Shown: positions 1-64,000 of the stretch, one piece after another | Layout of the letters: every line of letters starts with the position of its first letter | Numbering within the stretch: position 1 is the first letter of the stretch | Assembly: GCA_964016885.1 (NCBI GenBank) | Contig: OZ024766.1 | Coordinates: forward strand, 14,074,001 to 14,138,000 | Direction of reading: 5' to 3' | Source: Eledone cirrhosa | Taxonomy: Eukaryota | DNA length: 64,000 bases | Program-made: the position numbers and the translations under genes | The notes under the pieces: generated by a model | The model's input: only the letters and a program-made list of their open reading frames with translations | What the model was told of the DNA's origin: nothing | Databases searched by the model: none

Positions 1-279
1 CTAACGTAGAAACAATTATTAACTAATATTACTAACTAATAATATTGATTGTTGACTAGAAATTTAGAGATTATTTTAATGGTTTCTGATTTAGATGCAA
101 GGCCAACACATTTGGGGAAGGGGTGTTGATTGACCCCAGTGTGTTACTGGTACTTTATTTTATCAACCCAGTAAGGATGAAGGGCAAAGCTTACCTTGAT
201 GGGATTTGAACTCAGAACGTAAAGGGCCGTAACTGGGTTCAAATCCTACTCAAGTTATAGCTCTGGCTTTCATCCTAAC

Positions 280-763
280 AGGGTTGATAAAGTAAAGTAC
301 CAGTAACGTACTGGGGTTGATAAAGTAAAGTACCAGTAACGTACTGGGGTTGATAAAGTAAAGTACCAGTAATGTACTGGGGTTGATAAAATAAAGTACC
401 AGTAACGTACTGGGGTTGATAAAGTAAAGTACCAGTAATATACTGGGGTTGATAAAGTAAAGTACCAGTAACGTACTGGGGTTGATAAAATAAAGTACCA
501 GTAACGTACTGGAGTTGATAAAGTAAAGTACCAGTAATGTACGGGGGTTGATAAAGTAAAGTACCAGTAACGTACTGGGGTTGATAAAGTAAAGTACCAG
601 TAATGTACTGGGGTTGATAAAGTAAAGTACCGGTAATGTACTGGGGTTGATAAAGTAAAGTACCAGTAACGTACTGGGGTTGATAAAATAAAGTACCAGT
701 AACGTACTGGGGTTGATAAAGTAAACTACCAGTAATGTACTGGGGTTGATAAAATAAAGTACC
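280..763. repeat. 33-bp SINE-derived minisatellite (~14.7 copies)
   Basis: Unit ggggttgataaagtaaagtaccagtaa(c/t)gtact; 484 bp = 14x33+22. Confidence 0.95.
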
Positions 764-806
764 TTGACTGGTGAGAGATAAAAGCTGAGATATGAAAATA
801 ACTAAC

Positions 807-944
807 CTTTCTCACAACTGTTTCCTTCATAACCTGGAGCACATCTACCCCTTGAACAGATCCCTAATTCCACATTACACCTGTTGTTATCTTCACAATG
901 ACACACCTGATCACAGTTGGCACCAAGTCTTCCACTACTGCACA
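807..944 (-). CDS. EGF-like (MEGF10/CED-1/SREC-type) internal exon, copy 1 (Q45E variant)
   Basis: Acceptor TGTTTTCCTGTTACAG| and donor G|GTTAGT; 138 nt, phase 1-1. Encodes (V)CSSGRLGANCDQVCHCEDNNRCNVELGICSRGRCAPGYEGNSCEK with 8 Cys. Confidence 0.85.
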
Positions 945-1283
945 CTGTAACAGGAAAACATTGGTGTAGATCAGGGATTGGCAACTTCTTTGCCTCCACG
1001 GGCCGGACGAACGCCATAAAAGAATAATTATGGAAAATTACACAAGCTAAAATTTTTATCTCGAGTGTCGACTATACTATTCATTTCTCAAATCTTGAAT
1101 TATATTCACAAATACCCCTGAATCCTGTGATTTCCCTCCTAGAAATGATGGAAAATGCACATAATTTTTATTTCAAAGTTGATGTTCCCACAACTGTAGC
1201 TTTTTTTCAAAGGCAACAATATGGTTATACATTTCATTTACGAGCTGAGTTTTACCTTGAAGTTGTAAATTTAAGTTATTTAA

Positions 1284-1504
1284 CCCTTTAGCACTTACAT
1301 TATTCTATATTTACTATTGTAGTTTCACAGTAAACACTTTATCTTATATAGTTATCTCACATAATATTGAATCTATGAGATTTTGATATTATTTATTTTG
1401 AGAAGAATACCTTAACGTCAGTATGAGTGGCTAGTTACAGCCGGTTTGAACAGAAAAAAGTGAGAGATTTCTGGCCGGATATGGCCGGTTTAAATGCTAA
1501 AGGG
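1284..1504. mobile_element. piggyBac-like MITE (221 bp), present in every unit (e.g. 5876-6096)
   Basis: TTAA|CCCTTTAGCACTTA ... TAAATGCTAAAGGG|TTAA: TTAA target duplication and CCC..GGG terminal inverted repeats (13/14 match). Confidence 0.8.
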
Positions 1505-1636
1505 TTAAACGAGTCACAATATCCTCAATAAATACCAAAGTTGTAACAGCAGGCCTTTTATTGTATTCGAAAGGAATAATACGTATTATTCTTTTAAAAT
1601 CTTTTATAATCTCTATAATTGTATTATTCTTTATCG

Positions 1637-1735
1637 AAAGGTTGTGAGTTCAATTCTCCGACCGGGTAATGTGTTGTTTCCTTGAGCAAACACTTTATTT
1701 CAAATTGCTCCAGTTTACTCAGCTGTAGAAATGAG
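1637..1735 (+). mobile_element. CORE-type tRNA-SINE fragment (in every unit)
   Basis: B-box-like gagttcaattctc, followed by ccttgagcaa(g)acactt...ctccagtttactcagctgtagaaatg, which resembles the CORE domain. Confidence 0.65.
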
Positions 1736-1761
1736 ATGATAGGGACTGGGGTCCCTATCAT

Positions 1762-1920
1762 TCCACTGTAAAGTGGTCGTAGAGGTGCCACGGCAAAAAA
1801 TCACCCAGCACTCACTGTAAATGAGGTTGGTTTTAGGAAGGGCATCAAGCTGTAGAAATCAAGCCAGAATCAGTTCCTGTCCCACTCTTGCAAGCAGGGA
1901 AAAGGGGACGTAAAATGAAA
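1762..1920 (+). mobile_element. RTE-like LINE 3' tail fragment (in every unit)
   Basis: Matches the reverse complement of the LINE 3' UTR at ~47000-47265 (cacccagcactcactgtaaatgaggttgg..taggaagggcatc..gctgtagaaatcaagcca). Confidence 0.7.
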
Positions 1921-2129
1921 TGATTTCATAATTCAGGGGTTGATAAAATATAGTACCAGTGATATCCTGGAGTAGATTTAATAGAATAGCTTAACACACA
2001 CTCACATATATATATATATCTACTAACCAAAGTATCGCGTGATCTGGTGCGTTATGGTCCACCTCGTTCCTTACCATACTTCCTACCACACACACACACA
2101 CACATATATAGATATATACTTATAAATAT

Positions 2130-2425
2130 ATACAGAATAAGGAGCAGGTATTACAATAACCTGGGGTTCAAGGGCCCTCACCTCTTCAACAAGCTGCCAA
2201 GGAATTTGAGAGATCTGCATGGTGTGGACGTGGATGTTTTCAAGGAACATCTCGACACCCTGTTACCAGGATCCTGGATGAGCCCACAGCATGGTTCGAA
2301 GGTAACCTAAGGGCAGCAACAACGAACCCCCTCTTTGCCGAATGGCCAACCAACACAGGTTGGAGAAAGAATGTGTAACAAGGGCATGCCCCAGCATGGC
2401 CTCAACTGGATCGCTGGAACACGTT
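2130..2425 (+). mobile_element. LINE (CR1/L2-like) ORF2 C-terminal fragment (in every unit)
   Basis: Peptide RYYNNLGFKGPHLFNKLPRNLRDLHGVDVDVFKEHLDTLL resembles the (W/F)N.LP...FK..LD C-terminal motif of CR1/L2 LINEs; flanked by (TA)n. Confidence 0.6.
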
Positions 2426-2440
2426 AAAAGAGTAAAAGAG

Positions 2441-2471
<31 letters not shown>

Positions 2472-2767
2472 TTATATTTATATTTCTGGCTATTTCTGGC
2501 TGTCGATGGTCCTATTCAGGCCACTGGGATGACGTTCAACGAGTGTATTTTTAAAAAAATGCAACACGTGGTTCAAATCATTCGCAGATTTGCATTTGCT
2601 GTGTAAACGCAGATGGTTATTTTTCTTCTCATTTGGTGAACATCCAAGAATTTAACTGCTGTGATTTACGGATTAATAGGTGAAATATATTTCTTACTTA
2701 AAGAGCCAGGAACCCAACGGCTGAGCTCCGGCCAGAGATCAGCAGTTGGGGTCCTGACTCTTTTCCT

Positions 2768-2809
<42 letters not shown>

Positions 2810-2957
2810 TATATTAATAAATGGAAACTATATTTATAAAACCATATTTATTTTATTATACATATTTCAAGGGCAACCAAGGCAAACTGTTGAGTGCTTT
2901 ATATCAGTTATAAAAATGTTTAAGCTTATTGAATACCAACAAATTAAATATAACCTC

Positions 2958-3002
<45 letters not shown>

Positions 3003-3369
3003 ATAAATATATATAATACAACATTAGAATTACTACTACATTTTACTTTCTATCTCTGTCTCTCACATCTCTTTCTCTCCCTCTATCTCCCTCTCTCGAT
3101 ATCCCTCTCTTTCTCTCACCCCCCTCTCTCTCTCTATCTCTCTCTATCTCTCCTCCTGTCTCTCCCATACACTTACCTAAGGTCATGTAATTTAACTGGG
3201 TGTGACTTTCTCAAAAGTTAATACAAAGACTTGCTTTCAACTGACAGAAACATAGCTACAATGTTGCACACTCATATCATGTGTCTGTATGGCTGACTGC
3301 CTGAACTTCATACAGAAATAAAAAACCCCACACAACCAACATTCTGGGGTTGATAAAATATAATTGTTT

Positions 3370-4223
3370 CTAATTATATTGACTAATTATATTTACGAAT
3401 AATATTGACTAATAATATTGACTAATTATATTGACTAATTATATTTACTAATAATATTGACTAATAATATTGACTAATTATATTGACTAATTATATTGAC
3501 TAATTATATTTACTAATTATATTTACTAATAATATTGACTAATAATATTGACTAATTATATTTACTAATAATATTGACTAATAATATTGACTTATTATAT
3601 TGACTAATTATATTGACTAATTATATTGACTAATTATATTGACTAATTATATTTACTAATAATATTGACTAATTATATTTACTAATAATATTGACTAATT
3701 ATATTGACTAATTATATTGACTAATTATATTGACTAATTATATTTACTAATAATATTGACTAATAATATTGACTAATTATATTGACTAATTATATTGACT
3801 AATTATATTTACTAATAATATTGACTAATAATATTGACTAATTATATTGACGAATTATATTGACTAATTATATTTACTAATTATATTGACTAATTATATT
3901 GACTAATAATATTAACTAATAATATTAACTAAATAATATTAACTATCAAGGGCGGTGGATTGGCAGTATCGGTATAAGGTCGGACGCCGTGCTTTCCAGC
4001 ATAGTTACGTCCCTTTACGATCTGAGTTCAAATCCCGCCGAGGTAGACTTTGCCTTTCATCCTTACGGGGTCGATAAAATAAAGTACCAGTTATGCACTG
4101 GGTATTTGCTGGCCTTGTGCCTAAAGTAGAAACAATTATTAGTAAATATAATTAGTTAATATTATTAGTTAATATAATTAGTTAATATTATTAGTTAATA
4201 TTATTAGTCAATAATAATATTAA
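3370..4223. repeat. 13-bp AT-rich satellite blocks (forward then reverse) with embedded SINE, unit 1
   Basis: (g/t)actaat(t/a)atatt repeats at 3370-3945; reverse-oriented agttaatat(t/a)att at ~4138-4223. Confidence 0.9.
3950..4138 (+). mobile_element. Full-length tRNA-derived SINE
   Basis: A-box-like tggcagtatcgg, B-box gagttcaaatccc, central gcctttcatccttacggggtcgataaaataaagtaccag (resembles the Meta/MESC SINE domain, recalled rather than searched), tail ggccttgtgcctaaagtagaaac. Confidence 0.8.
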
Positions 4224-4224
4224 T

Positions 4225-4414
4225 GGCAGTGGATTGGCAGTATCAGTGGAGGGTCGGACGCCATGCTTTGATGCATAGAGTTACGGCCCTTGCCATTCTG
4301 AGTTCAAATCCCACCGAGGTTAACTTTGCCTTTCATCCTTACGGGGTCGATAAAATAAAGTAGCAGTAATTCACTGGGGTAATTGCTGGCCTTGTGCCTA
4401 ACGTAGAAACAATT
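4225..4414 (+). mobile_element. tRNA-derived SINE, same family (repeated in units 1-8)
   Basis: Same A/B boxes, central domain and tail. Confidence 0.8.
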
Positions 4415-4477
4415 ATTAACTAATATTTCTAACTAATAATATTGATTGTTGACTAGAAATTTAGAGATTATTTTAAT

Positions 4478-4630
4478 GGTTTCTGATTTAGATGCAAGGC
4501 CAACACATTTGGGGAAGGGGTGTTGATTGACCCCAGTGTGTTACTGGTACTTTATTTTATCAACCCAGTAAGGATGAAAGGCAAAGCTTACCTTGATGGG
4601 ATTTGAACTCAGAACGTAAAGGGCCGTAAC
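4478..4630 (-). mobile_element. tRNA-derived SINE, reverse orientation, 5'-truncated (repeated across the array)
   Basis: Reverse complement of the same family (ggtactttattttatcaaccc..ggatgaaaggcaaag..gggatttgaactcaga). Confidence 0.75.
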
Positions 4631-4676
4631 TGGGTTCAAATCCTACTGAAGTTATAGCTCTGGCTTTCATCCTAAC

Positions 4677-5360
4677 AGGGTTGATAAAGTAAAGTACCAG
4701 TAACGTACTGGGGTTGATAAAGTAAAGTACCTGTAACGTTCTTGGGTTGATAAAGTAAGGTACCAGTAATGTACTGGGGTTGATAAAGTAAAGTACCAGT
4801 AATGTACTGGGTTTGATAAAGTAAAGTACCAGTAACGTACTGGGGTTGATAAAGTAAAGTACCAGTAATGTACGGGGGGTTGATAAAGTAAGGTACCAGT
4901 AATGTACTGGGGTTGATAAAGTAAAGTACCAGTAATGTACTGGGGTTGATAAGGTAAAGTACCTGTAACGTTCTTGGGTTGATAAAGTAAGGTACCAATA
5001 ATGTACTGGGGTTGATAAAGTAAAGTACCAGTAATGTACTGGGTTTGATAAAGTAAAGTATCAGTAACGTACTGGGGTTGATAAAGTAAAGTACCAGTAA
5101 CGTACTGGGGTTGATAAAGTAAAGAACCAGTAATGTACGGGGGGTTGATAAAGTAAAGTACCAGTAACGTACTGGGGTTGATAAAGTAAAGTACCAGTAA
5201 TGTACTGGGGTTGATAAAGTAAAGTACCAGTAACGTACTGGTGTTGATAAAGTAAAGTACCAGTAAAGTACTGGGGTTGACAAAATAAAGTACCAGTAAT
5301 GTACTGGGATTGATAAAATAAAGTACCAGTAATGTACTGGGGTTGATAAAATAAAGTACC
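4677..5360. repeat. 33-bp minisatellite (~20.7 copies)
   Basis: Same unit. Confidence 0.95.
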
Positions 5361-5403
5361 TGGAATGGTGAGAGATAAAAGCTGAGATATGAAAATAACT
5401 AAC

Positions 5404-5541
5404 CTTTCTGACAACTGTTTCCTTCATAACCTGGAGCACATCTACCCCTTGAACAGATCCCTAATTCCACATTACACCTGTTGTTATCTTCACAATGACA
5501 CACCTGATCACAGTTGGCACCAAGTCTTCCACTACTGCACA
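5404..5541 (-). CDS. EGF-like internal exon, copy 2 (consensus)
   Basis: Same splice sites and 46-codon 8-Cys module, ending NSCQK. Confidence 0.85.
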
Positions 5542-7058
5542 CTGTAACAGGAAAACATTGGTGTAGATCAGGGATTGCCAACTTCTTTGCCTCCATGGGC
5601 CGGACGAACGCCATAAAAGAATAATTATGGAAAATTACACAAGCTAAAATTTAATCACGAGTGTTGACTATACTATTCATTTCTCAAATCTTGAATTATA
5701 TTCACAAATACCTCAGAATCCTGTGATTTCCCTCCTTGAAATGATGGAAAATGCACATAATTTTTATTTCAAAGTTGATGTTCCCACAACTGTAGCTTTT
5801 TTTCAAATGTATATGGTTATACATTTCATTTACGAGCTGAGTTTTACCTTGAAGTTGTAAATTTAAGTTATTTAACCCTTTAGCACTTACATTACTCTAT
5901 ATTTACTATTGTAATGTCACAGTAAACACTTTATCTTATATAGTTATCTCACATAATATTGAATCTATGAGATTTTGATATTATTTATTTTGAGAAGAAT
6001 ACCTTAACGTCAGTATGAGTGGCTAGTTACAGCCGGTTTGAACAGAAAAAAGTGAGAGATTTCTGGCCGGATATGGCCGGTTTAAATGCTAAAGGGTTAA
6101 ACGATTCACAATATCCTCAATAAATACCAAAGTTGTAACAGCAGGCCTTTTATTGTATTCGAAAGGAATAATACGTATTATTCTTTTATAATCTTTTATA
6201 ATCTCTATAATTGTATTATTCTTTATCGAAAGGTTGTGAGTTCAATTCTCCGACCGGGTAATGTGTTGTTTCCTTGAGCAAGACACTTTATTTCAAATTG
6301 CTCCAGTTTACTCAGCTGTAGAAATGAGATGATAGGGACTGGGGTCCCTATCATTCCACTGTAAAGTGGTCCTAGAGGTGCCACGGCAAAAAATCACCCA
6401 GCACTCACTGTAAATGAGGTTGGTTTTAGGAAGGGCATCAAGCTGTAGAAATCAAGCCAGAATCAGTTCCTGTCCCACTCTTGCAAGCAGGGAAAAGGGG
6501 ACGTAAAATGAAATGATTTCATAATTCAGGGGTTGATAAAATATAGTACCAGTGATATCCTGGGGTAGATTTAATAGAATAGCTTAACTCGCACTCACAT
6601 ATATATATATCTACTAACCAAAGTATCGCGTGATCTGGTGCGTTATGGTCCACCTCGTTCCTTACCATACTTCCTACCACACACACACACACACACATAT
6701 ATAGATATATACTTATAAATATATACAGAATAAGGAGCAGGTATTACAATAACCTGGGGTTCAAGGGCCCTCACCTCTTCAACAAGCTGCCAAGGAATTT
6801 GAGAGATCTGCATGGTGTGGACGTGGATGTTTTCAAGGAACATCTCGACACCCTGTTACCAGGATCCTGGATGAGCCCACAGCATGGTTCGAAGGTAACC
6901 TAAGGGCAGCAACAACGAACCCCCTCTTTGCCGAATGGCCAACCAACACAGGTTGGAGAAAGAATGTGTAACAAGAGCATGCCCCAGCATGGCCTCAACT
7001 GGATCGCTGGAACACGTTAAAAGAGAAAAAGAGAATATATATATATATATATACATAT

Positions 7059-7365
7059 AATGTAGGAGGTGAGTTTTATTGTGGTACAATAAAGCAATGC
7101 AGATATCGGATAAGAAGCACTCTACAGTTTGTAGGACTGGAGTATACATAATATAAGATCAAAAGATGGTTAAAGGAGTTCCATGTATTTTATTATGCGC
7201 ATTTAAAACTGCACTATCCACAAGTGTTTTTTTAGCCTTCATATCATGTTCTCCTGTTTTATCTGATGAAAACACAAATATTATTGCATGATGATGTTTG
7301 TTTTTGAAATGCGCATAATAAAATACATGGAACTCCTTTAACCATCTTTTGATCTTATATTATAT
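7059..7365. mobile_element. Putative Penelope-like element end fragment with a 57-bp perfect inverted repeat (units 2,3,4,7,8,9)
   Basis: Arms 7148-7204 and 7307-7363 are exact reverse complements. The left part is homologous to the reverse complement of 45955-46072. Sits in (TA)n and contains a hammerhead motif. Confidence 0.6.
7255..7325 (+). ncRNA. Type I hammerhead ribozyme motif (Penelope-like minimal type), unit 2
   Basis: Stem I UGUUUUAU/AUAAAAUA; core CUGAUGA (7263-7269); stem II 7270-7305 of 16 positions (1 mismatch, 3 G-U, GCAU loop); GAAA (7306-7309); palindromic stem III AUGCGCAU; predicted cleavage AUA| after 7317. Confidence 0.8.
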
Positions 7366-7680
7366 TTACATATATATATATTTATATTTATATTTCTGGC
7401 TATTTCTGGCTGTCGATGGTCCTATTCAGGCCACTGGGATGACGTTGTTCAACGAGTGTATTTTTAAAAAAATGCAACAAGTGGTTCAAATCATTCGCAG
7501 ATTTGCATTTGCTGTGTAAACGCAGATGGTTATTTTTCTTCTCATTTGGTGAACATCCAAGAATTTAACTGCTGTGATTTACGGATTAATAGGTGAAATA
7601 TATTTCTTACTTAAAGAGCCAGGAACCCAACGGCTGAGCTCCGGCCAGAGATCAGCAGTTGGGGTCCTGACTCTTTTTCT

Positions 7681-7745
<65 letters not shown>

Positions 7746-8410
7746 ACGAAGGAAATGTGGTAAGGAACCAGGTGGACCATAACGCACCAAAGTACTCAAT
7801 ACTTGAGGTGGTAGAGTGGGTAATAGGAACCTTATTATATATTTATATATATATATATATAAATAATATATTAATAAATGGAAACTATATTTATAAAACC
7901 ATATTTATTTTATTATACATATTTCAAGGGCAACCAAGGCAAACTGTTGAGTGCTTTATATCAGTTATAAAAATGTTTAAGCTTATTGAATCCCAACAAA
8001 TTAAATATAACCTCTGCATATATATATATTTATATATATATATATAAATTTATATAATACAACATTAGAATTACTACTACATTTTACTTTCTATCTCTGT
8101 CTCTCACATCTCTTTCTCTCCCTCTATCTCCCTCTCTCGATATCCCTCTCTTTCTCTCACCCCCCTCTCTCTCTCTATCTCTCTCTATCTCTCCTCCTGT
8201 CTCTCCCATACACTTACCTAAGGTCATGTAATTTAACTGGGTGTGACTTTCTCAAAAGTTAATACAAAGACTTGCTTTCAACTGACAGAAACATAGCTAC
8301 AATGTTGCACACTCATATCATGTGTCTGTATGGCTGACTGCCTGAACTTCATACAGAAATAAAAAACCCCACACAACCAACATTCTGGGGTTGATAAAAT
8401 ATAATTGTTT

Positions 8411-9818
8411 CTAATTATATTGACTAATTATATTTACGAATAATATTGACTAATAATATTGACTAATTATATTGACTAATTATATTTACTAATAATATTG
8501 ACTAATTATATTGACTAATTATATTGACTAATTATATTTACTAATAATATTGACTAATAATATTGACTAATTATATTTACTAATAATATTGACTAATAAT
8601 ATTGACTTATTATATTGACTAATTATATTGACTAATTATATTGACTAATTATATTGACTAATTATATTTACTAATAATATTGACTAATTATATTTACTAA
8701 TAATATTGACTAATAATATTGACTAATTATATTGACTAATTATATTGACTAATTATATTGACTAATTATATTTACTAATAATATTGACTAATTATATTTA
8801 CTAATAATATTGACTAATTATATTGACTAATTATATTGACTAATTATATTGACTAATTATATTTACTAATAATATTGACTAATAATATTGACTAATTATA
8901 TTGACTAATTATATTTACTAATTATATTGACTAATTATATTGACTAATTATATTGACTAATTATATTGACTAATTATATTGACTAATTATATTTACTAAT
9001 AATAGTAACTAATTATATGAACTAATAATTATTTCTACATTAGCCACAAGGCCAGCAATTACCCAGTACATTACTGGTACTTTATTTTATCGACCCCGTA
9101 AGGATGAAAGGCAAAGTTAACCTCATTAACTAATTATATTGACTAATAATATTAACTAATTATATTGACTAATTATATTAACTAATAATATTAACTAATA
9201 TTATCACCTAATAATATTAACTAATAACATTCACTAATTATATTAACTAATAATATTAACTAATATTATCAACTAATAATATTCATTAATAATTTAAATA
9301 ATTTTTACATTAGGCACAAGGCCAGCAATTACCCCAGTGTATTACTGGTACTTTATTTTATCAACCCCGTAAGGATGAAGGGCAAAGTTAACCTCGGCGG
9401 GATTTGAATTAGTTAATATTATTCGGTGGATTGGCAGTATCGGTGGAGCGTCGGACGCCATGCTTTGATGCATAGAGTTACGGCCCTTAGTCAATATAAT
9501 TAGTAAATATTATTAGTTAATATTATTAGTTAATATAATTAGTTAATATTATTAGTTAATATAATTAGTTAATATTATTAGTTAATATTATTAGTTAATA
9601 TAATTAGTTAATATTATTAGTTAATATTATTAGTTAATATAATTAGTTAATATTATTAGTTAATATAATTAGTTAATATTATTAGTTAATATTATTAGTT
9701 AATATAATTAGTTAATATTATTAGTTAATATTATTAGTTAATATTATTAGTCAATATAATTAGTTAATATTATTAATTAATATAATTAGTTAATATTATT
9801 AGTCAATAATAACATTAA
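8411..9818. repeat. 13-bp satellite forward and reverse blocks with SINE fragments, unit 2
   Basis: Same 13-mer in both orientations. Confidence 0.9.
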
Positions 9819-10271
9819 TGGCAGTGGATTGGCAGTATCAGTGGAGGGTGGGACGCCATGCTTTGATGCATAGAGTTACGGCCCTTGCCATTCTGAGTTC
9901 AAATCCCACCGAGGTTAACTTTGCCTTTCATCCTTACGGGGTCGATAAAATAAAGTAGCAGTAATACACTGGGGTAATTGCTGGCCTTGTGCCTAACGTA
10001 GAAACAATTATTAACTAATATTTCTAACTAATAATATTGATTGTTGACTAGAAATTTAGAGATTATTTTAATGGTTTCTGATTTAGATGCAAGGCCAACA
10101 CATTTGGGGAAGGGGTGTTGATTGACCCCAGTGTGTTACTGGTACTTTATTTTATCAACCCAGTAAGGATGAAGGGCAAAGCTTACCTTGATGGGATTTG
10201 AACTCAGAACGTAAAGGGCCGTAACTGGGTTCAAATCCTACTGAAGTTATAGCTCTGGCTTTCATCCTAAC

Positions 10272-10491
10272 AGGGTTGATAAAGTAAAGTACCAGTAACG
10301 TACTGGGGTTGATAAAGTAAAGTACCAGTAACGTACTGGGGTTGATAAAGTAAAGTACCAGTAACGTACTGGGGTTGATAAAGTAAAGTACCAGTAACGA
10401 ACTGGGGTTGATAAAGTAAACTACCAGTAATGTACTGGGGTTAATAAAATAAAGTACCAGTAATGTACTGGGGTTGATAAAATAAAGTACC
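10272..10491. repeat. 33-bp minisatellite (~6.7 copies)
   Basis: Same unit. Confidence 0.95.
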
Positions 10492-10534
10492 TGGACTGGT
10501 GAGAGATAAAAGCTGAGATATGAAAATAACTAAC

Positions 10535-10672
10535 CGTTCTGACAACTGTTTCTTTCATAACCTGGAGCACATCTACCCCTTGAACAGATCCCTAATTCCA
10601 CATTACACCTGTTGTTATCTTCACAATGACACACCTGATCACAGTTGGCACCAAGTCTTCCACTACTGCACA
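10535..10672 (-). CDS. EGF-like internal exon, copy 3 (G41R, K46N)
   Basis: Same AG/GT sites; ends YERNSCQN; donor context changed to ACG|GTTAGT. Confidence 0.82.
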
Positions 10673-12387
10673 CTGTAACAGGAAAACATTGGTGTAGATC
10701 AGGGATTGGCAACTTCTTTGCCTCCATGGGCCGGACGAACGCCATAAAAGAATAATTATGGAAAATTACACAAGCTAAAATTTAATCTCGAGTGTTGACT
10801 ATACTATTCATTTCTCAAATCTTGAATTATATTCACAAATACCTCTGAATCCTGTGATTTCCCTCCTTGAAATGATGGAAAATGCACATAATTTTTATTT
10901 CAAAGTTGATGTTCCCACAACTGTAGCTTTTTTTCAAAGACAACAATATGGTTATACATTTCATTTACGAGCTGTGTTTTACCTTGAAGTTGTAAATTTA
11001 AGTTATTTAACCCTTTAGCACTTACATTATTCTATATTTACTATTGTAGTTTCACAGTAAACACTTTATCTTATATCGTTATCTCACATAATATTGAATC
11101 TATGAGATTTTGATATTATTTATTTTGAGAAGAATACCTTAACGTCAGTATGAGTGGCTAGTTACAGCCGGTTTGAACAGAAAAAAGTGAGAGATTTCTG
11201 GCCGGATATGGCCGGTTTAAATGCTAAAGAGTTAAACGAGTCACAATATCCTCAATAAATACCAAAGTTGTAACAGCAGGCCTTTTATTGTATTCGAAAG
11301 GAATAATACGTATTATTCTTTTATAATCTTTTATAATCTCTATACTTGTATTATTCTTTATCGAAAGGTTGTGAGTTCAATTCTCCGACCGGTTAATGTG
11401 TTGTTTCCTTGAGCAAGACACTTTATTTCAAATTGCTCCAGTTTACTCAGCTGTAGAAATGAGATGATAGGGACTGGAGTCCCTATCATTCCACTGTAAA
11501 GTGGTCGTAGAGGTGCCACGGCAAAAAATCACCCAGCACTCACTGTAAATGAGGTTGGTTTTAGGAAGGGCATCAAGCTGTAGAAATCAAGCCAGAATCA
11601 GTTCCTGTCCCACTCTTGCAAGCAGGGAAAAGGTGACGTAAAATGAAATGATTTCATAATTCAGGGGTTGATAAAATATAGTACCAGTGATATCCTGGAG
11701 TAGATTTAATAGAATAGCTTAACACACACTCACATATATATATATATCTACTAACCAAAGTATCGCGTGATCTGGTGCGTTATGGTCCACCTCGTTCCTT
11801 ACCATACTTCCTACCACACACACACACATATATAGATATATACTTATAAATATATACAGAATAAGGAGCAGGTATTACAATAACCTGGGGTTCAAAGGCC
11901 CTCACCTCTTCAACAAGCTGCCAAGGAATTTGAGAGATCTGCATGGTGTGGACGTGGATGTTTTCAAGGAACATCTCGACACCCTGTTACCAGGATCCTG
12001 GATGAGCCCACAGCATGGTTCGAAGGTAACCTAAGGGCAGCAACAACGAACCCCCTCTTTGCCAAATGGCCAACCAACACAGGTTGGAGAAAGAATGTGT
12101 AACAAGGGCATGCCCCAGCATGGCCTCAACTGGATCGCTGGAACACGTTAAAAGAGTAAAAGAGAATATATATATATATATATATACATATAATGTAGGA
12201 GGTGAGTTTTATTGTAGTACAATAAAGCAATGCAGATATCGGATAAGAAGCACTCTACAGTTTGTAGGACTGGAGTATACATAATATAAGATCAAAAGAT
12301 GGTTAAAGGAGTTCCATGTATTTTATTATGCGCATTTAAAACTGCACTATCCACAAGTGTTTTTTTAGCCTTCATATCATGTTCTCC

Positions 12388-12458
12388 TGTTTTATCTGAT
12401 GAAAACACAAATATTATTGCATGATGATGTTTGTTTTTGAAATGCGCATAATAAAATA
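12388..12458 (+). ncRNA. Type I hammerhead ribozyme motif, unit 3
   Basis: Identical to 7255-7325. Confidence 0.8.
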
Positions 12459-13013
12459 CATGGAACTCCTTTAACCATCTTTTGATCTTATATTATATAT
12501 ACATATATATATATTTATATTTATATTTCTGGCTATTTCTGGCTGTCGATGGTCCTATTCAGGCCACTGGGATGACGTTGTTCAACGAGTGTATTTTTAA
12601 AAAAATGCAACAAGTGGTTCAAATCATTCGCAGATTTGCATTTGCTGTGTAAACGCAGATGGTTATTTTTCTTCTCATTTGGTGAACATCCAAGAATTTA
12701 ACTGCTGTGATTTACGGATTAATAGGTGAAATATATTTCTTACTTAAAGAAATATATACAAAGGAGATTAATCATTTTAAAAGGTATCTATATTTGAAGT
12801 TCTAGTCAAGCTTTAATTAGTTACCTACCTAGCTATGTGTGCCTACATTCTTTACAAATTATTCCCTGTGATTGTTTCATGTATTTATTATATATATATA
12901 TATATATGTCAATCTATTTCTAGTTGATATGTAATGCTCGGATCTAATCTTTCAGCTTATTCTACGCATGGTGCATGTCTCTCAGACATGACAACCCTTA
13001 ATTTTAATTTCGG

Positions 13014-13079
<66 letters not shown>

Positions 13080-13116
13080 CTCAGAGTACTCAATACTTAG
13101 GGTAGAAGAGTGGGTA

Positions 13117-13190
13117 ATAGGAAAAGAGCCAGGAACCCAACAGCTGAGCTCTGGCCAGAGATCAGCAGTTGGGGTCCTGACTCTTTTCCT

Positions 13191-13192
<2 letters not shown>
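13117..13192. repeat. Imperfect palindrome at the end of a dispersed element (complete in units 3,4,9; truncated in the others)
   Basis: ataggaaaagagccaggaacccaacagctgagctctgg|ccagagatcagcagttggggtcctgactcttttcctat. Confidence 0.8.
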
Positions 13193-13251
<59 letters not shown>

Positions 13252-13390
13252 TAAATGGAAACTATATTTATAAAACCATATTTATTTTATTATACATATT
13301 TCAAGGCAACCAAGGCAAACTGTTGAGTGCTTTATATCAGTTATAAACATTTTTAAGCTTATTGAATCCCAACAAATTAAATATAACCTC

Positions 13391-13431
<41 letters not shown>

Positions 13432-13843
13432 CAACATTAGAATTACTACTACATTTTACTTTCTATCTCTCTGCCTCTTCCACTTTTAGTCTCCATTCTT
13501 CCCACTTTCTCTCTCTCCCTCTCTCTCTGTCTCTCTCACATCTTTCTCTCCCTCTATCTCCCTCTCTCGATATCCCTCTCTTTCTCTCTCTCTCTGTCTC
13601 TATCGCCCCCTCTCTCTCTATCTCTACTCCTGTCTCTCCCATACACTTACCTAAGGTCATGTAATTTAACTGGGTGTGACTTTCTCTAAAAGTTAATACA
13701 AAGACTTGCTTTCAACTGACAGAAACATAGCTACGATGTTGCACACTCATATCATGTGTCTGTATGGCTGACTGTCTGAACTTCATACAGAAATAAAAAA
13801 CCCACACAACCAACATTCTGGGGTTGATAAAATATAATTGTTT

Positions 13844-14859
13844 CTAATTATATTGACTAATTATATTTACTAATAATATTGAGTAATAATATTGCCTAAT
13901 TATATTGACTAATTATATTGACTAATTATATTGAGTAATAATATTGACTAATTATATTGACTAATTATATTGACTAATTATATTGACTAATTATATTGAC
14001 TTATTATATTGACTAATTATATTTACTCTGGGTAATTGCTGGCCTTGTGCCAAAAGTAGAAACAATTATATTTACTAATAGTATTGACTAATAATATTGA
14101 CTAATTATATTGACTAATTATATTGACTAATTATATTGACTAATTATATTGACTAATTATATTTACTAATAATAGTAACTAATTATATGAACTAATAATT
14201 GTTTCTACGTTAGGCACAAGGCCAGCAATTACCCAGTACATTACTGGTACTTTATTTTATCGACCCCGTAAGGATGAAAGGCAAAGTTAACCTCATTAAC
14301 TAATTATATTGACTAATTATATTAACTAATAATATTAACTAATATTATCACCTAATAATATTAACTAATAACATTCACTAATTATATTAACTAATAATAT
14401 TAACTAATATTATCAACTAATAATATTCACTAATAATTTAAATAATTTTTACATTAGGCACAAGGCCAGCAATTACCCCAGTGTATTACTGGTACTTTAT
14501 TTTATCAACCCCGTAAGGATGAAAGGCAAAGTTAACCTCGGCGGGATTTGAATTAGTTAATATTATTCGGTGGATTGTCAGTATCGGTGGAGCGTCGGAC
14601 GCCATGCTTTGATGCATAGAGTTATATAATTAGTAAATATTATTAGTTAATATTATTAGTTAATATAATTAGTTAATATTATTAGTTAATATAATTAGTT
14701 AATATTATTAGTTAATATTATTAGTTAATATTATTTAGTTAATATTATTTAGTTAATATTATTAGTTAATATTATTAGTCAATATAATTAGTTAATATTA
14801 TTAGTTAATATAATTAGTTAATATTATTAGTTAATATTATTAGTCAATAATAATATTAA
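13844..14859. repeat. 13-bp satellite blocks, unit 3
   Basis: Same 13-mer in both orientations. Confidence 0.9.
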
Positions 14860-15312
14860 TGGCAGTGGATTGGCAGTATCAGTGGAGGGTCGGACGCCAT
14901 GCTTTGATGCATAGAGTTACGGCCCTTGCCATTCTGAGTTCAAATCCCACCGAGGTTAACTTTGCCTTTCATCCTTACGTGGTCGATAAAATAAAGTAGC
15001 AGTAATACACTGGGGTAATTGCTGGCCTTGTGCCTAACGTAGAAACAATTATTAACTAATATTACTAACTAATAATATTGATTGTTGACTAGAAATTTAG
15101 AGATTATTTTAATGGTTTCTGATTTAGATGCAAGGCCAACACATTTGGGGAAGGGGTGTTGATTGACCCCAGTGTGTTACTGGTACTTTATTTTATCAAC
15201 CCAGTAAGGATGAAAGGCAAAGCTTACCTTGATGGGATTTGAACTCAGAACGTAAAGGGCCGTAACTGGGTTCAAATCCTACTGAAGTTATAGCTCTGGC
15301 TTTCATCCTAAC

Positions 15313-15664
15313 AGGGTTGATAAAGTAAAGTACCAGTAACGTACTGGGGTTGTTGAAGTAAAGTACCTGTAACGTTCTTGGGTTGATAAAGTAAGGTACC
15401 AGTAATGTACTGGGGTTGTTAAAGTAAAGTACCAGTAATGTACTGGGTTTGATAAAGTAAAGTATCAGTAACGTACTGGGGTTGATAAGGTGAAGTAACA
15501 GTAACGTACTGGGGTTGATAAAGTAAAGTACCAGTAATGTACGGGGGTTGATAAAGTAAAGTACCAGTAACGTACTGGGGTTGATAAAGTAAAGTACCAG
15601 TAACGTACTGGGGTTGATAAAGTAAAGTACCAGTAACGTACTGGGGTTGATAAAATAAAGTACC
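15313..15664. repeat. 33-bp minisatellite (~10.7 copies)
   Basis: Same unit. Confidence 0.95.
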
Positions 15665-15707
15665 TGGACTGGTGAGAGATAAAAGCTGAGATATGAAAAT
15701 AACTAAC

Positions 15708-15845
15708 CTTTCTGACAACTGTTTCCTTCATAACCTGGAGCACATCTACCCCTTGAACAGATCCCTAATTCCACATTACACCTGTTGTTATCTTCACAAT
15801 GACACACCTGATCACAGTTGGCACCAAGTCTTCCACTACTGCACA
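15708..15845 (-). CDS. EGF-like internal exon, copy 4 (consensus)
   Basis: Same splice sites and module. Confidence 0.85.
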
Positions 15846-17561
15846 CTGTAACAGGAAAACATTGGTGTAGATCAGGGATTGGCAACTTCTTTGCCTCCAC
15901 GGGCCGGACGAACGCCATAAAAGAATAATTATGGAAAATTACACAAGCTAAAATTTAATCTCGAGTGTTGACTATACTATTCATTTCTCAAATCTTGAAT
16001 TATATTCACAAATACCTCTGAATCCTGTGATTTCCCTCCTTGAAATGATGGAAAATGCACATAATTTTTATTTCAAAGTTGATGTTCCCACAACTGTAGC
16101 TTTTTTTCAAAGGCAACAATATGGTTATACATTTCATTTACGAGCTGAGTTTTACCTTGACGTTGTAAATTTAAGTTATTTAACCCTTTAGCACTTACAT
16201 TACTCTATATTTACTATTGTAATGTCACAGTAAACACTTTATCTTATATAGTTATCTCACATAATATTGAATCTATGAGATTTTGATATTATTTATTTTG
16301 AGAAGAATACCTTAACGTCAGTATGAGTGGCTAGTTACAGCCGGTTTGAACAGAAAAAAGTGAGAGATTTCTGGCCGGATATGGCCGGTTTAAATGCTAA
16401 AGGGTTAAACGAGTCACAATATCCTCAATAAATACCAAAGTTGTAAAAGCAGGCCTTTTATTGTATTCGAAAGGAATAATATGTATTATTCTTTTATAAT
16501 CTTTTATAATCTCTATAATTGTATTATTCTTTATCGAAAGGTTGTGAGTTCAATTCTCAGACCGGGTAATGTGTTGTTTCCTTGAGCAAGACACTTTATT
16601 TCAAATTGCTCCAGTTTACTCAGCTGTAAAAATGAGATGATAGGGACTGGGGTCCCTATCATTCCACTGTAAAGTGGTCGTAGAGGTGCCACGGCAAAAA
16701 ATCACCCAGCACTCACTGTAAATGAGGTTGGTTTTAGGAAGGGCATCAAGCTGTAGAAATCAAGCCAGAATCAGTTCCTGTCCCACTCTTGCAAGCAGGG
16801 AAAAGGGGACGTAAAATGAAATGTTTCATAATTCAGGGGTTGATAAAATATAGTACCAGTGATATCCTGGGGTAGATTTAATAGAATAGCTTAACACACA
16901 CTCACATATATATATATATCTACTAACCAAAGTATCGCGTGATCTGGTGCGTTATGGTCCACCTCGTTCCTTACCATACTTCCTACCACACACACACACA
17001 CACATATATAGATATATACTTATAAATATATACAGAATAAGGAACAAGTATTACAATAACCTGGGGTTCAAGGGCCCTCACCTCTTCAACAAGCTGCCAA
17101 GGAATTTGAGAGATCTGCACGGTGTGGACGTGGATGTTTTCAAGGAACATCTCGACACCCTGTTATCAGGATCCTGGATGAGCCCACAGCATGGTTCGAA
17201 GGTAACCTAAGGGCAGCAACAATGAACCCCCTCTTTGCCAAATGGCCAACCAACACAGGTTGGAGAAAGAATGTGTAACAAGGGCATGCCCCAGCATGGC
17301 CTCAACTGGATCGCTGGAACACGTTAAAAGAGTAAAAGAGAATATATATATATATATATACATATAATGTAGGAGGTGAGTTTTATTGTAGTACAATAAA
17401 GCAATGCAGATATCGGATAAGAAGCACTCTACAGTTTGTAGGACTGGAGTATACATAATATAAGATCAAAAGATGGTTAAAGGAGTTCCATGTATTTTAT
17501 TATGCGCATTTAAAACTGCACTATCCACAAGTGTTTTTTTAGCCTTCATATCATGTTCTCC

Positions 17562-17632
17562 TGTTTTATCTGATGAAAACACAAATATTATTGCATGATG
17601 ATGTTTGTTTTTGAAATGCGCATAATAAAATA
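17562..17632 (+). ncRNA. Type I hammerhead ribozyme motif, unit 4
   Basis: Identical to 7255-7325. Confidence 0.8.
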
Positions 17633-18210
17633 CATGGAACTCCTTTAACCATCTTTTGATCTTATATTATATATACATATATATATATTTATATTTATAT
17701 TTCTGGCTATTTCTGGCTGTCGATGGTCCTATTCAGGCCACTGGGATGACGTTGTTCAACGAGTGTATTTTAAAAAAAATGCAACACGTGGTTCATATCA
17801 TTCGCAGATTTGCATTTGCTGTGTAAACGCAGATGGTTATTTTTCTTCTCATTTGGTGAACATCCAAGAATTTAACTGCTGTGATTTACGGATTAATAGG
17901 TGAAATATATTTCTTACTTAAAGAAATATATACAAAGGAGATTAATCATTTTAAAAGGTATCTATATTTGAAGTTCTAGTCAAGCTTTAATTAGTTACCT
18001 ACCTAGCTATGTGTGCCTACATTCTTTACAAATTATTCCCTGTGATTGTTTCATGTATTTATTATATATATATATATATATGTCAATCTATTTCTAGTTG
18101 ATATGTAATGCTCGGATCTAATCTTTCAGCTTATTCTACGCATGGTGCATGTCTCTCAGACATGACAACCCTTAATTTTAATTTTGGATATATATATATA
18201 TACATATATG

Positions 18211-18306
<96 letters not shown>

Positions 18307-18414
18307 AGAGTACTCAATACTTAGGGTAGAAGAGTGGGTAATAGGAAAAGAGCCAGGAACCCAACAGCTGAGCTCTGGCCAGAGATCAGCAGTTGGGGTC
18401 CTGACTCTTTTCCT

Positions 18415-18477
<63 letters not shown>

Positions 18478-18620
18478 TAAATGGAAACTATATTTATAAA
18501 ACCATATTTATTTTATTATACATATTTCAAGGGCAACCAAGGCAAACTGTTGAGTGCTTTATATCAGTTATAAAAATGTTTAAGCTTATTGAATCCCAAC
18601 AAATTAAATGTAACCTCTGC

Positions 18621-18657
<37 letters not shown>

Positions 18658-19011
18658 AATATATATAATACAACATTAGAATTACTACTACATTTTACTT
18701 TCTATCTCTGTCTCTCACATCTCTTTCTCTCCCTCTATCTCCCTCTCTCGATATCCCTCTCTTTCTCTCACCCCCCTCTCTCTCTCTATCTCTCCTCCTG
18801 TCTCTCCCATACACTTACCTAAGGTCATGTAATTTAACTGGGTGTGACTTTCTCTAAAAGTTAATACAAAGACTTGCTTTCAACTGACAGAAACATAGCT
18901 ACGATGTTGCACACTCATATCATGTGTCTGTATGGCTGACTGCCTGAACTTCATACAGAAATAAAAAACCCACACAACCAACATTCTGGGGTTGATAAAA
19001 TATAATTGTTT

Positions 19012-20420
19012 CTAATTATATTGACTAATTATATTTACTAATAATATTGAGTAATAATATTGACTAATTATATTTACTAATAATATTGACTAATTATATT
19101 TACTAATAATATTGACTAATTATATTTACTAATAATATTGACTAATTATATTGACTAATTATATTGACTAATTATATTTACTAATAATAGTAACTAATTA
19201 TATGAACTAATAATTGTTTCTACGTTAGGCACAAGGCCAGCAATAACCCAGTACATTACTGGTACTTTATTTTATCGACCCCGTAAGGATGAAAGGCAAA
19301 CTTAACCTCATTAACTAATTATATTGACTAATTATATTAACTAATAATTGTTTCTACTTTAGGCACAAGGCCAGCAATTACCCAGTGCATTACTGGTACT
19401 TTATTTTTACTAATAATATTAACTAATATTATCACCTAATAATATTCACTAATAATATTCACTAATATTATCAACTAATAACATTCACTAATTATATTGA
19501 CTAATAATATTAACTAATATTATCAACTAATAACATTCACTAATTATATTGACTAATAATATTCACTAATAATATTCACTAATAATTTAAATAATTTTTA
19601 CATTAGGCACAAGGCCAGCAATTTCCCCAGTGTATTACTGGTACTTTATTTTATCAACCCCGTAAGGATGAAAGGCAAAGTTAACCTCGGCGGGATTTCA
19701 ATTAGTTAATATTATTCGGTGGATTGGCAGTATCGGTGGAGCGTCGGACGCCATGCTTTGATGCATAGAGTTATATAATTAGTAAATATTATTAGTTAAT
19801 ATTATTAGTTAATATTATTAGTTAATATTATTAGTTAATATAATTAGTTAATATTATTAGTTAATATTATTAGTTAATATAATTAGTTAATATAATTAGT
19901 TAATATTATTAGTTAATATTATTAGTTAATATTATTAGTTAATATAATTAGTTAATATTATTAGTTAATATTATTAGTTAATATAATTAGTTAATATTAT
20001 TAGTTAATATTATTAGTTAATATAATTAGTTAATATTATTAGTTAATATTATTAGTTAATATTATTAGTTAATATTATTAGTTAATATTATTAGTTAATA
20101 TTATTAGTTAATATAATTAGTTAATATTATTAGTTAATATTATTAGTTAATATTATTAGTTAATATTATTACTTAATATTATTAGTCAATATAATTAGTT
20201 AATATTATTAGTTAATATTATTAGTTAATATTATTAGTCAATAATATTAAAATAAAAGTACCAGTATTATTAGTCAATATAATTAGTTAATATTATTAGT
20301 TAATATTATTAGTTAATATTATTAGTCAATAATATTAAAATAAAAGTACCAGTAATGCACTGGGTAATTGCTGGCCTTGTGCCTAAAGTAGAAACAATTA
20401 TTAGTCAATAATAATATTAA
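19012..20420. repeat. 13-bp satellite blocks, unit 4
   Basis: Same 13-mer; long reverse block at ~19775-20335. Confidence 0.9.
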
Positions 20421-20873
20421 TGGCAGTGGATTGGCAGTATCAGTGGAGGGTCGGACGCCATGCTTTGATGCATAGAGTTACGGCCCTTGCCATTCTGAGT
20501 TCAAATCCCACCGAGGTTAACTTTGCCTTTCATCCTTACGGAGTCGATAAAATAAAGTAGCAGTAATACACTGGGGTAATTGCTGGCCTTGTGCCTAACG
20601 TAGAAACAATTATTAACTAATATTACTAACTAATAATATTGATTGTTGACTAGAAATTTAGAGATTATTTTAATGGTTTCTGATTTAGATGCAAGGCCAA
20701 CACATTTGGGGAAGGGGTGTTGATTGACCCCAGTGTGTTACTGGTACTTTATTTTATCAACCCAGTAAGGATGAAAGGCAAAGCTTACCTTGATGGGATT
20801 TGAACTCAGAACGTAAAGGGCCGTAACTGGGTTCAAATCCTACTCAAGTTATAGCTCTGGCTTTCATCCTTAC

Positions 20874-21720
20874 AGGGTTGATAAAGTAAAGTACCAGTAA
20901 CGTACTGGGGTTGATAAAGTAAAGTACCAGTAATGTACTGGGGTTGATAAAATAAAGTACCAGTAACGTACTGGGGTTGATAAAGTAAAGTACCAGTAAT
21001 GTACTGGGGTTGATAAAATAAAGTACCAGTAACGTACTGGGGTTGATAAAGTAAAGTACCAGTAACGTACTGGGGTTGATAAAATAAAGTACCAGTAATG
21101 TACTGGGGTTGATAAAGTAAACTACCAGTAATGTACCTGGGTTGATAAAGTAAAGTACCAGTAATGTACGGGGGTTGATAAAGTAAAGTACCAGGAATGT
21201 ACTGGGGTTGATAAAGTAAAGTACCAGGAATGTACTGGGGTTGATAAAGTAAAGTACCAGTAATGTACGGGGGTTGATAAAGTAAAGTACCAGTAATGTA
21301 CTGGGGTTGATAAAGTAAAGTACCAGTAATGTACGGGGGTTGATGAAGTAAAGTACCAGTAACGTACTGGGGTTGATAAAGTAAAGTACCAGTAATGTAC
21401 GGGGGTTGATAAAGTAAAGTACCAGGAATGTACTGGGGTTGATAAAGTAAAGTACCAGTAATGTACGGGGGTTGATAAAGTAAAGTAACAGTAACGTACT
21501 GGGGTTGATAAAGTAAAGTACCAGTAAAGTACTGGGGTTGATAAAGTAAAGTACCAGTAATGTACTGAGGTTGATAAAATAAAGTACCAGTAACGTACTG
21601 GGGTTGATAAAGTAAAGTACCAGTAAAGTACTGGGGTTGACAAAATAAAGTACCAGTAATGTACTGGGATTGATAAAATAAAGTACCAGTAATGTACTGG
21701 GGTTGATAAAATAAAGTACC
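20874..21720. repeat. 33-bp minisatellite (~25.7 copies)
   Basis: Same unit. Confidence 0.95.
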
Positions 21721-21763
21721 TGGACTGGTGAGAGATAAAAGCTGAGATATGAAAATAACTAAC

Positions 21764-21901
21764 CTTTCTGACAACTGTTTCCTTCATAACCTGGAGCACA
21801 TCTACCCCTTGAACAGATCCCTAATTCCACATTACACCTGTTGTTATCTTCACAATGACACACCTGATCACAGTTGGCACCAAGTCTTCCACTACTGCAC
21901 A
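21764..21901 (-). CDS. EGF-like internal exon, copy 5 (consensus)
   Basis: Same splice sites and module. Confidence 0.85.
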
Positions 21902-23397
21902 CTGTAACAGGAAAACATTGGTGTAGATCAGGGATTGCCAACTTCTTTGCCTCCACGGGCCGGACGAACGCCATAAAAGAATAATTATGGAAAATTACAC
22001 AAGCTAAAATTTAATCTCGAGTGTTGACTATACTATTCATTTCTCAAATCTTGAATTATATTCACAAATACCTCTGAATCCTGTGATTTCCCTCCTTGAA
22101 ATGATGGAAAATGCACATAATTTTTATTTCAAAGTTGATGTTCCCACAACTGTAGCTTTTTTTCAAAGGCAACAATATGGTTATACATTTCATTTACGAG
22201 CTGAGTTTTACCTTGAAGTTGTAAATTTAAGTTATTTAACCCTTTAGCACTTACATTACTCTATATTTACTATTGTAATGTCACAGTAAACACTTTATCT
22301 TATATAGTTATCTCACATAATATTGAATCTATGAGATTTTGATAATATTTATTTTGAGAAGAATACCTTAACGTCAGTATGAGTGGCTAGTTACAGCCGG
22401 TTTGAACAGAAAAAAGTGAGAGATTTCTGGCCGGATATGGCCGGTTTAAATGCTAAAGGGTTAAACGAGTCACAATATCCTCAATAAATACCAAAGTTGT
22501 AACAGCAGGCCTTTTATTGTATTCGAAAGGAATAATACGTATTATTCTTTTATAATCTTTTATAATCTCTATAATTGTATTATTCTTTATCGAAAGGTTG
22601 TGAGTTCAATTCTCAGACCGGGTAATGTGTTGTTTCCTTGAGCAAGACACTTTATTTCAAATTGCTCCAGTTTACTCAGCTGTAAAAATGAGATGATAGG
22701 GACTGGGGTCCCTATCATTCCACTGTAAAGTGGTCGTAGAGGTGCCACGGCAAAAAATCACCCAGCACTCACTGTAAATGAGGTTGGTTTTAGGAAGGGC
22801 ATCAAGCTGTAGAAATCAAGCCAGAATCAGTTCCTGTCCCACTCTTGCAAGCAGGGAAAAGGGGACGTAAAATGAAATGATTTCATAATTCAGGGGTTGA
22901 TAAAATATAGTACCAGTGATATCCTGGAGTAGATTTAATAGAATAGCTTAACACACACTCACATATATATATATATCTACTAACCAAAGTATCGCGTGAT
23001 CTGGTGCGTTATGGTCCACCTCGTTCCTTACCATACTTCCTACAACACACACACACACACATATATAGATATATACTTATAAATATATACAGAATAAGGA
23101 GCAGGTATTACAATAACCTGGGGTTCAAGGGCCCTCACCTCTTCAACAAGCTGCCAAGGAATTTGAGAGATCTGCATGGTGTGGACGTGGATGTTTTCAA
23201 GGAACATCTCGACACCCTGTTACCAGGATCCTGGATGAGCCCACAGCATGGTTCGAAGGTAACCTAAGGGCAGCAACAACGAACCCCCTCTTTGCCGAAT
23301 GGCCAACCAACACAGGTTGGAGAAAGAATGTGTAACAAGGGCATGCCCCAGCATGGCCTCAACTGGATCGCTGGAACACGTTAAAAGAGTAAAAGAG

Positions 23398-23428
<31 letters not shown>

Positions 23429-23727
23429 TTATATTTATATTTCTGGCTATTTCTGGCTGTCGATGGTCCTATTCAGGCCACTGGGATGACGTTGTTCAAC
23501 GAGTGTATTTTTAAAAAAATGCAACAAGTGGTTCATATCATTCGCAGATTTGCATTTGCTGTGTAAACGCAGATGGTTATTTTTCTTCTCATTTGGTGAA
23601 CATCCAAGAATTTAACTGCTGTGATTTACGGATTAATAGGTGAAATATATTTCTTACTTAAAGAGCCAGGAACCCAACGGCTGAGCTCCGGCCAGAGATC
23701 AGCAGTTGGGGTCCTGACTCTTTTCCT

Positions 23728-23767
<40 letters not shown>

Positions 23768-24311
23768 TATATTAATAAATGGAAACTATATTTATAAAAC
23801 CATATTTATTTTATTATACATATTTCAAGGGCAACCAAGGCAAACTGTTGAGTGCTTTATATCAGTTATAAAAATGTTTAAGCTTATTGAATCCCAACAA
23901 ATTAAATATAACCTCTGCATATATATATATTTATATATATATATATAAATATATATAATACAACATTAGAATTACTACTACATTTTACTTTCTATCTCTG
24001 TCTCTCACATCTCTTTCTCTCCCTCTATCTCCCTCTCTCGATATCCCTCTCTTTCTCTCACCCCCCTCTCTCTCTCTATCTCTCTCTATCTCTCCTCCTG
24101 TCTCTCCCATACACTTACCTAAGGTCATGTAATTTAACTGGGTGTGACTTTCTCAAAAGTTAATACAAAGACTTGCTTTCAACTGACAGAAACATAGCTA
24201 CAATGTTGCACACTCATATCATGTGTCTGTATGGCTGACTGCCAGAACTTCATACAGAAATAAAAAACCCCACACAACCAACATTCTGGGGTTGATAAAA
24301 TATAATTGTTT

Positions 24312-25368
24312 CTAATTATATTGACTAATTATATTTACTAATAATATTGACTAATAATATTGACTAATAATATTGACTAATTATATTGACTAATTATATT
24401 TACTAATAATATTGACTAATAATATTGACTAATAATATTGACTAATTATATTTACTAATAATATTGACTAATAATATTGACTTATTATATTGACTAATTA
24501 TATTGACTAATTATATTGACTAATTATATTGACTAATTATATTGACTAATAATATTGACTAATTATATTTACTAATAATATTGACTAATTATATTGACTA
24601 ATTATATTTACTAATAATATTTACTAATAATATTGACTAATAATATTGACTAATTATATTGACGAATTATATTGACTAATTATATTTACTAATTATATTG
24701 ACTAATTATATTGACTAATTATGTTTACTAATTATATTGACTAATTATATTTACTAATAATAGTAACTAATTATATGAACTAATAATTGTTTCTACGTTA
24801 GGCTCAAGGCCAGCAATTACCCAGTACATTACTGGTACTTTATTTTATCGACCCCGTAAGGATGAAAGGCAAAGTTAACCTCATTAACTAATTATATTGA
24901 CTAATTATATTAACTAATAATATTAACTAATATTATCATCTAATAATATTAACTAATAACATTCACTAATTATATTAACTAATAATATTAACTAATATTA
25001 TCATCTAATAATATTCACTAATAATTTAAATAATTTTTACATTAGGCACAAGGCCAGCAATTACCCCAGTGTGTTACTGGTACTTTATTTTATCAACCCC
25101 GTAAGGATGAAAGGCAAAGTTAACCTCGGCGGGATTTGAATTAGTTAATATTATTCGGTGGATTGGCAGTATTGGTGGAGCGTCGGACGCCTTGCTTTGA
25201 TGCATAGAGTTATATAATTAGTAAATATTATTAGTTAATATTATTAGTTAATATTATTTAGTTAATATTATTAGTTAATATTATTAGTCAATATAATTAG
25301 TTAATATTATTAGTTAATATAATTAGTTAATATTATTAGTTAATATTATTAGTCAATAATAATATTAA
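24312..25368. repeat. 13-bp satellite blocks, unit 5
   Basis: Same 13-mer in both orientations. Confidence 0.9.
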
Positions 25369-25821
25369 TGGCAGTGGATTGGCAGTATCAGTGGAGGGTC
25401 GGACGCCATGCTTTGATGCATAGAGTTACGGCCCTTGCCATTCTGAGTTCAAATCCCACCGAGGTTAACTTTGCCTTTCATCCTTACGGGGTCGATAAAA
25501 TAAAGTAGCAGTAATTCACCGGGGTAATTGCTGGCCTTGTGCCTAACGTAGAAACAATTATTAACTAATATTACTAACTAATAATATTGATTGTTGACTA
25601 GAAATTTAGAGATTATTTTAATGGTTTCTGATTTAGATGCAAGGCCAACACATTTGGGGAAGGGGTGTTGATTGACCCCAGTGTGTTACTGGTACTTTAT
25701 TTTATCAACCCAGTAAGGATGAAAGGCAAAGCTTACCTTGATGGGATTTGAACTCAGAACGTAAAGGGCCGTAACTGGGTTCAAATCCTACTAAAGTTAT
25801 AGCTCTGGCTTTCATCCTAAC

Positions 25822-26602
25822 AGGGTTGATAAAGTAAAGTACCAGTAACGTACTGGGTTTGATGAAGTAAAGTACCTGTAACGTTCTTGGGTTGATAAAG
25901 TAAGGTACCAGTAATGTACTGGGGTTGATAAAGTAAAGTACCAGTAATGTACTGGGGTTGATAAAGTAAAGTACCAGTAACATACTGGGGTTGATAAAGT
26001 AAAGTACCAGTAATGTACTGGGGTTGATAAAGTAAAGTACCAGTAATGTACTGGGTTTGATAAAGTAAAGTATCAGTAATGTACTGGGTTTGATAAAGTA
26101 AAGTACCAGTAACGTACTGGGGTTGATAAAGTAAAGTACCAGTAATGTACGGGGGTTGATAAAGTAAAGTACCAGTAATGTACGGGGGTTGATAAAGTAA
26201 AGTACCAGTAACGTACTGGGGTTGATAAAGTAAAGTACCAGTAACGTACTGGGGTTGATAAAGTAAAGTACCAGTAATGTACGGGGGTTGATAAAGTAAA
26301 GTACCAGTAACGTACTGTGGTTGATAAAGTAAAGTACCAGTAATGTACTGGGGTTGATAAAGTAAAGTACCAGTAACGTACTGGGGTTGATAAAGTAAAG
26401 TACCAGTAACGTACTGGGGTTGATAAAATAAAGTACCAGTAATGTACTGGGATTGATAAAATAAAGTACCAGTAACGTACTGGGGTTGATAAAGTAAAGT
26501 ACCAGGAATGTACTGGGGTTGATAAAGTAAAGTACCAGTAATGTACTGGGGTTGATAAAATAAAGTACCAGTAACGTACTGGGGTTGATAAAATAAAGTA
26601 CC
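25822..26602. repeat. 33-bp minisatellite (~23.7 copies)
   Basis: Same unit. Confidence 0.95.
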
Positions 26603-26645
26603 TGGACTGGTGAGAGACAAAAGCTGAGATATGAAAATAACTAAC

Positions 26646-26783
26646 CTTTCTGACAACTGTTTCCTTCATAACCTGGAGCACATCTACCCCTTGAACAGAT
26701 CCCTAATTCCACATTACACCTGCTGTTATCTTCACAATGACACACCTGATCACAGTTGGCATCAAGTCTTCCACTACTGCACA
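26646..26783 (-). CDS. EGF-like internal exon, copy 6 (G8D, N21S)
   Basis: Same splice sites; reads RLDANC and EDNSRC. Confidence 0.85.
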
Positions 26784-28280
26784 CTGTAACAGGAAAACAT
26801 TGGTGTAGATCAGGGATTGCCAACTTCTTTGCCTCCATGGGCCGGACGAACGCCATAAAAGAATAATTATGGAAAATTACACAAGCTAAAATTTTTATCT
26901 CGAGTGTCGACTATACTATTCATTTCTCAAATCTTGAATTATATTCACAAATACCTCTGAATCCTGTGATTTCCCTCCTTGAAATGATGGAAAATGCACA
27001 TAATTTTTATTTCAAAGTTGATGTTCCCACAACTGTAGCTTTTTTTCAAAGGCAACAATATGGTTATACATTTCATTTACGAGCTGAGTTTTACCTTGAA
27101 GTTGTAAATTTAAGTTATTTAACCCTTTAGCACTTACATTACTCTATATTTACTATTGTAATGTCACAGTAAACACTTTATCTTATATAGTTATCTCACA
27201 TAATATTGAATCTATGAGATTTTGATAATATTTATTTTGAGAAGAATACCTTAACGTCAGTATGAGTGGCTAGTTACAGCCGGTTTGAACAGAAAAAAGT
27301 GAGAGATTTCTGGCCGGATATGGCCGGTTTAAATGCTAAAGGGTTAAACGAGTCACAATATCCTCAATAAATACCAAAGTTGTAACAGCAGGCCTTTTAT
27401 TGTATTCGAAAGGAATAATACGTATTATTCTTTTATAATCTTTTATAATCTCTATAATTGTATTATTCTTTATCGAAAGGTTGTGAGTTCAATTCTCAGA
27501 CCGGGTAATGTGTTGTTTCCTTGAGCAAGACACTTTATTTCAAATTGCTCCAGTTTACTCAGCTGTAAAAATGAGATGATAGGGACTGGGGTCCCTATCA
27601 TTCCACTGTAAAGTGGTCGTAGAGGTGCCACGGCAAAAAATCACCCAGCACTCACTGTAAATGAGGTTGGTTTTAGGAAGGGCATCAAGCTGTAGAAATC
27701 AAGCCAGAATCAGTTCCTGTCCCACTCTTGCAAGCAGGGAAAAGGGGACGTAAAATGAAATGATTTCATAATTCAGGGGTTGATAAAATATAGTACCAGT
27801 GATATCCTGGAGTAGATTTAATAGAATAGCTTAACACACACTCACATATATATATATATCTACTAACCAAAGTATCGCGTGATCTGGTGCGTTATGGTCC
27901 ACCTCGTTCCTTACCATACTTCCTACAACACACACACACACACATATATAGATATATACTTATAAATATATACAGAATAAGGAGCAGGTATTACAATAAC
28001 CTGGGGTTCAAGGGCCCTCACCTGTTCAACAAGCTGCCAAGGAATTTGAGAGATCTGCATGGTGTGGACGTGGATGTTTTCAAGGAACATCTCGACACCC
28101 TGTTACCAGGATCCTGGATGAGCCCACAGCATGGTTCGAAGGTAACCTAAGGGCAGCAACAACGAACCCCCTCTTTGCCGAATGGCCAACCAACACAGGT
28201 TGGAGAAAGAATGTGTAACAAGGGCATGCCCCAGCATGGCCTCAACTGGATCGCTGGAACACGTTAAAAGAGTAAAAGAG

Positions 28281-28313
<33 letters not shown>

Positions 28314-28612
28314 TTATATTTATATTTCTGGCTATTTCTGGCTGTCGATGGTCCTATTCAGGCCACTGGGATGACGTTGTTCAACGAGTGTATTTTTAAA
28401 AAAATGCAACAAGTGGTTCATATCATTCGCAGATTTGCATTTGCTGTGTAAACGCAGATGGTTATTTTTCTTCTCATTTGGTGAACATCCAAGAATTTAA
28501 CTGCTGTGATTTACGGATTAATAGGTGAAATATATTTCTTACTTAAAGAGCCAGGAACCCAACGGCTGAGCTCCGGCCAGAGATCAGCAGTTGGGGTCCT
28601 GACTCTTTTCCT

Positions 28613-28656
<44 letters not shown>

Positions 28657-29200
28657 TATATTAATAAATGGAAACTATATTTATAAAATCATATTTATTT
28701 TATTATACATATTTCAAGGGCAACCAAGGCAAACTGTTGAGTGCTTTATATCAGTTATAAAAATGTTTAAGCTTATTGAATCCCAACAAATTAAATATAA
28801 CCTCTGCATATATATATATTTATATATATATATATAAATATATATAATACAACATTAGAATTACTACTACATTTTACTTTCTATCTCTGTCTCTCACATC
28901 TCTTTCTCTCCCTCTATCTCCCTCTCTCGATATCCCTCTCTTTCTCTCACCCCCCTCTCTCTCTCTATCTCTCTCTATCTCTCCTCCTGTCTCTCCCATA
29001 CACTTACCTAAGGTCATGTAATTTAACTGGGTGTGACTTTCTCAAAAGTTAATACAAAGACTTGCTTTCAACTGACAGAAACATAGCTACGATGTTGCAC
29101 ACTCATATCATGTGTCTGTATGGCTGACTGCCTGAACTTCATACAGAAATAAAAAACCCCACACAACCAACATTCTGGGGTTGATAAAATATAATTGTTT

Positions 29201-30270
29201 CTAATTATATTGACTAATTATATTTACGAATAATATTGACTAATAATATTGACTAATTATATTGACTAATTATATTTACTAATAATATTGACTAATAATA
29301 TTGACTAATTATATTGACTAATTATATTGACTAATTATATTTACTAATAATATTGACTAATTATATTTACTAATAATATTGACTAATTATATTGACTAAT
29401 TATATTGACTAATTATATTGACTAATTATATTTACTAATAATATTGACTAATAATATTGACTAATTATATTGACTAATTATATTTACTAATTATATTGAC
29501 TAATTATATTGACTAATTATATTGACTAATTATATTGACTAATTATATTGACTAATTATATTTACTAATAATAGTAACTAATTATATGAACTAATAATTA
29601 TTTCTACATTAGCCACAAGGCCAGCAATTACCCAGTACATTACTGGTACTTTATTTTATCGACCCCGTAAGGATGAAAGGCAAAGTTAACCTCATTAACT
29701 AATTATATTGACTAATAATATTGACTAATTATATTAACTAATAATATTAACTAATATTATCACCTAATAATATTAACTAATAACATTCACTAATTATATT
29801 AACTAATAATATTAACTAATATTATCAACTAATAATATTCACTAATAATTTAAATAATTTTTACATTAGGCACAAGGCCAGCAATTACCCCAGTGTATTA
29901 CTGGTACTTTATTTTATCAACCCCGTAAGGATGAAGGGCAAAGTTAACCTCGGCGGGATTTGAATTAGTTAATATTATTCGGTGGATTGTCAGTATCGGT
30001 GGAGCGTCGGACGCCATGCTTTGATGCATAGAGTTATATAATTAGTAAATATTATTAGTTAATATTATTAGTTAATATAATTAGTTAATATTATTAGTTA
30101 ATATAAATAGTTATTATTATTAGTTAATATTATTAGTTAATATTATTAGTTAATATTATTTAGTTAATATTATTAGTTAATATTATTAGTCAATATAATT
30201 AGTTAATATTATTAGTTAATATAATTAGTTAATATTATTAGTTAATATTATTAGTCAATAATAATATTAA
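29201..30270. repeat. 13-bp satellite blocks, unit 6
   Basis: Same 13-mer in both orientations. Confidence 0.9.
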
Positions 30271-30723
30271 TGGCAGTGGATTGGCAGTATCAGTGGAGGG
30301 TCGGACGCCATGCTTTGATGCATAGAGTTACGGCCCTTGCCATTCTGAGTTCAAATCCCACCGAGGTTAACTTTGCCTTTCATCCTTACGGGGTCGATAA
30401 AATAAAGTAGCAGTAATTCACTGGGGTAATTGCTGGCCTTGTGCCTAACGTAGAAACAATTATTAACTAATATTTCTAACTAATAATATTGATTGTTGAC
30501 TAGAAATTTAGAGATTATTTTAATGGTTTCTGATTTAGATGCAAGGCCAACACATTTGGGGAAGGGGTGTTGATTGACCCCAGTGTGTTACTGGTACTTT
30601 ATTTTATCAACCCAGTAAGGATGAAAGGCAAAGCTTACCTTGATGGGATTTGAACTCAGAACGTAAAGGGCCGTAACTGGGTTCAAATCCTACTGAAGTT
30701 ATAGCTCTGGCTTTCATCCTAAC

Positions 30724-31174
30724 AGGGTTGATAAAGTAAAGTACCAGTAACGTACTGGGGTTGATAAAGTAAAGTACCTGTAACGTTCTTGGGTGGATAA
30801 AGTAAGGTACCAGTAATGTACTGGGGTTGATAAAGTAAAGTACCAGTAATGTACTGGGTTTGATAAAGTAAAGTATCAGTAACGTACTGGGGTTGATAAA
30901 GTAAAGTACCAGTAATGTACTGGGGTTGATAAAGTAAAGTACCAGTAACGTACTGGGGTTGATAAAGTAAAGTACCAGGAATGTACTGGGGTTGATAAAG
31001 TAAAGTACCAGTAATGTACTGGGGTTGATAAAATAAAGTACCAGTAACGTACTGGGGTTGATAAAGTAAAGTACCAGTAAAGTACTGGGGTTGACAAAAT
31101 AAAGTACCAGTAATGTACTGGGATTGATAAAATAAAGTACCAGTAATGTACTGGGGTTGATAAAATAAAGTACC
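30724..31174. repeat. 33-bp minisatellite (~13.7 copies)
   Basis: Same unit. Confidence 0.95.
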
Positions 31175-31217
31175 TGGCCTGGTGAGAGATAAAAGCTGAG
31201 ATATGAAAATAACTAAC

Positions 31218-31355
31218 CTTTCTGACAACTGTTTCCTTCATAACCTGGAGCACATCTACCCCTTGAACAGATCCCTAATTCCACATTACACCTGTTGTTA
31301 TCTTCACAATGACACACCTGATCACAGTTGGCACCAAGTCTTCCACTACTGCACA
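31218..31355 (-). CDS. EGF-like internal exon, copy 7 (consensus)
   Basis: Same splice sites and module. Confidence 0.85.
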
Positions 31356-33067
31356 CTGTAACAGGAAAACATTGGTGTAGATCAGGGATTGCCAACTTCT
31401 TTGCCTCCATGGGCCGGACGAACGCCATAAAAGAATAATTATGGAAAATTACACAAGCTAAAATTTTTATCTCGAGTGTTGACTATACTATTCATTTCTC
31501 AAATCTTGAATTATATTCACAAATACCTCTGAATCCTGTGATTTCCCTCCTTGAAATGATGGAAAATGCACATAATTTTTATTTCAAAGTTGATGTTCCC
31601 ACAACTGTAGCTTTTTTTCAAAGGCAACAATATGGTTATACATTTCATTTACGAGCTGAGTTTTAACTTGAAGTTGTAAATTTAAGTTATTTAACCCTTT
31701 AGCACTTACATTACTCTATATTTACTATTGTAATGTCACAGTAAACACTTTATCTTATATAGTTATCTCACATAATATTGAATCTATGAGATTTTGATAA
31801 TCTTTATTTTGAGAAGAATACCTTAACGTCAGTATGAGTGGCTAGTTACAGCCGGTTTGAACAGAAAAAAGTGAGAGATTTCTGGCCGGATATGGCCGGT
31901 TTAAATGGTAAAGGGTTAAACGAGTCACAATATCCTCAATAAATACCAAAGTTGTAACAGCAGGCCTTTTATTGTATTCGAAAGGAATAATACGTATTAT
32001 TCTTTTATAATCTTTTATTATCTCTATAATTGTATTATTCTTTATCGAAAGGTTGTGAGTTCAATTCTCAGACCGGTTAATGTGTTGTTTCCTTGAGCAA
32101 GACACTTTATTTCAAATTGCTCCAGTTTACTCAGCTGTAGAAATGAGATGATAGGGACTGGGGTCCCTATCATTCCACTGTAAAGTGGTCCTAGAGGTGC
32201 CACGGCAAAAAATCACCCAGCACTCACTGTAAATGAGGTTGGTTTTAGGAAGGGCATCAAGCTGTAGAAATCAAGCCAGAATCAGTTCCTGTCCCACTCT
32301 TGCAAGCAGGGAAAAGGGGACGTAAAATGAAATGATTTCATAATTCAGGGGTTGATAAAATATAGTACCAGTGATATCCTGGGGTAGATTTAATAGAATA
32401 GCTTAACTCGCACTCACATATATATATATCTACTAACCAAAGTATCGCGTGATCTGGTGCGTTATGGTCCACCTCGTTCCTTACCATACTTCCTACCACA
32501 CACACACACATATATAGATATATACTTATAAATATATACAGAATAAGGAGCAGGTATTACAATAACCTGGGGTTCAAGGGCCCTCACCTCTTCAACAAGC
32601 TGCCAAGGAATTTGAGAGATCTGCATGGTGTGGACGTGGATGTTTTCAAGGAACATCTCGACACCCTGTTACCAGGATCCTGGATGAGCCCACAGCATGG
32701 TTCGAAGGTAACCTAAGGGCAGCAACAACGAACCCCCTCTTTGCCGAATGGCCAACCAACACAGGTTGGAGAAAGAATGTGTAACAAGAGCATGCCCCAG
32801 CATGGCCTCAACTGGATCGCTGGAACACGTTAAAAGAGAAAAAGAGAATATATATATATATATATACATATAATGTAGGACGTGAGTTTTATTGTGGTAC
32901 AATAAAGCAATGCAGATATCGGATAAGAAGCACTCTACAGTTTGTAGGACTGGAGTATACATAATATAAGATCAAAAGATGGTTAAAGGAGTTCCATGTA
33001 TTTTATTATGCGCATTTAAAACTGCACTATCCACAAGTGTTTTTTTAGCCTTCATATCATGTTCTCC

Positions 33068-33138
33068 TGTTTTATCTGATGAAAACACAAATATTATTGC
33101 ATGATGATGTTTGTTTTTGAAATGCGCATAATAAAATA
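33068..33138 (+). ncRNA. Type I hammerhead ribozyme motif, unit 7
   Basis: Identical to 7255-7325. Confidence 0.8.
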
Positions 33139-33493
33139 CATGGAACTCCTTTAACCATCTTTTGATCTTATATTATATTTACATATATATATATTTATAT
33201 TTATATTTCTGGCTATTTCTGGCTGTCGATGGTCCTATTCAGGCCACTGGGATGACGTTGTTCAACGAGTGTATTTTTAAAAAAATGCAACAAGTGGTTC
33301 AAATCATTCGCAGATTTGCATTTGCTGTGTAAACGCAGATGGTTATTTTTCTTCTCATTTGGTGAACATCCAAGAATTTAACTGCTGTGATTTACGGATT
33401 AATAGGTGAAATATATTTCTTACTTAAAGAGCCAGGAACCCAACGGCTGAGCTCCGGCCAGAGATCAGCAGTTGGGGTCCTGACTCTTTTCCT

Positions 33494-33578
<85 letters not shown>

Positions 33579-34243
33579 ACGAAGGAAATGTGGTAAGGAA
33601 CCAGGTGGACCATAACGCACCAAAGTACTCAATACTTGAGGTGGTAGAGTGGGTAATAGGAACCTTATTATATATTTATATATATATATATATAAATAAT
33701 ATATTAATAAATGGAAACTATATTTATAAAACCATATTTATTTTATTATACATATTTCAAGGGCAACCAAGGCAAACTGTTGAGTGCTTTATATCAGTTA
33801 TAAAAATGTTTAAGCTTATTGAATCCCAACAAATTAAATATAACCTCTGCATATATATATATTTATATATATATATATAAATTTATATAATACAACATTA
33901 GAATTACTACTACATTTTACTTTCTATCTCTGTCTCTCACATCTCTTTCTCTCCCTCTATCTCCCTCTCTCGATATCCCTCTCTTTCTCTCACCCCCCTC
34001 TCTCTCTCTATCTCTCTCTATCTCTCCTCCTGTCTCTCCCATACACTTACCTAAGGTCATGTAATTTAACTGGGTGTGACTTTCTCAAAAGTTAATACAA
34101 AGACTTGCTTTCAACTGACAGAAACATAGCTACAATGTTGCACACTCATATCATGTGTCTGTATGGCTGACTGCCTGAACTTCATACAGAAATAAAAAAC
34201 CCCACACAACCAACATTCTGGGGTTGATAAAATATAATTGTTT

Positions 34244-35664
34244 CTAATTATATTGACTAATTATATTTACGAATAATATTGACTAATTATATTGACTAAT
34301 TATATTGACTAATAATATTGACTAATAATATTGACTAATTATATTGACTAATTATATTGACTAATTATATTTACTAATAATATTGACTAATAATATTGAC
34401 TAATTATATTTACTAATAATATTGACTAATAATATTGACTTATTATATTGACTAATTATATTGACTAATTATATTGACTAATTATATTTACTAATAATAT
34501 TGACTAATTATATTTACTAATAATATTGACTAATAATATTGACTAATTATATTGACTAATTATATTGACTAATTATATTGACTAATTATATTGACTAATT
34601 ATATTTACTAATAATATTGACTAATTATATTTACTAATAATATTGACTAATTATATTGACTAATTATATTGACTAATTATATTGACTAATTATATTTACT
34701 AATAATATTGACTAATAATATTGACTAATTATATTGACTAATTATATTTACTAATTATATTGACTAATTATATTGACTATTTATATTGACTAATTATATT
34801 GACTAATTATATTGACTAATTATATTTACTAATAATAGTAACTAATTATATGAACTAATAATTATTTCTACATTAGCCACAAGGCCAGCAATTACCCAGT
34901 ACATTACTGGTACTTTATTTTATCGACCCCGTAAGGATGAAAGGCAAAGTTAACCTCATTAACTAATTATATTGACTAATAATATTAACTAATTATATTG
35001 ACTAATTATATTAACTAATAATATTAACTAATATTATCACCTAATAATATTAACTAATAACATTCACTAATTATATTAACTAATAATATTAACTAATATT
35101 ATCAACTAATAATATTCATTAATAATTTAAATAATTTTTACATTAGGCACAAGGCCAGCAATTACCCCAGTGTATTACTGGTACTTTATTTTATCAACCC
35201 CGTAAGGATGAAGGGCAAAGTTAACCTCGGCGGGATTTGAATTAGTTAATATTATTCGGTGGATTGGCAGTATCGGTGGAGCGTCGGACGCCATGCTTTG
35301 ATGCATAGAGTTACGGCCCTTAGTCAATATAATTAGTAAATATTATTAGTTAATATTATTAGTTAATATAATTAGTTAATATTATTAGTTAATATAATTA
35401 GTTAATATTATTAGTTAATATTATTAGTTAATATAATTAGTTAATATTATTAGTTAATATTATTAGTTAATATAATTAGTTAATATAATTAGTTAATATT
35501 ATTAGTTAATATAATTAGTTAATATTATTAGTTAATATTATTAGTTAATATAATTAGTTAATATTATTAGTTAATATTATTAGTTAATATTATTAGTCAA
35601 TATAATTAGTTAATATTATTAATTAATATAATTAGTTAATATTATTAGTCAATAATAACATTAA
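34244..35664. repeat. 13-bp satellite blocks, unit 7
   Basis: Same 13-mer in both orientations. Confidence 0.9.
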
Positions 35665-36117
35665 TGGCAGTGGATTGGCAGTATCAGTGGAGGGTGGGAC
35701 GCCATGCTTTGATGCATAGAGTTACGGCCCTTGCCATTCTGAGTTCAAATCCCACCGAGGTTAACTTTGCCTTTCATCCTTACGGGGTCGATAAAATAAA
35801 GTAGCAGTAATACACTGGGGTAATTGCTGGCCTTGTGCCTAACGTAGAAACAATTATTAACTAATATTACTAACTAATAATATTGATTGTTGACTAGAAA
35901 TTTAGAGATTATTTTAATGGTTTCTGATTTAGATGCAAGGCCAACACATTTGGGGAAGGGGTGTTGATTGACCCCAGTGTGTTACTGGTACTTTATTTTA
36001 TCAACCCAGTAAGGATGAAGGGCAAAGCTTACCTTGATGGGATTTGAACTCAGAACGTAAAGGGCCGTAAGTGGGTTCAAATCCTACTGAAGTTATAGCT
36101 CTGGCTTTCATCCTAAC

Positions 36118-36337
36118 AGGGTTGATAAAGTAAAGTACCAGTAACGTACTGGGGTTGATAAAGTAAAGTACCAGTAACGTACTGGGGTTGATAAAGTAAA
36201 GTACCAGTAACGTACTGGGGTTGATAAAGTAAAGTACCAGTAATGAACTGGGGTTGATAAAGTAAACTACCAGTAATGTACTGGGGTTAATAAAATAAAG
36301 TACCAGTAATGTACTGGGGTTGATAAAATAAAGTACC
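36118..36337. repeat. 33-bp minisatellite (~6.7 copies)
   Basis: Same unit. Confidence 0.95.
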
Positions 36338-36380
36338 TGGACTGGTGAGAGATAAAAGCTGAGATATGAAAATAACTAAC

Positions 36381-36518
36381 CTTTCTGACAACTGTTTCTT
36401 TCATAACCTGGAGCACATCTACCCCTTGAACAGATCCCTAATTCCACATTACACCTGTTGTTATCTTCACAATGACACACCTGATCACAGTTGGCACCAA
36501 GTCTTCCACTACTGCACA
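36381..36518 (-). CDS. EGF-like internal exon, copy 8 (G41R)
   Basis: Same splice sites; ends YERNSCQK. Confidence 0.85.
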
Positions 36519-38233
36519 CTGTAACAGGAAAACATTGGTGTAGATCAGGGATTGGCAACTTCTTTGCCTCCATGGGCCGGACGAACGCCATAAAAGAATA
36601 ATTATGGAAAATTACACAAGCTAAAATTTAATCTCGAGTGTTGACTATACTATTCATTTCTCAAATCTTGAATTATATTCACAAATACCTCTGAATCCTG
36701 TGATTTCCCTCCTTGAAATGATGGAAAATGCACATAATTTTTATTTCAAAGTTGATGTTCCCACAACTGTAGCTTTTTTTCAAAGACAACAATATGGTTA
36801 TACATTTCATTTACGAGCTGTGTTTTACCTTGAAGTTGTAAATTTAAGTTATTTAACCCTTTAGCACTTACATTATTCTATATTTACTATTGTAGTTTCA
36901 CAGTAAACACTTTATCTTATATCGTTATCTCACATAATATTGAATCTATGAGATTTTGATATTATTTATTTTGAGAAGAATACCTTAACGTCAGTATGAG
37001 TGGCTAGTTACAGCCGGTTTGAACAGAAAAAAGTGAGAGATTTCTGGCCGGATATGGCCGGTTTAAATGCTAAAGGGTTAAACGAGTCACAATATCCTCA
37101 ATAAATACCAAAGTTGTAACAGCAGGCCTTTTATTGTATTCGAAAGGAATAATACGTATTATTCTTTTATAATCTTTTATAATCTCTATAATTGTATTAT
37201 TCTTTATCGAAAGGTTGTGAGTTCAATTCTCCGACCGGTTAATGTGTTGTTTCCTTGAGCAAGACACTTTATTTCAAATTGCTCCAGTTTACTCAGCTGT
37301 AGAAATGAGATGATAGGGACTGGAGTCCCTATCATTCCACTGTAAAGTGGTCGTAGAGGTGCCACGGCAAAAAATCACCCAGCACTCACTGTAAATGAGG
37401 TTGGTTTTAGGAAGGGCATCAAGCTGTAGAAATCAAGCCAGAATCAGTTCCTGTCCCACTCTTGCAAGCAGGGAAAAGGTGACGTAAAATGAAATGATTT
37501 CATAATTCAGGGGTTGATAAAATATAGTACCAGTGATATCCTGGAGTAGATTTAATAGAATAGCTTAACACACACTCACATATATATATATATCTACTAA
37601 CCAAAGTATCGCGTGATCTGGTGCGTTATGGTCCACCTCGTTCCTTACCATACTTCCTACCACACACACACATATATAGATATATACTTATAAATATATA
37701 CAGAATAAGGAGCAGGTATTACAATAACCTGGGGTTCAAAGGCCCTCACCTCTTCAACAAGCTGCCAAGGAATTTGAGAGATCTGCATGGTGTGGACGTG
37801 GATGTTTTCAAGGAACATCTCGACACCCTGTTACCAGGATCCTGGATGAGCCCACAGCATGGTTCGAAGGTAACCTAAGGGCAGCAACAACGAACCCCCT
37901 CTTTGCCAAATGGCCAACCAACACAGGTTGGAGAAAGAATGTGTAACAAGGGCATGCCCCAGCATGGCCTCAACTGGATCGCTGGAACACGTTAAAAGAG
38001 TAAAAGAGAATATATATATATATATATATATACATATAATGTAGGAGGTGAGTTTTATTGTAGTACAATAAAGCAATGCAGATATCGGATAAGAAGCACT
38101 CTACAGTTTGTAGGACTGGAGTATACATAATATAAGATCAAAAGATGGTTAAAGGAGTTCCATGTATTTTATTATGCGCATTTAAAACTGCACTATCCAC
38201 AAGTGTTTTTTTAGCCTTCATATCATGTTCTCC

Positions 38234-38304
38234 TGTTTTATCTGATGAAAACACAAATATTATTGCATGATGATGTTTGTTTTTGAAATGCGCATAATAA
38301 AATA
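38234..38304 (+). ncRNA. Type I hammerhead ribozyme motif, unit 8
   Basis: Identical to 7255-7325. Confidence 0.8.
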
Positions 38305-38659
38305 CATGGAACTCCTTTAACCATCTTTTGATCTTATATTATATATACATATATATATATTTATATTTATATTTCTGGCTATTTCTGGCTGTCGATGGTC
38401 CTATTCAGGCCACTGGGATGACGTTGTTCAACGAGTGTATTTTTAAAAAAATGCAACAAGTGGTTCAAATCATTCGCAGATTTGCATTTGCTGTGTAAAC
38501 GCAGATGGTTATTTTTCTTCTCATTTGGTGAACATCCAAGAATTTAACTGCTGTGATTTACGGATTAATAGGTGAAATATATTTCTTACTTAAAGAGCCA
38601 GGAACCCAACGGCTGAGCTCCGGCCAGAGATCAGCAGTTGGGGTCCTGACTCTTTTCCT

Positions 38660-38708
<49 letters not shown>

Positions 38709-39373
38709 ACGAAGGAAATGTGGTAAGGAACCAGGTGGACCATAACGCACCAAAGTACTCAATACTTGAGGTAGTAGAGTGGGTAATAGGAACCTTATTA
38801 TATATTTATATATATATATATATAAATAATATATTAATAAATGGAAACTATATTTATAAAACCATATTTATTTTATTATACATATTTCAAGGGCAACCAA
38901 GGCAAACTGTTGAGTGCTTTATATCAGTTATAAAAATGTTTAAGCTTATTGAATCCCAACAAATTAAATATAACCTCTGCATATATATATATTTATATAT
39001 ATATATATAAATATATATAATACAACATTAGAATTACTACTACATTTTACTTTCTATCTCTGTCTCTCACATCTCTTTCTCTCCCTCTATCTCCCTCTCT
39101 CGATATCCCTCTCTTTCTCTCACCCCCCTCTCTCTCTCTCTCTCTCTCTATCTCTCCTCCTGTCTCTCCCATACACTTACCTAAGGTCATGTAATTTAAC
39201 TGGGTGTGACTTTCTCAAAAGTTAATACAAAGACTTGCTTTCAACTGACAGAAACATAGCTACGATGTTGCACACTCATATCATGTGTCTGTATGGCTGA
39301 CTGCCTGAACTTCATACAGAAATAAAATACCCCACACAACCAACATTCTGGGGTTGATAAAATATAATTGTTT

Positions 39374-40703
39374 CTAATTATATTGACTAATTATATTTAC
39401 GAATAATATTGACTAATAATATTGACTAATTATATTGACTAATTATATTTACTAATAATATTGACTAATAATATTGACTAATTATATTGACTAATTATAT
39501 TGACTAATTATATTTACTAATAATATTGACTAATAATATTGACTAATTATATTTACTAATAATATTGACTAATAATATTGACTAATTATATTGACTAATT
39601 ATATTGACTAATCATATTGACTAATTATATTGACTAATTATATTGACTAATTATATTTACTAATAATATTGACTAATTATATTTACTAATAATATTGACT
39701 AATTATATTGACTAATTATATTGACTAATTATATTGACTAATTATATTTACTAATAATATTGACTAATAATATTGACTAATTATATTGACTAATTATATT
39801 TACTAATTATATTGACTAATTATATTGACTAATTATATTGACTAATTATATTGACTAATTATATTGACTAATTATATTTACTAATAATAGTAACTAATTA
39901 TATGAACTAATAATTATTTCTACATTAGCCACAAGGCCAGCAATTACCCAGTACATTACTGGTACTTTATTTTATCGACCCCGTAAGGATGAAAGGCAAA
40001 GTTAACCTCATTAACTAATTATATTGACTAATAATATTAACTAATTATATTGACTAATTATATTAACTAATAATATTAACTAATATTATCACCTAATAAT
40101 ATTAACTAATAACATTCACTAATTATATTAACTAATAATATTAACTAATATTATCAACTAATAATATTCACTAATAATTTAAATAATTTTTACATTAGGC
40201 ACAAGGCCAGCAATTACCCCAGTGTATTACTGGTACTTTATTTTATCAACCCCGTAAGGATGAAGGGCAAAGTTAACCTCGGCGGGATTTGAATTAGTTA
40301 ATATTATTCGGTGGATTGGCAGTATCGGTGGAGCGTCGGACGCCATGCTTTGATGCATAGAGTTACGGCCCTTAGTCAATATAATTAGTAAATATTATTA
40401 GTTAATATAATTAGTTAATATAATTAGTTAATATAATTAGTTAATATAATTAGTTAATATTATTAGTTAATATTATTAGTTAATATAATTAGTTAATATT
40501 ATTAGTTAATATTATTAGTTAATATAATTAGTTAATATTATTAGTTAATATAATTAGTTAATATTATTAGTTAATATTATTAGTTAATATAATTAGTTAA
40601 TATTATTAGTTAATATTATTAGTTAATATTATTAGTCAATATAATTAGTTAATATTATTAATTAATATAATTAGTTAATATTATTAGTCAATAATAACAT
40701 TAA
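39374..40703. repeat. 13-bp satellite blocks, unit 8
   Basis: Same 13-mer in both orientations. Confidence 0.9.
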
Positions 40704-41138
40704 TGGCAGTGGATTGGCAGTATCAGTGGAGGGTCGGACGCCATGCTTTGATGCATAGAGTTACGGCCCTTGCCATTCTGAGTTCAAATCCCACCGAGGT
40801 TAACTTTGCCTTTCATCCTTACGGGGTCGATAAAATAAAGTAGCAGTAATTCACTGGGGTAATTGCTGGCCTTGTGCCTAACGTAGAAACAATTATTAAC
40901 TAATATTTCTAACTAATAATATTTAGAGATTATTTTAATGGTTTCTGATTTAGATGCAAGGCCAACACATTTGGGGAAGGGGTGTTGATTGACCCCAGTG
41001 TGTTACTGGTACTTTATTTTATCAACCCAGTAAGGATGAAAGGCAAAGCTTACCTTGATGGGATTTGAACTCAGAACGTAAAGGGCCGTAACTGGGTTCA
41101 AATCCTACTGAAGTTATAGCTCTGGCTTTCATCCTAAC

Positions 41139-41788
41139 AGGGTTGATAAAGTAAAGTACCAGTAACGTACTGGGGTTGATGAAGTAAAGTACCTGTAACG
41201 TTCTTGGGTTGATAAAGTAAGGTACCAGTAATGTACTGGGGGTTGATAAAGTAAAGTACCAGTAATGTACTGGGTTTGATAAAGTAAAGTATCAGTAACG
41301 TACTGGGGTTGATAAAGTAAAGTACCAGTAATGTACGGGGGTTGATAAAGTAAAGTACCAGTAACGTACTGGGGTTGATAAAGTAAAGTACCAGTAATGT
41401 ACTGGGGTTGATAAAGTAAAGTACCAGTAACGTACTGGGGTTGATAAAGTAAAGTACCAGTAATGTACTGGGGTTGATAAAATAAAGTACCAGTAATGTA
41501 CTGGAGTTGATAAAATAAAGTACTAGTAACGTACTGGGGTTGATAAAGTAAAGTACCAGGAATGTACTGGGATTGATAAAGTAAAGTACCAGTAATGTAC
41601 TGGGGTTGATAAAATAAAGTACCAGTAACGTACTGGGGTTGATAAAGTAAAGTACCAGTAACGTACTGGGGTTGACAAAATAAAGTACCAGTAATGTACT
41701 GGGATTGATAAAATAAAGTACCAGTAATGTACTGGGATTGATAAAATAAAGTACCAGTAATGTACTGGGGTTGATAAAATAAAGTACC
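41139..41788. repeat. 33-bp minisatellite (~19.7 copies)
   Basis: Same unit. Confidence 0.95.
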
Positions 41789-41831
41789 TGGACTGGTGAG
41801 AGATAAAAGCTGAGATATGAAAATAACTAAC

Positions 41832-41969
41832 CTTTCTGACAACTGTTTCCTTCATAACCTGGAGCACATCTACCCCTTGAACAGATCCCTAATTCCACAT
41901 TACACCTGTTGTTATCTTCACAATGACACACCTGATCACAGTTGGCACCAAGTCTTCCACTACTGCACA
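41832..41969 (-). CDS. EGF-like internal exon, copy 9 (consensus; most 5' copy in transcription order)
   Basis: Same splice sites and module. Confidence 0.85.
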
Positions 41970-43681
41970 CTGTAACAGGAAAACATTGGTGTAGATCAGG
42001 GATTGCCAACTTCTTTGCCTCCATGGGCCGGACGAACGCCATAAAAGAATAATTATGGAAAATTACACAAGCTAAAATTTTTATCTCGAGTGTCGACTAT
42101 ACTATTCATTTCTCAAATCTTGAATTATATTCACAAATACCTCTGAATCCTGTGATTTCCCTCCTTGAAATGATGGAAAATGCACATAATTTTTATTTCA
42201 AAGTTGATGTTCCCACAACTGTAGCTTTTTTTCAAAGGCAACAATATGGTTATACATTTCATTTACGAGCTGAGTTTTACCTTGAAGTTGTAAATTTAAG
42301 TTATTTAACCCTTTAGCACTTACATTACTCTATATTTACTATTGTAATGTCACAGTAAACACTTTATCTTATATAGTTATCTCACATAATATTGAATCTA
42401 TGAGATTTTGATAATATTTATTTTGAGAAGAATACCTTAACGTCAGTATGAGTGGCTAGTTACAGCCGGTTTGAACAGAAAAAAGTGAGAGATTTCTGGC
42501 CGGATATGGCCGGTTTAAATGCTAAAGGGTTAAACGAGTCACAATATCCTCAATAAATACCAAAGTTGTAACAGCAGGCCTTTTATTGTATTCGAAAGGA
42601 ATAATACGTATTATTCTTTTATAATCTTTTATAATCTCTATAATTGTATTATTCTTTATCGAAAGGTTGTGAGTTCAATTCTCCGACCGGTTAATGTGTT
42701 GTTTCCTTGAGCAAGACACTTTATTTCAAATTGCTCCAGTTTACTCAGCTGTAGAAATGAGATGATAGGGACTGGAGTCCTTATCATTCCACTGTAAAGT
42801 GGTCGTAGAGGTGCCACGGCAAAAAATCACCCAGCACTCACTGTAAATGAGGTTGGTTTTAGGAAGGGCATCAAGCTGTAGAAATCAAGCCAGAATCAGT
42901 TCCTGTCCCACTCTTGCAAGCAGGGAAAAGGGGACGTAAAATGAAATGATTTCATAATTCAGGGGTTGATAAAATATAGTACCAGTGATATCCTGGGGTT
43001 GATTTAATAGAATAGCTTAACACACACTCACATATATATATATATCTACTAACCAAAGTATCGCGTGATCTGGTGCGTTATGGTCCACTTCGTTCCTTAC
43101 CATACTTCCTACCACACACACACATATATAGATATATACTTATAAATATATACAGAATAAGGAGCAGGTATTACAATAACCTGGGGTTCAAGGGCCCTCA
43201 CCTCTTCAACAAGCTGCCAAGGAATTTGAGAGATCTGCATGGTGTGGACGTGGATGTTTTCAAGGAACATCTCGACACCCTGTTACCAGGATCCTGGATG
43301 AGCCCACAGCATGGTTCGAAGGTAACCTAAGGGCAGCAACAACGAACCCCCTCTTTGCCAAATGGCCAACCAACACAGGTTGGAGAAAGAATGTGTAACA
43401 AGGGCATGCCCCAGCATGGCCTCAACTGGATCGCTGGAACACGTTAAAAGAGTAAAAGAGAATATATATATATATATATACATATAATGTAGGAGGTGAG
43501 TTTTATTGTAGTACAATAAAGCAATGCAGATATCGGATAAGAAGCACTCTACAGTTTGTAGGACTGGAGTATACATAATATAAGATCAAAAGATGGTTAA
43601 AGGAGTTCCATGTATTTTATTATGCGAATTTAAAACTGCACTATCCACAAGTGTTTTTTTAGCCTTCATATCATGTTCTCC

Positions 43682-43752
43682 TGTTTTATCTGATGAAAAC
43701 ACAAATATTATTGCATGATGATGTTTGTTTTTGAAATGCGCATAATAAAATA
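43682..43752 (+). ncRNA. Type I hammerhead ribozyme motif, unit 9
   Basis: Identical to 7255-7325. Confidence 0.8.
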
Positions 43753-44309
43753 CATGGAACTCCTTTAACCATCTTTTGATCTTATATTATATATACATAT
43801 ATATATATTTATATTTATATTTCTGGCTATTTCTGGCTGTCGATGGTCCTATTCAGGCCACTGGGATGACGTTGTTCAACGAGTGTATTTTTAAAAAAAT
43901 GCAACAAGTGGTTCAAATCATTCGCAGATTTGCATTTGCTGTGTAAACGCAGATGGTTATTTTTCTTCTCATTTGGTGAACATCCAAGAATTTAACTGCT
44001 GTGATTTACGGATTAATAGGTGAAATATATTTCTTACTTAAAGAAATATATACAAAGGAGATTAATCATTTTAAAAGGTATCTATATTTGAAGTTCTAGT
44101 CAAGCTTTAATTAGTTACCTACCTAGCTATGTGTGCCTACATTCTTTACAAATTATTCCCTGTGATTGTTTCATGTATTTATTATATATATATATATATA
44201 TATGTCAATCTATTTCTAGTTGATATGTAATGCTCGGATCTAATCTTTCAGCTTATTCTACGCATGGTGCATGTCTCTCAGACATGACAACCCTTAATTT
44301 TAATTTCGG

Positions 44310-44377
<68 letters not shown>

Positions 44378-44655
44378 CTCAGAGTACTCAATACTTAGGG
44401 TAGAAGAGTGGGTAATAGGAAAAGAGCCAGGAACCCAACAGCTGAGCTCTGGCCAGAGATCAGCAGTTGGGGTCCTGACTCTTTTCCTATACATATATAT
44501 ATATATATATATATTAATATATATATATATATTAATAAAACCATATTTATTTTATTATACATATTTCAAGGCAACCAAGGCAAACTGTTGAGTGCTTTAT
44601 ATCAGTTATAAACATTTTTAAGCTTATTGAATCCCAACAAATTAAATATAACCTC

Positions 44656-44710
<55 letters not shown>

Positions 44711-45116
44711 CAACATTAGAATTACTACTACATTTTACTTTCTATCTCTCTGCCTCTTCCACTTTTAGTCTCCATTCTTCCCACTTTCTCTCTCTCCCTC
44801 TCTCTCTGTCTCTCTCACATCTCTTTCTCTCCCTCTATCTCCCTCTCTCGATATCCCTCTCTTTCTCTCTCTCTCTGTCTCTATCGCCCCCTCTCTCTCT
44901 ATCTCTCCTCCTGTCTCTCCCATACACTTACCTAAGGTCATGTAATTTAACTGGGTGTGACTTTCTCTAAAAGTTAATACAAAGACTTGCTTTCAACTGA
45001 CAGAAACATAGCTACGATGTTGCACACTCATATCATGTGTCTGTATGGCTGACTGTCTGAACTTCATACAGAAATAAAAAACCCACACAACCAACATTCT
45101 GGGGTTGATAAAATAT

Positions 45117-45300
45117 AATTGTTTCTACTTTAGGCACAAGGCCAGCAAATACCCAGTTCATTACTGGTACTTTATTTTATCGACCCCGTAAGGATGAAAG
45201 GCAAAGTCAACCTCGGCGGGATTTGAACTCAGATCGTAAAGGGACGTAACTATGCTGGAAAGCATGGCGTCTGACCCTCTACCGATACTGCCAATCCACT
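45117..45300 (-). mobile_element. Full-length tRNA-derived SINE at the array boundary
   Basis: Reverse complement of the family at 3950-4138, uninterrupted. Confidence 0.85.
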
Positions 45301-45459
45301 AATACCAGTGACATACTGGGGTAGATTTAATAGACTAAAACTAACTTTACCTCTCATACTTCTGGGGTTGATAAAATATGGTACCAGTGACATACTGGAG
45401 TAGATTTAATAGAATAGCTTAACACACACACACACATTTATATATATATATATATACAT

Positions 45460-45572
45460 GAAAAGGTTCAGGACCCCGACGGCAGAGCTCAAGCCGTTTC
45501 TAAGGCTATTTTTGGACTAGATATAGCCGTTGAAAGGGCTTGAGCTCTGCCGTCGGGGTCCTGAACTTTTTC
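45460..45572. repeat. ~50-bp-arm fold-back inverted repeat
   Basis: gaaaaggttcaggaccccgacggcagagctcaagcc ... ggcttgagctctgccgtcggggtcctgaactttttc; same dispersed family as 13117-13192. Confidence 0.85.
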
Positions 45573-45873
45573 CTATTACCCACTGTACTACCCAAAGTTT
45601 CGAGTGCTATTCCTGCGTTATGGTCCACCTGGTTCCTTACCATACTTCCTTCGGTTTCATAAATAGAATTTTAGTCTACGACTTCAGTTATACCATAAAC
45701 GTGGTTTTGTCGTTGCGTGTAATTGTTTCCCCGCTCCCCATAATGACGTATTATCTTCGTTTTTTTCTGTTCTTTGCCAGGGAACCTTTCCACGAACCAA
45801 AGTATTGTCTTCCTGTCTTCGGTTGAAACGTTTTTTGAAATACTTACTTCTGTATTCACAGATTGACTTTGTT

Positions 45874-45924
45874 AGTTTCAGAAGATCCCGTTAAGGATGA
45901 AAGCAGCGATTCTTTGCTTAAACT
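45874..45924 (+). ncRNA. Degenerate type I hammerhead motif in a Penelope-like terminal repeat (~45660-46072)
   Basis: AGUUU - CAGAAGA (U4 mutated to A) - UCC/GGA stem II - GAAA - GCA..UGC stem III - UU - AAACU. Confidence 0.45.
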
Positions 45925-46067
45925 TTAATCTGTTATTTTAATAAATATATATATATTTTTAACCATCTTTTAATTTCTTCTTTAATATATACTCCAGTTC
46001 TACCAACTGTTGAGTGCTACTTATCTGATATATGCATAGTTTTATTGTTCTGCAATATTACTCACCT

Positions 46068-46178
<111 letters not shown>

Positions 46179-46195
46179 GTATACGTATATATATA

Positions 46196-46877
46196 TTGTG
46201 TCGATGAGTGTGGGGCTGAGAATGAATGAGACTAAAACAAAATATCTGGTAGAGAATGTTGAGAAGCCAGAGGGGATCACTAATGTAGGCGGGAAGCCGC
46301 TAGAATTGGTTGAGGACTTCTTGTATTTGGGAGCAAAGATTGGGAATACCGAAGATGATGTGGTTGAGAGGAAGAGCAAAGCCTGGGCGGCGTGTCACAG
46401 CTTGGGTTCGGTGTGGAAGTCGGACCTTCGTAAAGACCTGAAAATCCGCCTCTTCATTGCTGTAGTGTAGTCTGTGCTGCTGTACGGGTCTGAGACTTGG
46501 ACACTGACCAAGAAACTCACTCAGATGGGTGCTACACGAGAATGCTGAGGATGGCTCTGAACATTAATCAGTATACACTGAGGTTGAAAAACTCAGAGCT
46601 GTATGGGAGCATCCCAAAAGTCAGCTCAAAAGTGACACAGAGGAGACTGGGTTTAGCTGGACATACTCGCCGACATCCAGAGTTGACATTGCACTCAGTG
46701 CTCCTGTGGGAGCCCCTACATGGCCACACTGGAAGAGGAAGACCAAGGTTAACATATGTTGATGCCCTAAGGACAGACACTGGTCTGTTGGAGACGCGGG
46801 ACATGGCAGTGATAATGAGGGACAGAGACCGCTGGAGAGAACTCGTCCATGGATCTCGGAAATTTTACCCGCCCTAG
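46196..46877 (+). mobile_element. RTE-like LINE ORF2 3' fragment (disrupted)
   Basis: [55 protein letters not shown]; internal stop and frameshift. Confidence 0.85.
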
Positions 46878-46984
46878 AATAGAATATATATATATATATA
46901 AATGGAAAAAATGAAATTTCATTTCTCACCCTTATATATATGTATGTATATGTATATATATATATATGCACACACATATATGTA

Positions 46985-47972
46985 TCATCATCATCATCAT
47001 CATCACCGTTTTACGTCCGTTCTTCCACGCTAGAATGGGTTAGACGGGTTGTTCTGTTGTGTGCAGTGTCTGGTCGGCTGATACAGGATCTGCCTTGCTC
47101 ATACAGGAACTGATTTTGGCTTGATTTCTACAGCTGGATGCCCTTCCTAACACCAACCTCATTTACAGTGAGTGCTGGGTGCTTTTTCGTGGCGCCTACA
47201 CGTCCAATTTACAGTGTGGGCTGGGTGCTTTTTTGCTGTGGCACCTCCACGACCACCTTACAGTGGGAGGGTGTGGGGGCATATTGTCTATATGCATCAG
47301 CTTGTACCCATGGGAGGTCGGGTACTCTGTATTACTGCGTGACGCCAGAAGTCATCGCCTTTGAGAGGTGTAGTTGGGTAAGGTCGGCTTTTATCACCTC
47401 ATCCCAGGTCTTCTTGGGTCTCCCCACTCCGCGGTTTCCATCGACTTCTAGTGCTCTGCACCTTTTTATGCAGCTGTCATCCTTCATACGCATCACATGT
47501 CCATACCAGCGCAACCGCCTCTCTTGCACACAGCATTTGATTCCTCTTATGCTCAGTCTCTCTCTCAATTCATTTATGCTTTGTTGTTCACATATATTAC
47601 TATTACACATCCATCAGAGCATGCGGGCTTTGTTTCTCTCTAATCTACGTAAGTATTCCACCTTCAGCGCCCAGGTCTCACTACCATGCAACATCGCTGT
47701 TCGGATACACGCATCATACAGTCTGCCTTTCATTTTGAGAGAGAAGGCTTTTGCAGCTAGCAGTGGCAGTAGCTCCCTGAACTTCTTCCATCCCGTTCTT
47801 ACCCTAGTTATTGTACTTTCCGAACACCCACCCCCGCTGCTAATTCGGTCACCTAGGTAACAGAAGCTGTCTACTGTTTCTACAGGGCCCTCCCAGAGAT
47901 TGGTGGTACTTGTTTCCTTTGGCAGTTTGCTGCTTGCTGTCTCAGCACAGCTGCTGCATGTGAAGCCTACAT
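46985..47972 (-). mobile_element. RTE-like LINE 3' end with 3' UTR and (TGA)n tail
   Basis: [50 protein letters not shown]; (cat)n at ~46985-47005. Confidence 0.9.
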
Positions 47973-47995
47973 GTATGTATATATATACATATATG

Positions 47996-48057
<62 letters not shown>

Positions 48058-48101
48058 TATATGTATGTATATATATATAAAACATATTATAAAATAAGAA
48101 G

Positions 48102-48133
48102 AAATATTAGACATAAATTTTTATGTACCTCTC

Positions 48134-48177
<44 letters not shown>

Positions 48178-48209
48178 GAGAGGTACACAAAAAATTATGT
48201 CTAATATTT
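48102..48209. repeat. Inverted repeat (36-bp arms, 2 mismatches) around (TA)n
   Basis: aaatattagacataaatttttatgtacctctcatta-(TA)n-taatgagaggtacacaaaaaattatgtctaatattt. Confidence 0.85.
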
Positions 48210-48267
48210 ATATATATATATTTATATATACAGATAGATATATATAGGTGTATATATATATATATAT

Positions 48268-48410
48268 GTCATCATCATCATCACCATTTTACGTCGATTC
48301 TTCCACGCTAGCATGGGTTAGACAGATTGTCCTGTTGTGGGCAATTTTAGATCGTCTTGCTCATATGGGAACTGATTCTAGCTTCATTTCTATAGCTGGA
48401 TGCCCTTCCT
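48268..48410 (-). mobile_element. Short 3' tail fragment of the same RTE-like family
   Basis: (tca)n-ccattttacgtc..ttccacgctagcatgggttagac..ctggatgcccttcct, similar to 46985-47150. Confidence 0.7.
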
Positions 48411-48429
48411 ATCACACAGACACACACAC

Positions 48430-48460
<31 letters not shown>

Positions 48461-48496
48461 GCATATGTGTGTATGTATGTGTTATGTATATAAACA

Positions 48497-48529
<33 letters not shown>

Positions 48530-49589
48530 TACATATATAGCAATATGTATGTAAACAACGCTAGAAGTACCAAATAAATCTATATCCTGTTTCTTTATAT
48601 TGTTGTGATAAAATAGTTTATTTTACTAAATAGGAAATGTGATAAAAACTGTACACCCTACCTGGCAATTTCTAGCTTTAGTACATTTGTACGTAAAGAT
48701 ATATTGTAATTTCAGTTACAGTAAGTTAATCTATAAACTGTAATTCGTATCTCTGCAAAATGTTATTACAAAATATGTTTTATAAAGAAAGTTATAAGAA
48801 CATTTAGTGAGGGGCTCTCTAGTCTAGATTACTATCATAAATTTTACAGTGGAAGGGAGATAATAGCAAATCGAAGGCTTTAAAGATTTATTCCCCTTTG
48901 TTAAACGTTTCAGTCTGTGTGGTAAATACAAATGTTAGAAATGGCAGCCAAGTAATAAAAATATGTAACGTGGAAAATGTTAGAAATAGCAGCTAAATAA
49001 GCTCTAAATTTTCATATGTATGTTAACATGCATGTGATAAAAATATATTTCTAGACGTATATCATATCATATATATTTTTAGCGGTCTTTTGGTCTATTC
49101 ACCACCATGGGCTATAAAACATCTTTTCTCTACACCGTGTGTGTTTTCTTAGTTATCTAATATATTTTTAGAAGTGTTGATCATATTGATAGGTATCCGC
49201 CGATGAGCTACATCTACAATATATATTCTTCACTTTTATAGCGAAACATACTCTCATTTGAGCATGTCTGGATGTTATAGTTATAAATAGATGGTTAGTA
49301 CACTTTAATATATTATTTTAATTGATTTGTATCCAGTATTACTTCCATAGTTAATATGTTCGTCACTCTGGTGGTTTTTAATCTTCTATAATTGAACACA
49401 TATCTCTATGTGTACTTCTCTCTATATGGTGATTTATAAAAAACCCGGAATCTAAACCTTGAGCTCATTAAATTATAGGGGATTAATGTGAGTCTTAAAC
49501 AAAAATATATCATACACAAGAGATGTCAACATGAATGGACCTGATATCTAAAGATATTTTTTCCAATTCCATCCTGCCCGTCCCTTCAA

Positions 49590-49625
49590 TCTTCTGATGA
49601 AAGACTAGCGTCCGAAACGTTAAGA
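49590..49625 (+). ncRNA. Minimal type I hammerhead ribozyme motif
   Basis: UCUU - CUGAUGA - AA GAC UAGC GUC C - GAAA - CGUU (palindromic AACGUU stem III) - AAGA. Confidence 0.6.
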
Positions 49626-50005
49626 CCCTCTTCCTGCTATTTCAAGCATTAACCTAATATATTCCTTCCATATACTGTACTGATTGTATTGTTATTTCTG
49701 TTTACCCTTTACATACATATATATATATATAAAATGGAAAAACTCGGTGTTTAAACAGCAAAATACCGTCAAAGCTGTGTTGGGTAAAACATTACCTCGA
49801 AGGACAGAAGTCAGCAACTTGATGTGAGTTGACTCAAAGAAATGATCGGAAGGAAGAAATAGAATGGGTGAGAGGAGGTCACAAATATTAAAATACATTC
49901 ATCATATCTCAGACCACCTGCAGTTTCAATGATTTATCTGAGATGACTGCGAAGAATGAGAGGCTCGTAACAACAGAGAAATAAATATCTTTGTTGGTAC
50001 CCATT

Positions 50006-51056
50006 CTATTTCTTCCTTCCTATCATTTCTTCACTATATTTATTGTTAATTCTCACCTTGCTCACCGTTTCTTTATACATGGCTCTCACATGCCATTCAT
50101 CTACTCCTAGTTTTCTAAGGGTCCACCAGAAAATGTAGCTGAGGACTCTGTCTAAGGCTTTCTTCAAGTCAACGAAAGCTAAGTATAGGGGTTTACTTTT
50201 AGCTAGGTACTTCTCCTGTAGTTGTCGTACAAGGAAAAGAGTGTCTGTGGTACTTTTACCTGACACAAACCAAAACTGCATTTCATCTAGATCAATTCTG
50301 TCTCTGATTAGTTGTGCAATAACTCTTTCTGTGACCTTCATGACCTGGTCAACTACCTTAATGCCTCTATAGTTTCCCCTATCTAGGGCATCTCTTTTAA
50401 CCTTGTAGCAGTTAACGATGATGCTGCTATGCCAGTCATTTGGTATGACCCCATTCTGTATTACTTGGTTTACTGTCTGGGTGACCATAGTATGTCCCAC
50501 CATTCCAGATGCTTTCAACATCTCAGCAACTATCTCCGAAGGCCCAGCTGCCTTGCCTGCCTTCATATCTTTGATTGCCTTACTTATTATACTACCTTCA
50601 ACTTGCACTGCTGGTCCCTCTATTGGATCAATTTGGGGAAGACTATCTTTTTCCCATTTATTCTCCTCATTTAGTAGCCTCCCGTAGTGACACTTCTGAG
50701 CTATCTTCTTATCAGTAAAAGTGAGGGCAAGTACACCATCATCATTAAGGACACACTTCTCCCTGACAGTATCACGATTTTCCTTGACACATTGTTTAGC
50801 AATCCTGAACACCTCAGGTTTTTGGTCCTCGTGTTGTAGAAAATGCTTGAACTTTCTATCCCCTGCTTCCCTTCTTGCAAGGTACACTTGTCTCCTAGAT
50901 TCTCTCCTAGCCACTTGATAGTGTTCTCTACTTCCCCCATCCCACCATACTACTCCACCCAGCCCATTGTCATTTCCCACCCAGAAAGGTTTATAACATC
51001 GTTTTTTACCCACAATGAATCTAGCAGACCAGCCCCTCCATCTAGTCTCTTGAACA
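50006..51056 (-). mobile_element. RTE-like LINE ORF2 fragment (N-terminal part of the reverse transcriptase), decayed
   Basis: MKAGKAAGPSEIVAEMLK..NYRGIK..QFWFVSGKSTTD..LYLAFVDLKKALDRV..LRKLGV motifs; truncated before the YADD motif. Confidence 0.9.
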
Positions 51057-51106
51057 CAAATATATATATATAGATGATCTCTCTCTCTCTATATATATAT
51101 ATATAA

Positions 51107-51140
<34 letters not shown>

Positions 51141-51237
51141 GATGATCTCTCTCTCTCTATATATATATATAATCTCTCTCTCTCTCTATATATATATAGA
51201 TGATCTCTCTCTCTATATATATATATATATAATCTCA

Positions 51238-51280
<43 letters not shown>

Positions 51281-51290
51281 GATCATCTCA

Positions 51291-51323
<33 letters not shown>

Positions 51324-51502
51324 GATCATCTCTTTCTCTCTCTATATATATAATCTCTCTCTCTCTATATATATATATATAATCTATATATATATATAGA
51401 GAGAGAGAGTGAGATTATATATATATATATATATATATATAATCTATATATATATATATAATCTCTCTATATATATTATCTCTCTCTCTCTATATATATA
51501 TA
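51057..51502. repeat. Compound (TA)n/(TC)n microsatellite tract
   Basis: Alternating TA and TC runs with recurring gatgatc/aatc linkers. Confidence 0.9.
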
Positions 51503-51702
51503 TATTATTATTATGTAATAAACAACATAAGGCAATTATTCCATTTACCAGTGGTTTCTTAAAAGCAAAAGGTTTTGCTTTCAATCCTCAGAATGAAAAA
51601 TGGATTTTTCATTCTGAGGATTGAAAGCAAAACCTTTTGCTTTTAAGAAACCACTGGTAAATGGAATAATTGCCTTATGTTGTTTATTACATAATAATAA
51701 TA
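51503..51702. repeat. Perfect 200-bp palindrome (99-bp arms, 2-nt GG spacer)
   Basis: 51503-51601 is the exact reverse complement of 51604-51702. Confidence 0.95.
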
Positions 51703-53124
51703 ATTAAGCTCTGTTGCATACATAGAGCACTCTTTTTTCCTGGACTTTTCCGATGGAATTACTTCATTCATACATATATATATATATAAGATCTCTCTCT
51801 CCCTATATATATATATATATATATAATCTCTCTCTCTCTCTATATATATATATAACCTCTCTCTCTCTCTCTCTATATATATACTACATACATACACTAT
51901 AATGTTGTCCAAAGGAATGGCTGAAACAGGTTGACACCAATGATGTCACAGCTCATCATTTAATATCCAATCTGATGAGTCCACTCCGGTTGCTAAGGTC
52001 TGGGAAGTTGAGTTTGTTACAAAAAAATCACTAAAACCAAGATACAGGGTTGGTATAACTACCTGGTTTGTATGTGGTGTGGTGTGGTATGGTGTATGTC
52101 TGTTGTGTGGGGTGTGGTGTGTGTGTGCAGAGTGATGTGGTTTTGTGTGTGTGTAGTATATAGAGGACATTTTACAAACATAGGACCTGTGTGTGGACTC
52201 TACCCCCTACAAGCCTCTCAGGAATGGGTAAAGATAAAGAGAAGAAAGTTGTAAAGTATTTTCAAATGTTAATTTTTTAAAAAGTCCTAATTTGAACTGT
52301 CATGACCGTACCATCCAACAAATATTAAAGTTGTAAAATTGTTTTTATTTAAACATAAATGTGGATATTTTGTCACAAATATGAATATAAACCAGTTGAG
52401 GTTTATAAAATAAATACATTCATCTTTTGTTTTGTTTTTCTTGCACTGATGGAGTCATAGGGGTGTCACTGTGGACATTTGAAGCTTGGTGGAGCCCTTC
52501 ACTCACCAGGGTGGAACAGTTGATTACTTCTTGAGAAGGAGAGAGAATAAGAGAGAGGAAGTGAGAAAGAAATATAGGGAGGAAGAACAGACCCCAGTGG
52601 TAGACTGGTACTTTTTTCTTATCAACCTTGAATGGATGAAAGGCAAAGTTGACCTCAGCAGGATTTAAACTCAGAGCTGAGAACCAGAACAAATATGGCA
52701 GAAAGCATTCTATCTATTGTTTTATAGACTTTAAATAACTGTTTCTACTTTTAACTCAAGGCCACAATTGGATGGGAAGGAGAAAGTTGATTAAATCAAC
52801 CCCAGTAGATTACTGGTACTTTATTTTACTGAACCTCTGAGCAAGAAAAGTAAAGCTAACCTCAGCAAGATTTTAATACAGAATGTAAAGGGATGTAACT
52901 ATATGACACAAAGCATATCGTCTGACACTCTACTGATTCTGCCAATACACCACCCTCAACAATGAGGTGTCTCTATAAGAAACCTTAATGACAAATAATA
53001 TGAAGTAGAACTTCCTCCAAAGAGTATTTGTGGATTACAGTACAAAACCTCTGAGAATGATTTCCAACATATTTCACCATAATAAATGTTCATTAATATA
53101 TATTATTATCATTATCATTTATTA

Positions 53125-53410
53125 AGTCGGTGGATTGGCCAGAACAATTCTACTCTCCTTTTTTAGATGTCACAATCTTTCATGGCATTCCTGAGATCAT
53201 TAATCTCCAGCTGGACATCCAGAGACATCTGATCTATGTAGGTCAATCTCAGTCATCCCACTCGGGTCTTACTATGTTTAGGTATCCACCACAGGAGCCA
53301 GCTCATCAGGTCATCTTACCCTCAATAGCAATGCCCAGCATATATTGTCCTCTGCTCCCTAGTTATTGTGGTAATCTTCGATATATGGGAGTATATTTCT
53401 TCCGCTTGAG
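53125..53410 (-). mobile_element. Degraded RTE-like LINE 3' fragment (duplicated at ~60340-60620)
   Basis: The minus strand reads LLWWIPKHSKTRVG*LRLTYIDQMSLD..DLRNAMKD, homologous to the C-terminus of the 46196-46877 element. Confidence 0.6.
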
Positions 53411-53454
53411 TGAGGTATACACATATATATGTTGAAATGTATAAGAGAAGGATT

Positions 53455-53985
53455 TCATATTTCACATGAATAAGGTTTGTCTCCGTTATGTGTTCTTCTA
53501 TATCTTTTCAAGACACAGCTCAAGGCAAAATATTTGCCACATGTTTCACAGTGGAAGGGTTTCTCTCCAGTGTGTATTGTCATATGTCTTTTCAAGTCAC
53601 CACTCAATGCAAAAGATTTCCCCCATATTCCACAATGGTAGGGTTTTTCTCCAGTATGACTCCACATGTGGATGACAAGATTAGAATTATAAGTAAAATA
53701 TTCCTCACATATTTTACAGTGGAAGGGTTTTTCTCCAGTGTGTATTCTTTTCTGTTCTACAAGGTTAAAACCACGAGAAAAAGATTTCCCACATATTTCA
53801 CAATGGTAAGGTTTTTCTCCAGTATGACTTCGCATGTGGATGACAAGTTTAGAATTATCAGTGGAAGATTTCCCACATATTTCACACTGGAAGGGTTTTT
53901 CTCCAGTGTGCATTCTTTTGTGTGAGGTTAGATTCAGTTTTGAAGGGAAAGTTTTCCTGTAAATCTCACAGCTATATTCAGACAT
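53455..53985 (-). pseudogene. Degenerate single-exon C2H2 zinc-finger gene (likely pseudogene)
   Basis: HTGEKP linkers and 7 finger positions, but only fingers 2 and 4 keep all four Zn ligands (others read CEIYRK, LVEQKRIH, CGIWGK, LKRYRRTH; the last finger is cut by a stop). Confidence 0.75.
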
Positions 53986-55314
53986 ATTTCTAGCTAGTGA
54001 TCTTTACATAAAGGATTCTCACTAATTTTACATATATATTAAGAAATATAGATATCGTTAATATATGTTATGTAGTCTAATATACAAAGGGTCCATAAAA
54101 GACTGCAGATCTCCGCTTTCTTCTTCTAAAAAGTTGTAATGTAGCATTCAGTTTGTACAAGTAATAAGACATATGACAGCCCAAGACTGATTTTCGACGA
54201 AGAAAATTCAAGCATATATTATATAATTCAATCAGAGAGAGAGAGAGAGAGAGAGAGTGAGAGGGGGGTAGAGAGACGTGTGTGTGTGTTTAGAAATATG
54301 TGTGTAGGTGTTGTAATAAATCAAGATATTTCACTTCAGATAGAAAAGTTCACAATGTTTGTGTTGTGGTAGAAAAGGAAATAATACGTACTTTAGTTCT
54401 CAAGACGAAATATAAAGTCAAGAAAAGTTAGTAAAAACTAAATGTTCACTGATTTCTGATTAAAATAATATTTTCCTGTCCCGTAAAATGTTGAACAACC
54501 ACCTCAATATTTAATAATACAGGTGATAAAACAACAACTATAAGGTAAATAAGTCACCTGATGTTATTTATAAACATTAACGTCCACCTTAATATGAAAT
54601 AATCATCATAAAAGAGGAAGCGAGGGCATCGGCTACCGGCACCCGCCTGCTCTTGGGATCCTGAGTGAGATCTTTCGCCACCACCTGAGCCAAGCGATGT
54701 TGACCAGCGAGGCTTGGGTGTCAGGCAAGCTCGTTGTCTCATCTGGTGGTGTGCTACATGACCGTGGCTGGGCAGACAAGGTGAAGAGACAGTTTCAGCT
54801 TCTCCACGCTGTGAGGGCACTGGAGGTTTGACGCGTCAAGCTAACACAGGTGAGATGGTGGAAGCAGCTGCACCCCATCAGTTCCGGCCCTTCTCCCGTC
54901 TATTCGTGGTGCTGCAGGTGTCGACTGCAGGGGATGGAGGATTTGGGGGGGGGGGGGACTGGGGCATGAAGCAGCATCAGGGGTGAGTGGCTGGTCGTCA
55001 CCAGCCTAGGTGCTAGGCAGAACTGTGTGGGTGGAAGGGAAAATGCTGATAAGAGGGCCTCATAGCTCACTTACATCAGATATGGAGGCGTCAGAAGACA
55101 AGAGAGAAAAGAAAGGGTTGCATGGAGGGGGGGGGGGTACACAAGATAGAATGTTAGCAAATAAATAAATGAATGGATGAATGTACAAAAAAGATAACAG
55201 GGGGTTGTTCCCAGTGGAAAGACCCAGATTTCAGCACGCACACATGCGAGCATGTTAGCAGTTTCTCATAGAACCTTGTGGCTAAAGGTGAGTCTTTCAA
55301 TCCTGAAAACATAT

Positions 55315-58300
55315 GTGTTGTTGTTATTGTCACTGATGATGGAGTTGGCTTCCTCTTGTTAATGGTAGTGTTTGTTGGTAAGATGTTGGTGTATACACAT
55401 ATGTTGTTGTTGTTAATGTCACCGCTGCTGTAGCTGCCTTCCTCTTGTTAATGGTAGTGTTTGTTGGTAAGATGTTGGTGTATACACATGTTATTGTTGT
55501 TAATGTCACCACTGCTGTAGCTGCCCTCCTCTTGTTAATGGTAGTGTTTGTTGGTAAGATGTTGGTGTATACACATATGTTGTTCTTAATGTCACCGCTG
55601 CTGTAGCTGCCTTCCTCTTGTTAATGGTAGTGTTTGTTGGTAAGATGTTGGTGTATACACATATGTTGTTGTTGTTGTTAATGTCACCGCTGCTGTAGCT
55701 GCCTTCCTCTTGTTAATGGTAGTGTTTGTTGGTAAGATGTTGGTGTATACACATATGTTGTTCTTAATGTCACCGCTGCTGTAGCTGCCTTCCTCTTGTT
55801 AATGGTAGTGTTTGTTGGTAAGATGTTGGTGTATACACATATGTTGTTGTTGTTGTTAATGTCACCGCTGCTGTAGCTGCCTTCCTCTTGTTAATGGTAG
55901 TGTTTGTTGGTAAGATGTTGGTGTATACACATATGTTGTTCTTAATGTCACCGCTGCTGTAGCTGCCTTCCTCTTGTTAATGGTAGTGTTTGTTGGTAAG
56001 ATGTTGGTGTATACACATGTTATTGTTGTTAATGTCACCACTGCTGTAGCTGCCCTCCTCTTGTTAATGGTAGTGTTTGTTGGTAAGATGTTGGTGTATA
56101 CACATATGTTGTTCTTAATGTCACCGCTGCTGTAGCTGCCTTCCTCTTGTTAATGGTAGTGTTTGTTGGTAAGATGTTGGTGTATACACATATGTTGTTG
56201 TTGTTGTTAATGTCACCGCTGCTGTAGCTGCCTTCCTCTTGTTAATGGTAGTGTTTGTTGGTAAGATGTTGGTGTATACACATATGTTGTTGGTAATGTC
56301 ATTGCTGCTGTAGCTGCCTTCCTCTTGTTAATGGTAGTGTTTGTTGGTAAGATGTTGGTGTATACACACATATGTTGTTGTTGTTAATGTCACCGCTGCT
56401 GTAGCTGCCTTCCTCTTGTTAATGGTAGTGTTTGTTGGTAAGATGTTGGTGTATACACATATGTTGTTGTTGTTGTTAATGTCACCGCTGCTGTAGCTGC
56501 CTTCCTCTTGTTAATGGTAGTGTTTGTTGGTAAGATGTTGGTGTATACACATGTTGTTGTTGTTGTTAATGTCACTGCTGCTGTAGCTGCCTTCCTCTTG
56601 TTAATGGTAGTGTTTGTTGGTAAGATGTTGGTGTATACACATATGTTGTTGTTGTTAATGTCACCGCTGCTGTAGCTGCCTTCCTCTTGTTAATGGTAGT
56701 GTTTGTTGGTAAGATGTTGGTGTATACACATATGTTGTTGTTGGTAATGTCACTGCTGCTGTAGCTGCCTTCCTCTTGTTAATGGTAGTGTTTGTTGGTA
56801 AGATGTTGCTGTATACACATATGTTGTTGTTGTTAATGTCACCGCTGCTGTAGCTGCCTTCCTCTTGTTAATGGTAGTGTTTGTTGGTAAGATGTTGGTG
56901 TATACACATATGTTGTTGTTGTTCATGTCACTGCTGCTGTTGTTGCCTTCCTCTTGTTAATGGTAGTGTTTGTTGGTAAGATGTTGGTGTATACACATAT
57001 GTTGTTGTTGTTAATGTCACCGCTGCTGTAGCTGCCTTCCTCTTGTTAATGGTAGTGTTTGTTGGTAAGATGTTGGTGTATACACATATGTTGTTGTTGG
57101 TAATGTCACTGCTGCTGTAGCTGCCTTCCTCTTGTTAATGGTAGTGTTTGTTGGTAAGATGTTGGTGTATACACATATGTTGTTGTTGTTAATGTCACCG
57201 CTGCTGTAGCTGCCTTCCTCTTGTTAATGGTAGTGTTTGTTGGTAAGATGTTGGTGTATACACATATGTTGTTGTTGGTAATGTCACTGCTGCTGTAGCT
57301 GCCTTCCTCTTGTTAATGGTAGTGTTTGTTGGTAAGATGTTGCTGTATACACATATGTTGTTGTTGTTAATTTCACCGCTGCTGTAGCTGCCTTCCTCTT
57401 GTTAATGGTAGTGTTTGTTGGTAAGATGTTGGTGTATACACATATGTTGTTGTTGTTCATGTCACTGCTGCTGTTGTTGCCTTCCTCTTGTTAATGGTAG
57501 TGTTTGTTGGTAAGATGTTGGTGTATACACATATGTTGTTGTTGTTAATGTCACCGCTGCTGTAGCTGCCTTCCTCTTGTTAATGGTAGTGTTTGTTGGT
57601 AAGATGTTGGTGTATACACATATGTTGTTGTTGGTAATGTCACTGCTGCTGTAGCTGCCTTCCTCTTGTTAATGGTAGTGTTTGTTGGTAAGATGTTGCT
57701 GTATACACATATGTTGTTGTTGTTAATGTCACCGCTGCTGTAGCTGCCTTCCTCTTGTTAATGGTAGTGTTTGTTGGTAAGATGTTGGTGTATACACATA
57801 TGTTGTTGTTGTTCATGTCACTGCTGCTGTTGTTGCCTTCCTCTTGTTAATGGTAGTGTTTGTTGGTAAGATGTTGGTGTATACACATATGTTGTTGTTG
57901 TTAATGTCACCGCTGCTGTAGCTGCCCTCCTCTTGTTAATGGTAGTGTTTGTTGGTAAGATGTTGGTGTATACACATATGTTGTTGTTGTTAATGTCACC
58001 GCTGCTGTAGCTGCCTTCCTCTTATTAATGGTAGTGTTTGTTGGTAAGATGTTGGTGTATACACATATGTTGTTGTTGTTGTTAATGTCACCGCTGCTGT
58101 AGCTGCCTTCCTCTTGTTAATGGTAGTGTTTGTTGGTAAGATGTTGCTGTATACACATATGTTGTTGTTGTTAATGTCACCGCTGCTGTAGCTGCCTTCC
58201 TCTTGTTAATGGTAGTGTTTGTTGGTAAGATGTTGGTGTATACACATATGTTGTTGTTGTTAATGTCACCGCTGCTGTAGCTGCCCTCCTCTTGTTAATG

Positions 58301-58397
58301 GTAGTGTTTGTTGGTAAGATGTTGGTGTATACACATATGTTGTTGTTGTTAATGTCACCGCTGCTGTAGCTGCCTTCCTCTTATTAATGGTAGTGAT
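55315..58397. repeat. ~89-bp GT-rich minisatellite, ~34-35 copies
   Basis: Unit gttgttgttgttaatgtcaccgctgctgtagctgccttcctcttgttaatggtagtgtttgttggtaagatgttggtgtatacacatat (period 57001 to 57090); length varies with GTT number. Confidence 0.97.
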
Positions 58398-60119
58398 AAT
58401 TGTTGGTGCTACCTATATCGGCTGTCAAGCTGGCTGCTCTATCAGCTTCTGTGAGTGATGCTCCAATGGCCTTCTTGACGGAAAATGCAGGTCAATGGCT
58501 TTTAAATAAATATATTCTCTATTTTTTTTTCTCTCTTTCTAATCCGATTCAATATCATCAATTGGAAAGACCAATGGAAACATTGTTTCCTTGGTCCAAT
58601 CTGATGAGTTCCACTCCACTTGGTAAGTAAGAACGAAGATGTTGAGATTTGTTACCAAAAAATCACTAAAATCAAGATCCTGGGTTGGTATAACTACCTG
58701 GTTTGTATGTGTTGCGGTATGGTATGTGGTGTGTTGTGGTGTGGTATGTGGTGTGATGTGATATGTGGTGTAGTGTGGTTTGGTGTGGTGTGGTATGTGG
58801 GGTGTTGTGGTGAGGCATGATATGTATATTGTGGTGTGTGTGTGCAGGGTGATGTGTAGTGTAAAGAGGAAATTTTACACACATAGGACCTAGAAGGGGT
58901 GTGTGAGGACTCTACCCCCTACAACCCTCTCAGAAATAAATGGCTGAAGAAAAAGAGAAGAAAGTTGTAAAGTATTTTCAAATGTGAATTATTTTTTTAA
59001 AAAGTCAAAATTTCAACTGTCATTAAAGTACCATCCAACAAATATCAAAGTTATGCAATTGTTTTTATTTACACATGTGGATATTTTGTCAAATATAAAC
59101 CAGTTAAGGTTTACAAAATAAACACATATAAATACATCAATGTTTTTGTTTTTTTTAAATGTAGTCATAAGGGTGACACTGTGGACATAGAAGAGAGAAT
59201 AAGAGGGAGGAAGTGAGATAGAAATATAGAGAGGAAGAACAGACCCCAGTGGTAGACTGGTATTGTTTTTATCAACCTTGAATGGACGAAAGAAAGTTGA
59301 CCTCAGCAGGATTTAAACCCAGAGAGCAGAGAACCAGGATAAATATGGCAGAAAACATTCTATCTATTGTTTTATAGACTTTAAATAAATGTTTCTACAT
59401 TTGACTCAAGGCCAGCAATTTGAAGAGAAAGGGGAATGCCAATTAAATCAGGCCCAGTGCATTACTGGTATTGTTTTTTATCAACCTTGAATGGATGAAA
59501 GTCAAAGTAGACCATGGCATGATTTAAACCCAGAACATAAAGGGTTGTAACTTTATGACACAAAGCATATCGTATGACACTCTACTGATTCTGCAAATCC
59601 ATCACCTTCAACAATGAAATGAGATTGTGTCTCTGTAAGAGCCCTTAATGACAAATAATACAGGGTGTATTTGTTAATTACAATACAAAACCTCTGCGAA
59701 TGATTTCCAACATATTTCACCATAATAAATGTTCTTCAATATATATTAATATTATTATTATTATTTTCTGCTAGCATGTGTAGTGTGTATATTGATATTA
59801 TACGCAGGTATATATATACATGTAGACATGATACTTCAAATAAAATCATAATTGACAATATATAATACATAGAAATTGTACAAAGACTGTGTTACACTCT
59901 CTTATTTAACCAGTAACGTAATCCATGATACATTAAAAAAGACATTATATATAAACTGCATTAGGAGAAAATTAGTGACGGTAATATATGAATGTTTATT
60001 TAAGCGATGGCTAACCGGAAGTGTTGCCATTTCAGAAATTTTAAAGAGATGAATCTTTAAACAAAATATATTTAATCAACAGCCACGAAATTTAGTAGAT
60101 AAATTATGTAATATTCATT

Positions 60120-60240
60120 CATGCTTTGATGCATTGAGGTATGGCCCTTGCTATTCTGAGTTCAAATCCCACCGAGGTTAACTTTGCCTTTCATCCTTAC
60201 GGGGCCGATAAAATAAAGTACCAGTAATGTAGAAACAATT
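60120..60240 (+). mobile_element. tRNA-SINE fragment (same family as 4225-4414)
   Basis: ctgagttcaaatcccaccgaggttaactttgcctttcatccttacggggccgataaaataaagtaccag. Confidence 0.8.
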
Positions 60241-60781
60241 ATTTATTCAAAGTAATGCAACTTATTTTACTAGTGGGATAAAACATTATAAACCGTACAC
60301 AGTCCCGTGCTCCTTACTTTATTATAGTTTAGATTTATTAGGTCAGCTGGATTGGCCATAACAATTCTACTCTTCTTTTTTAGATGTCACAATCTCCCAT
60401 GGTATTCCTGACATCATTAATCTCCAGCTGGACATCCTGAGACATCTGATCTATGTAGGTCAATCTCAGTCATCCCACTAGGGTCTTACAATGTTTAGGT
60501 ATCCACCACAATAGCCAGCTCATCCTACCCTCAGTAGCAATGTCCAGCTTATCTTGTCCTCCGCTCCCTAGTTATTGTGGTAATCTTTGATATATGTCAG
60601 TATATTTCTGCCCTTTGAGTAATGTATTAAAAAATAAAAATAATAAAATATATATATATATACACACACACACACAAATATATGTTGAGATGTATAAGAT
60701 TTCTCAAGCTTCACATTTTATATTCTGCCTTCCAAATTGTGTCTATATATTTATGTTTTTCATATTTCACAGTGATGGGGT

Positions 60782-61624
60782 TTACAGCAAGTGTTGACTA
60801 CGTAGGTGAACAACCAGTGACGAATTCACAGTGAAAGATTTCCCGCATATTTCACACGAATAAGGTTTTTCACCAGTATGTATTCTTTTGTGACGTACAA
60901 GATGAGAACTCAGAGTGAAAGATTTCCCACATATTTCACACGAATAAGGTTTTTCACCAGTGTGTATTCTTTTGTGACGTTCAAGATTAGAACTCCGAGA
61001 AAAAGATTTACCACATATTTCACAATGGAAGGGTTTTTCACCAGTATGTATTCTTTTGTGTTTTACAAGATGAGAACTATCAGAAAAAGATTTCCCACAT
61101 ATTTCACATGAATAAAGTTTTTCACCAGTATGTATTCTTGTGTGTTTTACAAGATTAGAACTATCAGAAAAAGATTTCCCACATATTTCACATGAATAAG
61201 GTTTTTCTCCTGTGTGCTTTCTTTTGTGTTGTACAAGATTGTACTTCTGGGTGAAAGATTTCCCACATATTTCACAATGGAAGGGTTTTTCGCCAGTGTG
61301 TGTTCTTTTGTGAGGTTCAAGTTGAGAACTATGAGAAAATGATTTCCCACATATTTCACAATGGAAGGGTTTTTCACCAGTGTGTGTTCTTTTGTGAGGT
61401 TCAAGTTGAGAACTCTGAGAAAATGATTTCCCACATATTTCACAATGGAAGGGGTTTTCTCCAGTGTGACTCCGTATGTGGACGACAAGAGCAGAATTAT
61501 TTATGAAAGATTTCCCACATATTTCACAGTGGAAGGTTTTTTCTCTGTGTATTTTCTCGTGTGAGGATAGTTTCAGTCTTGAAGAGAAAGTTTTCCTGCA
61601 AATCTCACAACTATATTCAGACAT
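60782..61624 (-). CDS. Single-exon tandem C2H2 zinc-finger protein (280 aa, 9 canonical fingers + 1 altered)
   Basis: Repeated CEICGKSF...H...HTGEKP; no KRAB, SCAN or ZAD domain visible; style typical of expanded cephalopod C2H2 clusters. Confidence 0.88.
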   Translation of the reverse strand: MSEYSCEICRKTFSSRLKLSSHEKIHREKTFHCEICGKSFINNSALVVHIRSHTGENPFHCEICGKSFSQSSQLEPHKRTHTGEKPFHCEICGKSFSHSSQLEPHKRTHTGEKPFHCEICGKSFTQKYNLVQHKRKHTGEKPYSCEICGKSFSDSSNLVKHTRIHTGEKLYSCEICGKSFSDSSHLVKHKRIHTGEKPFHCEICGKSFSRSSNLERHKRIHTGEKPYSCEICGKSFTLSSHLVRHKRIHTGEKPYSCEICGKSFTVNSSLVVHLRSQHLL

Positions 61625-62300
61625 ATTTCATAAAGGAATCTCACCACTTCCACTCATATCTTAAGAAATGTAGCATCCAGTTGGTAAAGTAATAAGATGT
61701 ATGAAAGCGTAAGACTGATTTTGCAAGAATAAAAAGCAAGTGCTTACATATATATATGTGTGTGTGTGTGTGTGTGTATATATTTTTTTATTTTTGTTAA
61801 GGAGAGAGAAGCTCTATTCACAATAACACCCTCAGCTCATAAAACAGACGAATAAGTCTTCGTAATTTAAGGTTCTTGTTATTGAGGACAGTTCAGGTGA
61901 CAGAATTAATATCCATAATTTCAAAAGACGAAGTTTAATATATATACATATATATACAGACATACAGTGTATACATATGAGAGAGTAATAAATAGACGTG
62001 TGTGTGTAGAAATATGTGTGTAGGTGTTGTAATAATTCAAGATATTTCACTTCAGATAGAAAAGTTCACAATGTTTGTGTTGTGGTAGAAAACGAAATAA
62101 TATGTACTTTAGTTCTCAAGACCAAATATAAAGTCAAGAAAAGTTGGTAAAAACTAAATTTTCACTGATTTCTTATTAAAATAATATTTTCCTGGCCTGT
62201 AAAATGTTGAAAAACCACCTCAATATTTAATAATACAGGTGATAAAACAACAACTATGAGGTAAATAAGTCACCTTATGTTATTTACAAACATTAACGTC

Positions 62301-62985
62301 CACCTTAATATGAAATAATCACCATAAAAGATAAAATTAGATGAGGTTTAAGTTGTAACAATGGAGCTGATATAAATGATAATATTTCACCGTCTAGTTG
62401 ACACCGGTGTCATGACTTAAAAGTCCCCCACATAATTTAATACATTCAGAAACAACTTCCGTTATATTACTTCACACGCTCAATCTATATGTTAGTAATT
62501 TATTCAGATTTGTATAAATAACATTATTAATGTTACATAACTGTTCATATTAAAACAAAACACATTATTGAAGGTAATAAACTAGAAATGTGAAAAATGA
62601 AAATGAATGAAGCAACTAAAATAATTGTATGTTTGTGTGTGTGTGAGTATAAATATATATATATATAATTTTTTTTTTTCGTACAATGGCCATACTCGAT
62701 AACGAGGGGGCAGCCATCATATGTGCCTGTGTACATATATAGCAATAATTTAAGTGTTGTGTTGGTAGTTGATCGTGTTATAGTGTTGGTTCATTTCACC
62801 TTAATATGAAATAATCACCATAAAAGATAAAATGAGTTGAGGTTTAAGTTGTAACAATGGAGCTGATATAAATGGTAATATCTCACCGTCTAGTTGACAC
62901 CGGTGTCATGACTTAAAAGTCCCCTAGATAATTTAATACATTGAGAAACAACTTCAGTTATATCAATTCACACCTTCAATCCAAT
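62301..62985. repeat. Local ~185-bp direct duplication (62301-62490 / 62797-62985)
   Basis: caccttaatatgaaataatcaccataaaagataaa...ccgtctagttgacaccggtgtcatgacttaaaagtcccc occurs twice. Confidence 0.85.
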
Positions 62986-63089
62986 TTTCGTTAAATTCCA
63001 TCTGATGCTGCTACTCGGCTTTTTCAACTGTACTGATTGGAGATACGTGAAATGAAGCACACACATAGACAGACACTCACACACACACA

Positions 63090-63134
<45 letters not shown>

Positions 63135-64000
63135 ATAATAATAAATTTGAAGACTAAAATCCAAAACAGCGATTCTATATATATATATATGGAGAGAGAG
63201 AGACATCATTTCACGCGTCTCCAATCAGTTCACCTGAAAAAGATATATATATATATATATTAGCAGAAATATATGATTGAGAAAACAAAACTCTTAAATT
63301 TTATTCTTTACACCATATTTCATCTGAAAGGGTAACATTCGTTTTCTGATGTAAGGAATTAAATAAGATTTATATACTCCGTAGAAGTTATATATATATA
63401 ATATTTATTATTATTTATTCTTCAACCTTTAAATGTAAACATACCGTTACTCCCTCGGCCCCCTAAAGACCCATTAATAATTGTAAATAGATATCGAGAC
63501 CTCTATTAACAGTTTAAATCTGCCTTTGCAGCTATATATTCACATATCTGAAGAGATGTCAAATAAAGTGTCGGGTCCCGTCATCTTGATTGTACCCTAA
63601 CCTGATATCGAAACAATTGTAATATGACTTCGATTCTTTTCAATCTACACTCTGTAAATTACAGCCGTAACCCTGGAATACATCCTAATCGAGACGAACC
63701 CCGTAACAACATTGAGTCCTTCTAACGGCGCGTAACTGTAGTTACACACCTAACTATCACATACATACACAGACATATATTGACATATAAACACGTATGG
63801 GCAACCTGCAGCCCACGAAGCTTTCTGAATGGCTCGCCTAAGTCACCAAAGTGAAATCTTTCAGATCTTTTACCCCAACTTTTCAGTCGTAATTTATCTT
63901 TCAATCATATTTACGATCGAGGAAAACAACGTGTACGAATCCTGAAGAAACAAATCAAAACAACCTGAGTTACCACCCCTGTTTTTTTTAATGTGGGCAC

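What the first reader, a model, noticed from the sequence alone, without database searches (positions are those of the whole stretch)
807..41969. Giant tandem array of near-identical symmetric EGF exons: a candidate variable-length or alternatively spliced MEGF10/CED-1-like receptor
Seen: nine copies of a 138-nt phase 1-1 exon, one per ~5-kb unit, all with intact AG/GT sites, an open frame and all 8 Cys. Splicing copies together regenerates ...NSCQK-V-CSSGRLG... in frame. Known: this Cys spacing is the repeat unit of MEGF10/11, Draper/CED-1 and SREC ectodomains. Inference: whole exon+intron units were amplified very recently, giving an ectodomain whose length could vary by copy number and by in-frame skipping of any subset. 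This resembles a Dscam-like cassette array caught at birth and could serve immune, phagocytic or self-recognition diversity.
Basis: partly seen in the sequence, partly recalled or inferred. Interest (0 to 1): 0.85.

Follow-up and report, generated by a model that had tools for sequence, protein, structure and literature searches.

The report
Amplified headless EGF exon array
One exon of a giant EGF-repeat receptor gene was cut off from its gene, fused to unrelated DNA and copied 27 times in tandem here; the array lacks the receptor's start, membrane anchor and tail, so it is likely a decaying repeat, not a variable-length receptor.

Summary
In detail: nine 138-nt phase 1-1 EGF exons, all with AG/GT and 8 Cys. 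The array runs on beyond the window to 27 copies (~134 kb). The interpretation mostly fails. Only ~1 kb of each ~5-kb unit aligns uniquely to the parent gene; every unit repeats a junction 630 bp upstream of the exon where parent intron meets C2H2-cluster DNA. The same junction marks 73 copies at seven loci on two contigs. The parent is a single gene on another contig (C22): 52 EGF exons found, a transmembrane exon and a YxxM-rich tail. Its most 5' EGF exon, TM exon and full tail exon are single-copy in the genome; the array locus has none. Across 73 copies the exon varies like intron (12/138 vs 37/499 sites; 10 replacement, 2 silent; two cysteines hit), whereas a young 18-exon block inside the parent gene shows pN/pS 0.32. 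Copies are too alike for Dscam-type diversity (17 of 27 encode one peptide). One run's contig ends exactly at the exon's ends, so some copy is probably spliced; which one is unknown. Verdict: an exon-bearing macrosatellite in a segmental duplicate, probably born by SINE-SINE unequal crossover.

The parts
807..944 (-). EGF exon X copy (Q44E variant), 138 nt, phase 1-1
5404..5541 (-). EGF exon X copy, majority sequence
10535..10672 (-). EGF exon X copy (G40R, K45N)
15708..15845 (-). EGF exon X copy, majority sequence
21764..21901 (-). EGF exon X copy, majority sequence
26646..26783 (-). EGF exon X copy (G7D, N20S)
31218..31355 (-). EGF exon X copy, majority sequence
36381..36518 (-). EGF exon X copy (G40R)
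41832..41969 (-). EGF exon X copy, most 5' of the 27-copy array
41970..42599 (-). 630 bp of parent-gene intron upstream of X (98-99% to the C20 copy); repeated in every unit
42599..42600 (.). chimeric junction: parent intron ends, foreign flank begins; the same breakpoint recurs in all 27 units
42600..45114 (.). foreign (non-parent) flank that is part of every repeat unit: interspersed-repeat pieces and microsatellites
45115..45251 (.). SINE-like copy, 132/137 identical and in direct orientation to one in the parent intron just below X; likely crossover site that made the first tandem unit
41140..41788 (.). 33-bp minisatellite directly downstream of X (6.6-25.6 copies per unit in the window); with the 13-bp minisatellites it accounts for much of the unit-length variation
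53458..53985 (-). single-exon C2H2 zinc-finger ORF, 176 aa, several fingers degenerate; upstream of the array on the same strand
55309..58395 (.). 89-bp satellite, 34.7 copies; also found upstream of the C19 and C27:12.9 Mb arrays
60785..61624 (-). single-exon C2H2 zinc-finger ORF, 280 aa

Best explanation
The array is a tandem repeat of a chimeric ~5-kb unit that carries one internal EGF exon of a multi-EGF receptor gene whose only complete copy found lies on another contig, and it is likely a neutrally evolving passenger that makes no receptor. Shown: (1) a parent gene on C22 with 52 EGF exons found, a TM exon and a tyrosine-motif tail; (2) many partial duplicates of its 5' half, cut at both ends; (3) one rearrangement joined the intron 630 bp above exon X to C2H2-cluster DNA, removing the upstream exons; (4) that junction sits in every unit and at seven loci. 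Inferred: direct SINE copies on either side of [flank + X] recombined unequally to make the first tandem pair; further unequal crossovers and minisatellite slippage grew it to 27, with 3- and 5-unit block duplications; segmental duplication spread it. Inferred: no in-frame start, signal peptide or membrane anchor is available at this locus, so any transcript would be non-coding or an untargeted fragment, and the intact frames and splice sites reflect youth (~1% divergence), not selection.
For: Unit shares ~990 bp with the parent-type gene, same breakpoint in all 27 units; junction 32-mer matches 66 places, all in array loci, control 0; parent-type copies on C16, C20, C22 and C27:15.15 Mb keep the ancestral intron. 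In 494 kb around the array (C27:13.814-14.308 Mb) the only parent exons besides X are N + E1 177 kb upstream, and three copies of Y plus one of the exon before Y, 80 kb and more downstream. TM exon: 1 match in the genome; tail exon: 1 full match plus one 42-aa partial, both on C22; most 5' EGF exon: 1 match; C19 has four arrays and no N exon. No signal-peptide-like ATG+donor on the sense strand in 187 kb upstream (0, against 8 on the opposite strand; crude heuristic); X, N, E1 and Y contain no in-frame Met. 73 array copies: 10 replacement and 2 silent variants, neutral expectation 81:19, P=1.0; variable sites 12/138 exon vs 37/499 intron, P=0.59; 4 copies lost a Cys. Variants hit G7, C10, C22, G37, Q44, invariant in 49 of 49 parent exons. 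Control: parent's young 18-exon block pN/pS 0.32, 15 of 43 variants silent, P=0.01 against neutrality. Direct SINE copies 132/137.
Against: All 73 copies keep AG/GT and an open frame, 51 encode one peptide. The selection test is weak: 12 variants; it does not reject the parent's ratio (P=0.06; 0.034 on the first 10 variants), and the direct 9:1 vs 28:15 comparison was not significant (P=0.25). In run X1 (kind not on record) one contig spans exactly AG + exon X, while a contig of run X2 runs through both ends; X1's upstream-intron contig matches a haplotype seen in 28 of 73 array copies and 0 of 7 other copies examined, so array units may be transcribed (or this is genomic carry-over). N + E1 lie upstream and Y downstream on the same strand, all phase 1-1, so an in-frame chain is possible on paper. 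The signal-peptide scan is a heuristic and a captured first exon could be missed.
Confidence: 0.68

Rival explanations
1. The array is transcribed from a captured promoter (the upstream C2H2 cluster, or the N+E1 fragment 177 kb away), copies are spliced to each other, and a captured first exon supplies a start, giving a soluble poly-EGF product of variable length that could act as a decoy for the C22 receptor.
For: Same-strand C2H2 genes upstream; all splice sites intact; exon-bounded contig in X1 starting 2 nt before the exon, as an X-X join would cause, and an array-type intron haplotype in X1; N+E1 and Y flank in phase.
Against: No X-X joint among the 15 joints shown (2089 not shown); the 2-nt start is equally explained by the TAG acceptor allele of two genomic copies; no start/signal exon candidate; variants look neutral and hit structural Cys/Gly.
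Confidence: 0.2
2. One reading: the array is the ectodomain of a MEGF10/CED-1-like receptor whose length and specificity vary by copy number and skipping (Dscam-like).
For: Symmetric exons, intact frames; repeat type matches proteins named MEGF6/MEG11-like/draper-like in molluscs.
Against: No TM or tail exon on C27; chimeric unit; 17 of 27 copies encode one peptide; no EMI match on C22 or C27.
Confidence: 0.04
3. The array is inflated by assembly error.
For: Minisatellite-rich, multi-locus repeat in a 3-Gb assembly; some unit pairs are nearly identical.
Against: Units differ by 0.98% on average over 1600 columns, only 2 of 351 pairs identical, with shared variants in a nested pattern; variants are shared between separate arrays; the majority intron alleles in run X2's contigs are the duplicate-type ones (X2 may be the assembly's own sample).
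Confidence: 0.05

Closest known systems
LPA kringle IV type 2 repeat (human)
   Same: ~5.5-kb exon-bearing unit repeated head to tail, 1 to >40 near-identical copies (PMC4378929, passages); here ~5 kb and 27 copies.
   Different: KIV-2 lies between unique exons of a complete gene and its unit is the gene's own exons and introns; here most of the unit is foreign DNA, the gene's head and membrane part are missing, and the array recurs at seven loci.
NBPF/Olduvai tandem amplification in segmental duplications (primates)
   Same: A coding domain hyper-amplified in tandem inside recently duplicated segments next to another gene (PMC6611739, abstract).
   Different: NBPF genes are transcribed genes; expression of this array as protein is not shown and its variants look neutral.
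CED-1/Draper/MEGF10 engulfment receptors, and molluscan proteins named MEGF6-, MEG11- or draper-like
   Same: Same 8-Cys repeat type; best library hits include such proteins at about 40% identity per repeat; the C22 parent is a single-pass multi-EGF protein with tyrosine motifs.
   Different: CED-1/Draper carry an EMI domain and NPxY plus ITAM/YxxL (PMC8092387, passages). No EMI or NPxY was found in the parent; its tail has YEEF, YDEM, three YEVM and YGVM. The array itself has only one repeat type and no TM.
Gene-fragment macrosatellites (D4Z4-type; recalled, no call)
   Same: Multi-kb chimeric unit with a coding piece, variable copy number between loci, block-wise turnover.
   Different: D4Z4 carries a whole ORF per unit; this unit carries an internal exon without a start codon.
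Arthropod Dscam1 cassette arrays (recalled, no call)
   Same: Tandem duplicated exons of one domain type.
   Different: Dscam cassettes are diverged, mutually exclusive and lie between constitutive exons of one gene; these are nearly identical and lie in a fragment.

Membership tests
CED-1/Draper/MEGF10 | Tandem 8-Cys EGF-like repeats | tested here: met
   Pfam scores are below the curated cut-offs for a single repeat
CED-1/Draper/MEGF10 | N-terminal EMI domain | tested here: not met
   PF07546 search of the genome: one weak match on C1, none on C22 or C27; N exon and 5' exons match no Pfam family. An EMI split over exons could be missed.
CED-1/Draper/MEGF10 | Single transmembrane segment in the same gene (array locus) | tested here: not met
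   TM exon single-copy on C22; absent from 494 kb around the array. Met for the C22 parent.
CED-1/Draper/MEGF10 | Cytoplasmic NPxY and ITAM/YxxL | tested here: inconclusive
   Array locus has no tail. In the parent, one tail exon shows YxxM/YxxF motifs and no NPxY; one NPxY frame 26 kb downstream of the TM exon was not shown to be an exon; the tail's exon set is incomplete.
Dscam-type cassette array | Alternative exons diverged in sequence | tested here: not met
   17 of 27 copies here and 51 of 73 overall encode one peptide
Dscam-type cassette array | Array flanked by constitutive exons of one complete gene | tested here: not met
Dscam-type cassette array | Mutually exclusive or regulated splicing | not testable with these tools
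   only contigs were available
KIV-2-type intragenic exon CNV | Multi-kb near-identical exon-bearing units in tandem | tested here: met
   spacing 3975-6056 bp, 0.98% mean difference
KIV-2-type intragenic exon CNV | Unit is the gene's own exon plus intron, inside an intact gene | tested here: not met
   The 18-exon block inside the C22 parent does lie within the complete gene.
KIV-2-type intragenic exon CNV | Copy number differs between individuals and all copies are spliced in | not testable with these tools
   one assembly; contig depth is no copy number
Gene-fragment macrosatellite in segmental duplications | Same unit at several duplicated loci with differing copy number | tested here: met
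   27, 21, 13 and 4 x 3 copies
Gene-fragment macrosatellite in segmental duplications | Coding piece not under purifying selection | tested here: inconclusive
   fits neutrality (P=1.0) but does not reject pN/pS 0.32 (P=0.06)

The most novel reading that the evidence does not exclude
Because every exon of this receptor's ectodomain is phase 1-1, the genome has turned it into a nested construction kit: exon-level arrays (27, 21, 13, 3 copies), ~130-kb gene fragments in tandem on C20, and chimeric fusions to C2H2 clusters could all be spliced in frame. A captured promoter and first exon would give a new, fast-changing family of soluble poly-EGF proteins, paralogous to a single 52-EGF membrane receptor, caught while being born.
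Probability: 0.12. Interest if true: 0.75.

Novelty: new variant of a known kind. Interest (0 to 1): 0.38.

Why it matters
As read here it is a clean, datable example of how one rearrangement plus flanking SINEs turns a symmetric exon into a macrosatellite, and a warning that intact frames and splice sites in a 1%-diverged array say nothing about function; gene predictors will likely call such loci MEGF-like genes. The side finding matters more: a single receptor with at least 52 EGF exons, holding its own young 18-exon block under purifying selection, whose 5' half has been copied to at least 25 other places. That gene, not this array, is the place to look for a variable-length ectodomain. 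If array copies prove to be spliced to each other behind a captured start, it would be a new gene family in the making.

Tried and rejected
Sequencing runs: six holders, no RNA holder listed; this is no evidence on expression. Contigs laid on a C22 stretch with exons W and X: no W-X or X-X joint among the 15 joints shown, 2089 not shown, so no verdict; depths were not used as copy numbers or expression levels; the two exon alleles that separate C22 from the duplicates cannot assign X1's contig, because runs of other organisms (X5 at both sites, X6 at one) carry the duplicate-type letters, which therefore look ancestral. Word-indexed protein searches with X and the tail exon found nothing; weak evidence. 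An apparent Ig motif in the C20 stretch after Y has no splice context and was dropped. The 89-bp satellite reads like a mucin in one frame but shifts frame each unit; dropped (sequence). A Helitron lies in the C20 duplicates after Y, about 6 kb from the break, so Helitron capture was not adopted as the mechanism. The first variant count (70 array copies) missed three copies with changes inside the search 26-mer; they were found through the junction search, fetched and added. Two of the five C20 copies were not fetched (80 of 82 known X copies examined). Earlier-findings look-ups returned nothing. Paper searches for octopus+MEGF10+expansion, octopus+C2H2+segmental duplication+EGF, cephalopod+exon duplication+EGF and mollusc multiple-EGF expansion listed nothing on this array or gene; only listings were seen. 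No structure or complex prediction was run: it would not bear on the question.
Full report
1. Observation. The window is G000:C27:14,074,001-14,138,000 of a 3.0-Gb animal assembly. Its SINE-like repeats and single-exon C2H2 genes look octopod to me; that label is recalled and comes from no call. Nine copies of a 138-nt exon (X) lie on the minus strand between 807 and 41969, 98-100% identical, each with AG/GT, an open frame and eight Cys; the pattern occurs 9 times in the window and 0 times in 30 shuffles. Pfam gives EGF-type matches below cut-off; the best library relatives are multi-EGF proteins, several named MEGF6-, MEG11- or draper-like in molluscs, others receptor phosphatases or unnamed amphioxus proteins (10 of 150 hits looked up).

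2. The array is larger and not unique. A 26-mer from X matches 79 places, control 0; three more copies turned up through the junction search. This array has 27 whole copies plus a 5'-truncated one over about 134 kb. Sister arrays have 21 and 13 copies on C27 and 3 copies at each of four places on C19; nine single copies lie on C16, C20, C22 and C27. Units differ by 0.98% over 1600 aligned columns, 2 of 351 pairs are identical, and neighbours repeat in blocks (8-9 like 11-12; 17-19 like 22-24), as unequal crossing-over would leave. This argues against a simple assembly inflation.

3. The parent gene. A second, diverged EGF exon (Y) 82 kb below the array led to a large family of EGF exons. On C22 they form one long gene: a candidate signal-peptide exon (heuristic only), a first EGF exon, a 150-nt non-EGF exon N, 51 further EGF exons, a transmembrane exon and a tail exon with YEEF, YDEM, three YEVM and YGVM. 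The 50 listed all have AG acceptors, and 49 of them are 138 nt with a GT donor, all eight Cys and no stop. X is single there, the 32nd of that list. The first EGF exon, the TM exon and the full tail exon each match once in the genome (the tail has one 42-aa partial relative, also on C22), whereas N matches 26 times. The C20 copy examined begins 6.8 kb above N, after the first EGF exon, and leaves the parent about 550 bp after Y: it is a fragment cut at both ends, repeated every ~130 kb.

4. The unit is chimeric. Each of the 27 units aligns to the parent-type gene over about 990 bp and stops at the same base, 630 bp above X (window 42599/42600). Beyond it lies DNA of the C2H2-cluster flank; part of the minisatellite/SINE stretch below X also resembles the parent's downstream intron. 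A 32-mer across the junction matches 66 places, all in array loci; C16, C20, C22 and C27:15.15 Mb copies keep the ancestral intron. Upstream of the first unit come two C2H2 ORFs and an 89-bp satellite, and the C19 and C27:12.9 Mb arrays examined share this flank. In 494 kb around the array the only other parent exons are N and E1, 177 kb upstream, and Y (three copies) with one copy of the exon before it, downstream; the six exons between X and that one are missing here, though present in the C19 copy examined. C19 has no N exon at all. X, N, E1 and Y hold no in-frame Met, and a crude scan found no signal-peptide-like start on the sense strand in 187 kb (0 against 8 on the other strand).

5. 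How it arose (inferred). A SINE-like copy 3.1 kb above X in the foreign flank (window 45115-45251) and one in the parent intron just below X are 132/137 identical and in direct orientation, and the unit runs from the one to the other. Unequal crossover between them explains the first tandem pair; the order must be fusion first, tandem duplication second, spread to other loci third, because the junction is inside the unit and shared by all seven loci.

6. Selection. In 73 array copies there are 12 exon variants: 10 replacement (G4R, G7D, C10R, N20S, C22W, E25Q, G37V, G40R, Q44E, K45N) and 2 silent, against 81:19 expected without selection (P=1.0); variable sites are as dense as in the adjacent intron (12/138 vs 37/499, P=0.59); four copies lost a Cys. 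Five of the replacements hit positions invariant in 49 of 49 parent exons. The parent's own young block of 18 exons (C22:1,713,794-1,724,983, mean identity 93%) has pN/pS 0.32 and 15 of 43 silent variants (P=0.01 against neutrality). Against my reading: the numbers are small, the array does not reject the parent's ratio (P=0.06), and all 73 copies keep frame and splice sites; at this divergence fewer than one stop or splice-site hit is expected anyway (my estimate).

7. Expression. Contigs of four runs were laid on the C22 stretch with X. In run X1, whose kind is not on record, one 140-nt contig covers exactly AG plus the exon, while an X2 contig runs through both ends; this suggests that some copy of X is spliced. 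It does not say which. X1's upstream-intron contig matches, at nine positions, a haplotype found in 28 of 73 array copies and 0 of 7 other copies examined: array units may be transcribed, or this may be genomic DNA from a 73-copy sequence. This is why the rival of an expressed chimeric poly-EGF product keeps 0.2.

8. Comparison. It works like the LPA KIV-2 repeat in size and mode (PMC4378929, passages) and like NBPF/Olduvai in sitting in young duplications (PMC6611739, abstract), but fails the test of lying inside a complete gene. It is not a CED-1/Draper/MEGF10 member: those have EMI, NPxY and ITAM/YxxL (PMC8092387, passages); no EMI match lies on C22 or C27 and the array locus has no TM or tail. 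It is not Dscam-like (recalled features): the copies are nearly invariant. Searches listed no paper on this gene or array (listings only; no supplements were read, and genome-paper supplements could hold an annotation of the parent).

9. Verdict. Real, recent and larger than reported, but most likely an exon-bearing macrosatellite in a headless, anchorless segmental duplicate (0.68). Interest 0.38; 0.75 if copy-to-copy splicing behind a captured start is shown (probability 0.12). The C22 parent is the better candidate for a variable-length ectodomain.

Noticed in passing
G000:C22:1,662,610-1,791,125 (L065-L078): Single complete parent gene found: at least 52 phase 1-1 EGF exons, TM exon and a tail with three YEVM and one YGVM motif; no EMI detected; tail exon has no database relative found.
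   Followed up: partly
G000:C22:1,713,794-1,724,983 (L070-L071): Young block of 18 near-identical EGF exons spaced about 400-1800 bp inside the complete gene, pN/pS 0.32; a true intragenic exon expansion and the better candidate for length variation.
   Followed up: partly
G000:C20:3.49-5.28 Mb: 14 matches to exon N on one strand about 100-210 kb apart: a megabase tandem of gene fragments; the one examined has N plus 19 EGF exons and is cut at both ends.
   Followed up: partly
L035:5803-8910 (G000:C20:5,050,803-5,053,910): Helitron (Helitron_like_N and PIF1 matches) downstream of exon Y, carried in the C20, C19 and C27 duplicates.
   Followed up: partly
window 53458-53985 and 60785-61624, minus strand: Two single-exon C2H2 zinc-finger ORFs; the first has several fingers with lost Cys/His.
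   Followed up: partly
window 55309-58395: 89-bp satellite, about 35 copies here, far longer at C27:12.90-12.91 Mb and shorter on C19; travels with the array's upstream flank.
   Followed up: partly
G000:C27:13,981,999-13,982,085 (L011): Last array unit holds only the 3' 87 nt of exon X, cut by a deletion that ends in an AT microsatellite.
   Followed up: yes
G000:C27:15,101,419-15,101,556 (L061): A single X copy with a different upstream break (parent homology stops about 190 bp above the exon) whose downstream sequence matches the end of this array.
   Followed up: partly
L025 (G000:C20:4,947,400-4,947,560 and 4,955,700-4,956,950) and L089: 38- to 57-bp tandem repeats in parent introns whose units resemble pieces of the EGF exons: exon halves turning into minisatellites.
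   Followed up: no
G000:C27:14,174,600-14,185,900 (L017-L018): About 11 kb of a 21-bp tandem repeat with long open frames in several phases; likely plain satellite.
   Followed up: no
window 8411-10491 and 34244-36337: Two units 25.8 kb apart share identical minisatellite copy numbers (47.4 and 6.6), a sign of a recent multi-unit duplication.
   Followed up: partly

Follow-up and report, generated by a model that had tools for sequence, protein, structure and literature searches.

Penelope-like retrotransposons (PLEs) of the Hydra clade, including Hydra-1_Obim and Penelope-13_HM, are described as having a single ORF with a reverse transcriptase together with a GIY-YIG endonuclease at the C terminus, the motifs DKT, CxCx5C, CxxC and CxH, a (TA)n target, and a pLTR hammerhead whose stem III is short and self-complementary (Craig et al., 2021, PMC8557442). 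In Penelope-13_HM an inverted 5'-truncated copy is attached upstream (PMC8557442, supplementary file S1). Minimal PLE hammerheads are type I ribozymes with a long helix II, a palindromic helix III/loop 3 and a requirement for dimerization, and occur in thousands of mostly truncated copies, with opposite-strand pairs 100-700 bp apart (Cervera and De la Pena, 2014, PMC4209133). Animal non-LTR retrozymes, as described so far, contain a type I hammerhead derived from the PLE pLTR that recurs in tandem on one strand (PMC7229834; bioRxiv 10.64898/2026.07.22.740005). The hammerheads of the array analysed here resemble all three groups in these respects; a literature search found no publication on this PLE family or this array.

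The window, which is the whole 64,000-nucleotide stretch of Eledone cirrhosa DNA analysed, contains nine units of a tandem array (positions 1..45127, units of ~4.4-6.1 kb), which belongs to a cluster of 27 units running on to G000:C27:13,981,990. Each unit has one EGF-like exon on the - strand, such as that at 5404..5541, which is 138 nt long (46 codons, 8 Cys) and flanked by an AG acceptor and a GT donor; the other copies start near 807, 10535, 15708, 21764, 26646, 31218, 36381 and 41832. A Pfam search with the exon returned nothing meaningful. Six units also carry a type I hammerhead on the + strand, antisense to the exons as had been proposed, at 7255..7325, 12388..12458, 17562..17632, 33068..33138, 38234..38304 and 43682..43752, and these are identical over the 91 nt compared.

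In copy 1, stem I (7255-7262/7318-7325) has 8 bp including one G-U and is followed by CUGAUGA at 7263-7269. Stem II (7270-7285/7290-7305) comprises 16 positions with one C.U mismatch, three U-G pairs and a 4-nt loop. GAA-A lies at 7306-7309, the palindrome AUGCGCAU of stem III at 7309-7316 and the AUA triplet at 7315-7317, so that cleavage is predicted after 7317. CUGAnGA, GAAA and NUH thus surround three helices, with helix I open, as in type I hammerheads. This pair-by-pair check agrees with the original prediction, which described six identical copies with intact cores, the same stems and three wobble pairs in stem II. The 10.1-11.1 pair is A-U in the array subfamily instead of the usual G-C, and among 16 aligned rows five have G-U and two G-C. 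A G10.1-C11.1 pair is common in hammerheads, not obligatory.

The proposed check with Rfam hammerhead models did not find the motif: none matched at the gathering threshold in the whole 64 kb, and the eight Rfam matches obtained to E 10 in the region 7000-7500 included no hammerhead. The isolated fold is of unremarkable stability (z -0.44). The motif is nevertheless not a chance occurrence, because a 30-mer of the ribozyme occurs without mismatch 9,855 times in the genome and its reversed control not once, and because stem II is kept in sister subfamilies (3,631 exact matches of one sister-subfamily pattern) through A/G-opposite-U and C/U-opposite-G changes. In an alignment of 16 of the 26 distinct variants, 95.7% of 398 helix cells are paired, compared with 37-62% in slid controls, and compatible changes are one-sided in 8 of 25 pairs and two-sided in one. 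Covariation among these 16 variants is no higher than in a shuffle control (193 of 500 shuffles equally high), so support for the fold rests on the one-sided compatible changes.

Every ribozyme sits inside an insertion of ~303 bp within a (TA)n tract. The first consists of an inverted arm on the - strand (7061..7204), which contains the element's 3' tail and, as far as stem III, the 3' half of the pLTR (native positions 7302-7450 equivalent) and lacks CUGAUGA and stem II, and of a forward arm on the + strand (7201..7363), a pLTR fragment with the hammerhead that finishes at the family's tail-less 3' end. The arms share about 4 nt of microhomology at their junction (7201-7204), and 7148-7204 is complementary to 7307-7363, which places a perfect inverted copy of the ribozyme's 3' half, ~57 bp long, upstream of the ribozyme itself. 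The remaining insertions lie at 12194..12496, with the same junctions, and at 17368..17670, 32874..33176, 38040..38342 and 43488..43790. Three of the nine window units instead show an empty (TA)n site (2442..2483, 23399..23440 and 28282..28325); on the contig 39 of 62 units are filled and 23 are empty. The earlier description mentions neither these ribozyme-free units nor the inverted arm before each ribozyme. The copy of AUGCGCAU in the inverted arm was considered as an intramolecular substrate and rejected on inspection, the stem I register being off by one.

What inserted was an end fragment of a PLE, 5'-truncated and inverted. Longer copies of this element encode its proteins, and in L035 an 800-aa ORF beginning with Met (L035:2192-4591) lies upstream of a matching pLTR. 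The ORF contains YRDD at 357, IYEC...TYFG at 679, DKT, CxCx5C, CxxC and CxH, and thereby combines a reverse transcriptase with a C-terminal GIY-YIG endonuclease in one frame, as defines EN+ PLEs. A Pfam search of this ORF gave nothing meaningful; 18 homologues were found at 29-39% identity. Three further loci (L037, L041 and L052) are partial pLTR-ORF-pLTR tandems with an inverted 5'-truncated copy, and the 115 arms in 60 loci divide into 58 tailed and 57 tail-less, matching the scheme of a tail at one end and an inverted 5'-truncated copy outlined in PMC8557442. By the motif definitions of section 11 of that paper, the family has the Hydra-clade DKT, the CxCx5C linker, and CxxC and CxH flanking a conserved E and N, while motif scan and alignment find no GxKF/Y and no Cx2-5CxxC. 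At the RWK column L035 has RWT and four of six aligned homologues have RWK; the target, (TA)n, is that of the Hydra clade. The parent element likely belongs to this clade, by motif and not by tree. The Naiad clade was rejected, as Naiads carry an N-terminal endonuclease and are without canonical hammerheads.

As the original prediction held, the motif is a PLE hammerhead whose stem III is palindromic and which would require a dimer: the isolated active dimer is predicted at -32.7 kcal/mol, against -21.2 for two monomers in their best fold, and differs from the best dimer fold by less than 1 kcal/mol. The predicted cost of folding the hammerhead is 2.1-7.1 kcal/mol in five native element contexts and 2.3 kcal/mol in the array insertion freed of its inverted arm. 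With that arm present the penalty rises to 27.2 kcal/mol, and the equilibrium prediction gives stem I a probability of 0.000. A transcript that enters from upstream contains the inverted arm before the ribozyme, and the arm is predicted to capture the 3' half of the ribozyme, the probability of pairing reaching ~1 once 7325 has been synthesised. GAAA, stem III and the cut site would all be occupied, and the ribozyme is accordingly predicted to be blocked.

This bears directly on the proposal that dimeric hammerheads cut + strand read-through RNA into antisense pieces of one unit (~5 kb) or several, which would then form circles as retrozymes do. The cores are intact in 39 of 39 array copies, the isolated dimer is favourable, and tandem type I hammerheads are documented to give rise to retrozyme circles (PMC7229834). 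However, a full inverted arm precedes every downstream copy, a circle requires two cuts, and 23 of the 62 units have no motif. The non-LTR retrozyme repeats described in PMC7229834 measure 150-450 bp, not 5 kb, and cleavage by related minimal PLE hammerheads is weak even in dimeric form (PMC4209133) or depends on the element's protein (PMC11167929). Given a predicted cost of 27 kcal/mol here against 2-7 in native contexts, unit-length antisense circles are very unlikely, and this part of the original prediction is not supported.

A transcript beginning within the forward arm would escape the block, since starts at 7201 or 7205 carry a penalty of 2.3-4.2 kcal/mol. A forward-arm promoter might then initiate + strand RNA near 7200, and the first hammerhead would cut once with any pLTR RNA as partner, trimming ~120 nt off an antisense read-through, with no circles and no selected role. 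Potential partners number in the thousands genome-wide, and PLE promoters have been reported within the pLTR (PMC8557442; PMC11167929). By contrast, a start at 7194, only 7 nt further upstream, already costs 8.0 kcal/mol and pairs the palindrome, and the array copy lacks the native 7194-7200 segment, which is the commonest start of short copies; such a single trimming event is improbable.

A side observation is the sharp 5' boundary of the family's short copies. A capped start site at 7194 is not supported, the base before the break being C in 12 cases, A in 10, G in 10 and T in 6, and none of the 29 ORF-leader copies starts at the 7194 equivalent. As a possible genomic footprint of cleavage, 5' boundaries were counted: 49 copies begin at the cut site and 52 at a control position 12 nt downstream of it. 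No arm among 113 starts at 7310-7325, in loci picked for containing the 30-mer, while one of the 29 ORF-leader copies starts exactly at 7318 and two at 7322-7323. Cleavage followed by ligation would leave no genomic scar.

Variation within the array shows no additional constraint on the ribozyme. Across the 39 array copies one of 71 ribozyme sites is variable, against six of 228 in the rest of the insertion (Fisher p=1), a comparison of little power with seven variable sites in total, and the single ribozyme variant (three copies) disrupts one stem II pair. The ribozyme is therefore no more conserved than the remaining insertion in this low-powered test. Variable sites are rarer in the insertion than in the intron around it (7/299 vs 85/1471, p=0.014), which a younger age of the insertion would lead one to expect. 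A flank tree of 61 units requires seven changes between filled and empty states, at least five of them forced by well-supported branches: one insertion has been spread through the array by duplication and recombination of the unit. With 63% of units filled, there may be a bias in favour of filled units.

The hairpin, and not the ribozyme, might instead be what matters, either as a 60-bp intronic duplex that, in the sense pre-mRNA of gene copies with these units, serves as an RNA-editing or splicing-modulating site, or as a DNA cruciform promoting recombination. The - strand folds into the same hairpin (-113.6 kcal/mol), and at four C19 loci filled units are followed downstream by a further EGF exon. 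Such fold-backs, however, number in the thousands genome-wide; the window cluster, whose terminal exon is truncated, is flanked by 38 kb downstream and 40 kb upstream in which there is no other EGF exon; and the array exon variants comprise 10 non-synonymous and 2 synonymous changes. A role of this kind is barely credible.

The six hammerheads are best explained as copies of one ~303-bp PLE fold-back end fragment, passively duplicated with the 5-kb block, and the inverted arm next to each is predicted to block it (probability about 0.88). The hammerhead belongs to the pLTR of an abundant element, and reverse transcriptase and endonuclease are encoded in the longer element copies. The structure suggests a single target-primed insertion into (TA)n that joined a tailed inverted arm to a tail-less forward arm, the arrangement usual for this family. 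Unequal crossover or conversion would then have amplified and shuffled the unit, giving the filled and empty units with identical junctions. In both + and - strand RNA the insertion is predicted to form a hairpin of ~60 bp, which in + strand RNA would occupy GAAA, stem III and the cut site and leave read-through RNA uncut. It is in the lineage of the retrotransposon, and not in the array, that selection would have kept the hammerhead fold; in that lineage its dimers likely process multimeric RNA of the element. The fallback of the original prediction, a passive transposon relic, thus fits best, with one duplicated insertion and no extra conservation in the array. It is highly unlikely that the array has domesticated a hairpin-locked ribozyme, in which editing, a helicase or the element's protein would open the 60-bp lock in some cells, successive hammerheads would cut the antisense read-through RNA into 5-kb units, and the circles formed from these would regulate multi-EGF genes or feed reverse-transcribed units into arrays. 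An array that produced regulated 5-kb circles would amount to a retrozyme adopted by the host and ten times larger than those known; the evidence speaks against this.

The hammerheads are likely ordinary passengers of a known kind of element and not a feature of the array. The array ribozyme, one of about ten thousand retrotransposon ribozyme copies, has been multiplied by tandem duplication and is of little significance as found. More generally, the family's fold-back insertions are predicted to shut off the ribozyme they carry, a possible reason for so many being tolerated in and near genes in either orientation. The family itself, young and high-copy, with long intact ORFs and the sharp 5' boundary of its short copies, is good material for studying the role of PLE hammerheads in transposition.

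Several features set this family apart from its closest relatives. Compared with the Hydra-clade PLEs as described in PMC8557442, it has RWT or RWI instead of RWK, a unit of about 3.3-3.7 kb with a ~1-kb 3' UTR where the described families are mostly <3 kb, a 16-position stem II compared with one of 3-7 bp in the Hydra rows of file S2, an A-U pair at 10.1-11.1, and about 10,000 exact motif copies. Its tail of ~85 nt exceeds the 30-40 bp described for EN+ PLEs. Helix II is twice as long as the 7-8 bp of minimal PLE hammerheads (PMC4209133), from which the array subfamily also differs in lacking G10.1-C11.1, with G-U and G-C in its sisters, and in that the inverted partner within the insertion has lost the core. 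Animal non-LTR retrozymes are typified by expression as linear and circular monomer RNA and by a short unit with a hammerhead in each (repeats of 150-450 bp in PMC7229834). The array unit differs from these repeats in consisting of ~5 kb of host intron and exon, 37% of units have no ribozyme, the copies present are all predicted to be blocked, and amplification is marked by duplication at the DNA level.

The six hammerheads of the array, at 7255, 12388, 17562, 33068, 38234 and 43682 (+), are identical over the 91 nt compared, with CTGATGA at 7263 and at the five equivalent positions. The stem layout of the original prediction is likewise confirmed: stem I has 8 bp, stem II spans 16 positions with three U-G pairs and one mismatch, stem III closes a GCGC loop, and the triplet is AUA. 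In the isolated 71-mer, pairing probabilities are ~0.4-0.7 for stem I, ~0.5-1.0 for stem II and 0.002 for a monomeric stem III, and the predicted active dimer of the isolated sequence reaches -32.7 kcal/mol vs. -21.2 for the two best monomers. An Rfam search of the window did not recognize the hammerhead motif. Another possible minimal hammerhead (49583-49632, +) combines CUGAUGA, a short stem II, GAAA and an ACGU palindrome; its best fold does not display the candidate. CUGAUGA also occurs at 51972, 55333 and 58601 (+) and at 53309 (-), where a clear GAAA partner is absent.

The motif lies in an insertion. The anchors flanking the hammerhead site occur nine times in the window, spaced 385-389 nt apart in six units and 68-70 nt apart in three, which hold only a (TA)n tract between them. 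The insertion extends from ~7061 to 7363 and consists of an inverted arm (7061-7204, -) and a forward arm with the hammerhead (7201-7363, +). A TA-rich surplus of ~14 nt at its site is consistent with a target duplication that the microsatellite has blurred. Differences among the copies in the window amount to 0-3 nt in 310. Across three clusters on the array's contig (G000:C27; 12.92-12.99, 13.98-14.12 and 14.50-14.60 Mb), the insertion occupies 39 of 62 sites and is missing from 23, and more units of both kinds are located on contig C19.

The inserted sequence is the end of a retrotransposon. A 30-nt stretch of the ribozyme matches the 3.0-Gb genome exactly at 4,955 + 4,900 places (control, 0), many of them arranged as head-to-head pairs, and at 20 loci taken from these matches a long ORF lies upstream of the motif. 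In L035, the reference longer copy, this ORF (2192-4591) encodes 800 aa from Met, with YRDD, DKT, CxCx5C, CxxC and CxH, a GIY-YIG-type IYEC...TYFG and no GxKF/Y; locus L037 displays the arrangement pLTR-ORF-pLTR, 3.3 kb apart. The marker set of the YRDD-type ORF matches the features that define the Hydra clade in PMC8557442 (section 11), whose supplementary file gives (TA)n targets and hammerheads in the pLTR for this clade, and includes a member from an octopus and one family that has an inverted copy attached. Since the RWK motif of Hydra is replaced by RWT in L035 and the assignment relies on motifs rather than a tree, membership of this clade is only likely.

The family is young, with long open ORFs (a further one, in L052, has 775 aa), and its tail-to-leader junction has 195 exact matches. 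The protein carries a low-complexity insert of ~70 aa before the CxCx5C linker, absent from six homologues. Next to retrieved copies lie a more remote hammerhead family, which shares stem I but differs in stem II (L033:1468-1539), and RT fragments from further Penelope-like lineages (L031:6358-6975, -; L053:2175-3919). The window also holds broken non-LTR retrotransposon ORF pieces at 46303-48120 and 50009-51088, which we take to be RTE-like.

Mapped on L035, the inverted arm corresponds to the tail plus the pLTR down to stem III; the forward arm ends without a tail and is joined to it via ~4 nt of microhomology. At 60 other loci the tail is present on 58 of 115 arms and missing from 57. The same arm junction is found in L032 and L034 at 94-96% identity; these copies carry variants of another subfamily, so the junction likely recurs independently. 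An older relic of the tail (45958-46072, +; 82% identity) ends at a (CA)n/(TA)n tract. The 5' starts of 31 of 113 arms fall at the equivalent of 7192-7196, 22 of these at 7194, a start found in 0 of 29 copies with the ORF leader. This boundary, 61 nt upstream of stem I, defines short fold-backs of ~430 bp (L043, L047, L054, L157, L162, L174, L179, L181 and L192), whose arms are often separated by a few additional bases; it could reflect a discrete short pLTR template or a preferred nick.

A sister-subfamily pattern has 3,631 genomic matches. When 16 of 26 distinct variants were aligned, 95.7% of 398 cells were paired, vs. 37-62% with the partners slid, and compatible variation in 25 pairs was one-sided in eight and two-sided in one. 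The comparison supports maintenance of the fold in the element's lineage; it is not proof, because the covariation signal in these 16 variants did not exceed the shuffle control, the searches required the hammerhead core, and the ten variants left out include a more remote family as well as copies that carry deletions or disrupted pairs.

It had been proposed that dimerizing hammerheads cut + strand array RNA into unit-length pieces, possibly circles. This is not borne out by the folding predictions, in which the inverted arm would block the ribozyme. Its segment 7148-7204 is the complement of 7307-7363 (-116.6 kcal/mol, z -11.8), and the penalty for imposing stems I and II is 27.2 kcal/mol when the complete insertion is folded, vs. 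2.3 for the isolated forward arm and 2.1-7.1 across five native L035 contexts. In a growing chain with its 5' end fixed upstream, the probability of stem I is 0.0 at each tested length, and antisense pairs reach ~1.0 at 7325. The penalties, like the other values here equilibrium predictions, amount to 8.0 kcal/mol for RNA starting at 7194 and 19.4 at 7185; escape would be limited to RNA beginning a few bases from the junction. As downstream copies would be blocked even for such an RNA, double cutting and circularization are unlikely. For the common two-ribozyme fold-back (L045:1079-1490) the predicted block is stronger still (101.9 kcal/mol). Related minimal dimers of Penelope-like elements cleave weakly (PMC4209133), and an anole hammerhead of such an element requires the element's protein for cleavage and is dispensable for insertion in vitro (PMC11167929).

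Within the array, the ribozyme is not specially conserved by a test of low power: in 39 filled units, 1 of 71 ribozyme sites and 6 of 228 in the remaining insertion are variable (p=1). The variant at the single ribozyme site, shared by three copies, disrupts a base pair of stem II. Variation is lower in the insertion than in the adjacent intron (7/299 vs. 85/1471, p=0.014); the insertion is younger than the unit, which accounts for the six identical copies. On a flank tree of 61 of the 62 units (one has no flank), the filled/empty state changes seven times, at least five of these forced by well-supported branches. Together with the identical junctions, these changes point, at low power, to a single insertion shuffled among units by recombination.

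Each host unit contains a single - strand exon of 138 nt, bounded by an AG acceptor and a GT donor, that derives from a multi-EGF gene family. At 15.14-15.19 Mb on the same contig this exon type is one among 19 EGF-like exons, and at four C19 loci it stands two or three times in tandem ahead of the next exon; dispersed family members lie on C19 (35.40, 37.13, 38.67 and 39.68-39.71 Mb), C20, C16, C22 and C23. The window's cluster ends in a truncated exon, and neither the 38 kb downstream nor the 40 kb upstream of it holds another EGF-like exon; this array may be an orphan. Among the exon variants 10 are non-synonymous and 2 synonymous, near the site ratio, with stops absent; this neutral-like variation includes two Cys losses. 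On C27 a single exon of the family has expanded to 62 near-identical units, grouped in three clusters of which one is inverted, with higher-order periodicity. Minisatellites of 33 and 13 bp within each unit (281-763, 3370-3932 and equivalents) set unit length through their copy number. Elsewhere in the window are an 89-bp tandem repeat of 35 copies with strong strand skew (55309-58395) and two C2H2 zinc-finger array ORFs that lie in duplicated blocks (53458-54003, -, 182 aa; 60785-61627, -, 281 aa).

The array was rejected as a retrozyme: it differs from the retrozymes described in PMC7229834 and bioRxiv 10.64898/2026.07.22.740005 in its unit size and in the absence of the motif from some units. 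Opposite-strand hammerhead pairs 100-700 bp apart are already known (PMC4209133), and Penelope-like elements have been reported from an octopus, in passages that mention neither hammerheads nor Hydra (PMC13282606). The array motif works like the hammerhead in the pLTR of a Hydra-type Penelope-like element and, by most testable features, is one.
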